Shown one piece after another: positions 1 to 64,000 of a DNA stretch of 64,000 bases. This DNA is from a virus. The position numbers were made by a program, and so were the translations under genes. Position 1 is the first letter of the stretch. Every line of letters starts with the position of its first letter. Under the pieces are notes generated by a model. It was not told the DNA's origin and searched no databases. It worked only from the letters and a program-made list of their open reading frames with translations. The stretch is taken from the IMG/VR virus record IMGVR_UViG_3300042861_001913, one strand, 5' to 3'.

Positions 1-66
1 ATAAACCTTACTAAACAACTTAAATTGCGGCGTATCATTAATTGCGCCATCTAATGAAGTTAAAAC

Positions 67-405
67 TTATGAAGGTTCTACCAACCATATATTATCTACA
101 ACTATTGGTGTTTTTAAATGAATGGGAATGTCATCTTCGTCGTCCCATTCATAGTTAATTAAAGTAATATTGATATTATCATTCTCAATTACTATGTCAT
201 AATATCCATCTAAATCATCATTAATTGAACACGTTAACTTACTATCAATAATGCTGCAACAATTAAGTTTGATAAAACTATCATCATCTAACTGTAGTTT
301 AAATAAATCACAGTGTAATTCAACTCTATTGATTGATGTAAGAAAAATAAGTAACTTATCAACTACTTCTTTTAATTGTTTAATTATAGACATGGATATT
401 TCCAA
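67..405 (-). CDS. hypothetical acidic protein (112 aa; internal start MSIIKQ at 393 also possible)
   Basis: ORF track; packed in the leftward gene array; no recognisable motif. Confidence 0.5.
   Translation of the reverse strand: MEISMSIIKQLKEVVDKLLIFLTSINRVELHCDLFKLQLDDDSFIKLNCCSIIDSKLTCSINDDLDGYYDIVIENDNINITLINYEWDDEDDIPIHLKTPIVVDNIWLVEPS
338..347 (+). repeat. iterated 10-mer GTAAGAAAAA copy
   Basis: exact match, hand-located; antisense inside 67..405 (mRNA TTTTTCTTAC, codes IFLT). Confidence 0.9.
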
Positions 406-542
406 TTCATGTACTTAACGTAATCATCTTTAGTAACTTCAGTTGTTAATACTAAGTCACCTTCTGCAAATTCATTAATGTTATCTCCAGTAATAACACT
501 AATACTATAACTACCATCTTCGTAATCGTATCTAACGTACAT
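384..542 (-). CDS. small hypothetical protein (52 aa, MYVRYDYEDGSY...)
   Basis: hand-translated ATG ORF filling the gap between 606..1124 and 67..405; more plausible than track ORF 452..643, which runs through a terminator hairpin. Confidence 0.35.
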   Translation of the reverse strand: MYVRYDYEDGSYSISVITGDNINEFAEGDLVLTTEVTKDDYVKYMNWKYPCL

Positions 543-556
543 AAAGTTTCACCTAT

Positions 557-580
557 GAAAAAGCCCGCGATTAACGGGCT
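557..580 (-). terminator. rho-independent terminator-like hairpin
   Basis: stem AGCCCG 562-567 / CGGGCT 575-580, loop CGATTAA; plus-strand A5 at 557-561 gives a U-run 3' of the hairpin in the leftward transcript, just after the stop of 606..1124. Confidence 0.55.
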
Positions 581-605
581 AACTAATTTATGTGATTGAT
601 GAGAA

Positions 606-1124
606 CTACATCTCTTTTTTCTTACGCAATATAGGTTTTTCAATTAATTGTGTTTCGTAAATTAAGCTACTATCAATAATCTCAAGTCGTTTACCATTAA
701 CAGTAGCATTAATATCATATAACTTTAATACTGCATTACCATCACTAACACGTCCATTGAGTTTAATAGTTTGATAATTTCTACCATACTGTAATCTAAC
801 AATTAGATAGTTATGATTGAGATTCTCAAATATTACCCTACCAATAATGTTAACTACATCTAGTTCTACATTAGGTTGATCAATAACTCTACCAATTATA
901 GTGAATGATAGATATGGAGTTTGTGTATCACTCTGATTATAGATAGCTACATTATTAGTATTAGGTACTAAAATTAGTTCATTGCTTTCAGCCAAGTCTA
1001 GTTCATCATTATCTACTAGATATTGTACTTTTTGACTCAGTGTACATGGATAAGTGCTGCCAAATGCAGTTAGTGTACCGTTACAATAAGTCGCTGTCGT
1101 GATTACTCGTGCTTTCTGTTTCAT
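606..1124 (-). CDS. hypothetical protein with two IIGRV repeats (possible tandem OB-fold, speculative)
   Basis: ORF track; repeated FTIIGRVIDQP / VNIIGRVIFEN segments. Confidence 0.5.
   Translation of the reverse strand: MKQKARVITTATYCNGTLTAFGSTYPCTLSQKVQYLVDNDELDLAESNELILVPNTNNVAIYNQSDTQTPYLSFTIIGRVIDQPNVELDVVNIIGRVIFENLNHNYLIVRLQYGRNYQTIKLNGRVSDGNAVLKLYDINATVNGKRLEIIDSSLIYETQLIEKPILRKKKEM
615..625 (-). repeat. iterated motif GTAAGAAAAAA copy
   Basis: plus strand reads TTTTTTCTTAC; sense within 606..1124 (codes RKKKE at the C-terminus). Confidence 0.9.
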
Positions 1125-2868
1125 ATAGATTCAAGTGTTCCGGTTTAAATGTTCTATCGGGCATATTGTCTAGTGTAATCATGTGATAACTATTCTCCCT
1201 ATCTACTTTTCTAAATTCAATGTTGATTACTTTATTTATAATAGCAGGTTCTTCTATAACTTGTACAGTATCTCCTACTTTAAATTCACATGGGTTTAGT
1301 AATAACACAAGTTTATTACGTTCATCATTAGTTAACTTAGCTTGAACGTCTTTACGCTCGGTAATAGTAAGTGATTTAACCAGTTCTTTAACTGCATCAA
1401 CTCCATCATCAATAGCTGCAACTAACTTAACTTTAATTACTTCTAACTCACTTTGATATAACGCTGCTACACGTTCTTTCTCTTCAGCTTTATATTTCTT
1501 ATCTGCCTCAGCTTCTAGATATACAGTCATCCATGATTCTCCACTACTATCAATAGCATATATAAATGCTCTGTTATTACCGACATAACGTATGATACCT
1601 TCAGTAGATGTCATATCGTTGAGTCGCTTAACTACATCATTACGAGATGCGGCAGTTAGTTCGACTATATCATTAAGTGTTAACCCATAGACTTTAACCT
1701 CAGTATCCTCTACATCAACTTCATCACGCCATTGTTCCCATCGTTCAAATAATAATCGCAGTATTTGATTCTGTAATTCAATATTCTCAATTGATAATAC
1801 TGATTCCTTAAGTACCTTAAAGTACCAATAGTTAGCTTCATCTTTCTCGAATAATAAACTTAACTTAATAGGTTCACCATCACGAGGTATGGTGTGAACA
1901 TTAACAGTACCATCATCAGCAGCAAACATACTCCATACACCATCATTAGCGCGAGTTAAGGCACTAGATCCTGCCACACCATTCATCATACCAGTACGAT
2001 TATTAGCGTTAGCCATCTTAGTATTATGGTGCAGTAGAAGAATACTGAATCCATGTTCCTGAGCTAATGATTGTAACTTATAGAGCGCACTTGGTACTTC
2101 AGGACTATATTCTGTATAACCTGATACCTTGAGACTAGCCGCTAATGTATCAATAATAATAAGATTGATATTCTTCTCTTTAACTATATCTAGTATCTTA
2201 GTTTGATCTAATACAATATCTACATTACGAGTTACTATTAACTTCTCACTATTAATGAGTTCCTTATATAACTCAGGTTCTTCTAACTCAAGTAACTGTA
2301 AACCGTGATCATAGATACGATTTATAGTAGTACCATCAATAGGTTCTTCGTTCTCAATAAATAGAACATTGCCCGCAGTAGATTCTCTATTGAGAAATGG
2401 TGTACCTCTAGCTACAGCAACCGCCGCATGAGTAGCTAAATTAGTTTTCCCTACCTTTGGACTAGCAACTACCATTATGAGTTGACCAAATTTAAGTAGT
2501 CCCTTAAATATCCATTGAGTAGCTTTATCTTTACGTAAGTTAAGTAACTCAGCTAACGTATAGAGTTTGATCTCTTGTTGCTCTACGCTATATACTTGAA
2601 TTAACTGTTCAATGTCTTTCTTATCTGTTACAAACTTAGACATCCATTCAGTTAATTGAGCTTTAATTCTCTTCTGTTTAAGTAATGATTCAGAACTTGT
2701 CATTACAGCAATACGTTTACGAAATTCACTTTCTAATAGTGTATTAAAATCAGTTTCTATTTCATCTGGTGTTTTATCATAATCAGAACAATCTCGATGA
2801 ATTACCTCGTCTCTAAGTTGCGGTGTTAGTTCCAACAACATCTGTAAATAAATGTTGTAATCTTGCAT
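1081..2868 (-). CDS. RecA-fold replicative helicase-like ATPase (RepA/DnaB/AAA_25-like)
   Basis: Walker A VVASPKVGKTNLA, Walker B LIIIDTLAASL, LLLHHNTK sensor-like segment; directly downstream of the primase gene. Confidence 0.7.
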   Translation of the reverse strand: MQDYNIYLQMLLELTPQLRDEVIHRDCSDYDKTPDEIETDFNTLLESEFRKRIAVMTSSESLLKQKRIKAQLTEWMSKFVTDKKDIEQLIQVYSVEQQEIKLYTLAELLNLRKDKATQWIFKGLLKFGQLIMVVASPKVGKTNLATHAAVAVARGTPFLNRESTAGNVLFIENEEPIDGTTINRIYDHGLQLLELEEPELYKELINSEKLIVTRNVDIVLDQTKILDIVKEKNINLIIIDTLAASLKVSGYTEYSPEVPSALYKLQSLAQEHGFSILLLHHNTKMANANNRTGMMNGVAGSSALTRANDGVWSMFAADDGTVNVHTIPRDGEPIKLSLLFEKDEANYWYFKVLKESVLSIENIELQNQILRLLFERWEQWRDEVDVEDTEVKVYGLTLNDIVELTAASRNDVVKRLNDMTSTEGIIRYVGNNRAFIYAIDSSGESWMTVYLEAEADKKYKAEEKERVAALYQSELEVIKVKLVAAIDDGVDAVKELVKSLTITERKDVQAKLTNDERNKLVLLLNPCEFKVGDTVQVIEEPAIINKVINIEFRKVDRENSYHMITLDNMPDRTFKPEHLNLYETESTSNHDSDLL

Positions 2869-3646
2869 ATAGAAGTTCCTTTATATTATGTGTACCTACC
2901 AAATCAGCTATATCACCACCATCATCAGATGTAACATCATCAAGAGGTACAAGATAAAATGGTTTACCAAGTGACCATGCTACATATTTAATTAAGTCAG
3001 ATTTAACTTTACCGATTTTATCATTATCTGGAAGATAAATAATTCCAGTTATATGAGGATTACTTAACTGTGCGAATAGATAATTATTACTCCATCCAAA
3101 TGAAGGGGGTGATAGTGTTAACCATCCAGTAATTGAACTAACTATATCTGCACATTTCTCACCTTCAGCAATTAAAACACTACCATTAGTTATGTATCTT
3201 TGATTAAATAGACTTGTATTCTTACCTCTACCATATATCCATTGATTACCAACCTTATATTTAGGAAACAATTGCTTACTACCACCACTATCAACTCGTT
3301 CAACAATAAATTCATCAGAGTAAGAAAAATAAGTGATGCGGCGATCTCCTATTTGATATTGTTTAGCTAACTGATAATGGGGCGGACTAACCATGAGTGC
3401 ATCAAACTTAGTTATTGTAGGTTGTTTAATAACTAATGTTGATGGCGTAATTATGCCACTAGAACTAGATAAACCAAGAGCTGTTCTAATTTGAGCAGTT
3501 GAACAATTCTCAGTTACACATAAGTATGCCCAATCTAGTTTCTTATACTTTAATTTGCCACCACAACTAGGACACTTATAACATATCTCAGTTGCTAATT
3601 CACTTAATATTTCTAACTTACAATCAGCTAGATTAAATTTAGGCAT
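2813..3646 (-). CDS. DNA primase (Zn-ribbon + TOPRIM)
   Basis: CPSCGGKLKYKK...CVTENC zinc ribbon; TOPRIM glutamate IAEGEKCADI and YLPDNDKIGK (DxD). Confidence 0.65.
   Translation of the reverse strand: MPKFNLADCKLEILSELATEICYKCPSCGGKLKYKKLDWAYLCVTENCSTAQIRTALGLSSSSGIITPSTLVIKQPTITKFDALMVSPPHYQLAKQYQIGDRRITYFSYSDEFIVERVDSGGSKQLFPKYKVGNQWIYGRGKNTSLFNQRYITNGSVLIAEGEKCADIVSSITGWLTLSPPSFGWSNNYLFAQLSNPHITGIIYLPDNDKIGKVKSDLIKYVAWSLGKPFYLVPLDDVTSDDGGDIADLVGTHNIKELLYARLQHLFTDVVGTNTAT
3320..3329 (+). repeat. iterated 10-mer GTAAGAAAAA copy
   Basis: exact match; antisense in the primase gene (codes YFSY). Confidence 0.9.
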
Positions 3647-3647
3647 A

Positions 3648-3854
3648 TTAAATTATGCAAATATTTAAGTCTATTATGTATTGAGTTAACTCATCAATAG
3701 TAAACTCATTAGCATCACCGTCTAATAGCCGTTGATAAACTACTGTCATTTGAGTTTTTAAATCATCTAGTTTCTCATTATCGTCAAATGAACATTCTGC
3801 AAACTCTAAACCAATTAACAATAACGCTTCTAATTGATCTTTACTTATGTGCAT
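3648..3854 (-). CDS. hypothetical acidic protein (68 aa)
   Basis: ORF track; packed in operon. Confidence 0.5.
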   Translation of the reverse strand: MHISKDQLEALLLIGLEFAECSFDDNEKLDDLKTQMTVVYQRLLDGDANEFTIDELTQYIIDLNICII

Positions 3855-4059
3855 GATGAACTACTCCATGTATTGTTAATCTATGTTCTATATCACCTTT
3901 ATAATCAATTAGAGTTACTAGAACTTCATCTCCTTCAAGTACCATATCTATAATGTAGTTATTATATGATGAACTTAATTGAAATAAGTCATACGTCTCA
4001 TCTTTAATTAACTTAACTAACTTATCTAAATGTTCTTCTAATTCAGGTGTTAATTGCAT
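3841..4059 (-). CDS. hypothetical protein (72 aa from MQLTPELEEHL; track ORF extends to 4146)
   Basis: ATG at 4059 overlaps the Thg1-like stop (ATGCAATTAACACCTGA); the longer N-terminus would be antisense-nested in 4043..4771. Confidence 0.5.
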   Translation of the reverse strand: MQLTPELEEHLDKLVKLIKDETYDLFQLSSSYNNYIIDMVLEGDEVLVTLIDYKGDIEHRLTIHGVVHHAHK

Positions 4060-4771
4060 AATACTTCTCAATGTAATTTCTATCTTTAGTAAACTCAGGT
4101 ATTTCATTATCAATAATCCAACTACTTCTAGTTGTATCACCGACATTATAATAACTTTTAACTACACATCTACCACGTTTATTTGAAGTAGATAAATCAT
4201 TCCAGTTATAGCCTTGTTGAAAACATAACTCTTGTACTTCACTTGTTTTCTTACCTTGAAGTTGTTTATGTGGTATTAGAGATTGACCTAGTGTATTAAT
4301 TGAATTTCTAACTTGATCTTTCTGTCTCCAGATAAAGTAATTACATACATCAGATTCAGGTATATTAAAACTTCTACTATCAAAATAAGCACGTTTAATA
4401 TCACCATTCCAAATTAAGTTACTATTAACTGTAAATTCAACACTTGCAATAGCGGCACTTATTGATTCTATTTTAGATTGATTATAGTTAAACCATGCTT
4501 CACTAGTTATCTCTTTATAGTCATGTAATAGTAAACTTATTTCATCTGATTGAATATAAGCAACTTGTACATCTTGAATTTCCTCACATAACTTAATAGC
4601 TGTTAAATTCATAACATTAATTAAGTTAGCATCAAACTTATTCTTCAATGGTTTAGTGTATGTATGAAACGCTTTACCATCGAGACGTATGATAACAGGT
4701 GTACGTCTAGTTAAATAGTGAGTACATCTACTCTCGTAATAACCTTTAATTCTATCTCCAAGTGAATCCAT
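4043..4771 (-). CDS. Thg1-like tRNA 3'-5' nucleotidyltransferase (tRNA-His guanylyltransferase family)
   Basis: N-terminal RLDGKAFHTYTK and AYIQSDEISLL motifs typical of the Thg1/TLP catalytic core; length 242 aa fits. Confidence 0.75.
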   Translation of the reverse strand: MDSLGDRIKGYYESRCTHYLTRRTPVIIRLDGKAFHTYTKPLKNKFDANLINVMNLTAIKLCEEIQDVQVAYIQSDEISLLLHDYKEITSEAWFNYNQSKIESISAAIASVEFTVNSNLIWNGDIKRAYFDSRSFNIPESDVCNYFIWRQKDQVRNSINTLGQSLIPHKQLQGKKTSEVQELCFQQGYNWNDLSTSNKRGRCVVKSYYNVGDTTRSSWIIDNEIPEFTKDRNYIEKYYAINT

Positions 4772-4780
4772 AATAGTACA

Positions 4781-4796
4781 GGGGTTAATTAACCCC
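4781..4796 (-). promoter_or_regulatory. GC-clamped intergenic hairpin GGGGTTAATTAACCCC
   Basis: perfect 16-nt palindrome between the stop of 4809..5246 and the start of 4043..4771. Confidence 0.45.
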
Positions 4797-4808
4797 TAGT
4801 TAAAGTGT

Positions 4809-5246
4809 TTAATTATTAAGTAACTTAGTTATCTCATCTAACTCTAATTGAGTTTTAAGATCCGCACTCATTAAGTTATTTAGACGTTTCTCTAATGTAG
4901 CCAACTCACTCTTCTTCGTACTGATACTTAATCTACTTAATCTAGTTTTAAGATCAATTGTCCATTCATTTAATGTGTAACCTAGATAAGTAAACTTATT
5001 ATCTAAACCTAATATTTCAGTTGCTCTAGTGTGCATAACTTCTTTATTAAGTAAGAAAACAAGTATGTCTAGTATTTGTTGTTCATTTGCAGTTTGAATA
5101 TTAACAATAGCATTAGCATCAACAAACCATTTAAATGCACAATTAGTAACCCAATTAGGTTTAACTTCAAGTGCCGCGATTTCAGCTTTCTTCTTATTTA
5201 CGATATCGAGTAATTCTTGAACTTTAATATCAGACATATGTTTCAC
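4809..5246 (-). CDS. hypothetical coiled-coil protein (145 aa)
   Basis: ORF track. Confidence 0.55.
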   Translation of the reverse strand: MKHMSDIKVQELLDIVNKKKAEIAALEVKPNWVTNCAFKWFVDANAIVNIQTANEQQILDILVFLLNKEVMHTRATEILGLDNKFTYLGYTLNEWTIDLKTRLSRLSISTKKSELATLEKRLNNLMSADLKTQLELDEITKLLNN

Positions 5247-6256
5247 TATCCTTGAATGTATTGTTTACCGTTAACTAAATGAACTACTAAATCAGAATAG
5301 TTCATTAATAAATCATCTTTAGTTACTGTTATGTATTTATCATGACAACTAACTTCAGTTGTGTTAACTGCATTGTTACTAACTGTAATTAACTTACAGT
5401 AACTTAACACAACGTAATCTGAAATTAATGGAAGATAACCCTGTAGATAATAACCATAGATATGACCATTAATCTCTTTATATACATAACGTTTATCATT
5501 AGTAGGAGTTAATTGAGTTAGAGATACATGACTTATAAGAGATATGTTTTTACTACAGTTCATTATCTCTAGTAAGTCAACATAGTTATCTACAGGTAAC
5601 TCACTTAACCTAACTGATAAACTAGTTAATCCAGTTAGAGGAACTAACTTATTATTATCATCAATAAACACATATCTCTTAACTAAGTCATAACTAGAAT
5701 CACACCAGTTGTAATCATACCAATCATACTTACCAAGATAAGTTAAGTTAACTTGCTTTTTAGTTTGATAGATACATCCAGGTACTAAATCCCGCACACT
5801 TATTTTCTTACCTTGAAGAGATGTGAATTGATTGGCAGCTTTATATTCTTCACAGTTAGCTGGTAGTAATACTAATTTCTTACCATCCCAAGCATAGATA
5901 AACTCACCTTCTAACTCTCGCTTATTGCAGTTAGTATTCATTAATATGAATAGTAGATTAGATGGTGTTATCTCAAATTCAAATCCTCTATCATCGTATA
6001 CTCGAATCATTGATCTACCACTTGAATAGTGTGACCAACTATCTCTAGTTACATCCTTATTTAGAATGAAACCAGATCGAGGAGTATTATCTAACTCTAA
6101 TGTAGGGATAGTCGTATCTATCCAACCATTAAATGACTTCTCTTTGCGTAACTTACCAGTAGCATCATAGTAGATGATATAAGCTAATTGCTTAGTGAAA
6201 CATTCACTTCTAACTTGAAATCCAACTTTAATCCGCGATGGTATGAATAGCTGCAT
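5246..6256 (-). CDS. hypothetical protein (336 aa)
   Basis: ORF track; start overlaps the preceding stop. Confidence 0.6.
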   Translation of the reverse strand: MQLFIPSRIKVGFQVRSECFTKQLAYIIYYDATGKLRKEKSFNGWIDTTIPTLELDNTPRSGFILNKDVTRDSWSHYSSGRSMIRVYDDRGFEFEITPSNLLFILMNTNCNKRELEGEFIYAWDGKKLVLLPANCEEYKAANQFTSLQGKKISVRDLVPGCIYQTKKQVNLTYLGKYDWYDYNWCDSSYDLVKRYVFIDDNNKLVPLTGLTSLSVRLSELPVDNYVDLLEIMNCSKNISLISHVSLTQLTPTNDKRYVYKEINGHIYGYYLQGYLPLISDYVVLSYCKLITVSNNAVNTTEVSCHDKYITVTKDDLLMNYSDLVVHLVNGKQYIQG

Positions 6257-6908
6257 TATTAACCTCTAAATAATTAACGGAATCTTTTAGACGTAAGAAA
6301 AAAGTAGAGATGTGGTTTATTACTTCATCTAAATCGGTAGATACACAACTGTCAATTGTATTTCCTATTTCGTCATCAATATCAGACATTGAATTAATAT
6401 ATAGTATGAATTTACGATTATCATGAAAATGATAAATTCGTAAATTTATAGATTTGAATGAAGTTTTAAATTGAATACAATTAAGTTCATTATTTTCAGT
6501 AAACCACGTTAAATTAAACGCACTATCTAACTTATCTTTAATTACAGTTACTTCATCATCAGTTATTTTATTTAACTTATCTCTAGTTAACTTAACTGTA
6601 GTTCTATGTGATTTGATTACACTAGCTAAATCATTTAGATATTCATCTACTCCATCTAAATCATGTTGTAGATCGTAATTAACTCGTCTTTCTAATAACT
6701 CAAATAAGTTATCACTTTTAAAGTAAGCTACATTATCTTCATCTACTTCAATACTAGTTGCGGGATTATGTCCTATCTCATTAATCCACATAACACCATT
6801 ATCTTCAATGGTTAATATTACTTTATCTCCAGGATAGAATGAGTAATCTACATCTTCACCTCGACATTCAGGTAAATTACGTAATACTATTGCATTGTAA
6901 ACTTGCAT
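6228..6908 (-). CDS. hypothetical protein (226 aa)
   Basis: ORF track. Confidence 0.55.
   Translation of the reverse strand: MQVYNAIVLRNLPECRGEDVDYSFYPGDKVILTIEDNGVMWINEIGHNPATSIEVDEDNVAYFKSDNLFELLERRVNYDLQHDLDGVDEYLNDLASVIKSHRTTVKLTRDKLNKITDDEVTVIKDKLDSAFNLTWFTENNELNCIQFKTSFKSINLRIYHFHDNRKFILYINSMSDIDDEIGNTIDSCVSTDLDEVINHISTFFLRLKDSVNYLEVNNAAIHTIAD
6293..6303 (+). repeat. iterated motif GTAAGAAAAAA copy
   Basis: exact match; antisense in 6228..6908 (codes FFLR). Confidence 0.9.
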
Positions 6909-6910
6909 AA

Positions 6911-7378
6911 TTAATTTCCTACAACTACTTCTATTTCATGTAACGTTAAACCACTTAATGTCTCAAATTGCTCACGTTTATCATAAGGTAATTTAATGCG
7001 GCAACTCATACTTCTACTTCTGTCTGCTAACCTATCATCACCCCATACAATATAACTAGTTAATTCTCCGTTACATTTAACTAACGCAATTATAAATCGC
7101 GCAGACTTATCCTTAGTTAGCGCAATTCTATCTAAGTCATGATAACTAGTTCTATCGAAGTTAATATTTTCAAGTCCTTTTGATTTAGCTATCTCATATA
7201 ACTCAGCTAACTTAACTTGTACTTCAATATCATCAAACTTAAGTAATGTAAAGTAGAGATTAAATACATAATCTCTAGTTACATCATCTGAATCAATGTA
7301 AACGTACTTATCTTGATAGTAGATATTAATGAATGGATTACCTGGATGATTGTGAATGTATTGGTATGAATATGTCAT
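6911..7378 (-). CDS. hypothetical protein (155 aa)
   Basis: ORF track. Confidence 0.55.
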   Translation of the reverse strand: MTYSYQYIHNHPGNPFINIYYQDKYVYIDSDDVTRDYVFNLYFTLLKFDDIEVQVKLAELYEIAKSKGLENINFDRTSYHDLDRIALTKDKSARFIIALVKCNGELTSYIVWGDDRLADRSRSMSCRIKLPYDKREQFETLSGLTLHEIEVVVGN

Positions 7379-7388
7379 GTTACTATTC

Positions 7389-8201
7389 CTATTTAACTAA
7401 ATCTACTCGTTCTCCTAGAAACCCATATCGTTCAGCTTCAGTTTCCATTTGTTCCCAATCGAACTTAGCATTATCATAGTAGCAATTAACTAAGTTCTTC
7501 ATTTTATCCCAATAGAACATTACAGCATCATCATTAAGATAATAGATAAATGGTGATCTGCAAGTTTCAGTAACTCCAATAATATATGCGTTACTTACTT
7601 CATGAATGCAATTAGTACGTTGATTTATAGCAGCACAATAAGCAGATAATTGTAAGTAGTACCCAATTAGAGGATAATACTTACCACCATCTTTAGTTTG
7701 TGCAACTGGATATTTAGCTCTATTCCAGTTTTTCCAGTCCGCCACTGAATTAGATGAAGTAATAACCCCACTATCTCTACCAATGAACTTAGTGGTATCT
7801 ACATTGCCGCACATATCGTATGTACCAGCAAATCCACGTCCAGTAGCTTCATCTACCCAATATGTCTTCTCTTCAACAGCTATGGGAGTTATGAGATCAA
7901 GTACAGGTAGAAACTTATTGAAGAATACATCATCACTTGTTTGAGTTACGCTTGTTTTCTTACTCTTATAATAATCCTCGATTAATTTATGTACCTCAGT
8001 ACCACGAGTTGCAGCAGTCTGTGTTATTTTATTAGCTTCAGCTTCACCTACACTAGCACGCCATTTAAGTAATCCCTCTTTAGGTTTAGCGTAGTTAATT
8101 AATGTAGTAACTGATTTAAATTTCTTAGTTGTTCCATCTAATTGATATGAACGACCTTCTACTTCATCATTTATTTGAGTTAACATATTAGTCTTATACA
8201 T
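7389..8201 (-). CDS. PD-(D/E)XK (RecB/Cas4/YqaJ-like) exonuclease
   Basis: GTYDM ... VADWK (D...DxK) and YYLQLSAY (QxxxY) motifs; sits next to an SSB-like gene. Confidence 0.55.
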   Translation of the reverse strand: MYKTNMLTQINDEVEGRSYQLDGTTKKFKSVTTLINYAKPKEGLLKWRASVGEAEANKITQTAATRGTEVHKLIEDYYKSKKTSVTQTSDDVFFNKFLPVLDLITPIAVEEKTYWVDEATGRGFAGTYDMCGNVDTTKFIGRDSGVITSSNSVADWKNWNRAKYPVAQTKDGGKYYPLIGYYLQLSAYCAAINQRTNCIHEVSNAYIIGVTETCRSPFIYYLNDDAVMFYWDKMKNLVNCYYDNAKFDWEQMETEAERYGFLGERVDLVK

Positions 8202-8227
8202 ATTAAATATAAGACTAATATATCACA

Positions 8228-8566
8228 TTACTTGGATTCTAAATGGAAATTATGAAATATACCAAGACGACCTATATCGTAAGAAACAGAGATGAATGAC
8301 TTAGTTAATAAATCACCAAATTCACTGTAACTAACTTGATATTCATGTCGTTCATTAGTATCATCAACAACTACAATAGTGTACTTATCTGAACAACTTT
8401 CACCTAGATAGTTACCGCTACCATCGGAGTTAGGTGTACATGATTCCTCATGCCACTTATCAACTAGTACACCATTAATATTAGTGTGAGTTAATTCAGA
8501 TGCGTCAATTGCAGTACAACTAAATACAGTTAATATTACTATTATTAGATTTAGTATTAGTTGCAT
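8228..8566 (-). CDS. secreted or lipoprotein-like small protein (112 aa)
   Basis: hydrophobic N-terminus MQLILNLIIVILTVFSC with Cys after the h-region. Confidence 0.45.
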   Translation of the reverse strand: MQLILNLIIVILTVFSCTAIDASELTHTNINGVLVDKWHEESCTPNSDGSGNYLGESCSDKYTIVVVDDTNERHEYQVSYSEFGDLLTKSFISVSYDIGRLGIFHNFHLESK

Positions 8567-8985
8567 TAATAACCACCACTAACATCTTCTTGTTGTTTAG
8601 CTACATTAGGCATTACTTTAGCTAGATGAAAGAAGTGATTAACCTTAGTATCTTTATATGCTTTACCTTCATATTCGCGTACTCCATTAGTAATCATGCC
8701 ATGGAATACAACATTATTACCCTTCTTGAATACTAACTTCTCAGATGGTGGTTTCTCAATAGCATCTAGAAACTCAGTAGATGCGCCACCGTTATCCCAG
8801 ATTGTGAGATCATAAAAATCTACAATGTTCTCATAATCACCCGCTTCATTTTTCTTACTTCCTGCGTTAGCTGCAATCTTAATCTTTGCAGTACGCTTCT
8901 CACCTTTAGGCTCAATAACAATATCTGCTACTAAACGTCCAGCAATTGTAGATTCAGTACCAGATAGATAAAATTGATAAGCCAT
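8566..8985 (-). CDS. single-stranded DNA-binding protein-like (OB fold)
   Basis: SSB-like pattern STIAGRLVADIVIEP ... FYDLTIWDNGG ... FKKGNNVVFHGMI ... and an acidic/aromatic tail QQEDVSGGY. Confidence 0.5.
   Translation of the reverse strand: MAYQFYLSGTESTIAGRLVADIVIEPKGEKRTAKIKIAANAGSKKNEAGDYENIVDFYDLTIWDNGGASTEFLDAIEKPPSEKLVFKKGNNVVFHGMITNGVREYEGKAYKDTKVNHFFHLAKVMPNVAKQQEDVSGGY
8849..8858 (-). repeat. iterated 10-mer GTAAGAAAAA copy
   Basis: plus strand TTTTTCTTAC; sense in the SSB-like gene (SKKN). Confidence 0.9.
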
Positions 8986-9076
8986 GATTCTTTGTTCCTT
9001 ATTTAACTTTGTCGTTTGTTGTGCTTAGTCACCCCGCACGATGTTACTTCAACTATATTACCACAATAATCTAAAA

Positions 9077-9334
9077 TTACATGGGTCTATAACGATTAGG
9101 TCGATAATACTTCTTATACCAAGTTATTAGTGTTGTTTTAACCCACTCACATTCAGTAGCGTTATTACAGGCAGCTTTACTAGCAGCAAAGTCAATTAAC
9201 ATTGCTTCAGTTATTTCATCAGGTACAAAGTAATGATCACATAATACATCAGCAATGTATTTCAATACTGCGGGATTATTATGTTCTGCAACTACACTAA
9301 ATAGAAAGTATTGAATTGGTAATGTTATCTTCAT
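9077..9334 (-). CDS. hypothetical protein (85 aa)
   Basis: ORF track. Confidence 0.5.
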   Translation of the reverse strand: MKITLPIQYFLFSVVAEHNNPAVLKYIADVLCDHYFVPDEITEAMLIDFAASKAACNNATECEWVKTTLITWYKKYYRPNRYRPM

Positions 9335-9337
9335 AAT

Positions 9338-10138
9338 TTAAATATCCAATATAGTTCTTAATGCACAATCTAGATAATTAACTTGGTTGCCTGTATAAAC
9401 GTATTGACATTTACTATTACGTGTAGGTTGTCCAAAACTACCACATCTAACAAACTGAGGAGCGCGTTTACTTAATGTAGTGGCATGAGTTAAGCTAACT
9501 CCTTTATGATTAAGATATTCAACTACCGTAAAACTAACATCATCTGAATAATTATGTTCTAACTCTGCATCAATTACATCTTTAATACCAGGATTATTAG
9601 TGTGAGCTTCTTCAATAGCATCTAACTTAGTTGTTCTAGATAATAGTTGTTTATTAGTTTCTTCTTGTTGTGTTAACTTCTCGTTCATTGAGTTAATCAT
9701 CTTCATCATTTCAAATAACATCTGATTCTGATTAATGTTATCTAATGTTTGATTATTATATTCCTCATCTGATTTAATTACGTTAAATGCTGTATCACAT
9801 AGACGATTAATAGTTTCTTCTGTACCAGCAGCTAATAACGCTTGAGCTAAGGTATTACCTTTATTAGCCCAATATGTCCAGTAAGAAACAATAAGTTTAA
9901 TAGGTACAGCGTTAAATTTAATACCAGGTCTACTGTCAATTTCAACTTCGACAAGGCTGGAATCCTTATGTTGTAAAGCTTCTGAGGATTTACCTGCTAA
10001 AAATTCGTTAAGGCTTGCAGGACGTTTATTTATTGATAATCCAGCTTGAGTTTGACTAAGTTTATACGTACCATCAGGAAGCATAAATACTTCTAAATCA
10101 ACTGAACCGTATTTAATCGTAGTTCTTGTAGCTTTCAT
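9338..10138 (-). CDS. hypothetical protein, possible N-terminal phage DNA-binding domain
   Basis: ORF track; N-terminal region loosely Bro-N/KilA-N-like; weak. Confidence 0.5.
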   Translation of the reverse strand: MKATRTTIKYGSVDLEVFMLPDGTYKLSQTQAGLSINKRPASLNEFLAGKSSEALQHKDSSLVEVEIDSRPGIKFNAVPIKLIVSYWTYWANKGNTLAQALLAAGTEETINRLCDTAFNVIKSDEEYNNQTLDNINQNQMLFEMMKMINSMNEKLTQQEETNKQLLSRTTKLDAIEEAHTNNPGIKDVIDAELEHNYSDDVSFTVVEYLNHKGVSLTHATTLSKRAPQFVRCGSFGQPTRNSKCQYVYTGNQVNYLDCALRTILDI

Positions 10139-10142
10139 TTGT

Positions 10143-10418
10143 TTAATTCCTAATTAATGTAAATGTGAGACTAGTAAGAAAAATAGACTCCTTGGGAATG
10201 GCTGAAATGCCTGTGGTTGTCGCCTCCGCAGAAATGTGGAAGTCTAATTCCTCCACAAAACCACAATTTAGTAATGCTCTTTTACCTGTAGATTTATCAT
10301 ATCATGATAACCATGTCCAAGCATCTTCAAAATCAATTGGAAATTCTACTTCAGATTCAAGTAACTGTAATGCTAAATCTTGATTAAATTTAATTCTGTT
10401 TTCATCATTTACTTGCAT
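10143..10418 (-). pseudogene. pRha/ORF6N-like phage regulator ORF interrupted by one in-frame TGA (10302-10304)
   Basis: hand translation: MQVNDENRIKFNQDLALQLLESEVEFPIDFEDAWTWLS-TGA-YDKSTGKRALLNCGFVEELDFHISAE...; both halves share one frame and fill the gap between neighbouring genes exactly. Confidence 0.45.
10174..10183 (+). repeat. iterated 10-mer GTAAGAAAAA copy
   Basis: exact match; antisense in the interrupted ORF (IFLT). Confidence 0.9.
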
Positions 10419-10614
10419 CCCATGTAATATCAGTTGACTTAGCATTACTTATCATTTGATTATGCAATTGGGTTATTTCATCACCTATTTTACATATATC
10501 GTATTGAAAATTAGTGTCTTTTTCACTATTCCAAACAAGATCAGAAATTACACAATTCTGTTTGTCTAATAGTTCAAGTATCTTAATTAATATCTCTTGT
10601 GTTTCCATGTTCAC
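10405..10614 (-). CDS. hypothetical protein (69 aa)
   Basis: ORF track. Confidence 0.5.
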   Translation of the reverse strand: MNMETQEILIKILELLDKQNCVISDLVWNSEKDTNFQYDICKIGDEITQLHNQMISNAKSTDITWDASK

Positions 10615-10759
10615 CTATTACACTAGTTAATTCAATAATGTTCGCGCAATTAACTTAGTTCCATAGTTAGGAACTAGATATTTAGTAACGTAGTAATAAC
10701 CACTGTATTAATACAACAGTTATTGCTACGCCGTCATTAATTAGTAACTGATGTTCTAA

Positions 10760-11179
10760 TTAAATATTGTGTTTCTCCATTTCCCAAACACGGTCATATA
10801 CAGCTTGTAATTCATCAGGTACATCATTATTATTATTCATAGCCTGAACCCAATTAGATAATGTATCTAATGCTTCATACATATCAGTTTGTCGCAATTG
10901 ATTTAATTGCTCTAATTGATGATTACTTAACAATTGAACAACTCTAACACCTTTTAACTTATCAATTAACTTATTATCTATATCATAATTTAGATAATCA
11001 GACACTTGTTCACTTAATACATCTAATTCTCCAACTAAACTAGCTAAATGAGATAAGTATCTTAACTTATCGTTAGTTGTAGTACCAATTCTATCTACAT
11101 TAGCTAAGTTAGCAATAGATGTAGCAAACTTAGATATTGCATTTAATGTAACTTCAAGTTGATTATCGTTCTCTATCAT
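10760..11179 (-). CDS. hypothetical protein (139 aa)
   Basis: ORF track. Confidence 0.55.
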   Translation of the reverse strand: MIENDNQLEVTLNAISKFATSIANLANVDRIGTTTNDKLRYLSHLASLVGELDVLSEQVSDYLNYDIDNKLIDKLKGVRVVQLLSNHQLEQLNQLRQTDMYEALDTLSNWVQAMNNNNDVPDELQAVYDRVWEMEKHNI

Positions 11180-12027
11180 TAGAAATTAACTCCATGTCCT
11201 ACGTTAATAGTGAATAGTCCATTATCCCGCCACATTCTTAATACCTGTGGTCTATCATCAATTACAGCATGAACATTATAAACATTCTTGATATACGCTT
11301 CATATATCTCCTGTTTAACTACACTATCCTTACGTTGATCAAGTTCAGCACGCATATACAACGCATCATATCTAATGTTATGTTTATCTAACCAACTAAT
11401 AGTCTGATCTTTCCAAGTATCCTTACGTCCTGATACTAATACTATTTTCTTACTCGGATAATACAACTTATATAACTCATAGACTGGTTCATTAAGTAGG
11501 TCATCCTCGCACGTACTAGCATCATAGGGATTACGACCATTAAGTAGACTTAGAGTACCGTCAAGGTCAATTATGACGCAATCTGGAAGACCTTCTATTC
11601 TAGCTGCACTAGGAGGATCAACATACAGATATTTATCGTACATACCACGAATAACAGCTTCACCTACTGAGTTAGTTCGAGTTAGATCACGTTTAATGCA
11701 CTCAGATAGAGGAACGGTAAGAAAACTATTATTGATGATTAATTCAGCTTTACCTTCAATTAATGCGGCAATTCTAGTCTTATGCTTTGGACAAAGGTGC
11801 GTATTATCAAGTATCACATTATACCCATTACTAAGTGCCTCTAGTATTAGTAATTCCTCACATTGAATAACAAACTTCTCATTTTTCTTACTGTATACGC
11901 CGTTGTCCATCATGGTGCGAATATCGTCTTTATTAATACGCTTCCATCCAGGTACATCGGTAACTAATTGTATAGCGTATGTAGTTTTACCAGATCCAGG
12001 TAAGCCAACTGTCATAATTACTTGCAT
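11179..12027 (-). CDS. pnkp: polynucleotide 5'-kinase/3'-phosphatase (T4 Pnkp architecture)
   Basis: N-terminal P-loop GLPGSGKTT; C-terminal HAD phosphatase motif IIDLDGTLS; adjacent to and overlapping an Rnl1-like ligase gene. Confidence 0.8.
   Translation of the reverse strand: MQVIMTVGLPGSGKTTYAIQLVTDVPGWKRINKDDIRTMMDNGVYSKKNEKFVIQCEELLILEALSNGYNVILDNTHLCPKHKTRIAALIEGKAELIINNSFLTVPLSECIKRDLTRTNSVGEAVIRGMYDKYLYVDPPSAARIEGLPDCVIIDLDGTLSLLNGRNPYDASTCEDDLLNEPVYELYKLYYPSKKIVLVSGRKDTWKDQTISWLDKHNIRYDALYMRAELDQRKDSVVKQEIYEAYIKNVYNVHAVIDDRPQVLRMWRDNGLFTINVGHGVNF
11882..11891 (-). repeat. iterated 10-mer GTAAGAAAAA copy
   Basis: plus strand TTTTTCTTAC; sense in pnkp (SKKN). Confidence 0.9.
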
Positions 12028-13094
12028 AATTTCATCAACTCCTCAAAATTCTTTAACAACAACTTAGATAGTGCTTCTTTAACTGACTTACTATGACCAT
12101 CTCTAATTGAGAATAGGATAACTTTCCATTTGATGTTAGAGATAGCTATTGCAAACTGTTTCTTATCGGTGATTTTAGCGAACTCATTTAAATCATGTTC
12201 AATTAACTCACATAACTTATTGTATTTAGTTAAGTAGTTATTGTAGATGCTACTAAATTCATGGAAGTAACTGATAAACTCATTACCTTCACCTGTTCTA
12301 ACTAACTCTAATATGTCACGTTTGGTAACGCTTGATTTAATCCTATGATATTTAACATAATCATCGTGTTTTAATTTAACTCGTTTCCAAGTACACCATT
12401 CTACTATTACATAACCTTCATTATGTAATCCATCTAACTTAACTAACTCATCTCTAACTTCATCTATAGTTAAACCATATTCAAGATAGTCAACTAACTT
12501 AAACGAAGTGAACTTAGGTTGTGCTATCGACTCCTCACGTAATGTAGTTCTATTTCTAACTCCAATTAAAGTTAATGAGTTACTACTATGTGATACAACT
12601 ACTGGATTAAATGGTGTACATAACTCAAACATATACGTATAGTTAACATCAAAGTCATCTAATTTATATGATTCTTGCATAAATACAGTCCATGCAAGTT
12701 CAGCAAATGTAACACTATAATCAAGTATAGTTCCACCAGCATCAGGAGATCCAGTAGTTGCAACTAACCATTCATCATTGTAGTAATACATAATGATTAG
12801 ACTGCCATCTAACTTCTTATAAGCATAAGAGTTATCGAAGTCTATTTCTGCTGCACATGATTCACCATAGTTATAGAATCTATCAAATGGATATGCTACA
12901 ACATTCCAATCATTAGCTTCATCTAATATTAATCCGCGACATTCAGTTACTATTGGATGATAATAGGGTGATGTAACATTCCAATAACATAATCCAACTA
13001 GATTAGGATATTTAGTATGTCGTCTAACTTGTATTCCTAATTCGGCGGTTAAGTCTTTTAATGACTTAGTTCGGAGATATTCTTGTACTAGCAT
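12018..13094 (-). CDS. rnlA: RNA ligase 1 (T4 RnlA-like)
   Basis: from memory of T4 Rnl1: ECRGLIL (T4 ECRGIMF), adenylylation lysine motif KKLDGSLI (T4 KEDGSL), EGYVIVEW...KLKHDDYVKYHRIKSS (T4 EGYVAVM...KIKSDWYVSLHSTKSS). Confidence 0.8.
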   Translation of the reverse strand: MLVQEYLRTKSLKDLTAELGIQVRRHTKYPNLVGLCYWNVTSPYYHPIVTECRGLILDEANDWNVVAYPFDRFYNYGESCAAEIDFDNSYAYKKLDGSLIIMYYYNDEWLVATTGSPDAGGTILDYSVTFAELAWTVFMQESYKLDDFDVNYTYMFELCTPFNPVVVSHSSNSLTLIGVRNRTTLREESIAQPKFTSFKLVDYLEYGLTIDEVRDELVKLDGLHNEGYVIVEWCTWKRVKLKHDDYVKYHRIKSSVTKRDILELVRTGEGNEFISYFHEFSSIYNNYLTKYNKLCELIEHDLNEFAKITDKKQFAIAISNIKWKVILFSIRDGHSKSVKEALSKLLLKNFEELMKLCK

Positions 13095-13279
13095 ATTGGT
13101 TGAATAAAGTTATCCCAACTACGATTTATTGAATAATTATCAGCTATATCTTTTAATTGTCGCTTAGTTTGTTGTCTGATTCTATGACGAATGTTACAAA
13201 GACGAGATTGATTGTAATATCTATTATCATTTGGACAACTTCCAAACTTAATTAACACGCGTTTATTGTTAATCATCAT
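13088..13279 (-). CDS. hypothetical basic protein (63 aa)
   Basis: ORF track; overlaps the rnlA start by 7 nt. Confidence 0.4.
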   Translation of the reverse strand: MMINNKRVLIKFGSCPNDNRYYNQSRLCNIRHRIRQQTKRQLKDIADNYSINRSWDNFIQPIC

Positions 13280-13308
13280 TAAAAAGTGCAGCTATTACTA
13301 ACTGCACT
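13280..13308 (-). terminator. terminator-like hairpin AGTGCAG/CTGCACT followed by a U-run in the leftward transcript
   Basis: 7-bp stem 13285-13291/13302-13308, plus-strand A-run 13281-13285; just after the stop of 13316..13558. Confidence 0.5.
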
Positions 13309-13315
13309 AACTAAG

Positions 13316-13558
13316 TTAAATTTCGCTAACTACATCATATCTAGATTTAAAAGAATTGTATCTTCTAGGTTCTAGATGAAATGATGGTAACTCTATTAAT
13401 CCACGACATTCATGATAGACATAATTAGGACTTGATTGGCGAGATTCTACAACATGGATAACCTTAAATCCCGCATCATAAATTAATATAAGTCTATATG
13501 GATTGCCGGATCTATCGTTATTACGACTAATTACTTGATATGCTACAGCATCGTTCAT
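13316..13558 (-). CDS. hypothetical protein (80 aa)
   Basis: ORF track. Confidence 0.5.
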   Translation of the reverse strand: MNDAVAYQVISRNNDRSGNPYRLILIYDAGFKVIHVVESRQSSPNYVYHECRGLIELPSFHLEPRRYNSFKSRYDVVSEI

Positions 13559-14385
13559 ACAGGAATCTTCTTAGTTGCAGGTACAACTGGTAATGGATTA
13601 CTACCTAATGATGTGAATATCTTATCCCAATGTACAGTTAACTCTTTAGTTGTTGGATCTAATTCACTAATCACAAATTCACTATTACGTAAATGTTCAC
13701 TTCTAGCACCAGTAGCAATATTAGATTCATCAGTAAGAAAACTAATTATATTCTGATTCTTATTTTTCTTACTACGATACATATACCCAATAGCATCGGC
13801 GTTAGCTACTGTGTATAATTTAAGACTTCCTGTTAACTGAATATCCTTCACATCTAACTCTGTTTTCTCATCAGACGTTACTTTAATGTGACCACTGAGA
13901 ATAAGAGCTTTACCTGCTAAACCTTTAAATGGTTCAACGATGTCAATAAATGCCCGTCTAAGTAGACCATAACCAGCACCTTTAGGTAACTCAGTTACAT
14001 CCTTTCCCGTGAAGTTCTTACCAATAGGCGACTTCTTATACTCGAATGTAGCCTTAGCAAGAGCAAGTGCTTCAATTGCAGTTAATGTATCAAGTGCAAT
14101 GTAATCATATATGGGTTTACCAGCTTTAACGTTTTCAGCTTTAATTAACTTAGCTGTTTCTTCTAATAATGAACCTAAACCAGTACCGCTAGTAGCAACT
14201 TCTTTGCGTAAGTTAAGTTTAGTACCATCATAATATTCACTACCATCTTCTAGGTCAATAAGTAGACTATTAGGTAATTTAAGTAAATTTGACGACTTAC
14301 CTATTTTGGTATTACTTAGTAACACTAAAATACGTGGATCTGTATTAGCTGCAACTGTACTTGTTCTTGGTAATATTAAAGCCAT
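13555..14385 (-). CDS. AAA_24 / Sak4-like RecA-fold ATPase
   Basis: N-terminal ILVLLSNTKIGKSS P-loop-like segment, LLIDLEDG strand, overall length and pattern of phage AAA_24 proteins. Confidence 0.55.
   Translation of the reverse strand: MALILPRTSTVAANTDPRILVLLSNTKIGKSSNLLKLPNSLLIDLEDGSEYYDGTKLNLRKEVATSGTGLGSLLEETAKLIKAENVKAGKPIYDYIALDTLTAIEALALAKATFEYKKSPIGKNFTGKDVTELPKGAGYGLLRRAFIDIVEPFKGLAGKALILSGHIKVTSDEKTELDVKDIQLTGSLKLYTVANADAIGYMYRSKKNKNQNIISFLTDESNIATGARSEHLRNSEFVISELDPTTKELTVHWDKIFTSLGSNPLPVVPATKKIPV
13763..13772 (-). repeat. iterated 10-mer GTAAGAAAAA copy
   Basis: plus strand TTTTTCTTAC; sense in 13555..14385 (SKKN). Confidence 0.9.
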
Positions 14386-14392
14386 GATAAAT

Positions 14393-14599
14393 CTATCCTA
14401 ATTGTTCTAAATAAACTGGTTCAACTACGTCATTAATCTTAACTAAAGTACATTTAACATTTAGTGCTAATTGTATTTCAGCTACTTCACCATATAATAC
14501 CACACTTTCAACAGTAGCTGTAGTATTTAGAAAGTGAACTCTATCGCCTTTAGTTAAGGTTTGACCATATTCACGTAACACGGTTGTCATTATCCACAT
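14393..14599 (-). CDS. hypothetical protein (68 aa)
   Basis: ORF track. Confidence 0.5.
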   Translation of the reverse strand: MWIMTTVLREYGQTLTKGDRVHFLNTTATVESVVLYGEVAEIQLALNVKCTLVKINDVVEPVYLEQLG

Positions 14600-14874
14600 T
14601 AGAGTTTCTCCAGTATGTCAAGGTAATTTAATTGAGGTTCATTAGTATCAGGTAACTCATTATATATATGCGACCCTACATCTTCAAAATGTCTATCAAA
14701 GTCATTTTCTAATTTATCCTCATTGTCTTCTAAATCAGAAAAATCAGCAGATATTGATCTAACAATGTAACGATTTATTTGAGCGTGAGTTAATCTATTA
14801 TCTATTTCCTCAATATTTCCACCATATACATTATGTTCAATCATCCAATCTCTAATATCTTTTTTAGTTATCAT
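14599..14874 (-). CDS. hypothetical protein, tandem paralog 1 (91 aa)
   Basis: MITKKDIRDWMIEHNVYGG ... NYLDILEKL; paralogous to 14871..15122. Confidence 0.6.
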   Translation of the reverse strand: MITKKDIRDWMIEHNVYGGNIEEIDNRLTHAQINRYIVRSISADFSDLEDNEDKLENDFDRHFEDVGSHIYNELPDTNEPQLNYLDILEKL

Positions 14875-15122
14875 AATTTATCCAGTATGTCAAGATAGTT
14901 AATAGTAGGTTCACCGTCTGGTAAATTGTTATAAATACTATTTCCGATCTCTCTAAAGTAAGCATCAAACTTAGATTCCCAATTATCATCAAAGTTACAT
15001 GATATACTTCTAAGTGTTTTATCACCTTTATCTCTTAGTCGTTTGTCTACTTTTTGAACACAATCAACATTATATACATTGTTATTAATCATCCAGTCTC
15101 TAACATCTTTCTTAGTAAACAT
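14871..15122 (-). CDS. hypothetical protein, tandem paralog 2 (83 aa)
   Basis: MFTKKDVRDWMINNNVYNV ... NYLDILDKL. Confidence 0.6.
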   Translation of the reverse strand: MFTKKDVRDWMINNNVYNVDCVQKVDKRLRDKGDKTLRSISCNFDDNWESKFDAYFREIGNSIYNNLPDGEPTINYLDILDKL

Positions 15123-15124
15123 AC

Positions 15125-15397
15125 TTATCTCTCAACAGTTACAGTTAAACCTTCAGCTACCAATTGATCTCTACTTAATTCAGCAAACGGTTCGGTATAT
15201 TCTCCTATTAGAGCTTTACCATTAAGATGAGCATCCATCATAATTTGATAACTCTTATCATTACTGAATCTCATAACACTACTTAATATCTCTACTACAA
15301 CTTCAGCAGGAAATATGCTGTCATCATGTAGAATCAACTTAACCATTGGAGCATTGTTAACAAATGTAAATGGCTCTCTATCTAATACTGCATTCAT
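15125..15397 (-). CDS. clpS: ClpS-like ATP-dependent Clp protease adaptor
   Basis: 90 aa; VKLILHDDSIFPAEVVVEILSSVMRFS...SYQIMMDAHLNGKALIGEY matches the ClpS core pattern (hhLhNDDxxxxxFVhxhL ... hMhxhHxxGxAhhG). Confidence 0.7.
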   Translation of the reverse strand: MNAVLDREPFTFVNNAPMVKLILHDDSIFPAEVVVEILSSVMRFSNDKSYQIMMDAHLNGKALIGEYTEPFAELSRDQLVAEGLTVTVER

Positions 15398-15744
15398 GAT
15401 AAAGTCTCCTCGTAATTGTTTAATGCTACTTGATATACGAATAATGCAGCTATTTGACCACGTAATACTGCATTACGATTAATTATCCATTGTTGATAAT
15501 CAATTTCAATGTAATCTAGAGCAGGATCACTAGATTCTAATCGGAGTTGATGAAGACGATGATCTGCATTACGTTGAGCTATTTGTAATTCAATATCTCG
15601 AATTAAATACTCACATTTAAGTATGGCAGTTCGGAGTCTACTTAATGTTAGAAATTTAGGAAACTCTGTCCAATTGATAGTCTTAATGTCTAGAAAGCGA
15701 GGGATTTTGATGCGTTGGTCTGTTCCAGTTGTAGTAGTAACCAT
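15394..15744 (-). CDS. hypothetical protein (116 aa)
   Basis: ORF track. Confidence 0.5.
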   Translation of the reverse strand: MVTTTTGTDQRIKIPRFLDIKTINWTEFPKFLTLSRLRTAILKCEYLIRDIELQIAQRNADHRLHQLRLESSDPALDYIEIDYQQWIINRNAVLRGQIAALFVYQVALNNYEETLS

Positions 15745-17150
15745 GATATGACAGCCTCAATTCGTGTTTTAATAGTTGGATATTTGTCAGGTGTCGTGTT
15801 GTTGAATGATTTACATTGAACTAATCTCCAATCAGTTATATTATCAGTTCTAGAATATTCACCTTGAGTAAATTCACAAGTAAATCTATACTTATCAATC
15901 CTAATACTGAAGATGCGGCGATTCTCATTAAGTGAATTAGAATAACCACCTACACAGTGATTATTGTATCTACCTTCATCTAGTAACTGAAGTGACGTAA
16001 CTAACTCAATTACTTCACATTCTAGGTAATGTCTATTAATTGGTAATGGAGTTACAAGTACCTTATTTAATCTAGTTTTAGCAGAGTTAATTTTTTCAGT
16101 TATCTTTAACTTAATTAAATCAATACATAGAGAATCCGAATAAAAGTCATTCTCCAATATACCGATAACCCATTTACCTTCAACAGTAACTAGATTCTCA
16201 ATGAACTTAAATAACTCTAATTGTTTATCTAGATTAAGATACTTAAACCAATTAGTAATTCCACAATGTTCATTAGTAAACTTACCTAATCGCGCCAATT
16301 GAGTTTTCCAACCTTTTGGAAGAGTAAGAAAATAGGTATCATTAGTTATGCAAGCATTACATAACGTGATGTATTTAAGTAACTCTAACCATTGTTCCTT
16401 CTGATGCTTCTTAACTCCATTACCATATAGTCGTTGAAATACTATGTTCCAGTGTTTATCATTAAATGTTAATGACTTTAACTCAGGTATTACATAATTA
16501 GAAATAACTTCAATTGGTTTAGTATCAACTAATTTAAAGTAATTAGATATCAAATTCAACTCATCTTCATTAATAAATGATGGTACTTTAATAGCTGTTG
16601 GAGCATACCGTGGATTAATATGTGCGATATAACCAACTATCTTATCTACATCTAAATAAGCATCGGGATATTGACGTTTCTTCTTCAGTAATCTAAATAA
16701 AGTAAATTTAGAGGTATTGAAGTTAACTACTTCTATTTGTCGTGTTACTAGAAATGCCGCAAATTCTGGTCTATATATTAATTGTTTAGTAGCTAGATCA
16801 ATACCAATCATGCAACAATTAATATCGAATGTGTCAATGATATTAGTTAGTTTACTATTAATTGAATAAATATCAACATAGTTAATATTATCAACTCTAC
16901 TAACATTAAAGATTGTAAAATGCTTATCTTGGTAATATAAGTTTTTAATTTTATGAGTTGTTCGATAATAGTCACAATTTTCTTGTGTAACTAATCTAAA
17001 TACATCTATATCACCATACTCTGATTTAAGTCCAGTTACTGCACTATATACAATAGATGCAATTGCTCCACCAGCTACAACACCTTCATTTGGTAGTTCT
17101 GGTAATTGAGATAGAATAAAGTCACTTGTGATAGTATCTAAAGTCATCAT
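15690..17150 (-). CDS. hypothetical protein with C-terminal PcfJ-like motif
   Basis: 486 aa; C-terminal NNHCVGGYSNSL resembles the PcfJ-family HCVGxY signature; N-terminal GGAIASIVY...GDIDVF segment. Confidence 0.5.
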   Translation of the reverse strand: MMTLDTITSDFILSQLPELPNEGVVAGGAIASIVYSAVTGLKSEYGDIDVFRLVTQENCDYYRTTHKIKNLYYQDKHFTIFNVSRVDNINYVDIYSINSKLTNIIDTFDINCCMIGIDLATKQLIYRPEFAAFLVTRQIEVVNFNTSKFTLFRLLKKKRQYPDAYLDVDKIVGYIAHINPRYAPTAIKVPSFINEDELNLISNYFKLVDTKPIEVISNYVIPELKSLTFNDKHWNIVFQRLYGNGVKKHQKEQWLELLKYITLCNACITNDTYFLTLPKGWKTQLARLGKFTNEHCGITNWFKYLNLDKQLELFKFIENLVTVEGKWVIGILENDFYSDSLCIDLIKLKITEKINSAKTRLNKVLVTPLPINRHYLECEVIELVTSLQLLDEGRYNNHCVGGYSNSLNENRRIFSIRIDKYRFTCEFTQGEYSRTDNITDWRLVQCKSFNNTTPDKYPTIKTRIEAVISWLLLQLEQTNASKSLAF

Positions 17151-17159
17151 AATTAAAAT

Positions 17160-17178
17160 GGGGTAAATTAATTACCCC
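17160..17178 (-). promoter_or_regulatory. GC-clamped intergenic hairpin GGGGTAA-ATTAA-TTACCCC
   Basis: 7-bp stem between the stop of 17187..17651 and the start of 15690..17150. Confidence 0.45.
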
Positions 17179-17186
17179 AACTAAGG

Positions 17187-17651
17187 TTACTCTATGTCTA
17201 ATAAATCATCTACATCTTCTACTACATCTTCTGCAACTGGAACATCAGTTAATTGATTTACAACTAATGCAAGTGATTCACCTTTAGTTTTCCAATCAAC
17301 TAAACTACTAATTAACTTCAATAACTCAACATTAGTATAATTAAGTTCCTTAAACTCATCAACTATACGTGTTGAAGCATTCATAACTTCAGGATATAAT
17401 GTGAGTATTGCTGCTAGTATTAATTCAAACTTACTCTTAATGTCAGTACCACATGACTCAGCATACTTGAGGATACCTGTTTTACTACGTTTAGGAACAC
17501 CTGCTATTAAGGCTGCTATCTTTTTTCTAGTTTCATCATCCAATCCCAACTCAACCAATGAATTTTCTATGTTATTAGCCACGATTGATTTCTCCAAAAT
17601 TATAAGTGATCTTGCGCCTATCCTATCTGCTGCTGTTACGGGAATCGGCAC
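17187..17651 (-). CDS. hypothetical protein with acidic C-terminus (track start is GTG 17651; GTG 17582 preceded by GGAG is more likely)
   Basis: ORF track; GGAGAAATCAATC-GTG context at 17582. Confidence 0.55.
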   Translation of the reverse strand: MPIPVTAADRIGARSLIILEKSIVANNIENSLVELGLDDETRKKIAALIAGVPKRSKTGILKYAESCGTDIKSKFELILAAILTLYPEVMNASTRIVDEFKELNYTNVELLKLISSLVDWKTKGESLALVVNQLTDVPVAEDVVEDVDDLLDIE

Positions 17652-17922
17652 TTATTTTCTTACCCGTAACAATAATGGTGATAAACTATCTCAACGTGAA
17701 TACGACTATATAACTCAAGAGCGTAATCGTATTCAAGTATTAATAAATGATGAAATAACTCAGATACGTAAAGATAAGGATGAATTACGTACTGAATTGA
17801 TTGAGATACGTAATAAGTTAACTGAGTTAGAGAAAGTTGAAGATGAATGTCAACTTAAACTATATCAGGCTCAAGTTATTATTACTCAACTACGGGATCA
17901 TAACGCATCTAATATGTCTTGA
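17569..17922 (+). CDS. opposite-strand membrane-anchored coiled-coil protein (117 aa from MLLATIDFSK)
   Basis: only coherent ORF across 17652-17897, where the minus strand has no ORF; TM-like IISDLAPILSAAVTGIGTYFL then heptad-rich RNRIQVLINDEITQIRKDKDELRTELIEIRNKLTELEK. Confidence 0.5.
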   Translation: MLLATIDFSKIISDLAPILSAAVTGIGTYFLTRNNNGDKLSQREYDYITQERNRIQVLINDEITQIRKDKDELRTELIEIRNKLTELEKVEDECQLKLYQAQVIITQLRDHNASNMS

Positions 17923-18176
17923 TAACTAACATTAGATGATGTAACATTATCATCTAATAAATCAGCGTATGTTAGATGAAGATAATCCCGTAAATCTTCT
18001 CTATACTTATACCTACTCGTCGAAAATATCCATTCGGTACATATCTTATCTAATGTGTAACGAGATGGATAACGTAATAGCAATTTAGTAAGGAAGTTAT
18101 ATGATGTTTCATCTAACTCAACTAGATACTTCAAATACTGCTCTTTAGTCATCATATTGACCGATAGAAATAGCAT
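17898..18176 (-). CDS. hypothetical protein (92 aa)
   Basis: ORF track. Confidence 0.5.
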   Translation of the reverse strand: MLFLSVNMMTKEQYLKYLVELDETSYNFLTKLLLRYPSRYTLDKICTEWIFSTSRYKYREDLRDYLHLTYADLLDDNVTSSNVSYQDILDAL

Positions 18177-18240
18177 TAAATTGACGAATATTTCTAACTA
18201 GATAGTTACGAAAATCTCCACCTTCAAACTTAGTCATAAG

Positions 18241-18747
18241 TTACCAATCATAAGAATCCTCTGGGTTATTGAAACACCGAAAGATATAATCTTCCTCTGC
18301 ATCATAACCATTTAAATCCTCATGTATTACTTGACATTCACGGTTATTACCTGAATACCACACTTTAACATTTACTACACGTCGCATTTGTAATCGATCA
18401 TTAATCACATAAATAATTTGTCCAATTTTAGGTATCCAGAACTTATCTGATACATTAACCGTTCTACATCTATCTCGCCAACTAACAGCATCAGATTTAT
18501 TATGATATAACTTTCCTTGAAATTTCCAAGCTGGAACTTCTTCAATGTCACCGAGATTATTAGCATAGTAAATATCATTAGTTAGATACTTAGCTATGTT
18601 AACTAACTCATTATATTCATTGTAGTTAGCTATCTTGAATGTATTAAGTTTATCAGGATCTATCACATCACCTCGTAATAGTCCATTGAATATAATAGCA
18701 GCTAACTCAGTATCAACACAACGATCAATAACAGGTCTATAATCCAT
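18241..18747 (-). CDS. hypothetical protein (168 aa)
   Basis: ORF track. Confidence 0.55.
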   Translation of the reverse strand: MDYRPVIDRCVDTELAAIIFNGLLRGDVIDPDKLNTFKIANYNEYNELVNIAKYLTNDIYYANNLGDIEEVPAWKFQGKLYHNKSDAVSWRDRCRTVNVSDKFWIPKIGQIIYVINDRLQMRRVVNVKVWYSGNNRECQVIHEDLNGYDAEEDYIFRCFNNPEDSYDW

Positions 18748-19063
18748 AATACACTCCAGGTTTAGGTAAATCTCTATCAGGTAATCCAGTTATAATTGTA
18801 ATTATCTCTAAATCAATACTAGGTATATAATTACTTAAATACATAGAATTACATGACTTAAATGCTGTAAATAAATCAATTTCTCTATTAAAGAACTTAT
18901 CATCTACAGGTAAGAAAACATAGGATTGATAATCATCTTCTTGTTCTAAACATAATGCTAGATGTTTAACACCGTTATAATTAACAATTCCCATCATTAA
19001 AAAATCATACCATTCAGTATCTAATTGATATAGTAGTTTATTCATTCCAGTAATCGTACTCAT
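18737..19063 (-). CDS. hypothetical protein (108 aa)
   Basis: ORF track. Confidence 0.5.
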   Translation of the reverse strand: MSTITGMNKLLYQLDTEWYDFLMMGIVNYNGVKHLALCLEQEDDYQSYVFLPVDDKFFNREIDLFTAFKSCNSMYLSNYIPSIDLEIITIITGLPDRDLPKPGVYYGL

Positions 19064-19814
19064 TAATTGCTAATTTAGAAACAGTTTCAACTACAGCCGC
19101 CAAATCACACTGGTATAAATTGCTACATGATAGGCTGTTCAACTCAAGTACATGATAACTACCATTGGCGAAACATACATCTACTGTATAGATATCATCT
19201 GGACACCAAGTTAATTCATTTAATATTGATTGAAGATATTCAATTGCTGCGTTAGATGTTACATTTGTTTCAATTGGCAGATATTGAGATCCTGCAACGA
19301 TAGTATTACCAGTAACTACAAATCTCCACTCCAAATCTACTTTTTTAACTGGTGAACTAATAACTAGTAACTCAGGATGGAGATTCAACTTAATGAACTC
19401 ATCTCTAGTATAAGTTCCACCATTAAACTCCTTGAATCCAATATCAGGTCGAACAAATAATCTATCAGCATACCATCGTCTAATTAACTCAGATCCTGAC
19501 ATCATGGTGTAATTGGTATTCAACATATACTTACCCCAGTAAGCATAATATGTTGAACAATTAAAGTTATCACGGTTACAATATGTGCCAGGAATCCATA
19601 GTGTGTACTCCACTTCACTACTTACATTAAGTGAACCTCTGAATATAACTGGTTGACTTAGTAGTTTAGTATATCGTTGATTACGTGCTATATCGTCAAC
19701 GTAGTAATCATGCTTATAATCAATCTCAATCACATTATGACCTTGTTTTCTTACCTCTTCAATAAGTTGAACTTCGTTATCAAATATACCATGTTCAATA
19801 ACCCAAGTGACCAT
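19038..19814 (-). CDS. ATP-grasp-like (R2K-clade-like) protein, tentative
   Basis: LFVRPDIGFKEFNGGTY ... LEWRFVVTGNTIVAGSQY resembles the K...E-R-ff core of phage ATP-grasp proteins. Confidence 0.4.
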   Translation of the reverse strand: MVTWVIEHGIFDNEVQLIEEVRKQGHNVIEIDYKHDYYVDDIARNQRYTKLLSQPVIFRGSLNVSSEVEYTLWIPGTYCNRDNFNCSTYYAYWGKYMLNTNYTMMSGSELIRRWYADRLFVRPDIGFKEFNGGTYTRDEFIKLNLHPELLVISSPVKKVDLEWRFVVTGNTIVAGSQYLPIETNVTSNAAIEYLQSILNELTWCPDDIYTVDVCFANGSYHVLELNSLSCSNLYQCDLAAVVETVSKLAINEYDYWNE

Positions 19815-19816
19815 AA

Positions 19817-20008
19817 TTATTCTCCTAATGGATAAATGTCATCTAAAAACACTAACTTAACCCAATACATATCTAATGTAAAATCCTTAGTTATTGATAC
19901 TACATCAGCATAAGTACCCCAGAAATAAACATAACCAGTATCTAATAACCTGAGAGCTTCTGACTCAGTAAGAAAAATAGTTATGGTTCTGATTGATGTA
20001 AATATCAT
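19817..20008 (-). CDS. hypothetical protein (63 aa)
   Basis: ORF track. Confidence 0.45.
   Translation of the reverse strand: MIFTSIRTITIFLTESEALRLLDTGYVYFWGTYADVVSITKDFTLDMYWVKLVFLDDIYPLGE
19968..19977 (+). repeat. iterated 10-mer GTAAGAAAAA copy
   Basis: exact match; antisense in 19817..20008 (IFLT). Confidence 0.9.
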
Positions 20009-20253
20009 GAGTTTAAGTAATCATATTCTTCCCAATACTTATCTCTGAATTTATAAAGTATCTCTAAATTTTCATTACCGTAATCACCTAATGACAACAC
20101 TCTATTAATAGTATATTGCCAATGATGAGCTTTATCATAATAAGGTGTTATTTTAATGTGACAGTAACATCCATCAACTGCAACATCATATATCTGATTA
20201 GCTAATATCCAAGTGTCACGATGGGCTAATTTAGCTGCATTATGAGAATCCAT
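20005..20253 (-). CDS. hypothetical protein (82 aa)
   Basis: ORF track. Confidence 0.5.
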   Translation of the reverse strand: MDSHNAAKLAHRDTWILANQIYDVAVDGCYCHIKITPYYDKAHHWQYTINRVLSLGDYGNENLEILYKFRDKYWEEYDYLNS

Positions 20254-20326
20254 ACAATCTTAACTTTCATATTCAACATCATATAACAATCGTATTATCT
20301 CTTGTATCTTATTCCACTTAACATCA

Positions 20327-20740
20327 TTACTTAACATATTTAACCTGCTTAATAATGTAAATAACTACACATAGAATCATTATGGCGGGAATAATATGGA
20401 TGGCGCGATCTACACACAACTTATTATGTATGTTGACATACTGCCAAGATAGACTAACAAATAAACTTGGTATGCCTATATCTATTAGTATCTCAACTAT
20501 GTGAAGTAGTGATCTGTATAAGCTTGACTTCCGCGAGTTATCGTATTCACGTTGAATCTCTAACCAGTAATGTTCATCATGTCCTAATAGTATAGCTAGA
20601 TGTTTAGCTAGATATTCATTAATTGGTTTAACACCTTCAATAGTAAGTAATATGTCTGATTCACTATATCCAGTTGATTTAGCTATCTGAGATATAGTTA
20701 CATTACTATTTATTATTGTTGTTCCAAGTTTATCGTTCAT
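20327..20740 (-). CDS. membrane-anchored XRE/HigA-like HTH protein
   Basis: N-terminal HTH VTISQIAKSTGYSESDILLTIEG; two C-terminal hydrophobic helices IGIPSLFVSLSWQYV and IIPAIMILCVVIYII. Confidence 0.55.
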   Translation of the reverse strand: MNDKLGTTIINSNVTISQIAKSTGYSESDILLTIEGVKPINEYLAKHLAILLGHDEHYWLEIQREYDNSRKSSLYRSLLHIVEILIDIGIPSLFVSLSWQYVNIHNKLCVDRAIHIIPAIMILCVVIYIIKQVKYVK

Positions 20741-20752
20741 TTATTCCTCTAT

Positions 20753-21123
20753 TTAATACTTATTTAATAACTGTAAACCTGTACTATCTGCAACTATGTA
20801 ATTATCTCCTGGTAGCGATAATTCCCAATATGGTAATTCAGTTTCAGTATCAAGAGAAAACACATCAATTGATTTATTTGTAAATTTAAAGTAAAACTCA
20901 CAACTACTTCTTTTATAATTAAATCACCATTAATTACTAAATTACTCATCTTAATAACTAATTCATATTCACCTCTCATTAAATCACTTAACTTAGGATG
21001 AGTATAATTAGTTAAGTTACCGAAATGTAATACAACTACATCACCATAACTATCACTAACTTGAGTTAGAGGTTGTCCAATTAACTCAGATGTTAATTCA
21101 TTAAACTTATCTATTGTAATCAT
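20753..21123 (-). CDS. hypothetical protein needing a -1 frame change near 20908-20920 (or a frameshifted pseudogene)
   Basis: frame 0 (track ORF 20794..21123) becomes low-quality after ...NGDLIIK; the -1 frame continues as RSSCEFYFKFTNKSIDVFSLDTETELPYWELSLPGDNYIVADSTGLQLLNKY and stops at 20753, 13 nt before the next RBS/start. Confidence 0.4.
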
Positions 21124-21425
21124 GTCAGTCTAAACTCCAGTTGTCTTATCTCATGTTTAATTGCAGCAATATCTAAATCAATTTGTTTTATAGATTGTTC
21201 ATTATTTAGTAGTTTAAGTTTAATTGACTTTAGTTTATTCAATTGAAATTTAAGTTTTTTCAAACCATATTTAATTTCCCAGTCATCACAATACTTTCCC
21301 ACGTAAGAAACAAATTGATTAGGATAATGCTTTTTACAATCTTTATAAGCTTGATATTTGCTGTATTTAGCAGGAGAATATTTAACTTCAGATTTATCGT
21401 CTATTGCAAATACATATTGAATCAT
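21120..21425 (-). CDS. hypothetical coiled-coil protein (101 aa from MIQYVFAIDD)
   Basis: track ORF extends to 21491 across a hairpin and the upstream gene's stop; ATG 21425 follows the hairpin. Confidence 0.5.
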   Translation of the reverse strand: MIQYVFAIDDKSEVKYSPAKYSKYQAYKDCKKHYPNQFVSYVGKYCDDWEIKYGLKKLKFQLNKLKSIKLKLLNNEQSIKQIDLDIAAIKHEIRQLEFRLT

Positions 21426-21433
21426 ATTATTAA

Positions 21434-21450
21434 GCGGGCTATTAACCCGC
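21434..21450 (-). promoter_or_regulatory. GC-clamped hairpin GCGGG-CTATTAA-CCCGC
   Basis: 5-bp GC stem directly after the stop of 21457..22602. Confidence 0.45.
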
Positions 21451-21456
21451 ACTACT

Positions 21457-22602
21457 CTAAGCTTCTTTAACGAATGGATAATTAAAATCAATACGACCTT
21501 CTCTCATAGCTGCAATATCCCATCGTTCAGTTGTATTGCAAGTGAAGATTGTAATGATTTGAGGTAAACGAGTTTGTTCAAATGGTGTAATAGCTGTATA
21601 GACATTACCATCTAACCAAGATAACATCTTCTCAGTTGCGCCATCATTATTAGATGTCCGACTTGGAGCTATGTTATCTGCATCATTAACAACTATGGCT
21701 ATTTTAGATAGGTATGCTGGAGGTGTAAAACTTCTCATACTAGCACTATCCATGTTGATGATGATGTAACCTAGTTTAGATAACACTTCCTTACAATAGG
21801 AGTTACTCCAACTAGTTTTACCAACACCGGGTTCTCCAGTTAATATTACATTGAGTTTATTAATCTCACCTAACTCAAGTTGTTCAACTTTATCATTAAT
21901 AACATTAGTTAATTCAGCATTATTAACGAAACTACTTAATTCATAGTTAGCATTAGGATAACCAATTTGATAATTATCACTTGTTATATAAGCTGCTAAA
22001 TTAGATGCAGCTTTATCAATGTAACTATGTAATGTAGTTTCATCAGCAAAACTAACTCTAATACGCGGATTGTCCCCATATTGAGTATGGATAATACACG
22101 TTGCGTTATCCCATTTAACTTCGATAGTTCCAACTAAAGTTAACTTAGCAACATCTACATTAACATCATGTGATAGAAATACTCTACGACTATCATCCCA
22201 TACGTATTGAATAATACTATTAGGTAGACCAAGTAAATTAACTATTCGATAGATAATACTTAATTGAAGTAGGTCTAATATGTGAGGTTTATTATTGCTA
22301 TTATTAACCTTCCCAGTATTACGAGTTGTATCATCTACACTAATGTAGTAGAACCCACCTTCATCTTCGATATTACACTTACTAGTTTCAACGATGAACG
22401 TATCCCAACTATCAGATACAGTTTCGCTAAATAGAGCAATAATATTAGCTATAGGATGTCTAGTTACATTGAACAATTCATTACTAACTGTAGATATAAA
22501 CTTACCTGCATTCCAGAGATTAATGCGCGATATATCAATCTCAGGAGTGAATATTTCCCAACCTTCAGCTACTAGTTGAGCAATTTCTGTTTGTTTAGAC
22601 AT
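21457..22602 (-). CDS. AAA+ ATPase (381 aa)
   Basis: Walker A LTGEPGVGKTSW, Walker B-like IAIVVNDADN in the C-terminal half. Confidence 0.65.
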   Translation of the reverse strand: MSKQTEIAQLVAEGWEIFTPEIDISRINLWNAGKFISTVSNELFNVTRHPIANIIALFSETVSDSWDTFIVETSKCNIEDEGGFYYISVDDTTRNTGKVNNSNNKPHILDLLQLSIIYRIVNLLGLPNSIIQYVWDDSRRVFLSHDVNVDVAKLTLVGTIEVKWDNATCIIHTQYGDNPRIRVSFADETTLHSYIDKAASNLAAYITSDNYQIGYPNANYELSSFVNNAELTNVINDKVEQLELGEINKLNVILTGEPGVGKTSWSNSYCKEVLSKLGYIIINMDSASMRSFTPPAYLSKIAIVVNDADNIAPSRTSNNDGATEKMLSWLDGNVYTAITPFEQTRLPQIITIFTCNTTERWDIAAMREGRIDFNYPFVKEA

Positions 22603-22611
22603 TTTAATTCC

Positions 22612-22621
22612 TTTTTCTTAC
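22612..22621 (-). repeat. iterated 10-mer GTAAGAAAAA copy (intergenic)
   Basis: plus strand TTTTTCTTAC; in gene direction GTAAGAAAAAGGAATTAAAATG, 9 nt before ATG 22602. Confidence 0.9.
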
Positions 22622-22653
22622 GTTGTTTAAATAGTGACTTGAATTTGCGTCGT

Positions 22654-23031
22654 CTACTCATTAATCAATGATTCAAGTTTCTGTTTAGCTTCAACAGTTT
22701 TCATTAACTCAGTGTTATAAATATCCATGATCTTACTTGCCCATTCACCTAGAGATCTTTTACGTATACCATAGTTCATGTGCATATACATAACCTGCTC
22801 AACTAATTTCATAGCTAATACTGGACTTTTAATTTGATCTGGAACATCGTTGAGAAAATCAAAGAACTGATTATCTTTCATTAACTTATAATCTTTAACT
22901 GCCTCCTTACGTGGAAACCAATTATAGTTAGCCATAAATCGAAAGTTATGAATCATTGCATCAAGACGTTTAAACATATAACACCTATCTGACTTATATA
23001 CGTCAATTTTACAATTAAGACAATTATACAT
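22654..23031 (-). CDS. hypothetical protein (125 aa)
   Basis: ORF track. Confidence 0.55.
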   Translation of the reverse strand: MYNCLNCKIDVYKSDRCYMFKRLDAMIHNFRFMANYNWFPRKEAVKDYKLMKDNQFFDFLNDVPDQIKSPVLAMKLVEQVMYMHMNYGIRKRSLGEWASKIMDIYNTELMKTVEAKQKLESLINE

Positions 23032-24330
23032 CTAGATTTTCTCTCTATATGTACCACCACTCTGAAGACTAATGCGACGGAGATCCGCATTCTTACTATC
23101 TAATATGAAACTATGCAATTTAGCTCCTTTAAACATAGACAATGTTATGTTACCAGCATAATCATCACCATCATTAACCACTACAAGATGTTTGTCCTTA
23201 GCACTTATTTGATTAGGATGTTCAGCAGCTATCTTATCTGCTTGAAGTAATGCCTCAACTATACAATTACCAACTTCAGTACCTCCTTCATTAAAACCCT
23301 CATTTTTAATAACTGAATTGAAGAAACTACTTATATCAGCATAATCAAATGGGAGAAAGTAGAATTTATGACAATGTTCCTCAAAGAAAGAGAAGTTGAG
23401 CCAACATTCGCCAGCATAAGCACGTTTAACTAGGTTATATATAATCCCCATAGCTTTATAGTTCTTATTGGCAGAACGCATAGATGCACTATTATCAACT
23501 ATTAAGTTAACAAATGGAATCTTGGATTGTTTTTCATACCTTTCATTAACATGACATTCATTCTCAATGATCCGCGAATTAAGTACATTGCGAGGTAGTA
23601 TTAACTCTCTCGGTGGTATCTTATGCAGTTCATCAAATCCAGTTATGGGACGACTACGAACTATATTTCCATTAACTTTACGTATTAATGTAGGAGTTGG
23701 TGCAGTAGAAAGCGCAGCTATCTTATTCATAACAGCACTAACACGTAGTATCTCAGTCCAGGATTTGTCCAATTTAGCAGCACGATTTACGTTATTTACA
23801 TCATTATTACCAGTTATCTTCATGTCAACTGAATCCATTGACTTAGCTGCTTCTAATTTCTTCTTAATACTAACTGCTAATTGTTTAGCTCTTCCTCTAC
23901 TCATGTCTTGATCTTTATCAAGAAACTTTATAGTATTAATAGCTTGTTCGAGGGGACTATCTCCTGGAACATCTACACCCATTATTTCTTTAATAAACTC
24001 CTGAGTATCAGTTTGAACCTTTACGTCATGTTTATGCCATTCATCTTGAGCCTGACTTAGCTTGGTTACAGTTCCACCGCTAGGTAACTTATATTCACCA
24101 TTAGACTCAGTATGTAGATTGCGATAATTAGTATTACTTCTGATATGTTTAAGAGTAGTTAATTGACCACCACTCCACATATTAGCTAGATCCGTCACTA
24201 ATTCTTCATCATAATGCGCGACATTCATCTCACTTGTCATTTGACGTATTTCCCTTGGAAATACAGTGTAATAACTACTTGCTTCTGTTCTAATTGTCAT
24301 AGTAATAGTGGGGATAATACGTCCCCACAT
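23032..24330 (-). CDS. VWA-domain protein, copy A (432 aa)
   Basis: MIDAS motif LIVDNSASM (DxSxS); C-terminal ...HSFILDSKN...SGGTYREKI shared with copy B. Confidence 0.7.
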   Translation of the reverse strand: MWGRIIPTITMTIRTEASSYYTVFPREIRQMTSEMNVAHYDEELVTDLANMWSGGQLTTLKHIRSNTNYRNLHTESNGEYKLPSGGTVTKLSQAQDEWHKHDVKVQTDTQEFIKEIMGVDVPGDSPLEQAINTIKFLDKDQDMSRGRAKQLAVSIKKKLEAAKSMDSVDMKITGNNDVNNVNRAAKLDKSWTEILRVSAVMNKIAALSTAPTPTLIRKVNGNIVRSRPITGFDELHKIPPRELILPRNVLNSRIIENECHVNERYEKQSKIPFVNLIVDNSASMRSANKNYKAMGIIYNLVKRAYAGECWLNFSFFEEHCHKFYFLPFDYADISSFFNSVIKNEGFNEGGTEVGNCIVEALLQADKIAAEHPNQISAKDKHLVVVNDGDDYAGNITLSMFKGAKLHSFILDSKNADLRRISLQSGGTYREKI

Positions 24331-24338
24331 AATGTTAA

Positions 24339-25514
24339 TTACTTAATTACTGTTGCAGATGCTAATGCAGGAATTTCATTCATAGTTTTTCTAGCTTGAT
24401 TACCTACCGTGTTAATAAGATCATTTCTCTCTTTAACTAAACTATCTGGAATATTACTAACGTTAATAATATGACCCTCCATAAGTTGAAGTGAATTAAC
24501 TAGAGCAAATATAGATACAACATCTTTTTTCGCCTTATATTCATTAATCTTATCAACGGCTATATCAAAGTGAGTCTTAAATGTATCAAGACTAGATTTA
24601 GCATCATTGTAAATCTTCTGTTGTTGTATTTCTTCTTCTAAGTTAGATAGAAGTGATTGATCCCAACTTGGAAGATAATTGAGTACATTAAGTTGTTCAA
24701 TAGTAGCAACTGATTTATTACTCAGTAACGCCTGAGACTTAATCATATTAATAGTCCACATAAACATACGAGGACTAATAATACGACCTTCATTACCAGA
24801 TTTCTCAGCTAGAGAACACAGAATACCTTGTAACTCTCTATCTAATTTAACTTCTTCACGATAAATACGAGCTTCATCAATCTGAGCAATAGTTAACTTG
24901 CTATCATCATTCTTCTTATTACTAATAGCACGAATTAATCTAGAATAATCACTACTATCATGACTATCCCATTCATGACGTACAATAATGAAACGTTGAA
25001 GAAACGCATCACATGAATTAACTTCAGATGGTGGTAATTCTTCTATACGAACATAAGGATTAACGTTAGTTGCTCCAACTAACAACCTATTAATACTCTT
25101 AACTACTTCGCCATTAAGTGTTAATTGCTTATTAGTAATTATAGCTTTAAGTACGCTAAGTGCTTGAAAACTAGCATCTAACATCTCTTCATAAAAGAAG
25201 CTATGATTACGTAATATACTAGCTCCTACATTATAGTGAGCTAATGTAATGTCTTCCTTATCAGTCTTAGTAGTACGAGCTATTGCACCACCTTTAATTA
25301 AACTAGCTGTAGTCTCAGGATCACACTCTAACATTGCAGATGATCCATCAATGTTGTCAAATACAGCTTTAATCATCTCAGTTTTACCGTATCCTCCCTT
25401 ACCATATAACATAAGAGGAATACCAGATACAACAGCTAATTCCATAGAGTTAGCAAATGTAGCGGTGTTAATAAATCCAGCGTTAGATAAAACGTTGTTT
25501 AAATTGAATGTCAT
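24339..25514 (-). CDS. MoxR/CbbQ/NorQ-like AAA+ ATPase, copy A (391 aa)
   Basis: Walker A YGKGGYGKTEM; MLECDPETT, IKGGAIART, LDASFQALSVLKAIIT, VGATN, FLQRFIIV blocks shared with copy B. Confidence 0.7.
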   Translation of the reverse strand: MTFNLNNVLSNAGFINTATFANSMELAVVSGIPLMLYGKGGYGKTEMIKAVFDNIDGSSAMLECDPETTASLIKGGAIARTTKTDKEDITLAHYNVGASILRNHSFFYEEMLDASFQALSVLKAIITNKQLTLNGEVVKSINRLLVGATNVNPYVRIEELPPSEVNSCDAFLQRFIIVRHEWDSHDSSDYSRLIRAISNKKNDDSKLTIAQIDEARIYREEVKLDRELQGILCSLAEKSGNEGRIISPRMFMWTINMIKSQALLSNKSVATIEQLNVLNYLPSWDQSLLSNLEEEIQQQKIYNDAKSSLDTFKTHFDIAVDKINEYKAKKDVVSIFALVNSLQLMEGHIINVSNIPDSLVKERNDLINTVGNQARKTMNEIPALASATVIK

Positions 25515-25523
25515 GTGATTCTC

Positions 25524-26669
25524 CTAGATATGATTACGATATGTACCACCACTAGCAATAGATAACTTCTGTAAGTTATAATTACTGCTATCTAATATAA
25601 AACTATGTAACTTAAATCCATCTAAATCAGGTAGAGTTAAGTTACATTCATCTTGACCATCATTAATTACAATTAGTTGTTTATTAGTTGATATTACACC
25701 TCTAGACTTACTAATAGCCTCTTTAATACACCTCTGAACATCAGTACCCCCTTTATCAAATGATGTATGATAGATAGCATTCCAGATACTAGTAACATCT
25801 GAATCCTTAGTTACGTGATACCAATCGAAACAAGTTCTCTCAAAGTAAGAAAAAAGTAGTTCACACTCACCCGATTGGACACGCTTAATTATGTTGAATA
25901 TGATACCAAGAGCCTTATTCATCTTGTTATCATGTTGCATAGAACCACTAACATCACATATTAGCGTTATAAATGAAAGTTTATCCTCCTTCCGATATCG
26001 TTCAATAATGTGAGATTCATTATTAATGATGCGATAACTGAGATAATTAACTGGATTAATCAACTCAATTGGATTGATTAGATTAAGTTCATCAAATCCG
26101 CGTATAGGTCTAGTTTCGCAGTATTCACCAGTAGAATCGGCGATCATAGTATTACTAGTATCTATGATACCTAACTTATCAAGAGTGTCACTAGCACGTA
26201 ATACCTCAGCTAATTTATAACTGATTTCACCAGATAGAAGTAACTTCTCATCGGCGGATCTACGTCCCAGTGATTTAACAGTTTCCTTAATACTCTTAAC
26301 CTTTTTTCTTACCTCATGATTATTATTGAATATTGGTAATGTTAATTCACTATTACTATTATCATCACCAGTTTCACCATTAGCTAATAACTCAAGTATG
26401 TTAAATACTTGTTCTAATGGAGATCCCAATAAACTACTAGCTAATGATGGTACTTTCTCTAGGAAAGATTGAACATTGACTTCATAATCAATGTTATCTA
26501 TACACTGTTGCTGCATATATTCAACTGAAGTTAATGTACCTCCAGTTAACATATTAAACATATCAGTAACTAAAGTAGGACAATAGTTATAAATGTCGAA
26601 TTTAGCAGCAACTACATCCATTTCATCAGTAGTTGGAGTAACTGCATCTAGATGTGCGATAGTTCTCAT
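25524..26669 (-). CDS. VWA-domain protein, copy B (381 aa)
   Basis: MIDAS LICDVSGSM; C-terminal HSFILDSSN...SGGTYRNHI. Confidence 0.7.
   Translation of the reverse strand: MRTIAHLDAVTPTTDEMDVVAAKFDIYNYCPTLVTDMFNMLTGGTLTSVEYMQQQCIDNIDYEVNVQSFLEKVPSLASSLLGSPLEQVFNILELLANGETGDDNSNSELTLPIFNNNHEVRKKVKSIKETVKSLGRRSADEKLLLSGEISYKLAEVLRASDTLDKLGIIDTSNTMIADSTGEYCETRPIRGFDELNLINPIELINPVNYLSYRIINNESHIIERYRKEDKLSFITLICDVSGSMQHDNKMNKALGIIFNIIKRVQSGECELLFSYFERTCFDWYHVTKDSDVTSIWNAIYHTSFDKGGTDVQRCIKEAISKSRGVISTNKQLIVINDGQDECNLTLPDLDGFKLHSFILDSSNYNLQKLSIASGGTYRNHI
25845..25855 (+). repeat. iterated motif GTAAGAAAAAA copy
   Basis: exact; antisense in VWA-B (LFSY). Confidence 0.9.
26302..26312 (-). repeat. 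iterated motif GTAAGAAAAAA copy
   Basis: plus strand TTTTTTCTTAC; sense in VWA-B but in a different phase (EVRKKV). Confidence 0.9.
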
Positions 26670-27823
26670 AGTTGAATTGCAACCATTAAGTTATCTCGTG
26701 CAATAGCAACTTCATTTAGAAGTGTGCGAAATTCTAACTTAACTTCATTGTATTTAACTTCAGTATCATCATCATACGTAACTGTAGTTAAAAATTTATC
26801 ATACAATTTACTGATTGATGTGTGACATACAGCATAGTTGTAATAGTTACTAACAGAGGTATTAAACATACGTCTAGCTGTAACTAATCTACTACTAAAG
26901 TTATCTAACTTTTCATTAGATACCTGTCTCAATTCAATCTCCTCAATTGCTTCATCAACTTCATCCCAATCAACGCTCCAGTAACTTAGATAATCAATAA
27001 CTCTGAAATCGCATCTCTCAACTACATTAGACCCACGCAATAATGCAGCACTTTTAATTAATCGCACTGTCCATTGAAATGCTCTAGGACTAACAGTATT
27101 ACCACTATTAGCACTATCTTCAGCTAACTTAGCTAATAGTCGCCATAAGTCAATATTAAATTCAATTAATTTAACATCATTACGCCATTTATCAATGTCA
27201 GTTAACTCAAATTGAACAACTGGTAATTCGTTAACTGATGGATATAATGCAACATAATCGTTAGCATTATGAGATTTCCAACCATGTTCAACTATCATGA
27301 ACCTCTGAAGAAATGCAGCACAACTATTACGTTGATTCTCACGTACTGTAGATGTTACAGATGTGGGATTAATGTTAGTCGCACATACTAGAATCTTGCA
27401 GTTATTAATGATCTCATCACCATTAATATGTATTTTCTTACCTGTAATCACAGCCTTCAGGAAACTAAGTGCATTGAAACTCGCATCTAATACTTCTTCT
27501 AACATGAAGTAGTCATGCTGTAGTAGCGAATTAGCCACATTGTAATACGCTTCAGTTAAACTACCACCTTCTTGATTAATGGTTCTTGCAATTGCGCCAC
27601 CTTTAATAGCAGCACTAGTTGTTTCAGGATCACATTCAAGCATTCCGAAACGTCCATTGAACAGAGATAATGCACTAATTAACATCTCTGATTTACCATA
27701 TCCACCTTCACCATGATAGATGATTGGGATGTCAGCTAATACGCTCAACATAAATGTATCGGCAAACTCATCTACATTAATAAATCCATCATTCTTGAGC
27801 TTATTGATTAAGTTATCTAACAT
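26666..27823 (-). CDS. MoxR/CbbQ/NorQ-like AAA+ ATPase, copy B (385 aa)
   Basis: Walker A HGEGGYGKSEM and the same conserved blocks as copy A. Confidence 0.7.
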   Translation of the reverse strand: MLDNLINKLKNDGFINVDEFADTFMLSVLADIPIIYHGEGGYGKSEMLISALSLFNGRFGMLECDPETTSAAIKGGAIARTINQEGGSLTEAYYNVANSLLQHDYFMLEEVLDASFNALSFLKAVITGKKIHINGDEIINNCKILVCATNINPTSVTSTVRENQRNSCAAFLQRFMIVEHGWKSHNANDYVALYPSVNELPVVQFELTDIDKWRNDVKLIEFNIDLWRLLAKLAEDSANSGNTVSPRAFQWTVRLIKSAALLRGSNVVERCDFRVIDYLSYWSVDWDEVDEAIEEIELRQVSNEKLDNFSSRLVTARRMFNTSVSNYYNYAVCHTSISKLYDKFLTTVTYDDDTEVKYNEVKLEFRTLLNEVAIARDNLMVAIQL

Positions 27824-27885
27824 GGAAACTCCTATTTATTTAATTCTTTGATGCGACGCATGAATACGGTGTAGTTGCTAAATCT

Positions 27886-28383
27886 TCAAGCCAATCTATA
27901 ACCTTGATTATATATTGTCGCATATTTAATCACTCCCATATCAGAAAAGTTGTCTATGAAGCGTTGAATTATCGCAGTATCCTGACTTAGTAAGAAAAAA
28001 GAAGAGTAATGCGCCGGATTACGTCCTGGTTGGAGATAATTGGGGTTACTAACACCATTAACCTCAGTTCTACCATCTATCCAATTAATACGGCTGCGAC
28101 ACTTAACATGAACATAGGTTTCAAGTTCAGGTACTTGCCAGCATACAGACTCACTGTAACCAGCAAATATGATGTTAACACTCTTATCATTCTCATATGT
28201 ATCAATTGCTTTAATTGCCGCACGACTAGCAGGAATGGGCGGATTACAATATACATTACCAGTCCAATCTAATTCATAGCCGCCTGTACCATCAGGAGGA
28301 AATGGATCTAAAGTTGCACCTAATGTTGAATTAACTTTATCCCAAATATATGGTGGTGTATACCAACTACTACTATTAGACAT
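27886..28383 (-). CDS. phage Dam-type DNA N6-adenine methyltransferase
   Basis: N-terminal SSWYTPPYIWDKV...LDPFP and catalytic VYCNPPI (NPPY-like) motif; about 165 aa as in the small phage Dam family. Confidence 0.65.
   Translation of the reverse strand: MSNSSSWYTPPYIWDKVNSTLGATLDPFPPDGTGGYELDWTGNVYCNPPIPASRAAIKAIDTYENDKSVNIIFAGYSESVCWQVPELETYVHVKCRSRINWIDGRTEVNGVSNPNYLQPGRNPAHYSSFFLLSQDTAIIQRFIDNFSDMGVIKYATIYNQGYRLA
27990..28000 (+). repeat. iterated motif GTAAGAAAAAA copy
   Basis: exact; antisense in the methyltransferase gene (FFLL, third phase). Confidence 0.9.
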
Positions 28384-28819
28384 TAATCAAGTACCTCTTA
28401 GCTATATGGAACCAGTGTGGACACAAATCACTTAACTTACTCATCAAATACTCAGTTTGTCCAGGTAGGCATGGTTTAACATCGCGTTTATGAATGCGGC
28501 GTTTAACTGTAATTAGTTGTCTTTTTCTAGTTACATAACTGAAATATTTCTTACCTATTGAGTTATAGCAAAATCCAAGAACATCGGGTTTAAGTTTAGT
28601 TACTGGTATACAAGCTCCCCATTTACCATCTTTAATTAAAATTAAATCACCTCTCTTATTTACACCATCGGATTCTATTAGTATCAGATAATCAGGATTA
28701 CTAATTGCATAATGGAACAACACTGACCAAGTGTAATTCGCAACTAATTTACAGTCAGTACGTTTACTCTCGTTAATTAATTTTATTAGCTGATTCATAA
28801 AGTTCATCAAACTCCTCAT
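28376..28819 (-). CDS. hypothetical protein (147 aa)
   Basis: ORF track. Confidence 0.55.
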   Translation of the reverse strand: MRSLMNFMNQLIKLINESKRTDCKLVANYTWSVLFHYAISNPDYLILIESDGVNKRGDLILIKDGKWGACIPVTKLKPDVLGFCYNSIGKKYFSYVTRKRQLITVKRRIHKRDVKPCLPGQTEYLMSKLSDLCPHWFHIAKRYLINV

Positions 28820-30017
28820 TTATGCAATCTAATATATTTTTACTTAATCCTCGATAATACTCTATATCCCATGCTATATAGAAACCACTATGCGTGCTAG
28901 TTACACGTAAGATATTATGGTAATAACTTATGAGATAATGTCCATCGTAATGTAGACTATAGCTAGTACCACAAAAATATAGTACCGCTTTAACATTATT
29001 CTCGTATCTAAATGTTATGTAGTTAGTGCGATAAAAATTATTTTTATCAAACTCACTAGATTTAGGAAATCCAAATAACTCAATTAACATATTAATGTAA
29101 CGACGCGTATCACTATCTATCTTACCTCTCCATGGTTTATCTACTACTTCAGGTAAGATAAATTCACAATTCTGAGGATTGAATTTAACGTCGGCTAGTG
29201 GGTATTGATATGTCTTAGAACTCTTTGATCTCATCTTGTAGGCTTTAGCTAGTAATGATTCATTCATTACTAGCTGATAATAATAGGTACTAGTTGACGC
29301 TGTATCTTGATAACCGTTAGCCGCTGACGGAATAAATACTGGAATATTTGATCTATGATTACAATGTTTGTATACTGGTGTAGATTGTTGCATAGTACCA
29401 TGCCACCACTCATTTAAGTCATTAAAGTTACTTAATAATATCAGAGCATTACCGTATATATTCTCTAACCATAAACCAAATATCTTAGTATGATCAGGAT
29501 CACTGTACATTATACGTAATTTAGCTCTTGCGGTGAAACCTTTACCATCTACTGACATAGATTCTCCAGCTACCCAGAAAAATAGAGTCTTACCTAGATG
29601 CTTCATATCTCCATCTATTTTATTCATGCTGGAATTAGCATTATGTTTGGCACGATCATCTGTAGCTTGGCATGATGAATAGTAAATCGAATTACCTTGA
29701 TTGCAACAGGTATCTTCATCACTTACTATACGTGTAGTAGAATTTGTTACTGTAGCTGATAATAAATCACTTACATTCTTATTATCTAATCCAATTGATA
29801 ATAAATACCTACTTAACTTCTTATTACCTATTCTCTTACTGCGCCATTCTTCAGGTGTTAATCCACGAGCTAATTCTGCTAATTCAGGCTTGTTAAAATT
29901 GATAGCGGCTAACGTGAGCATATCTTGGTATAGCATATTTAGTCCTCTAATAATTATTAATTCAGACTTAGAAAGTTGATAATTGAATATTAATGGGGGA
30001 GTATAGAACTCCCACAT
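28773..30017 (-). CDS. hypothetical protein (414 aa)
   Basis: ORF track. Confidence 0.6.
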   Translation of the reverse strand: MWEFYTPPLIFNYQLSKSELIIIRGLNMLYQDMLTLAAINFNKPELAELARGLTPEEWRSKRIGNKKLSRYLLSIGLDNKNVSDLLSATVTNSTTRIVSDEDTCCNQGNSIYYSSCQATDDRAKHNANSSMNKIDGDMKHLGKTLFFWVAGESMSVDGKGFTARAKLRIMYSDPDHTKIFGLWLENIYGNALILLSNFNDLNEWWHGTMQQSTPVYKHCNHRSNIPVFIPSAANGYQDTASTSTYYYQLVMNESLLAKAYKMRSKSSKTYQYPLADVKFNPQNCEFILPEVVDKPWRGKIDSDTRRYINMLIELFGFPKSSEFDKNNFYRTNYITFRYENNVKAVLYFCGTSYSLHYDGHYLISYYHNILRVTSTHSGFYIAWDIEYYRGLSKNILDCINEEFDELYESANKIN

Positions 30018-30023
30018 AACTAA

Positions 30024-30215
30024 CTATTTCTTGTTAGTGCTAAATAATCCAACCAGATATGAATTAGTTAGTACACATAACCATAAATCAACTTGAGTTG
30101 TGATACCAAATGTTAATAACCATTTAGTTATAATAACTTGAAGTAACCATCCTCCTAGTACAAAAACACTAACTGTTAATACTAACGCACCTACAGCTTG
30201 TAATGTTAATTTCAT
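30024..30215 (-). CDS. small membrane protein, 2-3 TM segments (63 aa)
   Basis: AVGALVLTVSVFVLGGWLLQVII and LWLCVLTNSYLVGLF hydrophobic stretches, basic tail NKK. Confidence 0.5.
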   Translation of the reverse strand: MKLTLQAVGALVLTVSVFVLGGWLLQVIITKWLLTFGITTQVDLWLCVLTNSYLVGLFSTNKK

Positions 30216-30225
30216 GAGATTCTCC

Positions 30226-30435
30226 TTATTTAACTACTTCAACTAATTGAACTTCAACTAATACTGGTTGGCGCGATTTGTCATTTAGTAATGCTTTTAA
30301 TACATTACTACTATGATGTTTCATTTTAAAAACACGCGCACTAGATAACTTCTTTGACCACCTACCCCATTGTGTTCCTGACGCTCTAGATTGTCGCCAA
30401 TACTCGCCAGTCAACGAGTCTTTAATTATGTACAT
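30226..30435 (-). CDS. hypothetical basic protein (69 aa)
   Basis: ORF track. Confidence 0.5.
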   Translation of the reverse strand: MYIIKDSLTGEYWRQSRASGTQWGRWSKKLSSARVFKMKHHSSNVLKALLNDKSRQPVLVEVQLVEVVK

Positions 30436-30443
30436 TCAGTTTA

Positions 30444-30707
30444 CTACCAATCATCCAACCCCGTAATTCCGACTATCAAATCAACTAATTCATCCTCCGA
30501 CAACTGGCAGTTAGTTAGTTCAGATTGTTTCAGAATATCATTATCTACAAACCTATGAAATTTAAAAAGAAGAGTTTCTGCATTTGCAGCACACATTACG
30601 TCTTTAAATTCTGTACCATAGTAAATCTTTCCAGTTAAACTCATATCTGAGTTAATAGTTATATCAGTTAATACGTAACCTTTATATTCGTTCATTTCTA
30701 ACTCCAA
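30444..30707 (-). CDS. hypothetical protein (87 aa)
   Basis: ORF track. Confidence 0.5.
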   Translation of the reverse strand: MELEMNEYKGYVLTDITINSDMSLTGKIYYGTEFKDVMCAANAETLLFKFHRFVDNDILKQSELTNCQLSEDELVDLIVGITGLDDW

Positions 30708-30776
30708 TAACTACAAGTGAACTATTAGTTAATTGAGTTAAGGTACATCAATTAACTAATACATAATCTACATCAA

Positions 30777-31064
30777 CTAAACTAATGTGAACTTAGTGAA
30801 TGTAAGTTTACCATCATTTACATTAGGTACGATAACTTCATCACCTTTAACTAAAGATTTAATACCTCGTTTACGCTTACCTATATCAATAGATAACGTA
30901 TCTTTAATTAACTTAACTTTGCGAGACTTAGTGTAACTCAAGTTAATAGCATTCTCTAATTGCTCTCTATTAAGAAGTGCATTAAACTCTTGATATCTTA
31001 ATGTACAGTTAGCAGGTAGAATGGAAACAATTGCGGCATTTAGATTAAGTGCGAAGTAAATCAT
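30777..31064 (-). CDS. hypothetical protein (95 aa)
   Basis: ORF track. Confidence 0.5.
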   Translation of the reverse strand: MIYFALNLNAAIVSILPANCTLRYQEFNALLNREQLENAINLSYTKSRKVKLIKDTLSIDIGKRKRGIKSLVKGDEVIVPNVNDGKLTFTKFTLV

Positions 31065-31161
31065 GTTATCTCCAGTTAGAATGAGTTAATTGAACAGTAG
31101 TTAAATAATGTTAATTAAGTGCATTATAATTGCAACTTAATAAATGAGTTAAAGATGTTAA

Positions 31162-31326
31162 TCATAACAGATTTAGAATGTCTTTGTATGATGTAGGTTG
31201 TTTAACTTGATGTTTGTTTAATTGACGTATAGCAAATCTCCCTAATCTATCAAAAGTGACAAAGGTTAAGTTAGTGTTCTCTAAATCAACATCAGGTAAA
31301 GTAACTTTAGTAGCCCACTTATTCAT
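31162..31326 (-). CDS. small hypothetical protein (54 aa, MNKWATKVTLPD...)
   Basis: hand-translated; ATG overlaps the stop of 31319..31591 (ATGAATAA). Confidence 0.4.
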   Translation of the reverse strand: MNKWATKVTLPDVDLENTNLTFVTFDRLGRFAIRQLNKHQVKQPTSYKDILNLL

Positions 31327-31591
31327 TTAACTTTCTCCATTGTTCCCAAGCTTCAGGTAAATATTTTTGTAATGCTTGCCAGTATTCTACTACTTCTGTG
31401 TCGGGATAGTAAGTACAAACTTCACAAGCATCTTCATAGTTAAGGAATGTAGTAGCGTCATTAGGAGAATTACCCCATTCTAAAGTTCCTCTTTTATAAT
31501 ACTTATTTGTTTTAGTATTCTTAACTACATACTTTGAATTTTTAGTCATAGCATAACTTCTTTTTACAGTTTCAGTTGATTCAATACTCAT
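31319..31591 (-). CDS. hypothetical protein (90 aa)
   Basis: ORF track. Confidence 0.5.
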   Translation of the reverse strand: MSIESTETVKRSYAMTKNSKYVVKNTKTNKYYKRGTLEWGNSPNDATTFLNYEDACEVCTYYPDTEVVEYWQALQKYLPEAWEQWRKLNE

Positions 31592-31718
31592 GTAGGTTTT
31601 CCTTTACTAATAAGGACTGCCATTTTATACCACTACCGCATATTACACATTGTTCCATGTTAAATCCTAAATCCATAGTAGTTACTTAACTTAGTTACCT
31701 CGTTAAGTTGAATGTTAA

Positions 31719-31883
31719 TTACACCTTTACTTTCTTGATTGCACGTTTAATTGGTTTACTTAATTCAACAGCTTCATCATAAGTTAGAAACTGTTTATCT
31801 CCAACTATGAATACTTCACGTAACTCGAATCTATCAACTACAGATGTACCGGGTTTAGCAGGTCTAGCGAATACGTTACTCAT
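31719..31883 (-). CDS. small hypothetical protein (54 aa, MSNVFARPAKPG...)
   Basis: hand-translated; strong RBS AGGAGAATAAC before the ATG. Confidence 0.45.
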   Translation of the reverse strand: MSNVFARPAKPGTSVVDRFELREVFIVGDKQFLTYDEAVELSKPIKRAIKKVKV

Positions 31884-31884
31884 G

Positions 31885-31977
31885 TTATTCTCCTAATATT
31901 TTAGAAAGTAAATCAATTACACTGGATAGAAATAATCCAAATAGTGTACCAAGTAAGAAAATAAATAGTATTGGCAT
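31885..31977 (-). CDS. tiny single-TM peptide (30 aa, MPILFIFLLGTLFGLFLSSV...)
   Basis: hand-translated; RBS-like GGAGATTGACA before the ATG. Confidence 0.3.
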   Translation of the reverse strand: MPILFIFLLGTLFGLFLSSVIDLLSKILGE

Positions 31978-31987
31978 TGTCAATCTC

Positions 31988-32539
31988 CTAATAAACTAAT
32001 AGTTCACTATTAAATCGCACTAACTTAAGTAGAGTTAGCAGTTTCCAATCTACAGGAAATGACTTGAATCGGAGATCTGTGCGTGATTTAATTTCCATCT
32101 GTTTAACCTGTTTCCATTTACGTAACTCCTCAATAACACTATCTTTAATTGGTACATCTAACCATTTAGATAACTCAATTAATAATTTAAGTGATTCCGT
32201 ATCAGATGTACATTGAACTACACCTACACTAGATTTATTTCTATGTTGATAAAACGCATATTCGCTGGACTTAACTTGAAAACCAAGCCATTGATCATTT
32301 CGTTTAACTGCAATGTCTACTTGATATACAGAATCAAGTATGGTGTAATTTTCAACTAGATACACTTCATCTAATTGAAGTAACTTGAGAATGTTAACTA
32401 GATACAACTCTGTTTTCTTACCTTTGTTAACAGCAGCTTTAGTATCGTAATTTGGTCTAGTAAGTTTAATTTTATCTAGACCATATATCAGATGATCTAG
32501 TGTTAACTCGTATGGTTTGTCGGCGATCTTGAAGCTCAT
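31988..32539 (-). CDS. hypothetical protein, possible PD-(D/E)XK-like nuclease fold (183 aa from MSFKIADKPY)
   Basis: GAGGACAATGTT-ATG at 32539; VDIAV...GFQVKSS resembles D...(E/Q)xK; weak. Confidence 0.45.
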   Translation of the reverse strand: MSFKIADKPYELTLDHLIYGLDKIKLTRPNYDTKAAVNKGKKTELYLVNILKLLQLDEVYLVENYTILDSVYQVDIAVKRNDQWLGFQVKSSEYAFYQHRNKSSVGVVQCTSDTESLKLLIELSKWLDVPIKDSVIEELRKWKQVKQMEIKSRTDLRFKSFPVDWKLLTLLKLVRFNSELLVY

Positions 32540-32619
32540 AACATTGTCCTCTAAATAAATTGACCAACAAAGAAAGCGCAACTTAATTGCTGCGCTACCT
32601 TAATTGATAATCTATATGG

Positions 32620-32790
32620 TTACTTAAACTTGATATTACTAGTCTCAATCTTCCCCGTATGTTCCTCAACTTCAATCTTAGTTTCAGTTACCTTCTCAGG
32701 TGGAGTATCTTTATCTGCATAACTACTAGTTGTAGTCTTAACTCCATCTTTAATTACAATTTCAATTCCAACTAATCGTTTATCCGACAT
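32620..32790 (-). CDS. small hypothetical protein (56 aa, MSDKRLVGIEIVIKDG...)
   Basis: hand-translated; fills an otherwise empty gap. Confidence 0.4.
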   Translation of the reverse strand: MSDKRLVGIEIVIKDGVKTTTSSYADKDTPPEKVTETKIEVEEHTGKIETSNIKFK

Positions 32791-32912
32791 ACTTATCTCC
32801 TAGATAATGTTTAACTAATGTAGTGAACTTTATCTCCAACATTAAATTTACTCATTATTCATCTCCTTGTGGTGCTGGTATAGTTGGACTTTCTTCTCCA
32901 TTACCTCTTTCA

Positions 32913-33260
32913 TCAGGATCTAACTTCATTACGATTCTCCATAGCAAATAATTCATCACGAGTTAACTCAACACGATCTAAATCGTTATCATCTACAGTG
33001 TCATAGAATAACTTCATAAATTTAGCATTATCAACTTTTAATTTCTCCAATAGCTTAAGACATTCAGTTATACCTCTAACATAATAGTATTCACCATCAA
33101 CACGTATTCTGATAGCTATACTTAATATTTTCTTACCATCTTGATCTGTTACTACATTAATAATTGGTTTCCATGCTGTGTAACGTTTAAGATTAATACC
33201 GCCGCATTCAAGTTCAAAATTCTTCATTATACTCCTAATAAGAATCGGTGTGTTCATCAA
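32913..33260 (-). CDS. hypothetical protein (115 aa)
   Basis: ORF track. Confidence 0.55.
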   Translation of the reverse strand: MMNTPILIRSIMKNFELECGGINLKRYTAWKPIINVVTDQDGKKILSIAIRIRVDGEYYYVRGITECLKLLEKLKVDNAKFMKLFYDTVDDNDLDRVELTRDELFAMENRNEVRS

Positions 33261-33267
33261 CTTACTC

Positions 33268-33277
33268 TTTTTCTTAC
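33268..33277 (-). repeat. iterated 10-mer GTAAGAAAAA copy (intergenic)
   Basis: plus strand TTTTTCTTAC; 7 nt upstream of ATG 33260 in gene direction. Confidence 0.9.
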
Positions 33278-33296
33278 AATTTGAATGTCTTGTGGT

Positions 33297-33641
33297 TCAT
33301 ACGCTAACATTAATCCTACTATCTGGATATATAACACAAGCACTAAGATAACTACTTACGAACTTTACTAAATCCTCATATTTACCCCAACCGTTAGCGG
33401 GATTTAACTTCCTGTATTTATCAGGATCACTAATTAATTCAATCAACCCTTCAGCTAGAGGTTTAATTAACTCACTAGCATTAGTTACTTCTGGATGCCA
33501 TAAACACTCATACAATCCAGCTAATTCAGCCATTGTATTTAGATTGTGAGTTATGTTAGCAGTAAACACTTCAGTAGTAGTTACTTCATCAGATACAACT
33601 ACAACTGGTTCATCTATCGTTAACCAAACATCTAAACTCAT
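33297..33641 (-). CDS. hypothetical protein (114 aa)
   Basis: ORF track. Confidence 0.55.
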   Translation of the reverse strand: MSLDVWLTIDEPVVVVSDEVTTTEVFTANITHNLNTMAELAGLYECLWHPEVTNASELIKPLAEGLIELISDPDKYRKLNPANGWGKYEDLVKFVSSYLSACVIYPDSRINVSV

Positions 33642-33771
33642 TCTAATTCCTCCATAATTACATCATCGTCATCATCACATGAGAAGAGAAACTCATTATA
33701 TGATTCCTTGTTAAGTTTAGTTAGAAGAAGACGTGCATCCTCATTGTGTAGTGTGTACATAAACTTAGTTG

Positions 33772-33800
33772 AACTGTAGTTAAATTACTTAACTACAGTT
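33772..33800 (-). terminator. 12-bp perfect hairpin AACTGTAGTTAA-ATTAC-TTAACTACAGTT after a gene end
   Basis: located 8 nt after the stop of 33808..34206; no clear U-run. Confidence 0.45.
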
Positions 33801-33807
33801 AGTTATC

Positions 33808-34206
33808 CTATCCTAGTTGTTCCAGCATTTTAATCTTCTCTTCCTTACTTAATTCTTTAAGTTGTTTAAGGTCATCTTCATGTATTGCTTCTAATAACTG
33901 TCGCTTCAGTTGAACCTTATTAGCTAATTTAACTCTAGTTGTTTCACGTTCAACAGCTTCAAATGTGAGAGTAGCGTAAACATACTTAATTACTTCACGA
34001 CGTAATTCAAGTTGTTCAGTTAACTGAGATTTAACATCACTTAAACCATCTTCAACTTGTTCGCGCAATTGACGATTAAGTTCCTTATAAGCTACATCTA
34101 AGTCAGGTAACTTACAGTTATATAAGTCTTCAGTAGATATTAATTTACCGTTAACAGAGTAACGTAATGCTAAACGAACAGACTTTTCAATTAATGTTGC
34201 AGTCAT
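33808..34206 (-). CDS. hypothetical coiled-coil protein (132 aa)
   Basis: ORF track. Confidence 0.55.
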   Translation of the reverse strand: MTATLIEKSVRLALRYSVNGKLISTEDLYNCKLPDLDVAYKELNRQLREQVEDGLSDVKSQLTEQLELRREVIKYVYATLTFEAVERETTRVKLANKVQLKRQLLEAIHEDDLKQLKELSKEEKIKMLEQLG

Positions 34207-34268
34207 GAGATTCTCCTAATTGATTGATTAATACACTTTTACTGGATGAGTGTGAACCACAGGAACTG

Positions 34269-36254
34269 TTATACCTTAACTCTCATAGTTCTATTACCAT
34301 TAACTCTAACTACAAAGTTATTACGTAATGTTGAATTAAATCCAACTCCAGATAATTGGTTACTGCAAGATGGTGTCTTTAACTTATCACCAAGTACATC
34401 AAATACCTTACGACTATGCTGAACTAATTCAGACTTAAGATACTCATTAAAGATAGATCGAGGATTATCTGAATTAACACATCCTTCTAACATAAAGAGA
34501 TAGTGTTTTTCACCGATAGCAGTTGTCCAATGATTAGGAGATAAACTAACTAGATTGACCTTATGGAATAAATTAGTCTTAATACCCCATATCTCCTTAG
34601 ATGACACACTAGAACCGCTACTATCAAGTGATTTAACAATAGTAAATCCTTTTAATTTGTCGAATTTAACAGTAACTACAGGTATTGTCTCTCCACCTCG
34701 AAGATTCTTATTATATGCGTAAGAAAAAAGAGTACCATCTATTTCTAATTCAGCAGTAAATCCGCCATTAGATGTACGAAATGAATAGTTATGAACAAAG
34801 TATGTGTATTCACCATCCAGCATTCGGCGGCGATCTATGTGAACTATGTTCTCTACTGCAACTCCTCTAGGAACGCGTATATCAACGTCCAACGAGCCAC
34901 CAGTATTTCTACTAACTTTATTATTGTATGCAATCTCACAATAAAGAGGTTCTATACAATGAGCATCGAAATCAATAATGTTAGCATTATTATCATTCCA
35001 TTGAATACTAAACCTACTAACTACATCATCTACACGTCCACCTGCTGCTTTAACTCTCTCACGCATACTATCAGCATTACCGCCATTGTAAACCCAGCTA
35101 AATGAGTTATCCCACTTAAATAATGTAGGTGCTGCACTATCTACAGCAGTTACTAAACTAACTAAATTACCACTATGGTGCGATTCAAGTAGTAACTCAA
35201 CATTAGTAGCACCAGGTAACACATCATTAATAAACTCATCTATGTTAACTTCATCTAACTTAACTAATGATTTAGGATTTACAGGAACAGCATCTCTGAT
35301 GCTATCAAATACATTAGTATTAAGTTTCTGACTACGATTAATAAACAGAGCATTATTAATGTTAATATCACTCTCATGACAGAACCTCCTATCTAATGCT
35401 GCTTCTAAACCAAGTTCTACAACTAACTTATTAGCTTCCTCTACTTGTTTCTTAGTAGAGATAACTTGATTAGTTCTCATGTAACTACCGCCAGATACTT
35501 TACTCTCGTAAAATCTAATAGCAGCATCTAGATCACGACCATTAGTTAACTCAATTAATAAGTCACCTAATGATGTATCATGTAAATCAGTGATGTAAGT
35601 ATCACAGTTACTCCAACAGTAGTTAACCTTATTAACAGTTAAGTTAGCATACTGTTGTTGATGACGTAGTAACTCATTTAACTTAGCTTTATTTGATTCA
35701 CCTCTATATAGTTGATTCTCTGCAATCAATGATAGAAGTGTTTCAGTTGCATCAATACTAATGTTATCTAGTATTGAAGTTAATACACTATGTTTAACTC
35801 GCTTAAGGTGCATTAATGTATTTTCAGTTAAAAAAGATTGAGTTACTAATGTACTAGGTAACTCATAATAGAGATGTTGCCATTCTACATCAATAGTTAA
35901 ACTACGATCTGTACCTAACTTAGATTGTTTAGTTATGAATACATTAGTTATGTTAGATTCACTAACTAACTTATCTAATGCAGCTATAACTCCTGCATAC
36001 ATAACGTCATCTACAGTGAAATTCCAAATTGACTTAAGTTGATTGTCTTTAATTGCAACTACATTACCATAGTTACGAATAAATGATTTACAACAGTTAC
36101 AGTTAAATCCTTGACGTTCATCATCAGGAAACGCATTTAAATAAGCATCCCATAACTCATTCTTATTAACATCAGTTACATATAACCGAACTTGTTCTTC
36201 AATGAGTTTATTGAAGTTACTTTGAAACAATACTTTAAATTCATTAAATTGCAT
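34269..36254 (-). CDS. large hypothetical protein (661 aa) with N-terminal Cys cluster FNCNCCKSF
   Basis: ORF track; no domain recognised. Confidence 0.65.
   Translation of the reverse strand: MQFNEFKVLFQSNFNKLIEEQVRLYVTDVNKNELWDAYLNAFPDDERQGFNCNCCKSFIRNYGNVVAIKDNQLKSIWNFTVDDVMYAGVIAALDKLVSESNITNVFITKQSKLGTDRSLTIDVEWQHLYYELPSTLVTQSFLTENTLMHLKRVKHSVLTSILDNISIDATETLLSLIAENQLYRGESNKAKLNELLRHQQQYANLTVNKVNYCWSNCDTYITDLHDTSLGDLLIELTNGRDLDAAIRFYESKVSGGSYMRTNQVISTKKQVEEANKLVVELGLEAALDRRFCHESDININNALFINRSQKLNTNVFDSIRDAVPVNPKSLVKLDEVNIDEFINDVLPGATNVELLLESHHSGNLVSLVTAVDSAAPTLFKWDNSFSWVYNGGNADSMRERVKAAGGRVDDVVSRFSIQWNDNNANIIDFDAHCIEPLYCEIAYNNKVSRNTGGSLDVDIRVPRGVAVENIVHIDRRRMLDGEYTYFVHNYSFRTSNGGFTAELEIDGTLFSYAYNKNLRGGETIPVVTVKFDKLKGFTIVKSLDSSGSSVSSKEIWGIKTNLFHKVNLVSLSPNHWTTAIGEKHYLFMLEGCVNSDNPRSIFNEYLKSELVQHSRKVFDVLGDKLKTPSCSNQLSGVGFNSTLRNNFVVRVNGNRTMRVKV
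34729..34739 (+). repeat. iterated motif GTAAGAAAAAA copy
   Basis: exact; antisense in 34269..36254 (LFSY). Confidence 0.9.
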
Positions 36255-36281
36255 AACTCTAAGTCTCCTAATTGTGTTAAC

Positions 36282-36539
36282 TCTAAACTAACTTAATTAA
36301 CAATGAATAGTTATCACTAAATGTAATAACTATAGTTACATCATCTTCATTAACTATAGATAAGATAACCTTACCTAAGATATCTGTAAGTGGATAACAT
36401 CTACTTAACATACCTTTAGATAATGAATAAAACTCATAACTGTAACTTAATGTAGAGTTAGTTAAGTTAATGAATACTTTATCTTTACTTGCACTAACTC
36501 CATCAACAGTATCTCCAATTGCATCATAGTTAACTGCAT
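36282..36539 (-). CDS. hypothetical protein (85 aa, MQLTMMQLEILLMELVQVKIKVFINLTNSTLSYSYEF...) absent from the supplied ORF track
   Basis: hand translation twice gives an uninterrupted ATG-to-TAG frame; AGAGGAG 8 nt upstream of the ATG. Confidence 0.45.
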
Positions 36540-36764
36540 GATCTAAACTCCTCTAATTAATGATTACTTACTTAACTCAGTTAACGCTACATAACGTAAC
36601 TTCATTAACTGAGCATAGAATGGGTTGATCTTACATAGACTTGGAATAGTAACACTAAATCCTGCAAACTTAAATGACTTATAATGGACAAGTTACAGGA
36701 ACTAAAGCAACTATTAATTGAGCTAGTTGTTTCTTACTTAACTAAATATCTCTCTAATTAAGAT

Positions 36765-36778
36765 ACTTAGTATACTAA
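36765..36778. repeat. perfect 14-bp palindrome CTTAGTATACTAAG flanked by direct TAAGATACTT repeats
   Basis: seen at the AT-rich/GC-richer transition, 36758-36785. Confidence 0.7.
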
Positions 36779-36789
36779 GATACTTCACT

Positions 36790-37239
36790 AACTCGCCCCT
36801 TACACTGTTCTAGGAAATTTAGATAGATCTATCCTAAATACCTAACATTACTACTACTAGTAGTCTTTTTAACGTTGCGACTTGTTGTTAACTCAGTGCA
36901 ACTAATTACTTACCATTGATCCTAACTATTGCTAGGTGGTGTCACTTGACTTGTCGGGACATTACCTGGTATCTCTAGATGTCCGAACATTGTGCAACCG
37001 TGATAGTGACCTTCTTTATGTTTTAGCTCTAGAGCCAGGACTTTCACCCTGATCACGGTGTAGACTACTGGTGTTCTGAGGTGTCTTGATGAGACCCAGT
37101 GCCTACGGAATGAGTAAACCCCTTAAACTCATACTCCGCATACCAGCCAATACCGTAAACTACGTGACGCAGTATCAAGGGATCTTTCGATATTAGCTAG
37201 TAATATCATAACTTAGTTTTTAATAAATTTACAACTAAA
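36790..37239. other. GC-richer stretch with no ORF of 60 aa or more, containing nested inverted repeats (function unknown)
   Basis: no ORF of 60 aa or more on either strand; stems GTCACT 36941-46/AGTGAC 37005-10 enclosing GGACAT 36957-62/ATGTCC 36979-84; hairpin 37105-37138; palindrome GCTCTAGAGC. Confidence 0.5.
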
Positions 37240-38868
37240 TTATTTCAATTTACTGCACATAGCACTACATACGACCCGAAAACCGCAGTAGCTGTCACGA
37301 ATGCCGCGCGAATCCCCATTGCGATACGCAGACCGACAGCCCCCAGCATAGGAGTACCAAGAACCGCCCCGCAGTACAACGCGTCCTGTTTTGTCACTTA
37401 GTTTATCATCACTACTAAACCATGCGCTGCCATCTGCTGGTGCATCTGTATAATTATCATGCCAAGGATCTGCACACCATTCCCACACATTTCCGTGCAT
37501 ATCATATAAACCAAAAGGGTTGGCGGGAAATTTTCCAACTTCTGTGGTTTTTTTTCGATATTCTCCTTTTTGTCCCTGCCCGTAAGTGTAGTTACCATTA
37601 TAATTAGCTAAATCTGTAGAAATTGTTTCCCCACAATAAAACGGGGTAGTAGTTCCTCCACGACAAGCATATTCCCATTCGGCTTCAGTAGGTAAACGAT
37701 AGGTTTTATTTGCCATTCGGGAAAGTCTGGCACAAAATTCTTGAGCATCATTCCATGATACACACTCAACAGGCAGATTATCACCTTTAAAACAAGATGG
37801 ATCAGATTCTAAATCAATGTTAACCTTTGGTAAGGCAGCCACGACTCGCCATTGTTGTTGAGTAACTGGATATTTACCCATGAAAAACGGGGGAACAGTA
37901 ACTTGATGTTGTGGACTTTGAGAAGAATGATAACCTTCCTCATTTTCTGGAGAACCCATGATAAAAGTCCCCCCAGGGATAGCCACCATTTCTAGTTGAG
38001 TGTCGTTAGCTAAGTCTTCTAATGCCAAATCTTTTATTTCTTCTAAGTTCATGAATTTTTGTTGTTCTTCACTACTTAAACGATTCCATTTACTGCACAT
38101 AGCACTACACACAACCCGAAAACCAATATTGAGGTAGTAGTAGTCGAGATTGAAGGCGTTGCGATAAGCAGAACGGCAATAGTCAGGATGGTAGTACCAC
38201 GAACCACCGCGCAGCAGCCTTCTGTTACTATCCTTTTTGTTACTTAACCATGCGCTTCCATCTGTTGGCGCACCTTCATAATTATTATGCCAATGGTCTT
38301 GACACCACTCATATACATTGCCGTGCATATCGTATAATCCAAAATTATTGGCTACTCCAAAGCTGCCTACTGCTGTTGTTTCTCCTCTATCAACTCCTTT
38401 AACCCCATCGCCATAAGTGGAATTACCATCATAATTAGCTAAATCCGTTGTTATCGTTTCTCCAAAGTGAAATGGTGTGGTAGTTCCGGCTCGACAGGCA
38501 TATTCCCATTCAGCTTCACTGGGAAGACGGTAGGTTCTACCTGTATATTGTGAAAGGCGATCGCAAAACTCAACCGCATCTTCCCAAGAAACTTGCTCAA
38601 CGGGACGATTATCACCTTTAAATCTAGACGGATCTTGCTCTAAATCACGGTTCACTTGGGGTAACTGTGCCACAAATCGCCATTGTTCTTGGGTGACTTG
38701 ATATTTACCCATAAAAAAGGGTTCTATTGTAACTTCATGTTGTGGACGTTCACTATCCATGCTATTTTCCTCTTCTTTTGGTGAACCCATGATAAAAGTG
38801 CCACCGGGGATTGCAGCCATTTCCAATATCACACCATTTCCTAAATCTTCAACAAAAATGTTTTTCAT
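37240..38868 (-). CDS. tandem FGE-sulfatase (SUMF1/EgtB/PvdO family, C-type-lectin fold) domain protein
   Basis: two copies of the pattern [14 protein letters not shown]...PQHxVT...FFMGKYxVTQxQW...WEYACRxGTTTPF...YDMHGNVxEWCxD...LRGGSWY...CRSAYRN...[12 protein letters not shown]. Confidence 0.85.
37249..37284 (-). repeat. 36-nt conserved tail repeat, copy 2 (34/36 identical to 38089-38124), just 3' of hypervariable patch 37285-37356
   Basis: TTTACTGCACATAGCACTACATACGACCCGAAAACC versus ...ACACACAACCC...; encodes [12 protein letters not shown]. Confidence 0.85.
38089..38124 (-). repeat. 36-nt conserved tail repeat, copy 1, just 3' of hypervariable patch 38125-38196
   Basis: see 37249-37284. 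Confidence 0.85.
38557..38564. repeat. HIP1 octamer GCGATCGC (single copy)
   Basis: exact palindrome; HIP1 is the highly iterated palindrome of many cyanobacterial genomes. Confidence 0.6.
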
Positions 38869-38893
38869 GCGTATTTTATTCCTTGTAGACGCT

Positions 38894-39259
38894 TTATTCT
38901 ATCCACTCTAAAAACTCTATTTTCATCTTTACAGATTGCTTGAACAGTCTGTAGTCAAACTTAGATGACAGCATCAGGTTCGATTCATAGGGCTTTATGC
39001 CTTTACACCAACTAACAGATATGTGAGGACATTTGTTAGCGCAGGGAATATGATCAGGAAGTTTGACAGCTACAGCTTGTATTTTGCCGTTCCAAGCTTC
39101 ATATAAAGTTGTGGCTTGGAACTCTAAACCCTCCCACTCTTTCCAGTCTTGGCGGACAACCCCAAACTGGAGTGTTGTATGGTGGGGACTCCCCACGGGG
39201 TAGAGTGGGGAAATTATTAGGGGCGACTGGATTACACCCCACAGGATACCGTTAGTCAT
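38894..39259 (-). CDS. small 2H-phosphoesterase-like protein (LigT/2',5'-PDE-like), tentative
   Basis: two HxT/S motifs: [10 protein letters not shown] and CPHISVSW; unusually short (121 aa). Confidence 0.4.
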
Positions 39260-39620
39260 CTAAAGAAACTAACGAATAGACAATCTTTGTTTTTATGTCT
39301 TCTGTTTGTTCTGTTAGTGGTAAGTCCACTAACTCGGAATCAAGCAATAAAACTTTAATTCCGAGGTTTGTTAACTTAATTAAAGTCAGTCCGGTAACTG
39401 AAGCAGCGATAATTTGATCGCCTTTGTTTAAGGCTATCTCAGTCGTGTTAACTACATCTTTGTCATCGAAACAATATTCTATCTCTTCGACAATTAAATA
39501 ATTTCCATTTTCTTCCAAATAAAAGTCAAAAGTATTGCCTCGACTTTCTCGCTCGTAGCTATAGTCGGGATTAATCCCGAAAAGTTCGTTAAACTCTTGT
39601 GAAATAAAAGAATAAATCAT
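39252..39620 (-). CDS. hypothetical protein (122 aa), GC-richer island
   Basis: ORF track. Confidence 0.55.
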   Translation of the reverse strand: MIYSFISQEFNELFGINPDYSYERESRGNTFDFYLEENGNYLIVEEIEYCFDDKDVVNTTEIALNKGDQIIAASVTGLTLIKLTNLGIKVLLLDSELVDLPLTEQTEDIKTKIVYSLVSLDD

Positions 39621-39712
39621 TGCTTACTCCTAAGTGGGTGTGTGTAAAGTGACTTCCCACGACTACCAGGTGGTAGTTTCGGACGGTAGCCAGCCGTCCA
39701 TCATCAGGTGGG

Positions 39713-40036
39713 TTAAACGGTAATAAAAGGTTGCCAACCTGGTTTTACTCGACGGCTTTCTAACCATTTCTCTTCTTCCAGTTCTTTTTCCAGATCAGCG
39801 CGGGTAATAGCCGCTTCTCCTTCCACTCCTTCCATCAGGAAAGTGTCGCCTAATGGGGCGCGTTCAATTGCAGTCAATGGTGTTAGCCACTCATGATCGT
39901 CAGGTATTTCTTTAATTTCCCCAGCAAATTTAATATCAGGGGACTTGGAATAACCAACCAAGTCCCCTTGGTTTGTTGTGTAAGCGTATTCAACCAGGTT
40001 ATAGCAATAACCATCTACTATCATTGTTGTTTGCAT
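39713..40036 (-). CDS. hypothetical protein (107 aa), GC-richer island
   Basis: ORF track; RBS AAGGAAGGAAACA before the ATG. Confidence 0.55.
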   Translation of the reverse strand: MQTTMIVDGYCYNLVEYAYTTNQGDLVGYSKSPDIKFAGEIKEIPDDHEWLTPLTAIERAPLGDTFLMEGVEGEAAITRADLEKELEEEKWLESRRVKPGWQPFITV

Positions 40037-40076
40037 TGTTTCCTTCCTTTGTTTGATGTTTATCTGACTAATTAGC

Positions 40077-40117
40077 CAGCAACATCTATCAAGTCTCGCA
40101 TTTGATAGATGTTGCTG
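40077..40117 (-). repeat. CAGCAA-clamped hairpin cassette U1 (16-bp stem)
   Basis: CAGCAACATCTATCAA 40077-92 pairs with TTGATAGATGTTGCTG 40102-17; flanked by CTGAATAACTA and ATGTTTATCTGA, both shared with U2. Confidence 0.7.
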
Positions 40118-40122
40118 AATAA

Positions 40123-40341
40123 CTAATGATAGTAATGTAGTTTTACTGCACCATAGAACTTATCATCTTCATAGTGATCTAATGCTGTTATAACAGGTAT
40201 ATCAACCTTAGATACTACAAAGGTATTAATAACTGTAGTAATTATGAAGTAGTTACTACGTCTAACTACCATTACTATGTTAGATGTATCTATCGCTAGA
40301 ACACTTCCTTTTAAAATTGTGTATCCACCCACTGTCATCAT
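40123..40341 (-). CDS. hypothetical protein (72 aa), AT-rich ORF between two hairpin cassettes
   Basis: ORF track. Confidence 0.45.
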   Translation of the reverse strand: MMTVGGYTILKGSVLAIDTSNIVMVVRRSNYFIITTVINTFVVSKVDIPVITALDHYEDDKFYGAVKLHYYH

Positions 40342-40368
40342 TGTTGTTTCCCTCTTCAGTATTTACAA

Positions 40369-40406
40369 CAGCAGTTTAATGACGTGCTTAGGTCGTTTAA
40401 GTGCTG
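40369..40406 (-). repeat. CAGCA-clamped hairpin cassette U0
   Basis: CAGCA 40369-73 / TGCTG 40402-06 with an imperfect inner stem; just after the stop of 40417..40800. Confidence 0.5.
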
Positions 40407-40416
40407 AACAGAATGA

Positions 40417-40800
40417 TTAGTGTTGTTTTGTGATTTCGGTCGGCATTATATCCTCAGATGGGGAGTTTTGGACTCGTGTCTTTTTTTCTTTCAGTTTTTC
40501 TACGTCCTTTTGTAAAAGTCGGTAGAGATTTTCTAAGGTGTTTTCTGGTTTAGTTCTAGGGACTCTACCAATTTCCCTTTCCCGTTCTTCTAAAAAGACT
40601 GCATTTCTAACTTTTTCATAGTCAAGATACCATTGACGGATAGCTTCTGCAACTACTTCAGGAGGTTCAGTTTCTATACCAGCGATAGTTTTTTGTAATT
40701 CTGTGATAGCATCTAAAGAAACGTCCGAAAAAACATAATCTTGGTTTCTCACGACTTCGGTAAATGCTTGGATAATTTGATTAGATTCTATTGGAGTCAT
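40417..40800 (-). CDS. hypothetical protein (127 aa), GC-richer, cyanobacterium-like composition
   Basis: ORF track. Confidence 0.55.
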   Translation of the reverse strand: MTPIESNQIIQAFTEVVRNQDYVFSDVSLDAITELQKTIAGIETEPPEVVAEAIRQWYLDYEKVRNAVFLEEREREIGRVPRTKPENTLENLYRLLQKDVEKLKEKKTRVQNSPSEDIMPTEITKQH

Positions 40801-40811
40801 GTTTATCTCTC

Positions 40812-40821
40812 TTTTTCTTAC
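40812..40821 (-). repeat. iterated 10-mer GTAAGAAAAA copy (intergenic)
   Basis: plus strand TTTTTCTTAC; 11 nt upstream of ATG 40800 in gene direction. Confidence 0.9.
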
Positions 40822-40852
40822 TTGATGAAAGTTCTGATAGTGTATTAACTAC

Positions 40853-40902
40853 CAGCAACAGGTAACTAATGTAGAGTTAACTACGTTGATTACCTGTAAC
40901 TG
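40853..40902 (-). repeat. CAGCAA-clamped hairpin cassette U3
   Basis: CAGCAACAGGTAA ... TTACCTGTAACTG; same clamp with C.A/A.A mismatch as U2, different inner stem. Confidence 0.65.
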
Positions 40903-40928
40903 AATGTTTATCTGATTAAGTAATTAAC

Positions 40929-40968
40929 CAGCAAAGTAAGACTAACTTGCGCTAATCTTACTTAACTG
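40929..40968 (-). repeat. CAGCAA-clamped hairpin cassette U2
   Basis: CAGCAAAGTAAGA ... TCTTACTTAACTG; followed by CTGAATAACTA as in U1. Confidence 0.65.
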
Positions 40969-40973
40969 AATAA

Positions 40974-41177
40974 CTAGTTAACCACGATGGCGAACCATGC
41001 TTTAACTAATGTACCGATAGCGTAACTAAACATTGCAATGAATGTGAAGTACCAGTTAGAACTCTGTCTTGTAACTAGCGTATACTTATATCCAGCATAA
41101 TAAGCTAAGATAATGCACGCTAACTGAACTACTGTTGGAGTAGAGTCGGTTTTAATAAAGCTGATTAAGTCGTTCAT
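40974..41177 (-). CDS. small membrane protein, 2 TM (67 aa)
   Basis: VVQLACIILAYYAGY and WYFTFIAMFSYAIGTLV hydrophobic segments. Confidence 0.5.
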   Translation of the reverse strand: MNDLISFIKTDSTPTVVQLACIILAYYAGYKYTLVTRQSSNWYFTFIAMFSYAIGTLVKAWFAIVVN

Positions 41178-41204
41178 AAGTTCCTTAAGTTAGAATAAGT
41201 TGAG

Positions 41205-41585
41205 TTAAATTTCGTTGTTATGAAATGGTTTAATGTTAGCTAAATAGTTAACTAAACTACTTCTAATATCACCAGTTAACTTCCAGGTTTCATCATGAGT
41301 TATGTCAGATGTACCATTCCATTTGCATATATTGAAGTAGTCATTCTCTAATTGAATGAGAAACTTAGTAGTACCATAATTAAATGTTGCTTGAACGTTC
41401 TCAATGTCAACAAATACTAGACATTTATAACGGGATTTAATTGTTAAGTCCATAGACTCAACTAAGTCTATTCCTAACAACTTAACTAATTGCTCTATAA
41501 ACAAAGTTCGAGATTGAGCTAAATATTCCGATTGTTTTAACTCAAGTGCAGCACGTTTATATTGTACTAACTCTTGTAATGTCAT
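41205..41585 (-). CDS. hypothetical protein (126 aa)
   Basis: ORF track. Confidence 0.55.
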   Translation of the reverse strand: MTLQELVQYKRAALELKQSEYLAQSRTLFIEQLVKLLGIDLVESMDLTIKSRYKCLVFVDIENVQATFNYGTTKFLIQLENDYFNICKWNGTSDITHDETWKLTGDIRSSLVNYLANIKPFHNNEI

Positions 41586-41675
41586 GAGATTAATGTCCTG
41601 TAATTAATTGGATGTTTAACTAGACATTATTATCTTTAACGTCTTAATAAATCAAAAGACGTGAAAAAAATTCCC

Positions 41676-41690
41676 GTAAGAAAAAAAAAA
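41676..41690 (+). repeat. iterated motif copy with extended tract GTAAG-A10 (intergenic)
   Basis: exact; next to hairpin ACGTCTT 41639-45 / AAGACGT 41656-62. Confidence 0.9.
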
Positions 41691-41714
41691 GATAATCCAT
41701 TACAACTACGCAAC

Positions 41715-41740
41715 AAAAAAACCACCTTGTTAGGGGCGGC
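41715..41740 (-). terminator. weak rho-independent terminator after 41774..43696
   Basis: leftward transcript CCGCC-CCTAACAA-GGUGG (one G.U pair) followed by U7. Confidence 0.4.
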
Positions 41741-41773
41741 TCTAGTTACTGGTATCATGAGTAGTTCGGCGGT

Positions 41774-43696
41774 TCACTTGATCTTATAGGTGATAAGACC
41801 TTTACCAGTTCCCTGTTCAATGTGTGAATTACCTTTATCAGTTTGATAACTTCTAACTTTATAAACTAACTTATTAAATTCTGTTATACGCTTGTTGTAA
41901 TCGGCGTTATCAGTGTACATAAGGTTATCATTGATAGTTAACTTGTGTTTAGTATCAACTAGCTGTTTTCTGTCCATTGATAACTTAATAACTAAGTATT
42001 CAAGTATATTAACAGCTAGTGAGTTGAGTTGGTTATCTGGTAATTCTACTTGATGACTTCTAATCAATGCTTTATATGTAGTTGTCATTGTCCTTATAAA
42101 GTCGCGTGTTCTCTTATCAGCTAAGTTAGTATCCTGTTGATAAGTTGCATTTTGTATTTTAGTTTCTAACTCGCGTACATTAGCCTTAATCATTTTAAGG
42201 CGTGCACTATCGAATATTTTAGATAACCATTTATGGTTATCATTATTTTTGACGTGCTTAACCTTACCTGATACGATAATAATGGGATCATAATTGCCCG
42301 TTACTGTCACGGATTGTCCTATACTTTTTTTCTTACATAACTCACGTTTTCCTACACTTAACTGATCATGAGTCAATGATAGTCCAGCGTACTTGTCATA
42401 CTCACTAGCTGTAATCTTACCTGACTTATTAAGCATATCCGCCAGATACTCGTAGCGGGGCATTGATGCAACCCATTTAATATCGTTAATTGTGATTAGT
42501 TCCACTGTACCAAGATCGGCGATCTTAGTACGTTGCTGATACATAGTAGCGTTATCTAATTGACTGTTATGTTTACCTATGAGTTGTTTAGTGCCGTGGT
42601 CAACTTTACGAGTAAATGAGTCAGATAACTTATACAGCACTAGCCTATCGTTTTCTAACGCTACTTGTAATAAATGTTCATTATTAGCGTCTACCTGATA
42701 CATCCAATCATTAGGAAATAGTTCCCACTTGAATGGTAATGACCAATTAGCTAGTAGTCCAGTTTTGAACTTATTAACGTAGTTTTGTACTGGTCTATCT
42801 ACTTTATTCTCACTAGGTAATACTTGTAATGAAGAGATTACAAATTTACCATTTACCTTAATTTGATGTACATAAGGACAAAAAGTTATATCGGTTAGAG
42901 TAACTTTATTTGGATCACTTGAGTTTAATGATTCATTGACGATAGGTAAACGATCATATAAGTTCCAGAAAATCAATTTTTCTGGAGTAAAGTCGTTAGC
43001 TTGTTTATTTTCGATTTTACTTGATGGACTAATCAAGTTAATAGCAAACTCAGTTCCCTTACGATTCATCTCTCTGTTCTTAGATGCTTTAGATAGTAGT
43101 CTTCTGTACCATCTAGGGGGCGATACTTGTTTAGTATCATCTACTAATTCTTGTCTCTCTTTACCATTGTGAATACGCACTATCTTATTACCGTTTTTAG
43201 TACCATAGATATATTCCCACTTTTGTTCCATAGTTATCTCTATGATATTGACATCATATAAACTAGGTATATCTGAGTTGAGTAAACGACTAGGATCGTT
43301 ATCTCTAAAATACTTAACAGCATCTTGCACATAGTTGTAAGATGATAACTTTACTTGGATATTGTCAGCGTCAACATGAGCATTGTTAAGCCAGACCATA
43401 CATTTAGATATGGCGGTTGTAGCACAACTTGTTAACCGTGTTATCTGTGGTTTAATAACGTCATTAGTCGTAACTTGTTTAACTTGAGTATCTACAACTG
43501 GAGTAACTTCATCAAATAGTGAAAATATATCACTTAAATCATCTAGAGTTAAATCATTAACCTTACTAACGTTAACTTGATTTAAATCATAATCCTCAAG
43601 TGTTTTTACAAGTTCCATAGTTTTCATGTTAGCTCTAATACCGCGTTGTTTAGCTAATTTCTGTAATTGATTGTATGGTAATTCGTTGTAATTCAT
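41774..43696 (-). CDS. large hypothetical protein (640 aa) with N-terminal SAP-like helix-extended-helix
   Basis: YNQLQKLAKQRGIRANMKTMELVKTLEDY resembles SAP / Rho-N DNA/RNA-binding motifs. Confidence 0.6.
   Translation of the reverse strand: MNYNELPYNQLQKLAKQRGIRANMKTMELVKTLEDYDLNQVNVSKVNDLTLDDLSDIFSLFDEVTPVVDTQVKQVTTNDVIKPQITRLTSCATTAISKCMVWLNNAHVDADNIQVKLSSYNYVQDAVKYFRDNDPSRLLNSDIPSLYDVNIIEITMEQKWEYIYGTKNGNKIVRIHNGKERQELVDDTKQVSPPRWYRRLLSKASKNREMNRKGTEFAINLISPSSKIENKQANDFTPEKLIFWNLYDRLPIVNESLNSSDPNKVTLTDITFCPYVHQIKVNGKFVISSLQVLPSENKVDRPVQNYVNKFKTGLLANWSLPFKWELFPNDWMYQVDANNEHLLQVALENDRLVLYKLSDSFTRKVDHGTKQLIGKHNSQLDNATMYQQRTKIADLGTVELITINDIKWVASMPRYEYLADMLNKSGKITASEYDKYAGLSLTHDQLSVGKRELCKKKSIGQSVTVTGNYDPIIIVSGKVKHVKNNDNHKWLSKIFDSARLKMIKANVRELETKIQNATYQQDTNLADKRTRDFIRTMTTTYKALIRSHQVELPDNQLNSLAVNILEYLVIKLSMDRKQLVDTKHKLTINDNLMYTDNADYNKRITEFNKLVYKVRSYQTDKGNSHIEQGTGKGLITYKIK
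42325..42336 (-). repeat. iterated motif GTAAGAAAAAAA copy
   Basis: plus strand TTTTTTTCTTAC; sense in 41774..43696 (CKKK). Confidence 0.9.
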
Positions 43697-43760
43697 GATT
43701 CTAATTAACTCTTAGAGTTAACATAAGGTGAGTAATGTTAGTTAGTATTAACTAACAACA

Positions 43761-43793
43761 ATGGCTACTAAATCGTAATAACTTAGTAGCCAT
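43761..43793 (-). terminator. 11-bp perfect hairpin ATGGCTACTAA/TTAGTAGCCAT after a gene end
   Basis: starts 6 nt after the stop of 43799..44689. Confidence 0.45.
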
Positions 43794-43798
43794 AATTG

Positions 43799-44689
43799 TT
43801 ATTTAATTGATTCAAACTTAACTTTCAATTCATCGAGTGTTAATGATTCAAGTGTATCGCGTTTAATGGTTTTATCTTTCTCAGCAATATTAGCTATGTA
43901 ACTGATACGTTCGCTTTCATAAGCTTGTCTAGCTTCATTGTCTTTTAGTTTCTTATCAGCATAACCTGATAGTTTAGCTATCTCTGAACCATTAGACACA
44001 ACTCCTATAACTCTTTTAGCTGTATTACTAGCGTTAATAAAGCATTGTAAAGCAGTTTCTAATGGTATAGGATTGAATTTGTATTTTTCTAGATTACCTG
44101 CACCTTCATAAGGTTTATCTGATAACTCAGATACAGCTAACAACTCAACAAGTAGTAATACACTGTCATCATAAGCAGTTACCACTCTTAATTTGTTCTT
44201 ATCATCTATAGCAGTCTTTAAGAACTCAAAATCACCACTATCAATAGCACTGATAAAGATATCTGCAAGATCCGCCCTGTTTTTAATTTCTGGATAATTT
44301 ACTAATTCACCGTCAGTAGGGAATAGAGAGTTAGAAAATATTTCTACTGACAATTCCCACTGCTTTGAAAAGTGCCACACTTTACACGGTACAAATTCTT
44401 CACATAACTGTTTAGCAAACTTACCATCGCTGTTCTTAGTACCGCTATCTGCTTTAATCCAGTTTGATACTAGGATACTGAATCTAAGGATATCGTTATC
44501 CTTATTACATTCTGTTTCAAACTTGACTGTCAAACTAATAGGTTTTTTGGTAACAAGATTAGTAGTTTTATCAACGCCGGTATGTTGATATGCCCCGAAA
44601 GACATACTTAACGGATTACGATTACTGTTGATCTTGCTGCGTTCAATTGCGCTGAGTGAGTTAAGTTGAACAGTTGTTAAGCTAGTCAT
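43799..44689 (-). CDS. hypothetical protein (296 aa)
   Basis: ORF track. Confidence 0.6.
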   Translation of the reverse strand: MTSLTTVQLNSLSAIERSKINSNRNPLSMSFGAYQHTGVDKTTNLVTKKPISLTVKFETECNKDNDILRFSILVSNWIKADSGTKNSDGKFAKQLCEEFVPCKVWHFSKQWELSVEIFSNSLFPTDGELVNYPEIKNRADLADIFISAIDSGDFEFLKTAIDDKNKLRVVTAYDDSVLLLVELLAVSELSDKPYEGAGNLEKYKFNPIPLETALQCFINASNTAKRVIGVVSNGSEIAKLSGYADKKLKDNEARQAYESERISYIANIAEKDKTIKRDTLESLTLDELKVKFESIK

Positions 44690-44743
44690 GATTCTTAATT
44701 CCTTTAAATTGTGTATCTGTAGTTAAACTCTTATTAACTAACA

Positions 44744-44779
44744 GTTACTACCATCTAAACTAATCTAGATGATAGTAAC
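44744..44779 (-). terminator. 14-bp (13/14) hairpin GTTACTACCATCTA/TAGATGATAGTAAC after a small ORF
   Basis: between 44793..44966 and 43799..44689. Confidence 0.4.
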
Positions 44780-44792
44780 TGGTATTTAATAA

Positions 44793-44966
44793 CTAAAGAC
44801 TTATCCATTGATTAGGTTTTAATTGAATAAATACCTCAATTAGAATTGTTTTTTGATCTTCATTAATTAAATCTAAGAAAATAAAGTTTTTCTTAACGCC
44901 TTTATTTTCATTAGTTATTACTAAATCAAAACTACCATCAATACAATTAACAATTGTAGTATTCAT
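44793..44966 (-). CDS. small hypothetical protein (57 aa, MNTTIVNCIDGSFD...)
   Basis: hand-translated ATG-to-TAG ORF. Confidence 0.4.
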   Translation of the reverse strand: MNTTIVNCIDGSFDLVITNENKGVKKNFIFLDLINEDQKTILIEVFIQLKPNQWISL

Positions 44967-45073
44967 TGTTCAAGTTCCCTATTAATTAAAGGTTTATCGA
45001 TCAGTTAGTAGTAATTAACTAACTGTAAAGTTAATCAAGTTAGATATTTGATTAACTTAACAGATCGTTAATT

Positions 45074-45292
45074 TTATCTGACACTATCCTCAATAGCCTC
45101 GATAAGTCTATTAACAAAAGATTGCTCCCAACCTGATTTATCTCTTTTTTTGCGATAAGCAAAATCAGTGTCAGAAATCAGTTGAGTTAAGTCGATCTTG
45201 CAGTTCACTGCAAGGCTTTCGAGTCTAAACAAATCTAATTCGTTTAGCGCATCGAAGTCATACTCGACTTCATTTATACAGTATATGTTCAT
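45074..45292 (-). CDS. hypothetical protein (72 aa), first gene of the leftward array
   Basis: ORF track. Confidence 0.5.
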   Translation of the reverse strand: MNIYCINEVEYDFDALNELDLFRLESLAVNCKIDLTQLISDTDFAYRKKRDKSGWEQSFVNRLIEAIEDSVR

Positions 45293-45356
45293 TAAATTAT
45301 CTCCTATTAAGGTAAATTAACGGCAGTAACTATTATGTTACTAACTCGCGTTAGTT

Positions 45357-45379
45357 GTTCTATATCTTAGATATAGAAC
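45357..45379. promoter_or_regulatory. perfect 23-bp palindrome GTTCTATATCT-T-AGATATAGAAC (operator-like)
   Basis: in the divergent intergenic region between the leftward and rightward modules. Confidence 0.55.
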
Positions 45380-45394
45380 TGATAGATTGTCAAT

Positions 45395-45413
45395 CGGTTA
45401 ACTTAGTTAACCG
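45395..45413. promoter_or_regulatory. perfect 19-bp palindrome CGGTTAAC-TTA-GTTAACCG (operator-like)
   Basis: 16 bp from the first palindrome; both centred on CTTAG. Confidence 0.55.
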
Positions 45414-45488
45414 TTGTGAAGTTTTTTTCCTTCACCTCTTTAATATACAGTAACTACTACATACTCTACTATATAGTTTTGAAGGCTA

Positions 45489-45511
45489 GAACCCTTACTG
45501 TGTAAGGGTTT
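45489..45511 (+). promoter_or_regulatory. hairpin GAACCCTTAC-TGT-GTAAGGGTT in the leader of the rightward module
   Basis: 9/10-bp stem; GC-richer than its surroundings. Confidence 0.4.
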
Positions 45512-45661
45512 CAGAGGTTGAGGAATGTGGGATTTTGGGTGAAACAAATACATAAATCATACATTACACAACTAACTCAAAACTACATACCAACTATATA
45601 TACCATTACCCCCACTAATACAATGTAGAATTAAGGTAATAATAAAACTCATAATTACGTC

Positions 45662-46291
45662 ATGGCAAATGAACTATTCCCCTGGGACATCATTGAAAGA
45701 GAGTTCGTACAAGGTAGAGATGAGAGAGATGCAGGTACTGGACTTAAACGTAAGACATTTCCAACTCATGAACAACTATGTCAACAATATGGTTGCAAAC
45801 TAGAAACAATAAGAAATAGAAGTCAAAGTGGCAAATGGTTATTACAACGTACTCAATTCAAACGTAAACTACGCATCAAGAATACCGAAATTAATCTAGA
45901 TGACTTGATGGGAGAAAGCGGTAAGTTCGATGCACAACATCTAAGAATACTAGAGAAGACTAATCAACTAATGGAAGAGTTTCTAGAACCATACGTAACA
46001 GGAGGTTATGATGATTTACCACCACTTAAACCAAGAGATCTCAAAGATATAATAGGTGCAATTAAAGATAGCGTAACTACAGTGAGAAGTATACTAGGTG
46101 AACCTAATACTGCATCACTATTAGATGAGATTAAAGAAGCAACATTAACTGAGCGTAAGAATAAAGAAGTAAGTAAAACTAGACTTGCTCACTTAAACAA
46201 ACTACTAACTGATAGTGATAAAGTTAAAGAAGAATTGGAACTGAGGAGATCAGAGATACGCAAGCAACTTGATAACAACAATACTAAATAA
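45662..46291 (+). CDS. terminase small subunit-like DNA-binding protein
   Basis: first rightward gene, upstream of TerL; HTH-like HEQLCQQYGCKLETIRNRSQSGKW; coiled-coil C-terminus. Assignment by position only. Confidence 0.45.
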   Translation: MANELFPWDIIEREFVQGRDERDAGTGLKRKTFPTHEQLCQQYGCKLETIRNRSQSGKWLLQRTQFKRKLRIKNTEINLDDLMGESGKFDAQHLRILEKTNQLMEEFLEPYVTGGYDDLPPLKPRDLKDIIGAIKDSVTTVRSILGEPNTASLLDEIKEATLTERKNKEVSKTRLAHLNKLLTDSDKVKEELELRRSEIRKQLDNNNTK

Positions 46292-46295
46292 CAAC

Positions 46296-46886
46296 ATGAT
46301 CTATTTAATGTCAGATATAGCGGAGTTCAAACAAAGTAAAGCTAAGAACAACAATCTCAAACGTAACTTAATGATAGGAGCAGGATTACTTGGAGGTGTT
46401 GCATTAACAACTATAGGTGTTCGTAGTTATTTAAGGAATGGTAAATTAGTTAGACAAAGTACACGTAAAGTTAACAAAGTAAATGAAATCGTTGATCCAA
46501 TGAAGTTAACTACACCTAAAGAAATAATAGATAATCATCAATCAGTAGTTAGATTAGTTCTTTCACACAGAATAGCTATAAATTTTAAAGATGGTCAAAT
46601 TTTAAATTATGAAGATTTAAATAATTTAATTGATGACACGTCATATTGGAAGTTAGATGTTAAAAATACACCAACACCAAATGATTTAAATCTAAATAAT
46701 GAAACTAGATTAAATCCTGATAGTTTATCTGAACGTTATATTGAAATAGCATATACTGGAAAACCACATAATGGTAAAACACGTTATTCTCTTAGAAATA
46801 ATATGACAGATAAAGATAAAGGTGTAATAATAGTTAACAAAAATATGAAAGATTTAAGTGGATTAATAAATTTCAACAGAGTTTGA
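46296..46886 (+). CDS. tag-family protein P1 (MIYLMSD start, glycine-zipper segment, internal SYLRNGKLVRQSTRK)
   Basis: ATG 46296 is 5 nt after the TerS-like stop (track uses TTG 46269); LMIGAGLLGGVALTTIG. Confidence 0.6.
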   Translation: MIYLMSDIAEFKQSKAKNNNLKRNLMIGAGLLGGVALTTIGVRSYLRNGKLVRQSTRKVNKVNEIVDPMKLTTPKEIIDNHQSVVRLVLSHRIAINFKDGQILNYEDLNNLIDDTSYWKLDVKNTPTPNDLNLNNETRLNPDSLSERYIEIAYTGKPHNGKTRYSLRNNMTDKDKGVIIVNKNMKDLSGLINFNRV

Positions 46887-46906
46887 AACAAAAGTAATGC
46901 TATCTC

Positions 46907-46918
46907 GTAAGAAAAAAA
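46907..46918 (+). repeat. iterated motif GTAAGAAAAAAA copy (intergenic)
   Basis: exact; 21 nt after the stop of 46296..46886. Confidence 0.9.
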
Positions 46919-47000
46919 GGGTAGGACAACGAAGCAATCTAATCAAGGCGCGACCTAACCTAAGTATAAAATTATACTAAGTACAAGACGCGCACTAAAT

Positions 47001-47038
47001 AAGCTACCTAACATGAACTAGGTAGCTTCACTTTTATT
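47001..47038 (+). terminator. rho-independent terminator between convergent genes
   Basis: 10-bp stem AAGCTACCTA/TAGGTAGCTT, loop ACATGAAC, then CACTTTTATT. Confidence 0.6.
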
Positions 47039-47078
47039 CAGTTTCTTCTTCAGTTAATGACTCAATTATACTAACACA

Positions 47079-47549
47079 CTATTTTTTCTTACTCATACGT
47101 TTTCTTAATTCATTAGCTCCAAGTAATGCACTACCTACTCCGAATCCTATTAATGCACCTTTACCAATAGATACATTTCTAATCTTATTAAGTTTGTTTA
47201 ATCTACGAGTATTAGTTTTAGGAAATCTATTATTTCTACTTCCACTTCCAAAATAATTAGCTATACTCTCCATTATTTTTAATTGTTCTTTAGCATAACT
47301 TTTACCGGGTTTACCTTTCATATCATTTAATACATCTTTCCAAGAATCAGGAAATTCTTTCTTCCAGCCTTGAGCGTCCCATAATTTATTTGTTCGTTTT
47401 AAATTATTTTTCATTAAATAATTAACTTTGCTATCTCTACCTCCAACGTATCCACCAATAGCAGTAGCTCCACCAAGTAAAGCAGTATTAGTTAGCAAAC
47501 CTCTAGATTTTCTTTTAACTTTATCCTTATCACCTAATTTACGCGCCAT
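47079..47549 (-). CDS. tag-family protein P2 (ARKLGDKDKVKRK tag, two glycine-zipper segments)
   Basis: MARKLGDKDKVKRKSRGLLTNTALLGGATAIGGYVGG ... GALIGFGVGSALLGAN; same architecture as 55353..55793. Confidence 0.6.
   Translation of the reverse strand: MARKLGDKDKVKRKSRGLLTNTALLGGATAIGGYVGGRDSKVNYLMKNNLKRTNKLWDAQGWKKEFPDSWKDVLNDMKGKPGKSYAKEQLKIMESIANYFGSGSRNNRFPKTNTRRLNKLNKIRNVSIGKGALIGFGVGSALLGANELRKRMSKKK
47082..47092 (-). repeat. iterated motif GTAAGAAAAAA copy
   Basis: plus strand TTTTTTCTTAC; encodes the final SKKK-stop of 47079..47549. Confidence 0.9.
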
Positions 47550-47581
47550 AATTAAAACATATTAACTTACACATACATTAT

Positions 47582-49231
47582 ATGACTTCCCGCGAACAAT
47601 TAGAAAAAGAACTAGCTAACATAGAGAACAAGTTATATGAACTAGCGATACTAGATAATAAGGATGAACAGTATGAATTAGAATCACTACTAGAAGAACA
47701 AAGTTACGTTCAAGCATATCAATCTAGTTACAGTTTCCTAGCTCATAGTTGGCAGACATTCAATGGTGAAGTATTCCTACCAGCTAAACATCTACACGCA
47801 ATAGCCGAACATCTAGATGCAACATTAACTGGTGAAATAAAACGACTTATAATTAACGTACCACCTAGAACTGCTAAGTCAGCATTAGTAACTAAAGCAT
47901 TTCCAGCCTATTGTTGGATAAGGCAGCCTCATCTTAAATTCGCCAACGTTAGTTATGGTTATGGATTAGCAGAAGAAGGTAGTGTACATAGTCGTCAGAT
48001 AATGCAATCTGATTGGTATAAGCGAGGTATGGCTACAGTATGGCGCGATATGGGTGCTACACCATGGGAGTTCAGACGCGATAAGAATATGAAGAATGAC
48101 TATGAGAATAATGCTAATGGTCGTAGATTCGCCACATCATGTCCTGAAGGTATCTTCACTGGTATTGGTGCAGACACAATTATAATTGACGACCCTGTTA
48201 AAGCTAACGCTGCATATAGTAAGAATACACTTGATAAAGTTAATCAATGGGTCAGCAATACTCTGATGTCGCGTTTAAACAACCAATCAGAAGGTGTTAT
48301 CATCTTGGTTCAACAAAGGGTTAGTGAAATGGATATGACTGGTTTTTTCTTACAACAAGAAGGAGTTTGGGAACATCTATGTCTCCCAATGGAATATGAA
48401 GACACTCAGAGATACTGGACTCGCATTGGTTGGACTGATTGGCGCACTAATCAGAATGAATTACTTGAACCAATTCGATTTCCGCGAGATGTGGTTGAGA
48501 GGCTCAAGAAGGACGAGGAATGGAGCTATGCTAGTCAATATCAACAACAACCAGTTCCGCTCGGTGGTGGACTTATTAGGCGTGAATGGTGGCAGAATTG
48601 GTACATACTTCCAACTCAGTTTGATGCAACTTGCATGGCATTCGATTTATCTATGAACGATAAGGAAACTAGCGATAATACGTCACTTATAGTTATGGGA
48701 CGTAAGGATAACAAGTTCTACATTATTGACTTAGTGTATGGCAAAATGGATATACTTAAACAAGTAGAATCCATAATTGAGTTGTGTAATAAGTATCCGA
48801 TGATAAGAACTAGGTTAATTGAACAACGTGCAAATGGAGATGCTGTAATTGCATTACTTAAACGTACCATAACTGGACTTATACCACTCATAACTAAAGG
48901 TGATAAAGAACAACGTATCCTTAGTTGTGTGCCAGAAATTAATGCAGGTAACGTATTAGTTCCAGATGAGAATGTACATAGTTGGATTAAACCACTATTA
49001 CTAGAAGCTACTATGTTTCCACGTGGTAAGAATGATGATGCTATTGATAGTATGCAGATGGCACTTAATCATCTAGTTACGTCAAACATCGTTACTTATA
49101 TGCCACTTCAAGTTATTACAGATAGTCCAGGTAATACAACTCGTGCTGAAATAAGAGAACATATAATGGATAGTAGTTATGCTGTTACAGTTAATGTGAC
49201 TCGTAACTATATTAAAGGTTTATTTGAATAA
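47582..49231 (+). CDS. terL: terminase large subunit
   Basis: ATPase IINVPPRTAKSALVT and IIIDDP; nuclease half FDLSMNDKETSDNTSLIVMG...YIIDLVYGKM...GDKEQRI...FPRGKNDDAIDSM. Confidence 0.85.
   Translation: MTSREQLEKELANIENKLYELAILDNKDEQYELESLLEEQSYVQAYQSSYSFLAHSWQTFNGEVFLPAKHLHAIAEHLDATLTGEIKRLIINVPPRTAKSALVTKAFPAYCWIRQPHLKFANVSYGYGLAEEGSVHSRQIMQSDWYKRGMATVWRDMGATPWEFRRDKNMKNDYENNANGRRFATSCPEGIFTGIGADTIIIDDPVKANAAYSKNTLDKVNQWVSNTLMSRLNNQSEGVIILVQQRVSEMDMTGFFLQQEGVWEHLCLPMEYEDTQRYWTRIGWTDWRTNQNELLEPIRFPRDVVERLKKDEEWSYASQYQQQPVPLGGGLIRREWWQNWYILPTQFDATCMAFDLSMNDKETSDNTSLIVMGRKDNKFYIIDLVYGKMDILKQVESIIELCNKYPMIRTRLIEQRANGDAVIALLKRTITGLIPLITKGDKEQRILSCVPEINAGNVLVPDENVHSWIKPLLLEATMFPRGKNDDAIDSMQMALNHLVTSNIVTYMPLQVITDSPGNTTRAEIREHIMDSSYAVTVNVTRNYIKGLFE
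48343..48353 (-). repeat. iterated motif GTAAGAAAAAA copy
   Basis: plus strand TTTTTTCTTAC inside terL (GFFLQ, third phase). Confidence 0.9.
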
Positions 49232-49502
49232 CACTATGACTATTAATCAGATATTAAAGAAAGCATATACAGATCAATCTCATATAACTCTGTTTATAGA
49301 CAACATCGAATATCAGTTTGATAATGCAATAGTAACTAGATTAACTAGAACTGAGATAACATTCATGAGTCCGGCGTATCATCCTGATGGAACTTGTCTA
49401 ATTGAATATACATTTGATAGAACATTAGTTATTGGAGTTGGTCGTATCGTAGCTAGATTAAATGTAGATAGTAAGTTACCACCAGATGCGTTCATGTTAT
49501 AA
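49224..49502 (+). CDS. hypothetical protein (92 aa)
   Basis: ORF track; overlaps the terL stop. Confidence 0.5.
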   Translation: MNNTMTINQILKKAYTDQSHITLFIDNIEYQFDNAIVTRLTRTEITFMSPAYHPDGTCLIEYTFDRTLVIGVGRIVARLNVDSKLPPDAFML

Positions 49503-49516
49503 TAACGTTAGTGACC

Positions 49517-49556
49517 AAAAAAATAAGCACCCTCTTAATTGAAGGTGCTTTTTCTT
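49517..49556. terminator. bidirectional rho-independent terminator
   Basis: stem AGCACC(C)TC/GA(A)GGTGCT 49526-49549 flanked by an A-run upstream and a T-run downstream, between convergent genes. Confidence 0.7.
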
Positions 49557-49586
49557 TATGTTGCAGTAGTTAAATAACTTCGTCTA

Positions 49587-49889
49587 TTAACCCTGTTTAT
49601 CGTAACGTGCTTTACTCTTGTATTCTTGAGCTGGTCTGAAGCTAACCTTCTTATGAGCTTCAACTAACTTAGGTTCTTTAGTAAAGATAGTGCTAACTGT
49701 ACGTTCCTTAACTTCAGTTGTACTAAATGTACCAAATCCCTTAATGCTAACTGACTCAGTTAATGATGCTGCTTTAATTGCTTCAATCATAGCCATGAAA
49801 GCTACTTGTAACTTGTACTTAGGAATAGTGTCAGTGAACTTATCGTAAACTGCTCTAGAACCAACTTCTACTAAATGTTCAACGTTCAT
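49587..49889 (-). CDS. HU/IHF-like DNA-binding protein
   Basis: SIKGFGTFSTTEVKERT ... VSFRPAQEYK follows the HU pattern (GFGTF...R...F+xxxxL+). Confidence 0.6.
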   Translation of the reverse strand: MNVEHLVEVGSRAVYDKFTDTIPKYKLQVAFMAMIEAIKAASLTESVSIKGFGTFSTTEVKERTVSTIFTKEPKLVEAHKKVSFRPAQEYKSKARYDKQG

Positions 49890-50018
49890 TGTAGTTATGT
49901 GTATGTAATTAACTAATAACTAAGATAACATAGATCTATGAGAAATGACAACTACTTGCATTAATTAAGTTAAGTTAGTATGATATAGTGGATGAGTAAG
50001 TTAATTAAGTAGTGTATT

Positions 50019-50153
50019 ATGACTAAAACATTAGCAACTAAGATGGTTAACTTTAAAGTAACTGAGGAACAATATCAACAGTTAGTTAAGTTGGCTGAAC
50101 TAGAGAAGAGATCAATTAGTAACTACATTAAACTAAAACTTGAATTATTGTAG
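50019..50153 (+). CDS. ribbon-helix-helix (CopG/Arc-like) protein (44 aa)
   Basis: hand-translated MTKTLATKMVNFKVTEEQYQQLVKLAELEKRSISNYIKLKLELL; classic RHH pattern. Confidence 0.55.
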   Translation: MTKTLATKMVNFKVTEEQYQQLVKLAELEKRSISNYIKLKLELL

Positions 50154-50165
50154 TATGATGTAGAG

Positions 50166-50176
50166 GTAAGAAAAAA
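50166..50176 (+). repeat. iterated motif GTAAGAAAAAA copy (intergenic)
   Basis: exact; 14 nt upstream of ATG 50191, sense orientation. Confidence 0.9.
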
Positions 50177-50190
50177 TAAGGATAAGTAAT

Positions 50191-50745
50191 ATGAGCGATG
50201 TCTATTTAGATGAATATATTTACGCTACAGCACTTGCTAAAGAGCATGGTAAAGAGGTTAAACATTGGTTAGAAAACGCAGGAACTAAAAAAGCTATTAA
50301 AGCAGTCGAGTCTGAAATTTTAAAACAATGTGTAATTAAACGTCAAGGTGGTAACTTTACTAAACAAGGAACATGGATTCATAACAAATTATTACCGTAC
50401 TTTCAACAATGGTTAAATGTACATAGTATTAGATATGAGTTTAAAAGAGACGAAACTGAATTTAAATTATTATTAGAATCTACATTTAAAGACCTATTAG
50501 TGTTTGAATATCAAAAGAAAGTAGATAATTATTATTTAGATTTTTATAATGAAAAATATAATCTAGTTATTGAATACGACGAAACACATCATAACAACGT
50601 AGATATTAAAGATAACGATATTAAACGTGAACAGTATTTAATTGCTAAATTGAACTGTACTATTATTAGAGTTAAACAAGGTGAAGAATTTCAAGGTATT
50701 AATCAAATTATTAAATTTATGATGGAGAACAAAATTAATGAGTAA
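50191..50745 (+). CDS. KilA-N domain fused to a DUF559/Vsr-like endonuclease-fold domain
   Basis: N-terminal ...GTWIHNKLLPYFQQWL (KilA-N end); C-terminal YYLDFYNEKYNLVIEYDETHH...DIKREQYLIAKLNCTIIRV resembles the YxxDF...hhhExDG..H...D..R core. Confidence 0.55.
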   Translation: MSDVYLDEYIYATALAKEHGKEVKHWLENAGTKKAIKAVESEILKQCVIKRQGGNFTKQGTWIHNKLLPYFQQWLNVHSIRYEFKRDETEFKLLLESTFKDLLVFEYQKKVDNYYLDFYNEKYNLVIEYDETHHNNVDIKDNDIKREQYLIAKLNCTIIRVKQGEEFQGINQIIKFMMENKINE

Positions 50746-51646
50746 TATAGTTAAAGCCTTTGATTTTAATAACGAATCAATTTATCGCCGCACTTCAGAT
50801 AACTATTGGAATGCAACTGCAATGTGCAAAGCAGGTGGTAAAAGAATAGATCACTTTTTCGAGAACAAATGGTCAAAGTCTTATATAGAACAGGTTTCCA
50901 CGATCACCGGAATTAAGGGTAACGAACTTGTTCAAACAATTAAAGGTGGTAATCCTTATGAACAAGGAACTTGGGTACATGAAATAGTTGCAATACGAAT
51001 AGCCCAATGGTTATCACCTGAATTTGCTGCTAAAGTTGACTTAACTCTATATCAACTAAAACAGCAGTATCAACAATCACATCAATTATTACTAGAACAA
51101 GAATCTGCTAATGTACACGGCATTCCAATTGCACCACGTAATGAAGTAGACTTAGCATTCCGCATTAAGAACTGGATTGATTTATGTACTGATGGTGGTA
51201 GATTCTACATTGAACATCCACTAATCAATACTATTAATGCAACAACTAAAACTAGAAGAGTTGACTTCGTTAAATCTAATGGACGTAATGTTATAGTATA
51301 TGAGTTAAAGTTAAATAAGATAACTACAAATGACATAGCTAAAACTATAGGAGATAAAGGTTATTATCAACTATGTGCTGATAAGTTCAATCGTCCCATT
51401 AAGTTTATATTCCTATCACCGTTAGGTATAACTAATGAAGCACAGTTACTACTAGATAGGATGAATGATGTGAGTTTCCTAACTACACAACAACTATGTC
51501 AGGAGTATTATGTTAAAGGTAAGAAAAATAAGTGGCGCAGTTCTGAATGGTATTTAGATGTGCAAGTTAAAGATGATAAGTTCTCACATCTATTCACAGA
51601 TGAGTTTATTAATGATGTTACAGTTAAGTTAACTAAGGTAAAGTAG
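50738..51646 (+). CDS. KilA-N domain fused to a PD-(D/E)XK-like nuclease domain
   Basis: YWNATAMCKAGGKRIDHFFENKW...GTWVHEIVAIRIAQWLSPEFA (KilA-N); C-terminal RRVDFVKSNGRNVIVYELKLNK (D...ExK). Confidence 0.6.
   Translation: MSNIVKAFDFNNESIYRRTSDNYWNATAMCKAGGKRIDHFFENKWSKSYIEQVSTITGIKGNELVQTIKGGNPYEQGTWVHEIVAIRIAQWLSPEFAAKVDLTLYQLKQQYQQSHQLLLEQESANVHGIPIAPRNEVDLAFRIKNWIDLCTDGGRFYIEHPLINTINATTKTRRVDFVKSNGRNVIVYELKLNKITTNDIAKTIGDKGYYQLCADKFNRPIKFIFLSPLGITNEAQLLLDRMNDVSFLTTQQLCQEYYVKGKKNKWRSSEWYLDVQVKDDKFSHLFTDEFINDVTVKLTKVK
51519..51528 (+). repeat. iterated 10-mer GTAAGAAAAA copy
   Basis: exact; sense in 50738..51646 (GKKN). Confidence 0.9.
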
Positions 51647-51650
51647 AGTT

Positions 51651-51920
51651 ATGAAACACACAGTATTAATAAGTTGTTTAAGTGGTGTTATTTATGAACA
51701 ACTTAAACCAGATACATCTAACTACATTACTTATAACTACGATAACGAATCTAAGTTATGGACAATTAAATTAACTTGGTATGTAGGTAATAAGTTAATG
51801 GGTTATAGATTAGCTATAACTGACTTTGATTTAGATACGATATATCAGAACTTAATTATTGAGAAGTATACAACTGAAGTTATCGCCGCATATAATAAGT
51901 CATTCGCTACGCCAACATGA
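51651..51920 (+). CDS. hypothetical protein (89 aa)
   Basis: ORF track. Confidence 0.5.
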   Translation: MKHTVLISCLSGVIYEQLKPDTSNYITYNYDNESKLWTIKLTWYVGNKLMGYRLAITDFDLDTIYQNLIIEKYTTEVIAAYNKSFATPT

Positions 51921-52144
51921 ATAACATTGAATTTATTAACTACGTTAACACTAACTTTGTAGACACATATAAAGCTCATCTACAACAGTATGTTCCTTAT
52001 CCTCATATAATGTTTAAAAGTATTGAACATAACGTGTTTACTAACATCCCAGTATATCCAGATCAAGTTATATCTGAGCAAGCTAAAGATGAGATATTAA
52101 ACTCTGTTAATAATTACTTCAGTAACTTAATTACAACTAACTAA
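51917..52144 (+). CDS. hypothetical protein (75 aa)
   Basis: ORF track. Confidence 0.5.
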   Translation: MNNIEFINYVNTNFVDTYKAHLQQYVPYPHIMFKSIEHNVFTNIPVYPDQVISEQAKDEILNSVNNYFSNLITTN

Positions 52145-52181
52145 GGATAACTAAATTAAGTTAAACTACATATAACACTAG

Positions 52182-52210
52182 AAGCCGCCACTAATCGCGG
52201 CTTATTTATT
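52182..52210 (+). terminator. terminator-like hairpin AAGCCGC/GCGGCTT followed by ATTTATT
   Basis: 7-bp stem 52182-88/52197-203, immediately before ATG 52211. Confidence 0.5.
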
Positions 52211-55200
52211 ATGAACATCAACAAGTACATTAAAGAACAAGATGAGTTAGTTACTGCATTTACAGATGGATTAACTAATAGTATAGGTAACTCATTATCG
52301 CGTAAACAAGATAACTTAAGTCTCATTATCAGTAATCAATTAAATAAGTTATGGAATGATAGTTGGAATCTCGGACGTACTCATGCAATAGATGAAACGC
52401 CGCCATCCCTTTTTTCTTACTCTGATAGCATTGCGGAATTTGCATCACCACTTGAGAAATTAAGAAATGAGATTGATGAAATTACTAAGGAAAAGGAAGG
52501 TTATCAATCTGAGTTAGATAGAATACGTCGTGATTATCAAGATAAAGAAGGTAATTATAGTGGTACTAAGATATTAAGATCAATTGATAAAAAAGGTACT
52601 TATAATGATGTAGATAAAGTTAGAGCTATTCAAGTTATACGTAATCGTGAAGATGAGTTAAATGCACTTATCGCAGCTAAGGATAACTTAATTAAAGATA
52701 AACAAGATAAGTTTTTTGAATTAACTGATCCTGCTAACATAGCTAAGTTAAATGAGTTATCTAAAGATACTAAAGATGTTACACCTGAAGTATTACCTCG
52801 TGTTAATAAAGCTGAAGTTAATCAACAATTAAGTAAAGCAGTTAGAGATAGAGATGCTTGGCGTAAATCATTTGTAGATGAGAATGGTAATTTAAACTTA
52901 GCTAAGTATAGAAGAGTTAAAGGTTATGACACTTCTGATAGTGATGCTGATGTATTAAAACAAATGAAGAGAGAAGAACTTGATTTAATTAATGAAGTTA
53001 AACGACATAATCAAACACTTAATGATATTAATGATAGAAGTACATCAACTAGAACTACATCTATTAAGGAACAAGCTTTAATTGATAAACAAAAACGTAG
53101 AATTGAACGTCAATTAAAGAAACAACAGAACTTACAAACAACTAAGTTAGATGCTAATAAGATACCTGCTAACATCAGAGATTCAGTTCAAGCAATTGAA
53201 CAACGTCGTCAAATTGAATCTACTAGAGGCGATGTACCATTACTTGAACAAACTGAGTTTGGTAAATCGTATTTAAATAGACGTATTAATACTATAGGTA
53301 ATGATCTGAACGAACGATATAAAGCGACATTACAACAGATACTTGTTGGTGAAAAAGAAACTAAAACTACTGGTTATTTAGCAGATAATAGCCCTGATAA
53401 AGACGTTACTTATTATAAACGTATTAGTGCAATGTTAACTAGAGAAGATGCTAAACAAATGGAGCAATACAATAAACAACTTGAGTTAATTAAAACTCGA
53501 TTAGATGATATCCCAACTAAATTAACTGCAACTAAAGATATGAATGTTTATGAGAGTGTAGCATTCCTTAAACAGAAGTATGATCCTGATGTTAAGTTAA
53601 CTATCACTGATAAGAAACTACTTAATGAGTTACCAGATAAAGCAGTTTATAAGATGCAGGATTTAAGAGCTTATCGTGACAAGTTACTTGAGAAAGTAAG
53701 AAAACTAAAGGATAATCAGGCTCGTACTAAACGTATTGCAATAACTGAAATGGGACACGCTTATAATTTAGGGCGACTTGATTACTACGTGAAACAAGGT
53801 ATTAAGTTTGTTAAGTGGAACAATAGTATTGAACATAAACGTGCTATGATTCCCGGCGATTATAATACTAGATATCGTAAAATATACAATAAATTATCTG
53901 AGTTAATTAATAGATCACCACAACTTGAGTCATTTAAGATGGATGGTATTGTATGTCCAATATGTCAGGAACGCGCTATCTATGATTATGGTTATGGTAA
54001 AGGAATAATTAAGATAGATGACTTGTTAAGTAATAGTCAAAGTCAACCACTACTTCACGCAAATTGCTCGTGTTTTCTTACCAGTGTAGAGGAATCTGAA
54101 ACTAAAGAACCATTTAATGTACCAATCTATGTATCATCATTACTTAATAATAATGTTGTTAAATGGGCAACTGCTGGTATATTAGGAACTGCTGCTATGT
54201 ATGCGGCATTTAAGAAGAGTAATGTAACTCCACTTAACATACCTGATATTATTAGAAGTAAACCAGCAGTAGTTACAACTAAAGCATTAAGTCAAGCATT
54301 ACTAGATGATATTATTGATGTTCCATTAGTTCCATTACAAATACCTGAACGTGTACCAACTACAATTAACATTGATAGAGCAAATAAAGTATTAGAAGAT
54401 GTAGTTAATTGGCACACTAATACTATTGATGAGTCTATTACTAAAGCTATTGAAATAGATAATAGATATGAATTAGTTAATCCATTTATGACAGCAATTA
54501 CTGAATCTTCAGTAGATGACATTACAACTAGAGTTAAAAAATATAACTCTATAACTAAAGCTACTTTAACTAAAAATGATCTTAATCAATTTAAAGAAGA
54601 TGTAGATAAAATTCAACATTACATTAATGAAATAGAAGATGCTAATACTAAGATTTATTCATCTATTCAATCAATGAAGTTAGCTAGAAAAGCAATTATA
54701 GATGAAGGGTTGAATAAGCTAAGTGATGAATTAATTCCACCTGGATTTACTCCAGAACAAGTTATTATTAGTAATCCTATTATCCAACGATTAGATAATC
54801 AGATAATACAATCTGAGAATACATTAAGGAATGCAATTTCATTAAAGTTAGGTGAAACTAGTCATTATTCAACACTAAAAAGAATCAGAAATGATTTATT
54901 AGATAATGAGTTATTTAAGTTGGAGTACATTAAACGTAAACGTGGTGTTCTATTAAGATTACAAGATAAATTAATTGGTAAATTTGATAAAGTTAAAAAA
55001 GTTTTTGTTGGTGGACAAGTTAATCCTAGAGTATTAGAACGTGATTTAGAAGAGTTACAGAATACTATACTTTCTAATTACATGAATGTAAATAATGAAC
55101 AATTTGAATCATATGTTAGACAATTAGATAATATTGAGTTAGCAATAGATGGACAACTTGAGTTAATTAAGAATAAGTTAGGTTTGACTAGTTTAGATGC

Positions 55201-55327
55201 ACGTAATTACACAGGTAATGATATGGCAGTATTAACTAGCGAGTTTATTAGTGATTATAAGAATGGTTTAATGCGAAGTAAACTTAGAGCTATGGGATTA
55301 AGAAATCTATTAATAGATGTAAAATAG
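52211..55327 (+). CDS. MuF-like (SPP1 gp7 family) minor head protein with long N- and C-terminal extensions (1038 aa)
   Basis: central RTKRIAITEMGHAYNLGRLDYY...KFVKWN...GIVCPICQERA...PLLHANCSCFLTSV matches the MuF core ending in the HxNCRC-like motif; coiled-coil N-terminal region; TM-like VVKWATAGILGTAAMYAAF after the core. Confidence 0.75.
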   Translation: MNINKYIKEQDELVTAFTDGLTNSIGNSLSRKQDNLSLIISNQLNKLWNDSWNLGRTHAIDETPPSLFSYSDSIAEFASPLEKLRNEIDEITKEKEGYQSELDRIRRDYQDKEGNYSGTKILRSIDKKGTYNDVDKVRAIQVIRNREDELNALIAAKDNLIKDKQDKFFELTDPANIAKLNELSKDTKDVTPEVLPRVNKAEVNQQLSKAVRDRDAWRKSFVDENGNLNLAKYRRVKGYDTSDSDADVLKQMKREELDLINEVKRHNQTLNDINDRSTSTRTTSIKEQALIDKQKRRIERQLKKQQNLQTTKLDANKIPANIRDSVQAIEQRRQIESTRGDVPLLEQTEFGKSYLNRRINTIGNDLNERYKATLQQILVGEKETKTTGYLADNSPDKDVTYYKRISAMLTREDAKQMEQYNKQLELIKTRLDDIPTKLTATKDMNVYESVAFLKQKYDPDVKLTITDKKLLNELPDKAVYKMQDLRAYRDKLLEKVRKLKDNQARTKRIAITEMGHAYNLGRLDYYVKQGIKFVKWNNSIEHKRAMIPGDYNTRYRKIYNKLSELINRSPQLESFKMDGIVCPICQERAIYDYGYGKGIIKIDDLLSNSQSQPLLHANCSCFLTSVEESETKEPFNVPIYVSSLLNNNVVKWATAGILGTAAMYAAFKKSNVTPLNIPDIIRSKPAVVTTKALSQALLDDIIDVPLVPLQIPERVPTTINIDRANKVLEDVVNWHTNTIDESITKAIEIDNRYELVNPFMTAITESSVDDITTRVKKYNSITKATLTKNDLNQFKEDVDKIQHYINEIEDANTKIYSSIQSMKLARKAIIDEGLNKLSDELIPPGFTPEQVIISNPIIQRLDNQIIQSENTLRNAISLKLGETSHYSTLKRIRNDLLDNELFKLEYIKRKRGVLLRLQDKLIGKFDKVKKVFVGGQVNPRVLERDLEELQNTILSNYMNVNNEQFESYVRQLDNIELAIDGQLELIKNKLGLTSLDARNYTGNDMAVLTSEFISDYKNGLMRSKLRAMGLRNLLIDVK
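52410..52420 (-). repeat. iterated motif GTAAGAAAAAA copy
   Basis: plus strand TTTTTTCTTAC in the MuF-like gene (LFSY). Confidence 0.9.
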
Positions 55328-55352
55328 ATATGATACCTTAATCAATAAACTT

Positions 55353-55793
55353 ATGTACTTAATGGCAGATTTTGCGCGACGTGTTGGAAGTAAAGATAAG
55401 AAGAAACGTAAAAACGCTAACTTATTTACATCAACACTAATAGGTGGTGGTTTAATGTATGGTGGTTATAAATTAGATGAGCCTGGAATTAGATTACCTG
55501 ATAAAAAACCTAAACTTAATAGAACTACTAGTGGTGATCCTGGTTTAGATTTGGCATTTGATTTTAAAAACGAATTAATTAAACGAAATAAACCTGAAGT
55601 TAATAGACGTTATTTTAAATTATTTGGTGGTAAATACAAACAGTTAGTTGATAATACTTTATATAGTCCTAATCCTGGAAGAAGACAACTTGCAGCTATT
55701 GGAACATTAGTTGGTGCTGCTTATTTAGGAGCTAACGCAATTAAAGGTGGTAGTTATTTAATTAATAAAGCGCGTAATAAAGGTAATAAATAG
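55353..55793 (+). CDS. tag-family protein P3 (FARRVGSKDKKKRK tag, two glycine-zipper segments)
   Basis: MYLMADFARRVGSKDKKKRKN...LIGGGLMYGG ... AAIGTLVGAAYLGANAIKGG. Confidence 0.65.
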   Translation: MYLMADFARRVGSKDKKKRKNANLFTSTLIGGGLMYGGYKLDEPGIRLPDKKPKLNRTTSGDPGLDLAFDFKNELIKRNKPEVNRRYFKLFGGKYKQLVDNTLYSPNPGRRQLAAIGTLVGAAYLGANAIKGGSYLINKARNKGNK

Positions 55794-55794
55794 T

Positions 55795-56748
55795 ATGTTT
55801 CTAATGTCAGATACCGCGAACTTCAAGCGCACTAAAGTTAAATCATTTATTAGGAAAGGTAAAGTAGTTAGAAGTTACGATAGATCAATCAGAGATAGAA
55901 TACGTGATGTTGCTATAGGTGCAACTGGAACTGCATTATTAGGTGGTGCATATCTATTAGGTAAACGTAATGGTGCAAGATCATTAGATGAAGTTAAGTC
56001 ATTAATTAAGAACATTAAACCTGAAGTTACAGTTAATGTACCAACTCCAATCGTTAATGTAACTAATACTCCAGGTGTAGTTAGAGAGATAGTTAAAGAA
56101 GCATCTAGTAAGTCAAGTAAAGTTAATGAAGTAATTAACAATGCAATTAAATTAGATATAGTTAGAGTTAGATTACCATCTAAGGTTTATAACCTAAGTG
56201 AATCAACTATTAATAAAACTGCTAGTGAAGCTGCTAAGTTGACCGACGTTAAATTAGAGAGAACTATTAGTCTTATTAGTCGTAGATTACAGAAGTATAA
56301 CGTTAGTAATAATGAGTTAGTTAAACTAGATAGTTTGTTACTTAGTTTAAATAGATTTAAAACAGGTAAGTTTAATAAAGAAAGTGAACGTGAGTATTTA
56401 CGTAAACAGATAATTGAATATAGAGATTACTTTAAGTTACCTAAAGTAGATGTAAATGAACTTAATGTAGAATCAGTTGTAGATAGGGATTATGCAACTA
56501 AGTTAAAGAAGGTTATTACTAGAGATAAATCAATATTAGACATCTATCAAAGTGAGTTAACTAAACGTCGTGAAGTTGCAACTAATATAACTACTCCAAC
56601 TGATGCTGACATTGATAGACTTAGTGGTATGTTAGATGATTTTAGTAGTTCACGCAAACTAACATTATTTAATGACACTAAATCGCGCCGTTCCTTTTTT
56701 CTTACTGATACAGATGTTCCTAAATTAAGTAAACTATTAAATAGATAA
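55795..56748 (+). CDS. tag-family protein P4 (KVKSFIRKGKVVRSYDR tag + glycine zipper; 317 aa)
   Basis: MFLMSDTANFKRTKVKSFIRKGKVVRSYDRS...VAIGATGTALLGGAYLLG. Confidence 0.65.
   Translation: MFLMSDTANFKRTKVKSFIRKGKVVRSYDRSIRDRIRDVAIGATGTALLGGAYLLGKRNGARSLDEVKSLIKNIKPEVTVNVPTPIVNVTNTPGVVREIVKEASSKSSKVNEVINNAIKLDIVRVRLPSKVYNLSESTINKTASEAAKLTDVKLERTISLISRRLQKYNVSNNELVKLDSLLLSLNRFKTGKFNKESEREYLRKQIIEYRDYFKLPKVDVNELNVESVVDRDYATKLKKVITRDKSILDIYQSELTKRREVATNITTPTDADIDRLSGMLDDFSSSRKLTLFNDTKSRRSFFLTDTDVPKLSKLLNR
56695..56705 (-). repeat. iterated motif GTAAGAAAAAA copy
   Basis: plus strand TTTTTTCTTAC in 55795..56748 (FFLT). Confidence 0.9.
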
Positions 56749-56755
56749 TACAACT

Positions 56756-58546
56756 ATGATTATTGCACAATTCAAAGACTCAGATAACTCCGATAAGAAG
56801 AAATCTCAAGTAGGTAAGAAAATAGGTGGAGTTGCACTATTAGGTGGATCAGCAGCTATAGGAACTCAATCTATTAGAAGTGGTTTACCTAGAGCGTTAG
56901 GTGTACGTTTAGAACAACATGGTACTAGTCGTAAAGCTGCTGCAAATATTATTAAAGAGGGTTATTTAGATCCTGGTTATGGTGGAACTATGGAAGGTGT
57001 TACTTCTTCAATGAAGTTACCTAAAGAGTTCCTAGAACGTAGTAAAGGTTATACATTTCTAAGTGGTAAGAATCCAGATCATGTATTTTGGGATAAACGA
57101 AATGGATTAAGTTCTATAGGTGATGTAATAACTAGGAAAATACAGGTACTTGGTTATCGTGGTTCTAAAGCAGGTAAGTTAACTGAAAAAGATGTTGAAC
57201 GTGGTTCTAAATTTATTGGTGCAAGAGTAAATAGTATATTGAAACCATTTAAGAAGCAATTAGATGGAATGACTCCTGAACAAATGTTAGCTGAGATGAA
57301 GAAACAATCAGTAATAAGTGTTGATGTTAAGGCATTATATGATAGTTATGTAGCAGATCCAGAGAAACTTAAACGTGACTTAAAATCAATGAGACGTGAA
57401 ATTGAGAAGTTAGTTAAGAATACTCAAGATGTAGCTAAACGTGGATATAAAGATCCTAGTAGAATTAAATCAATTAGAAAAACTCAAGTTAAGTTTAATA
57501 AGTTATTTAATGATTATAAGGATGAATTTAAAGAATATCAAAAAGGTAGAAAAGATTTTAATACTTATGGTAGAGGTTTTGGTAAACGAAAAGGTAAAAC
57601 AAATTATAATAGTTTACTTAATAATTTTTTAGAACAAAAAGTTGATAGTGGTGATAAGAAAGCTGCTAGATTATTGAAGTTGAAAGATGGATTACAAAAT
57701 CAATTAAAAGCTCAAGAATTTAGTAAGAATCTAGGTCTTAGTGCTGGTTGGACTCAGAAGTTATTACAATCTCCATTATTAGGTGCTGCTGGAGTTGGTA
57801 AAACTGTTTATCTACCAGGAACAGATGAATACTTCAATGATACAAATAGATTTAAATACGATATAGATGATCCATTTGGTAATCCACTTAAATATAAAGA
57901 TTCATTCACATCAGAGAAAGGTGGATTTGGTGGTAATGCACTTAAAACTAAAGAGAAAGTTAGAGCATTTGGTAATAGATTTAGTGCAAGTAAATATCTA
58001 TTAGAAAAAGAAGGTAATGGTAACTTAATTAAAGGTGCATCTAAATTAATGGGTGCTAATAAAGGAAGAGTATTAGCTGGACTTGGAATACTTGGAGTTG
58101 GTGGAACTGCTGCTGGATTACTTGGAGCTAAAGGTATTCAACTATTAAAAGGTAAAGATGATAAGAAGAAAGTAGTAGTACAACCTAAAGTTATAGCAGT
58201 AGTTAAGAAACCTAAACAAGAGATAAGTAAGAAAAATGAGATACTTAAAGCATTACCTAGTTCTGTATTAACTAACGCAGCAATGGGAGGTTATCTTGGT
58301 TTAGCTGTAGGAACTGCATTAGGTATTAAGAATGGATTAGTTAAAGGTGTAGCATTAGGAGCATTAGCTGGTGGAGCATCTGGAATACAAGCTGGTTTAA
58401 ATAAATATAAAGATCGTAAAGAAACATTAGAAAACTATAAGTTACCAAGTCGTAAGATTAAAGTTAAATCATATGCTCGTAAAGGTAAACTAGTGCAAAC
58501 ATTTGAGAGACTTAATCCCTTCTATAATAAAGATAAACGTAAGTAA
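56756..58546 (+). CDS. tag-family protein P5 (596 aa; glycine zippers at both ends; tag KVKSYARKGKLVQTFER at the C-terminus)
   Basis: N-terminal KKIGGVALLGGSAAIG; C-terminal AGLGILGVGGTAAGLLGAKG, GGYLGLAVGTALG, GALAGGASG; tag encoded at 58460-58510. Confidence 0.65.
   Translation: MIIAQFKDSDNSDKKKSQVGKKIGGVALLGGSAAIGTQSIRSGLPRALGVRLEQHGTSRKAAANIIKEGYLDPGYGGTMEGVTSSMKLPKEFLERSKGYTFLSGKNPDHVFWDKRNGLSSIGDVITRKIQVLGYRGSKAGKLTEKDVERGSKFIGARVNSILKPFKKQLDGMTPEQMLAEMKKQSVISVDVKALYDSYVADPEKLKRDLKSMRREIEKLVKNTQDVAKRGYKDPSRIKSIRKTQVKFNKLFNDYKDEFKEYQKGRKDFNTYGRGFGKRKGKTNYNSLLNNFLEQKVDSGDKKAARLLKLKDGLQNQLKAQEFSKNLGLSAGWTQKLLQSPLLGAAGVGKTVYLPGTDEYFNDTNRFKYDIDDPFGNPLKYKDSFTSEKGGFGGNALKTKEKVRAFGNRFSASKYLLEKEGNGNLIKGASKLMGANKGRVLAGLGILGVGGTAAGLLGAKGIQLLKGKDDKKKVVVQPKVIAVVKKPKQEISKKNEILKALPSSVLTNAAMGGYLGLAVGTALGIKNGLVKGVALGALAGGASGIQAGLNKYKDRKETLENYKLPSRKIKVKSYARKGKLVQTFERLNPFYNKDKRK
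58227..58236 (+). repeat. iterated 10-mer GTAAGAAAAA copy
   Basis: exact; sense in 56756..58546 (SKKN). Confidence 0.9.
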
Positions 58547-58552
58547 ACTATT

Positions 58553-59530
58553 ATGGTAAAACAATCTAAAGTTAAGTCTTATGTTCGCAAAGGTAAAACT
58601 GTTAAATCTTATAACAGATCAATTAAAAATATCGTATTTGATGTAGGACGTGTTGCAGGGCTTGGAATTGGAGGACTTGCTGCAATTAAGTATGGTAAAC
58701 GTATACCTCTAAGTTGGGGTGATAAATTTACTCTGGGTGGTATAGCAGGTGCTTACTTAGGATCATTACCTTCTAACTTAATTAATAAGAATAACAAGAA
58801 AGCTAAACAACAATTAAAGAATATAGGATTAACTGTTGGTGGAATAGGTGGATTAGGATTAGCTACATTAGGTGGAATTAAAGGATATAAGTTTATTAAA
58901 GCCCGTAATACTAAATCATTAGTGTTATTTAATCCAAATGAATCATATCGTAATACTGTAGCTGCATTTAATATTAAAGCTAGAGAACAAGCTAAAACAG
59001 CCCCTAAATCGTTAGATGACATGAAAAGATATTATCAGAAGACATATTCTAATAAAGAATTAGTAGATGCTGAAGCTACTATTTTTTCTTACAATCTTAA
59101 ATCTAGCACTAGAGGTATACTTAAACCTCTTACTGGTGATGATGTATTAAATCTATATGATGAAACATTAACTCCTATAGCTAAACGAATAGTTATTGAT
59201 AGTGAGCGTGTAGCAGCAGTTGAAGGTAAAGATGGATTAAGAGATACTATTTATAAAGCAGTTACTAAGGATTTAGATATACCATTAAGTAAAGCAGAAC
59301 GTAGATATTTTGCTGGTGTTGCTAAAATGAATGATCCGGCAGTTAGAGAAGCTGAACGTAAGGTACTTAAAAAATCATTAGATGCTTATGCTAAAGCTAA
59401 TAATATTGACACAACTAGAGTTAATGGTAGTGTAGACTTAAATAAGATAATTAAGTCACTTAAAGAACGTGGTTTTACTGAATTAGATATTAAACAGATG
59501 ATAGACAAACACAATAACATTAAACTCTAA
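58553..59530 (+). CDS. tag-family protein P6 (KVKSYVRKGKTVKSYNR tag + glycine zippers; 325 aa)
   Basis: MVKQSKVKSYVRKGKTVKSYNRS...VAGLGIGGLAAIKYG...GGIGGLGLATLGGIKG. Confidence 0.65.
   Translation: MVKQSKVKSYVRKGKTVKSYNRSIKNIVFDVGRVAGLGIGGLAAIKYGKRIPLSWGDKFTLGGIAGAYLGSLPSNLINKNNKKAKQQLKNIGLTVGGIGGLGLATLGGIKGYKFIKARNTKSLVLFNPNESYRNTVAAFNIKAREQAKTAPKSLDDMKRYYQKTYSNKELVDAEATIFSYNLKSSTRGILKPLTGDDVLNLYDETLTPIAKRIVIDSERVAAVEGKDGLRDTIYKAVTKDLDIPLSKAERRYFAGVAKMNDPAVREAERKVLKKSLDAYAKANNIDTTRVNGSVDLNKIIKSLKERGFTELDIKQMIDKHNNIKL
59082..59092 (-). repeat. iterated motif GTAAGAAAAAA copy
   Basis: plus strand TTTTTTCTTAC in 58553..59530 (IFSY). Confidence 0.9.
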
Positions 59531-59537
59531 ATAAATT

Positions 59538-59915
59538 ATGTACATTTTATCTGACTATTCATTATCAACATTTGCAAGACGATTAGGTTCTAAAGATAAG
59601 AAGAAGAGAGAACGTCCTAGTATTAGACGTGGTATGTTAACTGGTGCTAAATGGGGTGCTGGGTTAGGTGTTGGTTTAACGGGTTTAACTATCGCTTCGG
59701 CATTAGCTCGTAAAGATGGTAGACAAGCTATGAGAGCAGCATTAAAAGCACAAGGTCGTAATCCTAGTCTTAGAAAAAATGCAGGTATGTTAGCTGGAGG
59801 TGCAGGATTAATTGCTGGAGTTAATGCACTAACTGGCGGTATTCAAGGTGGACTTATTGGAGGTGGAGTTAATGCGATTAGAAAATACCAATACGATAGG
59901 AATAACTCTAAATAA
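59538..59915 (+). CDS. tag-family protein P7 (FARRLGSKDKKKRER tag, Gly-rich; 125 aa)
   Basis: MYILSDYSLSTFARRLGSKDKKKRER...GAGLGVGLTGLTIA...GGAGLIAGVNALTGGIQGGLIGGG. Confidence 0.65.
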   Translation: MYILSDYSLSTFARRLGSKDKKKRERPSIRRGMLTGAKWGAGLGVGLTGLTIASALARKDGRQAMRAALKAQGRNPSLRKNAGMLAGGAGLIAGVNALTGGIQGGLIGGGVNAIRKYQYDRNNSK

Positions 59916-60646
59916 TGAAACAAGTTAAAGTTAAACAATCAGTTCGTAAAGGTAAGTTAGTACGTGGTTATAATCGTGTACTAACTAAAGTAACGGATAA
60001 GTTATTTAAACGAGATAAGGATGGTAAGAAGAAGTTAACCAATCTTAGTAAAGGATTAATAGGCGCGACTTCTATAGCAGGTTTATTAACTGCATTTAAA
60101 TATCGTCGCAACATAGCTCAGTTAAGTGAGAAGATTGTAAATAAGGTTAGTCCAACTGTTAAGCGCGTATTTAATAAAACTGCTAAAACTATAAGTCAAC
60201 CTATCACTAATACAACTGGTGATATTATGGCAGCTAGTGTAACTGGTGGAGCTATGACTAGAGACGCTAGACGTAAATACATACGCGAATTAGATAACTT
60301 ACCAAGTGAAGCAGTTAATATACAACCGTTTACTAAACGTGAAGATAGTTTAATTACTAGACGTATTAAACGTAATGATGCAACACTTAATAAACGAGTT
60401 AATAATGCACGTGGTAAACTAACTTCAGTTAACTATAATTCAGATAATGATCTATATTTAGCTATCAAGACTAATAAAGACTTTAGTTATAAGGGAGCTA
60501 GTAATATTGAAGATAGACGTGCAACTCGTAAAGCATTAGCTAAGAAACTTAAACAACAGTTAGGAGTTAATCCAGGAACTCCAAATCCAGCAACTCCAGT
60601 TAAACGTAAACGTGGTAGACCTAGAAAAGATAGGAGTAATCAATGA
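59915..60646 (+). CDS. tag-family protein P8 with C-terminal AT-hook (243 aa)
   Basis: MKQVKVKQSVRKGKLVRGYNR...GLIGATSIAGLL; C-terminal PVKRKRGRPRKDR (RGRP AT-hook core). Confidence 0.65.
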   Translation: MKQVKVKQSVRKGKLVRGYNRVLTKVTDKLFKRDKDGKKKLTNLSKGLIGATSIAGLLTAFKYRRNIAQLSEKIVNKVSPTVKRVFNKTAKTISQPITNTTGDIMAASVTGGAMTRDARRKYIRELDNLPSEAVNIQPFTKREDSLITRRIKRNDATLNKRVNNARGKLTSVNYNSDNDLYLAIKTNKDFSYKGASNIEDRRATRKALAKKLKQQLGVNPGTPNPATPVKRKRGRPRKDRSNQ

Positions 60647-61728
60647 AGAAACGAGTTAAAGTTAAATCATTTACACGTAAAGGTAGAATAGTTAAAGCTT
60701 ATGATAGATTGCAAGATGATAAGAAGTTACAACAATATAAGAATATAATTAAAGGTGTTAGTTTAATTGGTGGTAGTTTTGCTGCAATTAAAAATGCAGA
60801 TAAGTTATATAAGTTATTTAGGTTAGCTAAAATACAATCTAAAGTAAACAAGATAAATATTAAGCCGTTAAATGTAGCTAATGTTAAATCACCAATAGAG
60901 AAGTTAAATATACTAAACACCTTTAAAATATTTAAAGGTGAATCAACTAACACTATTAAACTAGTAACTAAAGATGGAGTTAATTACATCTATAAAGAAA
61001 GTAGAGATAACTTAGATTCTAATATATTAAGTAATTTAAGTATAGGAAGTTATCCTCATGGTAATGAACAAGCTACAGAAGCACTAATATCATCTATTGG
61101 AAACAAACTTAAAATACCTGTACAAGAAACTGAAATTATAGCAGCGAATCAGATATTTGATGGTAAAAAAGCTGGTTTACCTGGAAGTCTACATAAGATA
61201 GTTGACGGTGTACCAGCATCTGAATTATTTAAAGACATGAATTTTGTTGTAGCTAATCCAGTATCTAAATCTAAATACTCTAAGGTAATTGATAATATAT
61301 TACTAAATAAAGATACTGCTAAAATCGGCGCACTTGATATATTTGTTGGTAATGCTGATAGAAATGCTGGTAACTTATTTTATAACATTAGTAATGGAGC
61401 ATTCACAGCAATAGATAACGGTAGTGCATATACATTACCGTTTGATTATGATTCATTAACTAAGATAATTAAAAGTAAATCGCGCAAACTAAATGAAACT
61501 AAACGACGTAATCTAAATCAATTAAGAGATACATTAACTGAGTTACATAACAATTACACGCCAGAACAACTTGTTAATGAATACGATAGAAATTTCCTTA
61601 AAGCTCTAGATGGTGTAGATGATGATGTATTTAAACAAGCATTAAAATCGCGCGATTCTAGAATTAAGAATATCTATTATAATCACGCCAAGTCTAAAGA
61701 GTTTCTAGATTATTTAAATACTATTTAG
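60643..61728 (+). CDS. tag-family protein P9 with a PI3/PI4-kinase-like (atypical protein kinase) catalytic region
   Basis: MKKRVKVKSFTRKGRIVKAYDR...; C-terminal half GALDIFVGNADRNAGNLFYN...FTAIDNGSA resembles the GDRHxxN catalytic loop plus IDxG metal-binding motif. Confidence 0.55.
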   Translation: MKKRVKVKSFTRKGRIVKAYDRLQDDKKLQQYKNIIKGVSLIGGSFAAIKNADKLYKLFRLAKIQSKVNKINIKPLNVANVKSPIEKLNILNTFKIFKGESTNTIKLVTKDGVNYIYKESRDNLDSNILSNLSIGSYPHGNEQATEALISSIGNKLKIPVQETEIIAANQIFDGKKAGLPGSLHKIVDGVPASELFKDMNFVVANPVSKSKYSKVIDNILLNKDTAKIGALDIFVGNADRNAGNLFYNISNGAFTAIDNGSAYTLPFDYDSLTKIIKSKSRKLNETKRRNLNQLRDTLTELHNNYTPEQLVNEYDRNFLKALDGVDDDVFKQALKSRDSRIKNIYYNHAKSKEFLDYLNTI

Positions 61729-62785
61729 ATCGCCGCGATTCATCAATAGCCATTTTGAGTCTATTTTTAGCCTTATTAAGTTCTTGTACAGCAGAATCCA
61801 TCGCTTGTTTTTTCTTACTTTCTGGAATTTTCGTATTAAATCGAAGTTGTTTTAATTTACGTTGTCTATCTTTAATGTGAGCAATTTCATCAGCTACATT
61901 AATTGGAGCTTTATTAACCTTCCTTATTTGTAATGGTTCATAACCAATAAACTGTTTTACTTGGTTAACAATATTCTTATCATCAACATACTCCGATATA
62001 GTGTGTTGATTTTTTCCTTTAATCCATTTAATGTCAGGGTAAGGAAAATACTTTGATGTTAAATCCCAATCATCTTTACTTCCAAAACTAAGTGTATTAC
62101 CGGGGTTAACTTTATTTATGCCTAAGTAAGTACCAGCATAGTTAATTTGTTTAACTTTACTAACGTTACCTCCCATTTCTTTAAAGATATTAATAGCTTC
62201 AGAATTAATAAAACTACCAGAACTAAATCCATGTAAAACTAAATCTTTATCGGGATATGTTTTAGCGTAAGAATACATATCAGCCGCTAACTCTCTAGCT
62301 GTTGGATTATAACCATCTTTAATAAATGGTTTAGCCCATGCAATAGATCCATTCTTTAATAACTCTAATTTATTCTTATAGTTTCTACCTAGATACTTCA
62401 CATTACTATTAGATGTGTTAACTGGTATTATGTGTTCTTGCGTTTTATCAAATAAGTTTCGTACTTTATGTGCAAAGCTAATTGATTGACGTGCTTCTAG
62501 ATTACTTGCATTAAATCCACCTGTTGTAAAGTGAACTCGTTTTACTTTATCTGATAGTTTAACAGGTGTTATATTATTAGCTAATTTAAATGCTTCTTTA
62601 GCTGATGTTTTATATCCATTAATATAACGTCGTTTTAGTAATAGGTAACTAGCAGCAGTTAGTCCAAGTGTACTTGCAGTAACTATAGTTGCTTTAACTA
62701 ATGCACTGTCTTGTTTACGTTGGTACTGTTTAACTAGTTTACCTTTCCTTACATACGATTTAACTTTAACGTCTTGTTTAACCAT
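61721..62785 (-). CDS. tag-family protein P10 with an alpha/beta-hydrolase (lipase/esterase-like) domain, leftward
   Basis: MVKQDVKVKSYVRKGKLVKQYQRK...ASTLGLTAASYLL; nucleophile elbow LVLHGFSSGSF (GxSxG). Confidence 0.6.
   Translation of the reverse strand: MVKQDVKVKSYVRKGKLVKQYQRKQDSALVKATIVTASTLGLTAASYLLLKRRYINGYKTSAKEAFKLANNITPVKLSDKVKRVHFTTGGFNASNLEARQSISFAHKVRNLFDKTQEHIIPVNTSNSNVKYLGRNYKNKLELLKNGSIAWAKPFIKDGYNPTARELAADMYSYAKTYPDKDLVLHGFSSGSFINSEAINIFKEMGGNVSKVKQINYAGTYLGINKVNPGNTLSFGSKDDWDLTSKYFPYPDIKWIKGKNQHTISEYVDDKNIVNQVKQFIGYEPLQIRKVNKAPINVADEIAHIKDRQRKLKQLRFNTKIPESKKKQAMDSAVQELNKAKNRLKMAIDESRRSK
61808..61818 (-). repeat. iterated motif GTAAGAAAAAA copy
   Basis: plus strand TTTTTTCTTAC; sense in 61721..62785 (SKKK). 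Confidence 0.9.
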
Positions 62786-62997
62786 TAGATGTCACTTAGA
62801 AAATAGATTATTTTTTTATTTAATGCTCGACTAAAGTTGCCTAGTCTATCTGCTGCTACAGAATACTTACCTGTCTCTATCTTACTTAATACACTTCTCT
62901 GCATAAATAGTTCCTTAGCTAACTGTTCCTGAGTTAAATTAGCTTCTTGTCTAGCTCGTTTAATTTTGTTACCGATTAACTTACGTTTATCTATCAT
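62785..62997 (-). CDS. XRE-family HTH transcriptional regulator (70 aa)
   Basis: IKRARQEANLTQEQLAKELFMQRSVLSKIETGK; stop overlaps the start of 61721..62785 (TAATG). Confidence 0.7.
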   Translation of the reverse strand: MIDKRKLIGNKIKRARQEANLTQEQLAKELFMQRSVLSKIETGKYSVAADRLGNFSRALNKKIIYFLSDI

Positions 62998-63089
62998 GTG
63001 CTTATTAAGAACAATAACCCACTATGTCTATTATATTCACTATTATGAAACATATAGAGCTAGTAGGAGTTAAATCACAATAAACAAGT

Positions 63090-64000
63090 ATGAATAAATT
63101 AGCTTATTTTTCAGCTTCTAATTTAGAAACAATAAGTGAGTCACCTAATAAGGTAATTAAGAAAGGATTAGTCCTAATTGAAGGTACTCATGTTGACTCT
63201 AAGAAGAGAACACATACATTTAGTCCAGCTAGAATACGTGAGATAGTTAGTAACTCTAATGCGTTATTTGCTAAGACTCGCATTCCAGTATTGATGGATC
63301 ATAAGAAGGAGCAATCTAGTGTTATTGGAGATGTAGAATCTCAATTTCAATGCACTACTATTAATGAAGATAATTTTCCTGGTGCTGATGATAAGGGATT
63401 AACTGGTAAGTTAGGTATCTTTGTTAATCAAATCGCAATTAAAAGTGGTGAAGCAATACGTCAGTTAAATGAAGGATTATTAAACACACTTAGTCCTGGC
63501 ATTGATGTAGTAAGTAATGCAATACGTGAAATTAGTGCAACACCTAATCCCGCCATTGCTAATCTAAGTCTATTTAAACGTGCCGAATTTGAATCAGATG
63601 CACTTACATTTGACGACTTAGAGAACAGTGATGATATGTTAGATAAGATTCGTAATCAATACGAAGATTTAACTAATAAGTTATGGGAACTAACTGAAAC
63701 TATTCAGACTATTGATGAACAAGCACTTAACGGTCAGAGTCGTGAAGAAGTACAGTATCAAGCTATTAATGATTTCGCCACTCGTTTTCTTACGTTGATT
63801 GGATCTGGTGAGGAAGAACAAGATCCTATGATGCAGGAAGCTAATGGTGGATCTTATCCGAACCAAGTGCAAGGTTATCAAGCTCAAGGTCAACAACAGA
63901 ATTGGGGTATGCCTCCTAATGATCCTAACGCTCGTTATGCTAGTGGATTACCTATTGCAGCATTTAGTATGGCTGAGATGGAAGCAGTTAATCGTGCTGA
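63090..64000 (+). CDS. prohead protease (HK97/S78-like) fused to a scaffold-like region, 3' end outside the window
   Basis: hand-translated open frame from ATG 63090 to the window end (not in the track because no stop is reached); IPVLMDHKKEQSSVIGDV resembles the protease His motif; later coiled-coil and Q/G/N-rich region. Confidence 0.55.
   Translation, partial: MNKLAYFSASNLETISESPNKVIKKGLVLIEGTHVDSKKRTHTFSPARIREIVSNSNALFAKTRIPVLMDHKKEQSSVIGDVESQFQCTTINEDNFPGADDKGLTGKLGIFVNQIAIKSGEAIRQLNEGLLNTLSPGIDVVSNAIREISATPNPAIANLSLFKRAEFESDALTFDDLENSDDMLDKIRNQYEDLTNKLWELTETIQTIDEQALNGQSREEVQYQAINDFATRFLTLIGSGEEEQDPMMQEANGGSYPNQVQGYQAQGQQQNWGMPPNDPNARYASGLPIAAFSMAEMEAVNRA

Follow-up and report, generated by a model that had tools for sequence, protein, structure and literature searches.

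Short basic tags on unrelated proteins of a phage head-assembly locus as candidate virion-loading modules

Why should ten proteins with unrelated bodies, encoded in a head-assembly gene cluster, carry the same two short basic peptides? The window examined here, a stretch of 64,000 nucleotides, comes from a large uncultured phage that probably infects filamentous cyanobacteria. Our preferred answer, to which we give a probability of roughly 55%, is that the two tags, often with a short leader ahead of them, are portable virion-incorporation modules on packaged, ejected effectors. The tagged proteins (P1 to P10) and their neighbors are as follows.

P1, 46296..46886, plus strand: leader MIYLMSDIAEF, Lys-rich stretch, Gly zipper, tag-1 variant (46422-46466), variable body; MIYLMSD (46296) is the most likely start
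P2, 47079..47549, minus strand: tag 2 right behind the start Met (47508-47546), N- and C-terminal Gly zippers
Large terminase subunit, 47582..49231, plus strand: Pfam Terminase_6C 4e-12, phrog_38 1e-86
MuF-like minor head protein, 1038 aa, 52211..55327, plus strand: central hydrophobic segment
P3, 55353..55793, plus strand: leader MYLMADF (55353-55373), tag 2 (55374-55412), Gly zippers
P4, 55795..56748, plus strand: leader MFLMSDTANF (55795-55824), tag 1 (55834-55884), Gly zipper, body; orthologues in L039 and L070
P5, 56756..58546, plus strand: Lys-rich N-terminus, Gly zipper, conserved core, C-terminal Gly zippers, C-terminal tag 1 (58460-58510)
P6, 58553..59530, plus strand: N-terminal tag 1 (58568-58618), two Gly zippers
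P7, 59538..59915, plus strand: leader MYILSDYSLSTF (59538-59573), tag 2 (59574-59615), Gly zippers, 30% Gly+Ala
P8, 59915..60646, plus strand: N-terminal tag 1 (59927-59977), hydrophobic segment, C-terminal AT-hook-like KRKRGRPRKD; orthologues in L030, L039 and L070
P9, 60643..61728, plus strand: N-terminal tag 1 (60658-60708), weak hydrophobic segment, kinase-like body
P10, 61721..62785, minus strand: N-terminal tag 1 (62717-62767), TM-like segment, alpha/beta-hydrolase with GFSSG elbow
HTH_3 regulator, 62785..62997, minus strand: Pfam HTH_3 2e-12, between P10 and the protease gene, a position conserved by synteny
Prohead protease-scaffold fusion, 63090..64000 and past the window end, plus strand: 403 aa in relatives

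Tag 1 (VKVKSYxRKGKxVxxYxR) occurs seven times in the window and tag 2 ((F)ARRxGSKDKKKRK) three times, and a six-frame regex scan of the whole 64 kb recovered every copy claimed in the first-pass annotation. The tag-1 matches lie at 46422-46466, 55840-55884, 58466-58510, 58574-58618, 59933-59977 and 60664-60708 on the plus strand and at 62717-62761 on the minus strand, and the tag-2 matches at 55374-55409, 59574-59609 and, on the minus strand, 47511-47546; outside 46.3-62.8 kb, the same scan found neither tag in the rest of the 64 kb. The degenerate DNA pattern of tag 1 gave four exact matches, against 0.00 expected from 100 shuffles. Neither tag had been recognized as a described motif, and with no coverage in Pfam, NCBIfam or PHROGs, both appear to be undescribed short peptides. 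Tag 1 is predicted to be a β-hairpin of ~17 residues with an R-K-G-K turn and takes that form, at low confidence, in the AF2 model of P5, a structure for which fold comparison returned no match. Tag 2 is a Lys-rich stretch, ARRxGSKDKKKRK.

The tag copies vary at synonymous sites, so that selection is at the level of the peptide. It is very improbable that these stretches are kept chiefly because cassettes are shuffled at them through recombination at the DNA level, with functionless peptides. Chimeric mini-ORFs and internally deleted forms do have their breakpoints inside the tags and show recombination there; however, the peptide is conserved though its copies differ at many synonymous positions, and the peptide pattern holds across lineages of greatly differing base composition, including high-GC carriers.

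Ahead of both tags stands a leader, hh[LI]SDx1-7F, as a third motif; it also has internal copies in fusion proteins. Starts of the form M-x-L-M-S/A-D had been noted earlier and are present in P1, P3, P4 and P7, but they belong to this separate motif, which ends in Phe. Leader-like sequences also stand at the C-termini of the 1038-aa MuF-like protein (EFISDY) and P4 (SFFLTDTD). Several tagged proteins have no leader, and neither do the MCP and the protease; both observations count against cleavage at Phe.

The first-pass annotation described the ten ORFs and their termini correctly, but the family is larger and extends beyond the 3′ end of the window, with more than 15 otherwise unrelated, very basic proteins tagged in the head-assembly gene cluster. 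When the tags were masked, an all-vs-all BLASTP of the ten proteins gave no match at E<=0.01, in agreement with the claim that their bodies are unrelated. All ten have a pI of 9.7-11.6. The tags could accordingly be read as nucleic-acid-binding elements (a basic β-hairpin, a Lys-rich stretch and the P8 AT-hook) rather than packaging signals themselves, on proteins that condense, protect or organize phage DNA, either in the cytoplasm or within the head. We think this unlikely, though it is the alternative we rate highest. It would suit the extreme basicity of all carriers, KRKRGRPRKD at the P8 C-terminus, a HU-like gene in the same region, the small soluble tag-1 proteins whose genes adjoin those for topoisomerase IB and DNA ligase, and the ParB-type domain flanked by two tags in P0061. 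It leaves unexplained, however, the tags on lipases, ADP-ribosyltransferases, a Thoeris inhibitor and membrane-anchored proteins, and the tight synteny with MuF, protease, scaffold and MCP. Since DNA-bound proteins cannot pass the portal together with DNA, a separate loading route would also be needed, and the explanation partly overlaps with virion loading because T4 internal proteins bind DNA too.

GxxxG motifs are 12-fold enriched in the ten proteins (1.67 per 100 aa vs 0.14 in the window's other ORFs). A Gly zipper had been described after each tag. Every tag in the window does adjoin a hydrophobic segment, but that of P9 is weak, and elsewhere only 35 of 65 tag-1 copies have one nearby; the Gly zipper is not tag 1's general partner. 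Ordinary inner-membrane proteins, too, have hydrophobic segments with basic residues on either side, which counts against packaging. We rate as less likely again that these are unpackaged membrane proteins of the infected cell, acting for example in superinfection exclusion, lysis control or as an assembly platform, with the tags as juxtamembrane topology determinants (positive-inside rule) for Gly/Ala-rich helices. The segment beside every window tag copy would fit, some homologues were auto-named 'YcfJ' (a Gly-zipper membrane protein) by their source, and tag 2 followed by a zipper looks like a signal anchor with its n-region and h-region. Yet the other 30 of the 65 tag-1 copies have no nearby hydrophobic segment, and whole subfamilies, the IEKSK type and the small soluble proteins, have no membrane segment. 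Distant lineages keep the 17-residue tag-1 pattern with its invariant V, R, G, V and R, which a generic charge cluster would not. The genes, moreover, are embedded between MuF and the protease, scaffold and MCP, and proteins of cyanophage CL131 with an equivalent segment are present in virions.

A search for tag 1, which has no family model, found it in 61 protein clusters among 1.84 billion. It occupies N-termini (43), C-termini (7) and positions between modules (15). The tags are portable modules at the N- or C-terminus of unrelated bodies, as had been suggested, and the earlier doubt about classical signal peptides is borne out because C-terminal, internal and fully soluble carriers exist. 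Tag-1 carrier bodies comprise Lipase_3, Tle3-like, GNAT, pentapeptide, Tad6, InPase, LPD1, ParB and methyltransferase-like types; lipases, ADP-ribosyltransferases, one Thoeris inhibitor and polyvalent-protein domains are among the carriers. In one phage, six small basic proteins form a tandem array, each with tag 1 at its start. Of the distant carriers, two are encoded one or two genes after a Portal_Mu-MuF fusion; some others lie outside head modules, which counts against packaging.

The genes follow one another in the order MuF, tagged genes, P10, HTH, prohead protease-scaffold, tag-2 genes, acidic protein and MCP-like gene. This block, from MuF to the MCP-like gene, is kept in some six lineages of uncultured phages and in a single Scytonema contig, which upholds the initial placement of the tagged genes in a head-morphogenesis module. 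Bodies are swapped between strains behind identical tag modules. P10, the most widely conserved tagged gene, has a polymorphic body (354 aa vs 278-282 aa behind an identical module), and its homologues match Lipase_3. A module closely similar to the leader, Gly zipper and tag 1 of P1 fronts an ADPrib_exo_Tox domain in sister strains (37 bits, above the Pfam cut-off). The P9 body matches phrog_3162 (2e-8) and, below threshold, Pfam PI3_PI4_kinase (9e-5), with HipA_2 at 0.013. Behind one tag 2, the C-terminal domain matches phrog_220, 'minor head protein and DNA pilot' (1.6e-15).

The MuF-like assignment holds by phrog_115 (residues 496-632 of the 1038-aa protein, 3e-6) and by pairwise BLASTP with the MuF portion of a Portal_Mu-MuF fusion (2e-5), but Pfam MuF was not significant (E=2.4). 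The prohead protease placed at the window end is a protease-scaffold by fold: BFVD gave 37 matches to proteases or scaffold-proteases at E<=1e-3, and the best PDB match was HCMV assemblin (E=0.06). Its AF2 N-domain has a pLDDT of 80-96, H71, S135, E147 and S149 are invariant, and in relatives its C-terminal end is a basic stretch plus Gly zipper. Past the window, the family is interleaved with this protein, a very acidic scaffold-like protein (303 aa, net charge -59) and the MCP-like gene. The pI of 4.05 of the acidic protein is complementary to that of the cargo.

In CL131, which has neither tag 1 nor tag 2, ORF048 (gp048) contains a hydrolase of the P10 type, preceded by an N-terminal element and a hydrophobic segment of the same sort. 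LC-MS/MS of purified virions detected both ORF048 and ORF047 (PMC6293099, Table S5). Both genes lie immediately upstream of the tape-measure gene, so the virion location in CL131 may be the tail and not the head. This is the main point for an explanation that we place lower still, in which the tagged proteins belong to the tail lumen or tape-measure complex and the tags assemble with tape-measure or tail-tip machinery. Gly-rich hydrophobic segments are typical of tape-measure proteins. But in all tag-bearing lineages and in the window phage the neighbors of these genes are MuF, prohead protease, scaffold and MCP rather than tail genes, distant carriers stand behind Portal_Mu-MuF fusions, and the protease-scaffold itself has the same basic and zipper end.

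For virion loading, we infer the following course, from packaging to membrane insertion. Late in infection, a polymorphic set of very basic proteins would be made, each of which bears a basic tag and also, in this lineage, a hydrophobic helix rich in Gly and Ala. During procapsid assembly the tags may dock onto an acidic core, a partner guessed from charge, made up of the 303-aa protein (pI 4) and the protease-scaffold's acidic linker, perhaps with the MuF/portal vertex as well. Docking would enclose the cargo in the procapsid. The adjacent prohead protease would then dismantle the scaffold, and probably also trims hh[LI]SDx1-7F leaders and splits fused modules at Phe junctions. Once DNA is packaged, the basic cargo would lie against it, and upon infection it would exit with the genome. 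The hydrophobic zippers may enter host membranes, and the bodies (lipase/esterase P10, kinase-like P9 and the ADP-ribosyltransferases of sister strains) would act on the host.

Several known systems offer comparisons. Podovirus ejection (pilot) proteins (P22 gp7/gp16/gp20, T7 gp14-16) are capsid-internal, have hydrophobic segments, exit with DNA and form a trans-envelope conduit. One tagged protein's C-domain matches the PHROG 'minor head protein and DNA pilot', but no homology to these P22 or T7 proteins was detected, and the present set, with >15 genes, is far larger, is polymorphic and includes enzymes. The L27 N-terminal extension with the Prp F'A motif, mimicked by the Staphylococcus phage 80alpha capsid and scaffold, is likewise a short leader with a final Phe, after which come Ala and basic residues (...QFF'ASKKGVGS vs ...F-ARRxGSK of leader plus tag 2). 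However, its consensus MLxx(D/N)LQ(F/L)F is unmatched here, the MCP and scaffold lack the leader, and the probably cyanobacterial host falls outside the phyla reported with long L27 and Prp (PMC9405229).

Encapsulin cargo-loading peptides are also short, terminal and portable, and send diverse cargo inside an HK97-fold shell. They differ in sequence and system (no DNA, no portal), and their direct target is the shell protein, whereas that of the tags is putative. In MuF-associated polymorphic toxins and phage polyvalent proteins (Iyer et al. 2017, PMC5512222), effector domains occur with or beside MuF/portal, and packaging and injection are predicted for them. Similarly, distant tag-1 carriers with LPD1, InPase, ParB and methyltransferase-like domains follow Portal_Mu-MuF fusions, but the window effectors are separate small genes rather than a giant polypeptide or MuF fusion. 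A text search of that paper did not find the tags or leader among its domains.

The closest comparison set is the T4 capsid-targeting sequence (CTS) with internal proteins IPI-III and Alt, together with the SPN3US and phiKZ ejection proteins. The T4 CTS is a 10-residue propeptide common to unrelated basic proteins (PMC9026906) and ends in L/I-x-E, whereas the conserved part here is basic, likely retained, without sequence similarity to it, and can be C-terminal or internal. The protease here is of HK97/COG3740 type by fold matches, and in this lineage the tags are coupled to Gly-zipper hydrophobic helices. Both systems nevertheless give basic, polymorphic proteins that are otherwise unrelated a short terminal peptide in common, encode a prohead protease alongside, include ADP-ribosyltransferase cargo (T4 Alt; here the L023/L022 alleles), arrange small tagged basic proteins in tandem arrays and differ in repertoire between close strains. 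The analogy to T4 internal proteins drawn in the first-pass annotation is strengthened by the tagged ADP-ribosyltransferase, the tandem array and the virion detection of the P10 homologue in CL131.

A six-frame motif scan and ORF listing of the window recovered all seven copies of tag 1 (VKVKSYxRKGKxVxxYxR; proteins P1, P4–P6 and P8–P10) and all three of tag 2 (ARRxGSKDKKKRK; P2, P3 and P7), each where the first-pass annotation had placed it, and the scan found no extra copy of either in any frame of the 64 kb. As a degenerate DNA pattern, tag 1 has 4 exact matches in the window versus 0.00 expected from shuffles (n = 100, dinucleotide-preserving). The DNA of the tag copies differs at many synonymous sites, so selection acts on the tag peptide, and runs of 12–18 identical bases are still present. 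Pfam, NCBIfam and PHROG have no model for either tag, in keeping with the annotation, which had recognised neither as a described motif.

Apart from the tags, the ten proteins are as unrelated as had been claimed: after tag masking, BLASTP detects no similarity between any two of P1–P10 at E ≤ 0.01. Each is a single-body rather than a multi-domain protein, and all ten are basic (pI 9.7–11.6, net charge +10 to +62). The GxxxG motif occurs at a density of 1.67 per 100 aa in P1–P10 versus 0.14 in the window's other long ORFs. This enrichment is compositional, and none of the ten matches the Pfam Gly-zipper families (YMGG, Omp and OmpA-type) at E ≤ 0.1. PDB sequence searches with P9 and P10 matched nothing. 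The P5 family (window 56756–58546 plus 22 homologues) shares a strongly conserved core in which His, Tyr and Asp-rich motifs are invariant (RLEQHGTS..., GKTxY.PG.D.YF, F.YD.DDP and FGNRF) and no known sequence or fold match; it is possibly a new enzyme. Its assignment as an H-Y-D ADP-ribosyltransferase was dropped, with Pfam, PDB profile and fold searches all returning no match. The P5 C-terminal tag 1 forms a β-hairpin in the AlphaFold model, at low confidence. P8 has an AT-hook-like C-terminus (window 60602–60646), KRKRGRPRKD, which its relatives keep as KRKRGRP(R/K)K.

A third motif, a leader of the form hh[LI]SD plus 1–7 residues plus Phe, stands before both tag 1 and tag 2. Examples are:

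MFLMSDTANF, then KRTKVKSF (before tag 1)
MYLMADF, then ARRVGSKDKKKRK
MYILSDYSLSTF, then ARRLGSKDKKKRE
MIYLMSDIAEF, then KQSK

Across lineages, the composite of leader and tag 2 is highly stereotyped, M(x)[YFL][YFL][LI]SD[IFV]x1-5F-ARKKGSKDKKKRK, with a Gly zipper next. The same composite is also found internally in larger proteins, which are evidently gene fusions. The C-termini of the MuF-like protein (window 55240–55327, EFISDY) and P4 (window 56690–56748, SFFLTDTD) are themselves leader-like and look like the N-terminal leader that orthologues of the next gene carry, which suggests possible gene fission or fusion at leader boundaries. Two other candidate leaders were rejected from orthologue alignments: the start of the major capsid protein (MCP) lies downstream at MG(A/S)..FLTDKLQ, and the N-terminal (Y/H)F of the protease belongs to its conserved domain.

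The annotation had located the family between MuF and a prohead protease, and this is correct, because the 1038-aa protein is MuF-like and the ORF from window 63090 (+), which runs off the window end, is a protease by fold. The TerL assignment is also clear. The 1038-aa protein matches phrog_115 at 3e-6 and the MuF part of a Portal_Mu-MuF fusion annotated by Pfam at 2e-5 in pairwise comparison (motif R..RIA.TE..AYN); its match to the Pfam MuF model PF04233 is not significant (E = 2.4). The product of the 63090 ORF, 403 aa long in relatives, has no sequence-model match in Pfam or PDB. Its AlphaFold model has a confident N-domain (pLDDT 80–96 over residues 20–160), which matched 37 viral predicted structures in BFVD at E ≤ 1e-3, with names including capsid maturation protease, prohead protease and "Prohead scaffold and peptidase". 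Among PDB folds the HCMV assemblin protease ranks first (E = 0.06, probability 0.82), and His71 and Ser135 are invariant among 22 homologues. Only structure prediction and fold search identify the protein, as an HK97/herpesvirus-type prohead protease of assemblin fold. Among the module ORFs scanned there is no other protease. Homology of the 403-aa protein to the DUF2213 protein gp038 of Aphanizomenon phage CL131 was considered and rejected, as BLASTP and the Pfam and PDB sequence searches were negative.

Several other features of this region were seen. The interval between TerL and MuF contains two KilA-N genes, of which one includes a DUF559 endonuclease-like domain, and relatives have a GIY-YIG (SegE-like) endonuclease gene after the MCP-like gene; both types appear to be mobile endonucleases that entered the morphogenesis module. 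The packaging/head module reads from the plus strand and every gene of 1–44.7 kb from the minus strand, and this switch lies where cumulative GC skew reaches its minimum. The 542-aa gene listed last was possibly acquired recently.

Window 50191–51646 and L055 (a relative's contig) 15400–16701: KilA-N/GIY-YIG endonuclease-type insertions
Window 49587–49889 (−): HU/IHF-type DNA-binding gene (Bac_DNA_binding, 9e-12), on the opposite strand within the packaging module
Window 44000–48000: strand switch
Window 36000–40000: GC 0.37–0.41 versus about 0.32 elsewhere, surrounding the gene for a 542-aa protein with a phrog_18508 "kinase" match (2e-184)

Ten family members are indeed present in the window, but the count is not complete, since relatives encode further members downstream. 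In L055 the downstream genes are:

a protease-scaffold gene
two additional tag-2 proteins
a very acidic 303-aa protein (pI 4.05, net charge −59)
a 284-aa protein and an MCP-like protein
a P5 paralogue with a variant tag 1 at its C-terminus
another MARKLGSKDKKKRK protein
a 400-aa protein with two leader-plus-tag-2 units

The C-terminal domain of the last matches phrog_220, "minor head protein and DNA pilot", at 1.6e-15. IMG/VR holds many contigs 92–97% identical to the window phage and one relative at 67%; the 97%-identical contigs came from lakes. Tags are present in all of them, and the gene sets differ. DNA scans placed tag 1 in about six further lineages (contigs of 50–151 kb) and found 45 stretches of tag 2, with up to 8 copies per contig (F-A-R..G.KDK.KR). 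By tblastn, gene order is conserved in these lineages: MuF, tagged genes, P10, HTH, protease-scaffold, tag-2 genes, acidic protein, 284-aa protein and MCP-like gene. In 596 Gb of prokaryotic genomes, in-frame tag 1 occurs only on a 155.8-kb contig of Scytonema sp. NUACC26, which has the same synteny; the other 18 pattern matches fall outside the reading frame or within tiny ORFs. A cyanobacterial host is probable. BLAST detects no tag copy in deposited phage genomes, and neither megablast of the tagged region nor tblastn of one tag-bearing N-terminus and one protein from contig L031 matched them.

A word-indexed protein search with the tag profile returned only 5 fragments. An exhaustive tag-1 HMM search of 1.84 billion cluster representatives (E ≤ 1e-3) matched 61, and our census covers 58 carriers with 65 tags, six of the carriers being multi-tag proteins. 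Tag 1 is N-terminal in 43 cases, C-terminal in 7 and internal in 15, and some carriers have no hydrophobic segment, all of which bears out the earlier view that the tags are unlikely to be a classical signal peptide; a Sec-type signal peptide or signal anchor is strictly N-terminal with an n-h-c layout, and the tags do not follow it. The tagged proteins could, less probably, be ordinary membrane proteins; a hydrophobic segment lies near only 35 of the 65 tags.

The carrier bodies include Lipase_3 (4 proteins), other α/β-hydrolases with a Tle3-like match among them, GNAT, pentapeptide repeats, Tad6, InPase and an FAD oxidoreductase. Tagged proteins on contigs L031 and L032 have LPD1 and Tad6 bodies, and two large carriers contain ParB-type and methyltransferase-like regions. 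Polyvalent proteins combine 2–15 domains in a single chain, LPD, MPTase, ART or ParB domains among them. Multi-domain content of this type (LPD1, InPase, ParB, MTase-like) is found in these distant carriers, not in P1–P10. In one distant subfamily, IEKSK, and only there, [LIV][LIV]E-K always precedes the tag, which we take to resemble the T4-type L/I-x-E protease site.

The tags might instead be DNA-binding elements, a possibility that overlaps with virion incorporation. One distant carrier, P0039, is surrounded by replication genes; its locus is a tandem array (L090:8156–10390, an unrelated phage contig) of six basic paralogues of 114–129 aa, all of which have tag 1 or a degenerate version of it at the start, next to topoisomerase IB, DNA ligase and QueC genes. 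Two other distant carriers have head-gene neighbours: P0061 is immediately downstream of a Portal_Mu-MuF fusion, and P0011 is two genes downstream of a Portal_Mu-MuF-Zeta-toxin fusion.

Bodies are exchanged behind the tags. P10 has two alternative hydrolase bodies. In P1 the module order is leader, Lys-rich stretch, Gly zipper and tag 1, with a body without known identity; a closely similar module of the same arrangement in sister strains carries an ADP-ribosyltransferase (ADPrib_exo_Tox, 37 bits versus the Pfam cut-off of 23.4), and a further allele has a divergent ART body. The sister-strain loci of this module are:

L023:12105–12947 (+)
L022:876–1826 (−)
L055:20255–20854, ART gene that appears split by a frame break

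Chimeric ORFs of 46–56 aa in L002, L005 and L047 (e.g., L002:13762) fuse the N-terminal tag 1 of either P4 or P6 straight onto the P5 C-terminal tag and tail, and L062 and L105 have a deletion between both tag-2 copies of the 400-aa protein. Both kinds of junction show recombination at the tags.

The only relative of P10 among isolated phages is the N-terminal part of CL131 gp048 (tblastn, 4e-14). A scan of the CL131 genome found neither tag 1 nor tag 2. At the tag-1 position of the P10 homologues, gp047 and gp048 instead have a Cys-rich N-terminal element, CKxGKQCGDxCIPKxSKCxLN, before a similar hydrophobic segment. This element may be an alternative tag and is perhaps zinc-binding. Its carriers are:

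CL131 18868–19860: gp047
CL131 19857–25292: gp048

LC-MS/MS of purified CL131 virions detected ORF047 with 14 peptides and ORF048 with 105 peptides at 54.6% coverage (PMC6293099 Table S5). This shows that the P10 family can be virion-borne; head versus tail location is not given by this detection. For head residence and ejection of the tagged proteins themselves it is indirect evidence. The tagged proteins may reside in the tail lumen rather than the head, which again overlaps with the main idea. The gp047/gp048 genes adjoin the tape-measure gene in CL131, and the tagged genes of the window are directly downstream of the MuF-like gene.

The best reading, by analogy, is that the tags act as portable modules for virion incorporation, borne by a polymorphic set of proteins predicted to be packaged and ejected. 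While the procapsid assembles, the basic tags would dock on the acidic scaffold core, the neighbouring protease would free the cargo and perhaps also cut at the Phe junctions, and the zippers would act on host membranes after ejection. We think it rather unlikely that tag 1 is a general, lineage-crossing signal, with a ~17-residue basic β-hairpin alone loading any protein into an HK97-fold head via a conserved MuF, portal or scaffold-core partner. If it were, tag 1, tag 2 and the Phe-ending leader would form a sequence code for injected effectors in metagenomes, coupled in this lineage to zippers that insert into membranes and so bring enzymes to the envelope of the host.

Anti-defence factors, host-takeover enzymes and other proteins that phages inject are difficult to spot from sequence because known signals (e.g., the T4 capsid-targeting sequence, CTS) are short and lineage-specific. 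If the tags are loading signals, they would provide a searchable marker for a packaged-effector class in uncultured large phages; the tagged set so far includes lipases, ADP-ribosyltransferases, a Thoeris inhibitor and polyvalent-protein domains. Cargo repertoires would then evolve as those of polymorphic toxin systems do, with cassettes swapped behind an address tag that stays constant, and the tag would be a compact means of putting foreign proteins into phage capsids. The Gly-zipper coupling would bear on how ejected proteins engage host membranes.

Among known systems, the L27/Prp leader, MLxx(D/N)LQ(F/L)F'A(S/H)KK, shares only the F-A-basic junction with the window leaders. Host Prp/L27 mimicry by the leader was rejected as the main explanation, given the unmatched L27 consensus, the cyanobacterial host clues and an MCP without leader. 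The content of MuF-linked polymorphic toxins and polyvalent proteins overlaps with the tagged set, and a text search of the polyvalent-protein paper found no mention of the tags (PMC5512222). MuF-linked effectors are fused or adjacent to MuF or portal-MuF in the head module, and the tagged genes that follow such proteins share this placement. In T4, the CTS is borne by IPI-III and Alt (PMC9026906). Like the T4 internal proteins, P1–P10 have a short peptide on unrelated small basic proteins, N-terminal in T4. Unlike the T4 propeptide, which ends at L/I-x-E and is cut by the gp21-type prohead protease, the window leaders lack this site, and their final residue is Phe, not Glu. The tags, leader, Gly-zipper coupling, use at either terminus or between modules, and spread across unrelated uncultured phages are undescribed in the model libraries or papers searched. 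Short targeting peptides for capsid cargo are already known as a kind of system, and the tag system is best read as a functional analogue of the T4 CTS and encapsulin cargo-loading peptides.

Follow-up and report, generated by a model that had tools for sequence, protein, structure and literature searches.

A common basic leader accompanies kinase-like, hydrolase-like and other cargos in a strain-variable gene array of an uncultured tailed phage

We find that, in a 64,000-nucleotide stretch of viral DNA (IMGVR_UViG_3300042861_001913; hereafter the window), the genes P8, P9 and P10 are cassettes in a strain-variable array of an uncultured tailed phage of ~122 kb, flanked by a MuF-like head gene on one side and by the protease and capsid genes on the other, and that they carry a common leader on different cargos, predicted to be a protein-kinase-like domain in P9 and a serine hydrolase in P10. 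Taken alone, the assignments of P9 and P10 to a fold and an enzyme class are very probably correct; the complete model, in which the leader-bearing cassettes would be packaged and delivered to the host, is held with about even confidence. The motifs reported for P8, P9 and P10 in the first-pass annotation were all recovered at the same coordinates by an ORF list and a motif search. The genes concerned are the following.

46269 to 46886, plus strand: p205, 205 aa, with the reversed order of helix, then tag GVRSYLRNGKLVRQ
52211 to 55327, plus strand: MuF-like gene, 1038 aa, with a MuF/minor-head-protein match at residues 496-632
55795 to 56748, plus strand: tagged protein, 317 aa, with an MFLMSD motif, tag and helix
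56756 to 58546, plus strand: Gly-zipper protein p596, 596 aa, with the tag at the C-terminus
58553 to 59530, plus strand: tagged protein p325, 325 aa, with three Gly-zipper helices
59538 to 59915, plus strand: Gly-zipper protein p125, 125 aa, with a different basic leader, MYILSD...ARRLGSKDKKKRERP
59915 to 60646, plus strand: P8, 243 aa, with tag, Gly/Ala helix, conserved body (residues ~145-217) and variable basic tail
60643 to 61728, plus strand: P9, 361 aa, with tag, weakly hydrophobic helix and protein-kinase-like domain (residues ~90-361)
61721 to 62785, minus strand: P10, 354 aa, with tag, hydrophobic helix, minimal alpha/beta hydrolase (residues ~80-285) and C-terminal long helices (residues 297-353)
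62785 to 62997, minus strand: XRE-type HTH gene, 70 aa, first gene of the minus-strand cassette operon

The plus-strand genes from 52211 to 61728 form a tightly packed run, with overlaps or short gaps between them, that begins with the MuF-like gene and ends with P9; just beyond the array come the genes for a protease-like product and for the major head protein. No strong terminator-like hairpin was found within this run, and one with 5 G-C pairs is present just upstream of it (52182-52203). As judged by the close gene spacing from the MuF-like gene to P9, the array is located within, or co-transcribed with, head-morphogenesis genes, as is expected of injected effectors. P10 is convergent with P9, with an 8-nt overlap, and is translationally coupled to the XRE-type HTH gene, the stop of which overlaps the P10 start. 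Being read from the other strand, with an HTH regulator of its own ahead of it, P10 is possibly not among the late structural genes. The content of the array differs between strains: L015 and L018/L019 lack P9, and extra or alternative cassettes are present in L001, L002, L008 and L012. The HTH gene is kept in all relatives seen, including those that lack P9.

The leader consists of a basic beta-hairpin of ~19 residues, VKVKSYxRKGKxVxxYxR, and a Gly/Ala-rich, moderately hydrophobic helix. The window contains six clear copies of the hairpin (the tag) and a weak seventh in p205. The copies in P8, P9 and P10, and the helix of P10, are located as follows.

59924 to 59980, plus strand: P8 tag VKVKQSVRKGKLVRGYNRV, residues 4-22
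60655 to 60711, plus strand: P9 tag VKVKSFTRKGRIVKAYDRL, residues 5-23
62714 to 62770, minus strand: P10 tag VKVKSYVRKGKLVKQYQRK, residues 6-24
62636 to 62698, minus strand: P10 Gly/Ala/Thr-rich hydrophobic helix, residues ~30-50, best 19-residue Kyte-Doolittle mean 1.52

The tag copies are only 58-75% identical at the nucleotide level and differ in their Arg and Ser codons; further, the first ~50 aa hardly differ within the P10 family, against an identity of ~35% between the hydrolase domains. Because of the low nucleotide identity, the differing codons, the near-identical leader on divergent hydrolase domains and the six copies, we judge the leader to be portable and under selection at the protein level. 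The tag pattern was present in only 22 IMG/VR stretches, where the tagged ORFs belong to the same protein families. The helix-first form of the leader seen in p205, in which the hairpin comes after the helix, has a counterpart in sister strains, where this variant carries an ADPrib_exo_Tox/Alt-like ADP-ribosyltransferase (ART). A common peptide on unrelated cargos is therefore observed in the window and in sister strains, and a targeting role is a candidate function for it. No protease cleavage site was identified after the leader.

Every member has a strongly basic N-terminus and, after it, a hydrophobic helix, an arrangement that also resembles the signal anchor found in membrane proteins that an infected cell produces. 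The tagged proteins could accordingly be unpackaged and membrane-anchored, with cargos that act late in infection at the inner membrane of the host, for instance to remodel the envelope, to exclude superinfecting phages, to control the host from the membrane or, with P10 as a lipolytic helper of the LysB kind, to support lysis. The 19-residue Kyte-Doolittle means of the helices of P10, p325, p596 and p205 (1.5-1.8) are consistent with this, as are the separate minus-strand operon of P10 with its HTH regulator and the presence of mycobacteriophage Lysin B, at rank 25, among weak viral fold matches. However, the helices of P8 (1.09) and P9 (0.87) are well under the usual transmembrane threshold of ~1.6, and, by the positive-inside rule, an anchor of this kind would leave the cargo on the outer side, with no ATP for a kinase and no NAD for an ADP-ribosyltransferase. 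The array is also inside a head-gene block and not a lysis cassette, and homologs of the same architecture in cyanophage vB_AphaS-CL131, described below, are in virions. We regard this unpackaged, membrane-anchored state of the tagged proteins as rather unlikely.

P9 carries a protein-kinase-like cargo domain, akin to PI3K/PI4K, HipA and CtkA, in which every catalytic residue is intact and activity is predicted. The residues on which this assignment bears are the following.

60994 to 60996, plus strand: Lys118, invariant (58/58), the inferred ATP-binding lysine
61348 to 61380, plus strand: catalytic loop GNADRNAGNLF, residues 236-246, with D239 in 46/58, R240 in 55/58 and N244 in 53/58 relatives
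61408 to 61428, plus strand: AIDNGSA, residues 256-262, with D258 (58/58) as the equivalent of the DFG/IDxG metal-binding Asp

P9 thus has every residue of the catalytic set, namely the Lys, the D-R-x-x-x-N loop and the metal-binding Asp. A search of 1.84 billion proteins returned 208 relatives at E<=1e-3, and conservation was counted over 58 relatives. Against curated Pfam profiles, P9 matched PI3_PI4_kinase (PF00454) with an E of 9.4e-5 and 22.9 bits and HipA_2 (PF20613) with 15.2 bits, which are below the respective gathering thresholds of 27.1 and 27, whereas 30/58 and 23/58 of its relatives matched the two families at E<=1e-3 (best 1.7e-8 and 3.4e-8); P9 is therefore a divergent relative and not a curated member of either. 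In the AF2 model (pLDDT 83.2, pTM 0.81) P9 adopts a bilobal kinase fold, and a Foldseek search of the PDB gave 54 matches at E<=1e-3, of which the best 50 were all kinases or kinase-fold phosphotransferases. Among the matches listed, CtkA and VPS34 led (6.5e-6), with COQ8A, HipA and PI4K also present; the global RMSDs are high, and hence only the fold class is claimed. The resemblance to PI3/PI4-type and HipA-like atypical kinases noted in the first-pass annotation is therefore borne out by Pfam, conserved residues and structure prediction alike, the comparison with PI3K, HipA and CtkA having given a kinase fold with catalytic residues conserved in relatives. Elsewhere, P9-type kinases are fused to Phage_portal_3 and InPase (P0121, in other phages) and to lipase/LRAT domains (P0078 and P0074).

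The similarity of P9 to HipA_2, the XRE-type HTH gene ~1 kb away and the standalone P9 relatives in bacterial chromosomes could also suggest that P9 and the HTH gene form a HipBA-like toxin-antitoxin pair or an abortive-infection/defence moron. A HipB-type antitoxin would be immediately upstream of the kinase gene, co-oriented and co-occurring with it, whereas the HTH gene is on the opposite strand, convergent with P9 and coupled to P10, and persists in relatives without P9. P9, for its part, bears the phage-lineage leader and ends the plus-strand run begun by the MuF-like head gene, and we consider a HipBA-like pair or defence moron very improbable.

P10 carries as cargo a serine hydrolase of minimal size that resembles cutinase and LipA; it has a Ser-Asp-His triad, and its activity is predicted. 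The motif HGFSSGS is at residues 185-191, and the catalytic residues, Ser188, Asp239 and His261, follow in that order.

62216 to 62230, minus strand: nucleophile elbow G186-F-S188-S-G190, invariant in 14 homologs
62069 to 62071, minus strand: Asp239, invariant in 14 homologs, the inferred triad acid
62003 to 62005, minus strand: His261, conserved in at least 90% of 14 homologs, the inferred triad base

The AF2 model (pLDDT 81.1) has an alpha/beta hydrolase fold, and Foldseek gave 56 matches in the PDB at E<=1e-3, including cutinases, Bacillus LipA, Lip_vut1 and a cinnamoyl esterase. Against the curated Pfam hydrolase families, P10 scored 13.6 bits with Cutinase (threshold 25.9), and its homologs matched Lipase_3, Cutinase, DUF676 and PGAP1 weakly. 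The conserved triad and the cutinase/lipase fold agree with the earlier reading of the GxSxG motif as the nucleophile elbow of an alpha/beta hydrolase, and comparison with lipase and esterase families points the same way. The only homologs of P10 in cultured phages are ORF047 and ORF048 of CL131, which are true sequence homologs (tblastn E 4e-14; BFVD E 1e-15), keep the elbow and Asp of P10 and have the same layout of short basic leader, hydrophobic helix and hydrolase. Both were detected in CsCl-purified CL131 virions by LC-MS/MS, with 14 and 105 peptides, respectively (PMC6293099 Table S5). No homology was detectable between the head proteins of the window phage and those of CL131, so that the analogy with CL131 concerns the hydrolase module and architecture only.

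The cargo of P8 is the conserved domain, and the AT-hook-like tail is an optional, lineage-specific appendage.

60602 to 60634, plus strand: P8 AT-hook-like tail KRKRGRPRKDR, residues 230-240, followed by SNQ and the stop; not conserved in orthologs

The first-pass annotation had taken this tail for an AT-hook core and P8 for a candidate reader of the over-represented 10-mer GTAAGAAAAAA (48 matches vs 4.3 expected). The core motif does match, in that KRKRGRPRK (residues 230-238) contains the R-G-R-P core with the Lys/Arg flanks of an HMGA-type AT-hook, and RGRP occurs once in the 19,169 aa of the window ORFs vs 0.067 expected, which makes the string unusual. The hook, however, is single-copy and scores 12.2 bits with the AT-hook profile (PF02178; threshold 17.4). 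It is absent from a 36%-identical P8 homolog and from 34/42 ortholog clusters (RGRP being kept in 8/42), most of which end in GVNPGKTS; most orthologs have lost it or have only a truncated or mutated form (RSRP, RRRP, LIP). The last codons of the P8 tail (gat agg agt) double as the ribosome-binding site of P9. The enrichment of GTAAGAAAAAA is genuine and is found in the hook-bearing L007 (14 vs 2.42 expected); it is just as strong in L018 (14 vs 2.07 expected), the P8 of which ends in GVNPGKTS and has no hook, and for this reason the link between P8 and the 10-mer is not supported. Single AT-hooks generally bind the A/T minor groove weakly and are not known to show specificity for a 10-mer. 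We thus find it hardly credible that P8 is a DNA-binding protein that reads GTAAGAAAAAA.

Because of the location in the head-gene block, the leader variant on an Alt-like ART, the portal-fused P9-type kinases and the CL131 homologs in virions, we consider virion delivery of the tagged proteins plausible, with a probability near the midpoint; we infer the virion location itself from context and a distant homolog only. In the proposed model, the cassettes would encode late proteins that the leader brings into the capsid or attaches to the portal or the DNA, and that exit the virion together with the genome. The hydrophobic helix would then position them at the membrane of the host, much as T7-type ejection proteins are positioned. 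P9 would most likely phosphorylate host proteins on Ser/Thr in early takeover or shut-off, in the manner of HipA on GltX or T7 gp0.7, and the most likely action of P10 would be to hydrolyse an ester bond, either of envelope lipids or of polymers linked to lipids, at the time of penetration or afterwards. Swapping of cargos behind a constant leader would give the phage a polymorphic effector set. Enzymatic domains, predicted transmembrane helices and a high variability are also features of known ejection proteins (PMC8954989), and the "polyvalent proteins", which are predicted to be packaged, show comparable domain fusions (PMC5512222).

The same virion location could instead serve genome delivery only, with the tagged proteins as ejectosome or tape-measure-like components, the Gly-zipper helices as a trans-envelope conduit, P10 breaching the envelope locally and the P9 fold having a structural or regulatory part in ejection. 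The many Gly-zipper helices in the neighbours p596, p325 and p125 fit this, and the CL131 homologs adjoin the tape-measure gene, one of them being annotated as similar to a tape measure domain protein. A BFVD match is likewise named "Tape measure domain protein", and T7 gp16 combines transmembrane helices with a peptidoglycan hydrolase (PMC8954989). Yet the full catalytic set of P9 argues for enzymatic use, strains can do without P9 and the ART, which sets these two apart from essential ejectosome parts, and the substrates of a kinase and an ART are cytoplasmic; a role in delivery only is thus improbable.

Compared with known systems, P9 has the bilobal fold, invariant Lys, D-R-x-x-x-N and IDxG Asp of Helicobacter pylori CtkA, HipA and the PI3K-PI4K kinases (PF00454 and PF20613, PKinase clan) but has an Asn where a His is usual after DR, falls below gathering thresholds, carries an N-terminal phage leader and is without a HipB-type partner. 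P10 resembles cutinase and Bacillus subtilis LipA in the GxSxG, the Ser-Asp-His order, the small fold and a target-length-normalised TM-score of up to 0.67, but is only 12-15% identical to solved enzymes. The CL131 proteins differ from P10 in that their leader is a Cys motif, CKxGKxCGxxCIPKxxxC, and not a basic hairpin, and in that their modules are concatenated in one 1811-aa protein. As with T4 Alt, the T4 internal proteins and P1 Dar, enzymes are encoded with head genes; theirs are delivered with the DNA, whereas delivery here is predicted from the genes, and the leader variant of sister strains carries an Alt-like ART. The T4 CTS is a short N-terminal targeting peptide common to different cargos; our leader has no sequence similarity to it and includes a hydrophobic helix. 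The array also draws on the kinase, ART, hydrolase, InPase and portal/MuF vocabulary of polyvalent proteins and MuF-fused polymorphic toxins (Iyer et al. 2017, PMC5512222), with P9-type kinases in portal-InPase-kinase and lipase-kinase giants and a cassette-like variability, but in separate small genes with their own leaders rather than one fused polypeptide; this likeness is one of domain class and does not equate the P9 family with the kinase clade of that paper. Finally, T7 gp14, gp15 and gp16 are non-homologous internal virion proteins that share with our proteins predicted transmembrane helices, an enzymatic domain (gp16), high variability and genes in the head module (PMC8954989), but the T7 set is essential and fixed in number, whereas the window cassettes come and go.

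The first-pass annotation had singled out three neighboring tag-bearing genes (P8, P9, and P10) for motifs resembling an AT-hook, a PI3/PI4- and HipA-like kinase, and an alpha/beta hydrolase. All of the quoted motifs are present in the ORF list, with KRKRGRPRKDR at residues 230-240 of P8, GNADRNAGNLF and AIDNGSA at residues 236-246 and 256-262 of P9, and HGFSSGS at residues 185-191 of P10. The genes, together with the adjoining regulator gene, are as follows.

Tagged genes and the adjoining regulator gene.
59915-60646, plus strand: P8, 243 aa (ORF list)
60643-61728, plus strand: P9, 361 aa (ORF list)
61721-62785, minus strand: P10, 354 aa, convergent with P9 and overlapping it by 8 nt
62785-62997, minus strand: XRE-type helix-turn-helix (HTH) gene, 70 aa (Pfam HTH_3, E 2e-12), its stop overlapping the start of P10

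P9 matches Pfam PI3_PI4_kinase over residues 223-261 (22.9 bits, E 9.4e-5) and HipA_2 (15.2 bits), both below threshold but non-random, as well as two PHROG families of unknown function, phrog_3162 (E 1.9e-8) and phrog_11186. An indexed search returned only three homologs; HMMER, run exhaustively over 1.84 billion representatives, returned 208 at E<=1e-3. Among the 58 of these 208 that were aligned, 30 match PI3_PI4_kinase, 23 HipA_2, and 13 TIGR03843 (the SCO1664 family). Conserved catalytic positions in the alignment are Lys-118 (58/58), Asp-232 (56/58), Asn-237 (55/58), Asp-239 (46/58), Arg-240 (55/58), Asn-244 (53/58), and Asp-258 (58/58), and every conserved catalytic position is present in P9 itself; the His of "DRH", found in about half of the family, is Asn in P9. 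The AlphaFold2 model built with this alignment reached a pLDDT of 83 and a pTM of 0.81, with low confidence in the tag and helix region, and all 50 hits listed by Foldseek against the PDB were kinases or kinase-fold phosphotransferases. These include Helicobacter pylori CtkA and human VPS34 (each E 6.5e-6), COQ8A, and Bud32, and also aminoglycoside and sugar kinases, PI3K gamma/delta, HipA, and PI4K. Searches of PDB sequences with P9 (phmmer) and with the family profile gave nothing significant, the best being TOR2 at the catalytic loop (E 0.34), and we therefore regard P9 as a divergent branch; tblastn of P9 against phages found no match either. The profile and structure comparisons thus agree with the kinase assignment, and we conclude that P9 is very probably an active protein-kinase-like enzyme of the PI3K/PI4K-HipA-CtkA type, as predicted from conserved residues and the model. 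Phosphoinositides are absent from most bacteria, and both CtkA and HipA phosphorylate proteins on Ser/Thr; a protein substrate is therefore more likely for P9. Kinase domains of this type also form the C-terminal ends of 1000-2200-aa phage proteins (P0121, P0078, P0074, P0204, and P0184), among them Phage_portal_3 + InPase + kinase (P0121), LRAT + kinase (P0074), and several alpha/beta-hydrolase modules + HipA_2 (P0078), and standalone versions of ~300 aa occur in bacterial chromosomes (locus L042). Polyvalent-protein architectures like those of P0121, P0078, and P0074 are predicted to be packaged and injected (Iyer et al., PMC5512222).

For P10, fifteen homologs were found. Gly-186, Ser-188, Gly-190, and Asp-239 are invariant in an alignment of 14 homologs and His-261 is at least 90% conserved, and the conserved Ser-188, Asp-239, and His-261 follow the Ser-Asp-His order of alpha/beta hydrolases. 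The AlphaFold2 model (pLDDT 81) had 56 Foldseek hits at E<=1e-3, with TM-scores of up to 0.67 relative to the target, and its fold matches include Fusarium cutinase, Bacillus LipA, the rumen lipase Lip_vut1, and a cinnamoyl esterase, that is, the lipase and esterase families with which a comparison had been proposed. Family members weakly match Lipase_3, Cutinase, DUF676, and PGAP1 (P10 itself, Cutinase at 13.6 bits), the family profile gave only marginal esterase/lipase matches among PDB sequences, and PHROGs held nothing for P8 or P10. P10 is thus a predicted small serine hydrolase, in keeping with its earlier description. We consider the kinase and hydrolase calls solid; both folds extend known superfamilies by new, divergent members.

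The AT-hook of P8 fared less well. RGRP occurs once in the 19,169 residues of window ORFs (0.067 expected) and matches the core motif; it is present in a single copy, scores 12.2 bits against a Pfam threshold of 17.4, and is kept in just 8 of 42 P8 ortholog clusters (72-98% identity). Most orthologs end in ...GVNPGKTS, and others break off at KRKR or have RSRP, RRRP, or LIP instead. A 36%-identical homolog lacks the hook and retains the body (NARG...NY..DDDLY...R..RK.LA.KL). Judged from these sequences, the hook appears evolutionarily unstable, and we regard the AT-hook assignment as marginal. We rejected a purine-run artifact on the codons used (cgt/aaa/ggt/aga/cct) and a ribosome-binding-site artifact because just the last three codons overlap the P9 Shine-Dalgarno. 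Further, the hook persists in the related locus L015, where P9 is absent, and thus occurs independently of P9. The annotation had also speculated that P8 reads the iterated 10-mer GTAAGAAAAAA, which has 48 hits in the window with up to one mismatch (4.3 expected). It lies on both strands, within and between genes, along the whole window (for example at 615-625, 6293-6303, 46907-46917, 50166-50176, and 61808-61818). However, the 20.7-kb locus of a hook-less relative (L018) holds 14 hits (2.07 expected) and the hook-bearing sister contig (L007) also 14 (2.42 expected). Enrichment of GTAAGAAAAAA is independent of the AT-hook, and because the two loci match in this respect, the proposed link between P8 and the 10-mer is not supported.

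P8, P9, and P10 all begin with the tag VKVK(S/Q)x(x)RKG(K/R)xVxxYxR. Six clear tags were found in the window, at the N termini of the genes starting at 55795 and 58553 and of P8, P9, and P10, and at the C terminus of the gene starting at 56756; in a weak seventh, at 46269-46886, a hydrophobic helix precedes the tag. The tag copies share 58-75% nucleotide identity and use different Arg and Ser codons, on which grounds a DNA-level repeat or gene conversion was rejected as the cause of their similarity; they are conserved at the peptide, not the DNA, level. In the P10 alignment, the first ~50 residues (tag and helix) are near-identical where the hydrolase domains share only ~35% identity, a pattern of constant leader and diverging cargo. 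The strict tag pattern was found in just 22 IMG/VR stretches, within the same protein families, which suggests that the leader is lineage-specific; tblastn of the 71-aa P10 leader against phages gave no match. There are ~12-14 tagged families, with recognizable cargo domains only in the ADP-ribosyltransferase (ART), kinase, and hydrolase; Pfam searches of ten further tagged or neighboring cargos gave nothing beyond a weak ART match. We note a second shared N-terminal motif, M(F/Y)(L/I)(L/M/I)SD...F(K/A)(K/R), which starts the proteins of 55795-56748, 46269-46886, and 59538-59915, the ART protein, and a 524-aa protein (window 55795-55830, 46293-46340, and 59538-59600; L007:472-1314; L037:7184-8758; L015:11544-12605) and in L015 also lies internally, within a 353-aa fusion. 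Possibly it serves as a second leader element, or as a junction for cleavage or recombination.

A Gly/Ala-rich helix follows or precedes each tag (best 19-residue Kyte-Doolittle mean, 0.87-1.78), and a basic N terminus with a hydrophobic helix behind it would also fit a signal anchor, that is, proteins made and used at the membrane of the infected cell. The placement of P10 in a separate minus-strand operon behind an HTH regulator likewise suits such a membrane-anchored function better than a late structural role. However, the helices of P8 (1.09) and P9 (0.87) are too weakly hydrophobic, lying below the usual transmembrane threshold, with P10 borderline (1.52), and a kinase or ART facing outward would be without its cofactor. 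We consider the membrane-anchored function unlikely. As to the HTH gene itself, it and its equivalents in L001-L019 always head a minus-strand tagged cassette, which may hold P10, a 364-aa protein, 268-278-aa hydrolases, or a 297-aa protein (L016). The gene is embedded with the plus-strand array on one side and the protease-like gene on the other, and even L016, a distant relative, has kept it. A HipBA-like reading of the HTH gene with P9 was rejected on gene order and co-occurrence.

The surroundings of the array are those of a head-morphogenesis block.

Landmarks upstream of the tagged array.
47582-49231: large terminase
52182-52203, plus strand: terminator-like hairpin rich in G+C (5 of its 7 pairs are G-C), directly before the gene for the 1038-aa protein
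From 52211, plus strand: 1038-aa protein with a MuF/minor-head match, directly after the hairpin

The hairpin marks the beginning of a transcription unit that reaches P9, and plus-strand genes from 52211 to the end of P9 are closely spaced, with overlaps or short gaps. Past the HTH gene lies a protein with a prohead-protease-like N terminus (phrog_976, E 1.8e-6) and, five genes beyond it, the major head protein (phrog_29, E 2.4e-23). With the MuF-like gene before it and the protease-like and major head genes beyond, the tagged array sits inside the head-morphogenesis block. In the region 51500-64000, a promoter/terminator scan gave 38 promoter-like sites compared with 67 in shuffled sequence. 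The 1038-aa protein had no tblastn match in phages; its homolog in a related phage (L018:501-4541) has 1346 aa and a weak Intein_splicing match. Megablast of 52000-64000 against GenBank phages found no match, the window as a whole has no close relative among GenBank phages, and exact copies of P8-P10 are present on metagenomic contigs of 121-125 kb. The window contains no tRNA genes and has a G+C content of 29-41%, mostly 30-34%. Two-kb bins at 36-40 kb reach 37-41% (~31% elsewhere) around a minus-strand gene at 37240-38868, whose 542-aa product matches phrog_18508 "kinase" in two stretches (612 bits, E 2e-184); this is a second kinase-annotated gene of the window, unrelated to P9. A 661-aa protein at 34269-36254 (minus strand) matches phrog_1735 (unknown function) end to end with 674 bits and is among the few genes here with close relatives in catalogued phages.

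Gene content of the array varies between relatives. L015 and L018/L019 have no P9, paralogs of 268-282 aa stand in place of P10, in four loci (L002, L006, L008, and L012) the HTH gene is followed by an extra tagged gene of 364 aa, and the remaining slots differ in length and content; in these comparisons the array turns over in cassette fashion. One of the cargos is an ART protein of 280 aa on the minus strand of the sister contig (L007:472-1314; ADPrib_exo_Tox, E 2.7e-9; PHROG Alt-like ART), in which MFLISD..., a hydrophobic helix, the tag GVKSYLRNGKLVRQYNR, and the ADP-ribosyltransferase domain follow one another. The window protein at 46269-46886 has the same helix-first leader with a different cargo; across strains, the helix-plus-tag leader is seen with the ART cargo in some and other cargos elsewhere (a 286-aa form in L011 and L013). 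Among ARTs that are packaged and injected, T4 Alt is the classic case (PMC5512222).

In cultured phages, the only P10 homologs are ORF047 and the N terminus of ORF048 of Aphanizomenon phage vB_AphaS-CL131 (MG209611; tblastn E 4e-14, BFVD Foldseek E 1e-15 to 3e-13). LC-MS/MS of CsCl-purified CL131 particles detected ORF047 with 14 unique peptides, ORF048 with 105, and ORF045 with 33 (PMC6293099, Table S5). All three have the same layout as the tagged proteins with another leader, CKxGKxCGxxCIPKxxxC, ahead of a Gly/Ala hydrophobic helix. ORF048 has four copies of the Cys motif, and ORF045 and ORF047 have one each (CL131 record positions 40279, 41788, 42756, 44583, 45573, and 46575). ORF048 contains at least three alpha/beta-hydrolase modules and has the look of four leader-helix-cargo modules strung together. 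Alignment of the tag-bearing homolog P0061 with ORF047 extends across helix and hydrolase, and the leader alone differs. A parallel Cys-leader version in a cultured cyanophage thus has proteomic support. A head module shared with CL131 was dropped as an idea, BLASTP of the protease-like and capsid proteins having found nothing.

The head-block position, the leader variant on an ART, the kinases in polyvalent-type giant proteins, the virion homologs of CL131, and the cassette turnover are five indirect lines of evidence that point to delivered effectors, and on this analysis we put the chances that P8, P9, and P10 travel in the virion, a possibility raised in the annotation, at about even. Known ejection proteins are highly variable and unite predicted transmembrane helices with enzymatic domains (PMC8954989); that the tagged proteins serve DNA delivery alone, as an ejectosome, seems to us quite improbable. 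Tentatively, the basic hairpin and Gly/Ala helix may act together as a portable leader for virion loading and ejection, found in this lineage only, with which the phage would run a "split polyvalent protein" system. Small separate genes (kinase, lipases, ADP-ribosyltransferase, and ~ten unknown cargos) would be addressed to the particle by one peptide, exchanged from strain to strain in the manner of polymorphic-toxin cassettes, and injected along with the DNA, and the Cys-knuckle leader of CL131 would play the equivalent role. If this is true, P9 is a virion-delivered HipA/PI3K-like kinase.

Phage proteins delivered with the DNA act ahead of any phage gene expression and decide whether an infection survives host defenses. 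A short recognizable leader on cargo genes would allow effectors to be discovered by sequence in metagenomes, provide a way to load phage particles with foreign proteins, and indicate new early-takeover activities (those of a HipA/PI3K-like kinase and of a lipase-like hydrolase), opening the way to a direct search for their host targets. Regardless of the delivery model, folds and catalytic residues are assigned to two "hypothetical" families, and these are linked to virion proteins that experiment has detected in a cultured cyanophage. To our knowledge, few delivered proteins are known besides T4 Alt, the internal proteins, P1 Dar, the N4 virion RNA polymerase, and the predicted polyvalent proteins. 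The systems nearest to the tagged array are T4 Alt with the internal proteins, the P1 Dar proteins, MuF-fused toxins, and polyvalent proteins, from all of which it differs in comprising many small genes, each with the same, apparently lineage-specific leader.
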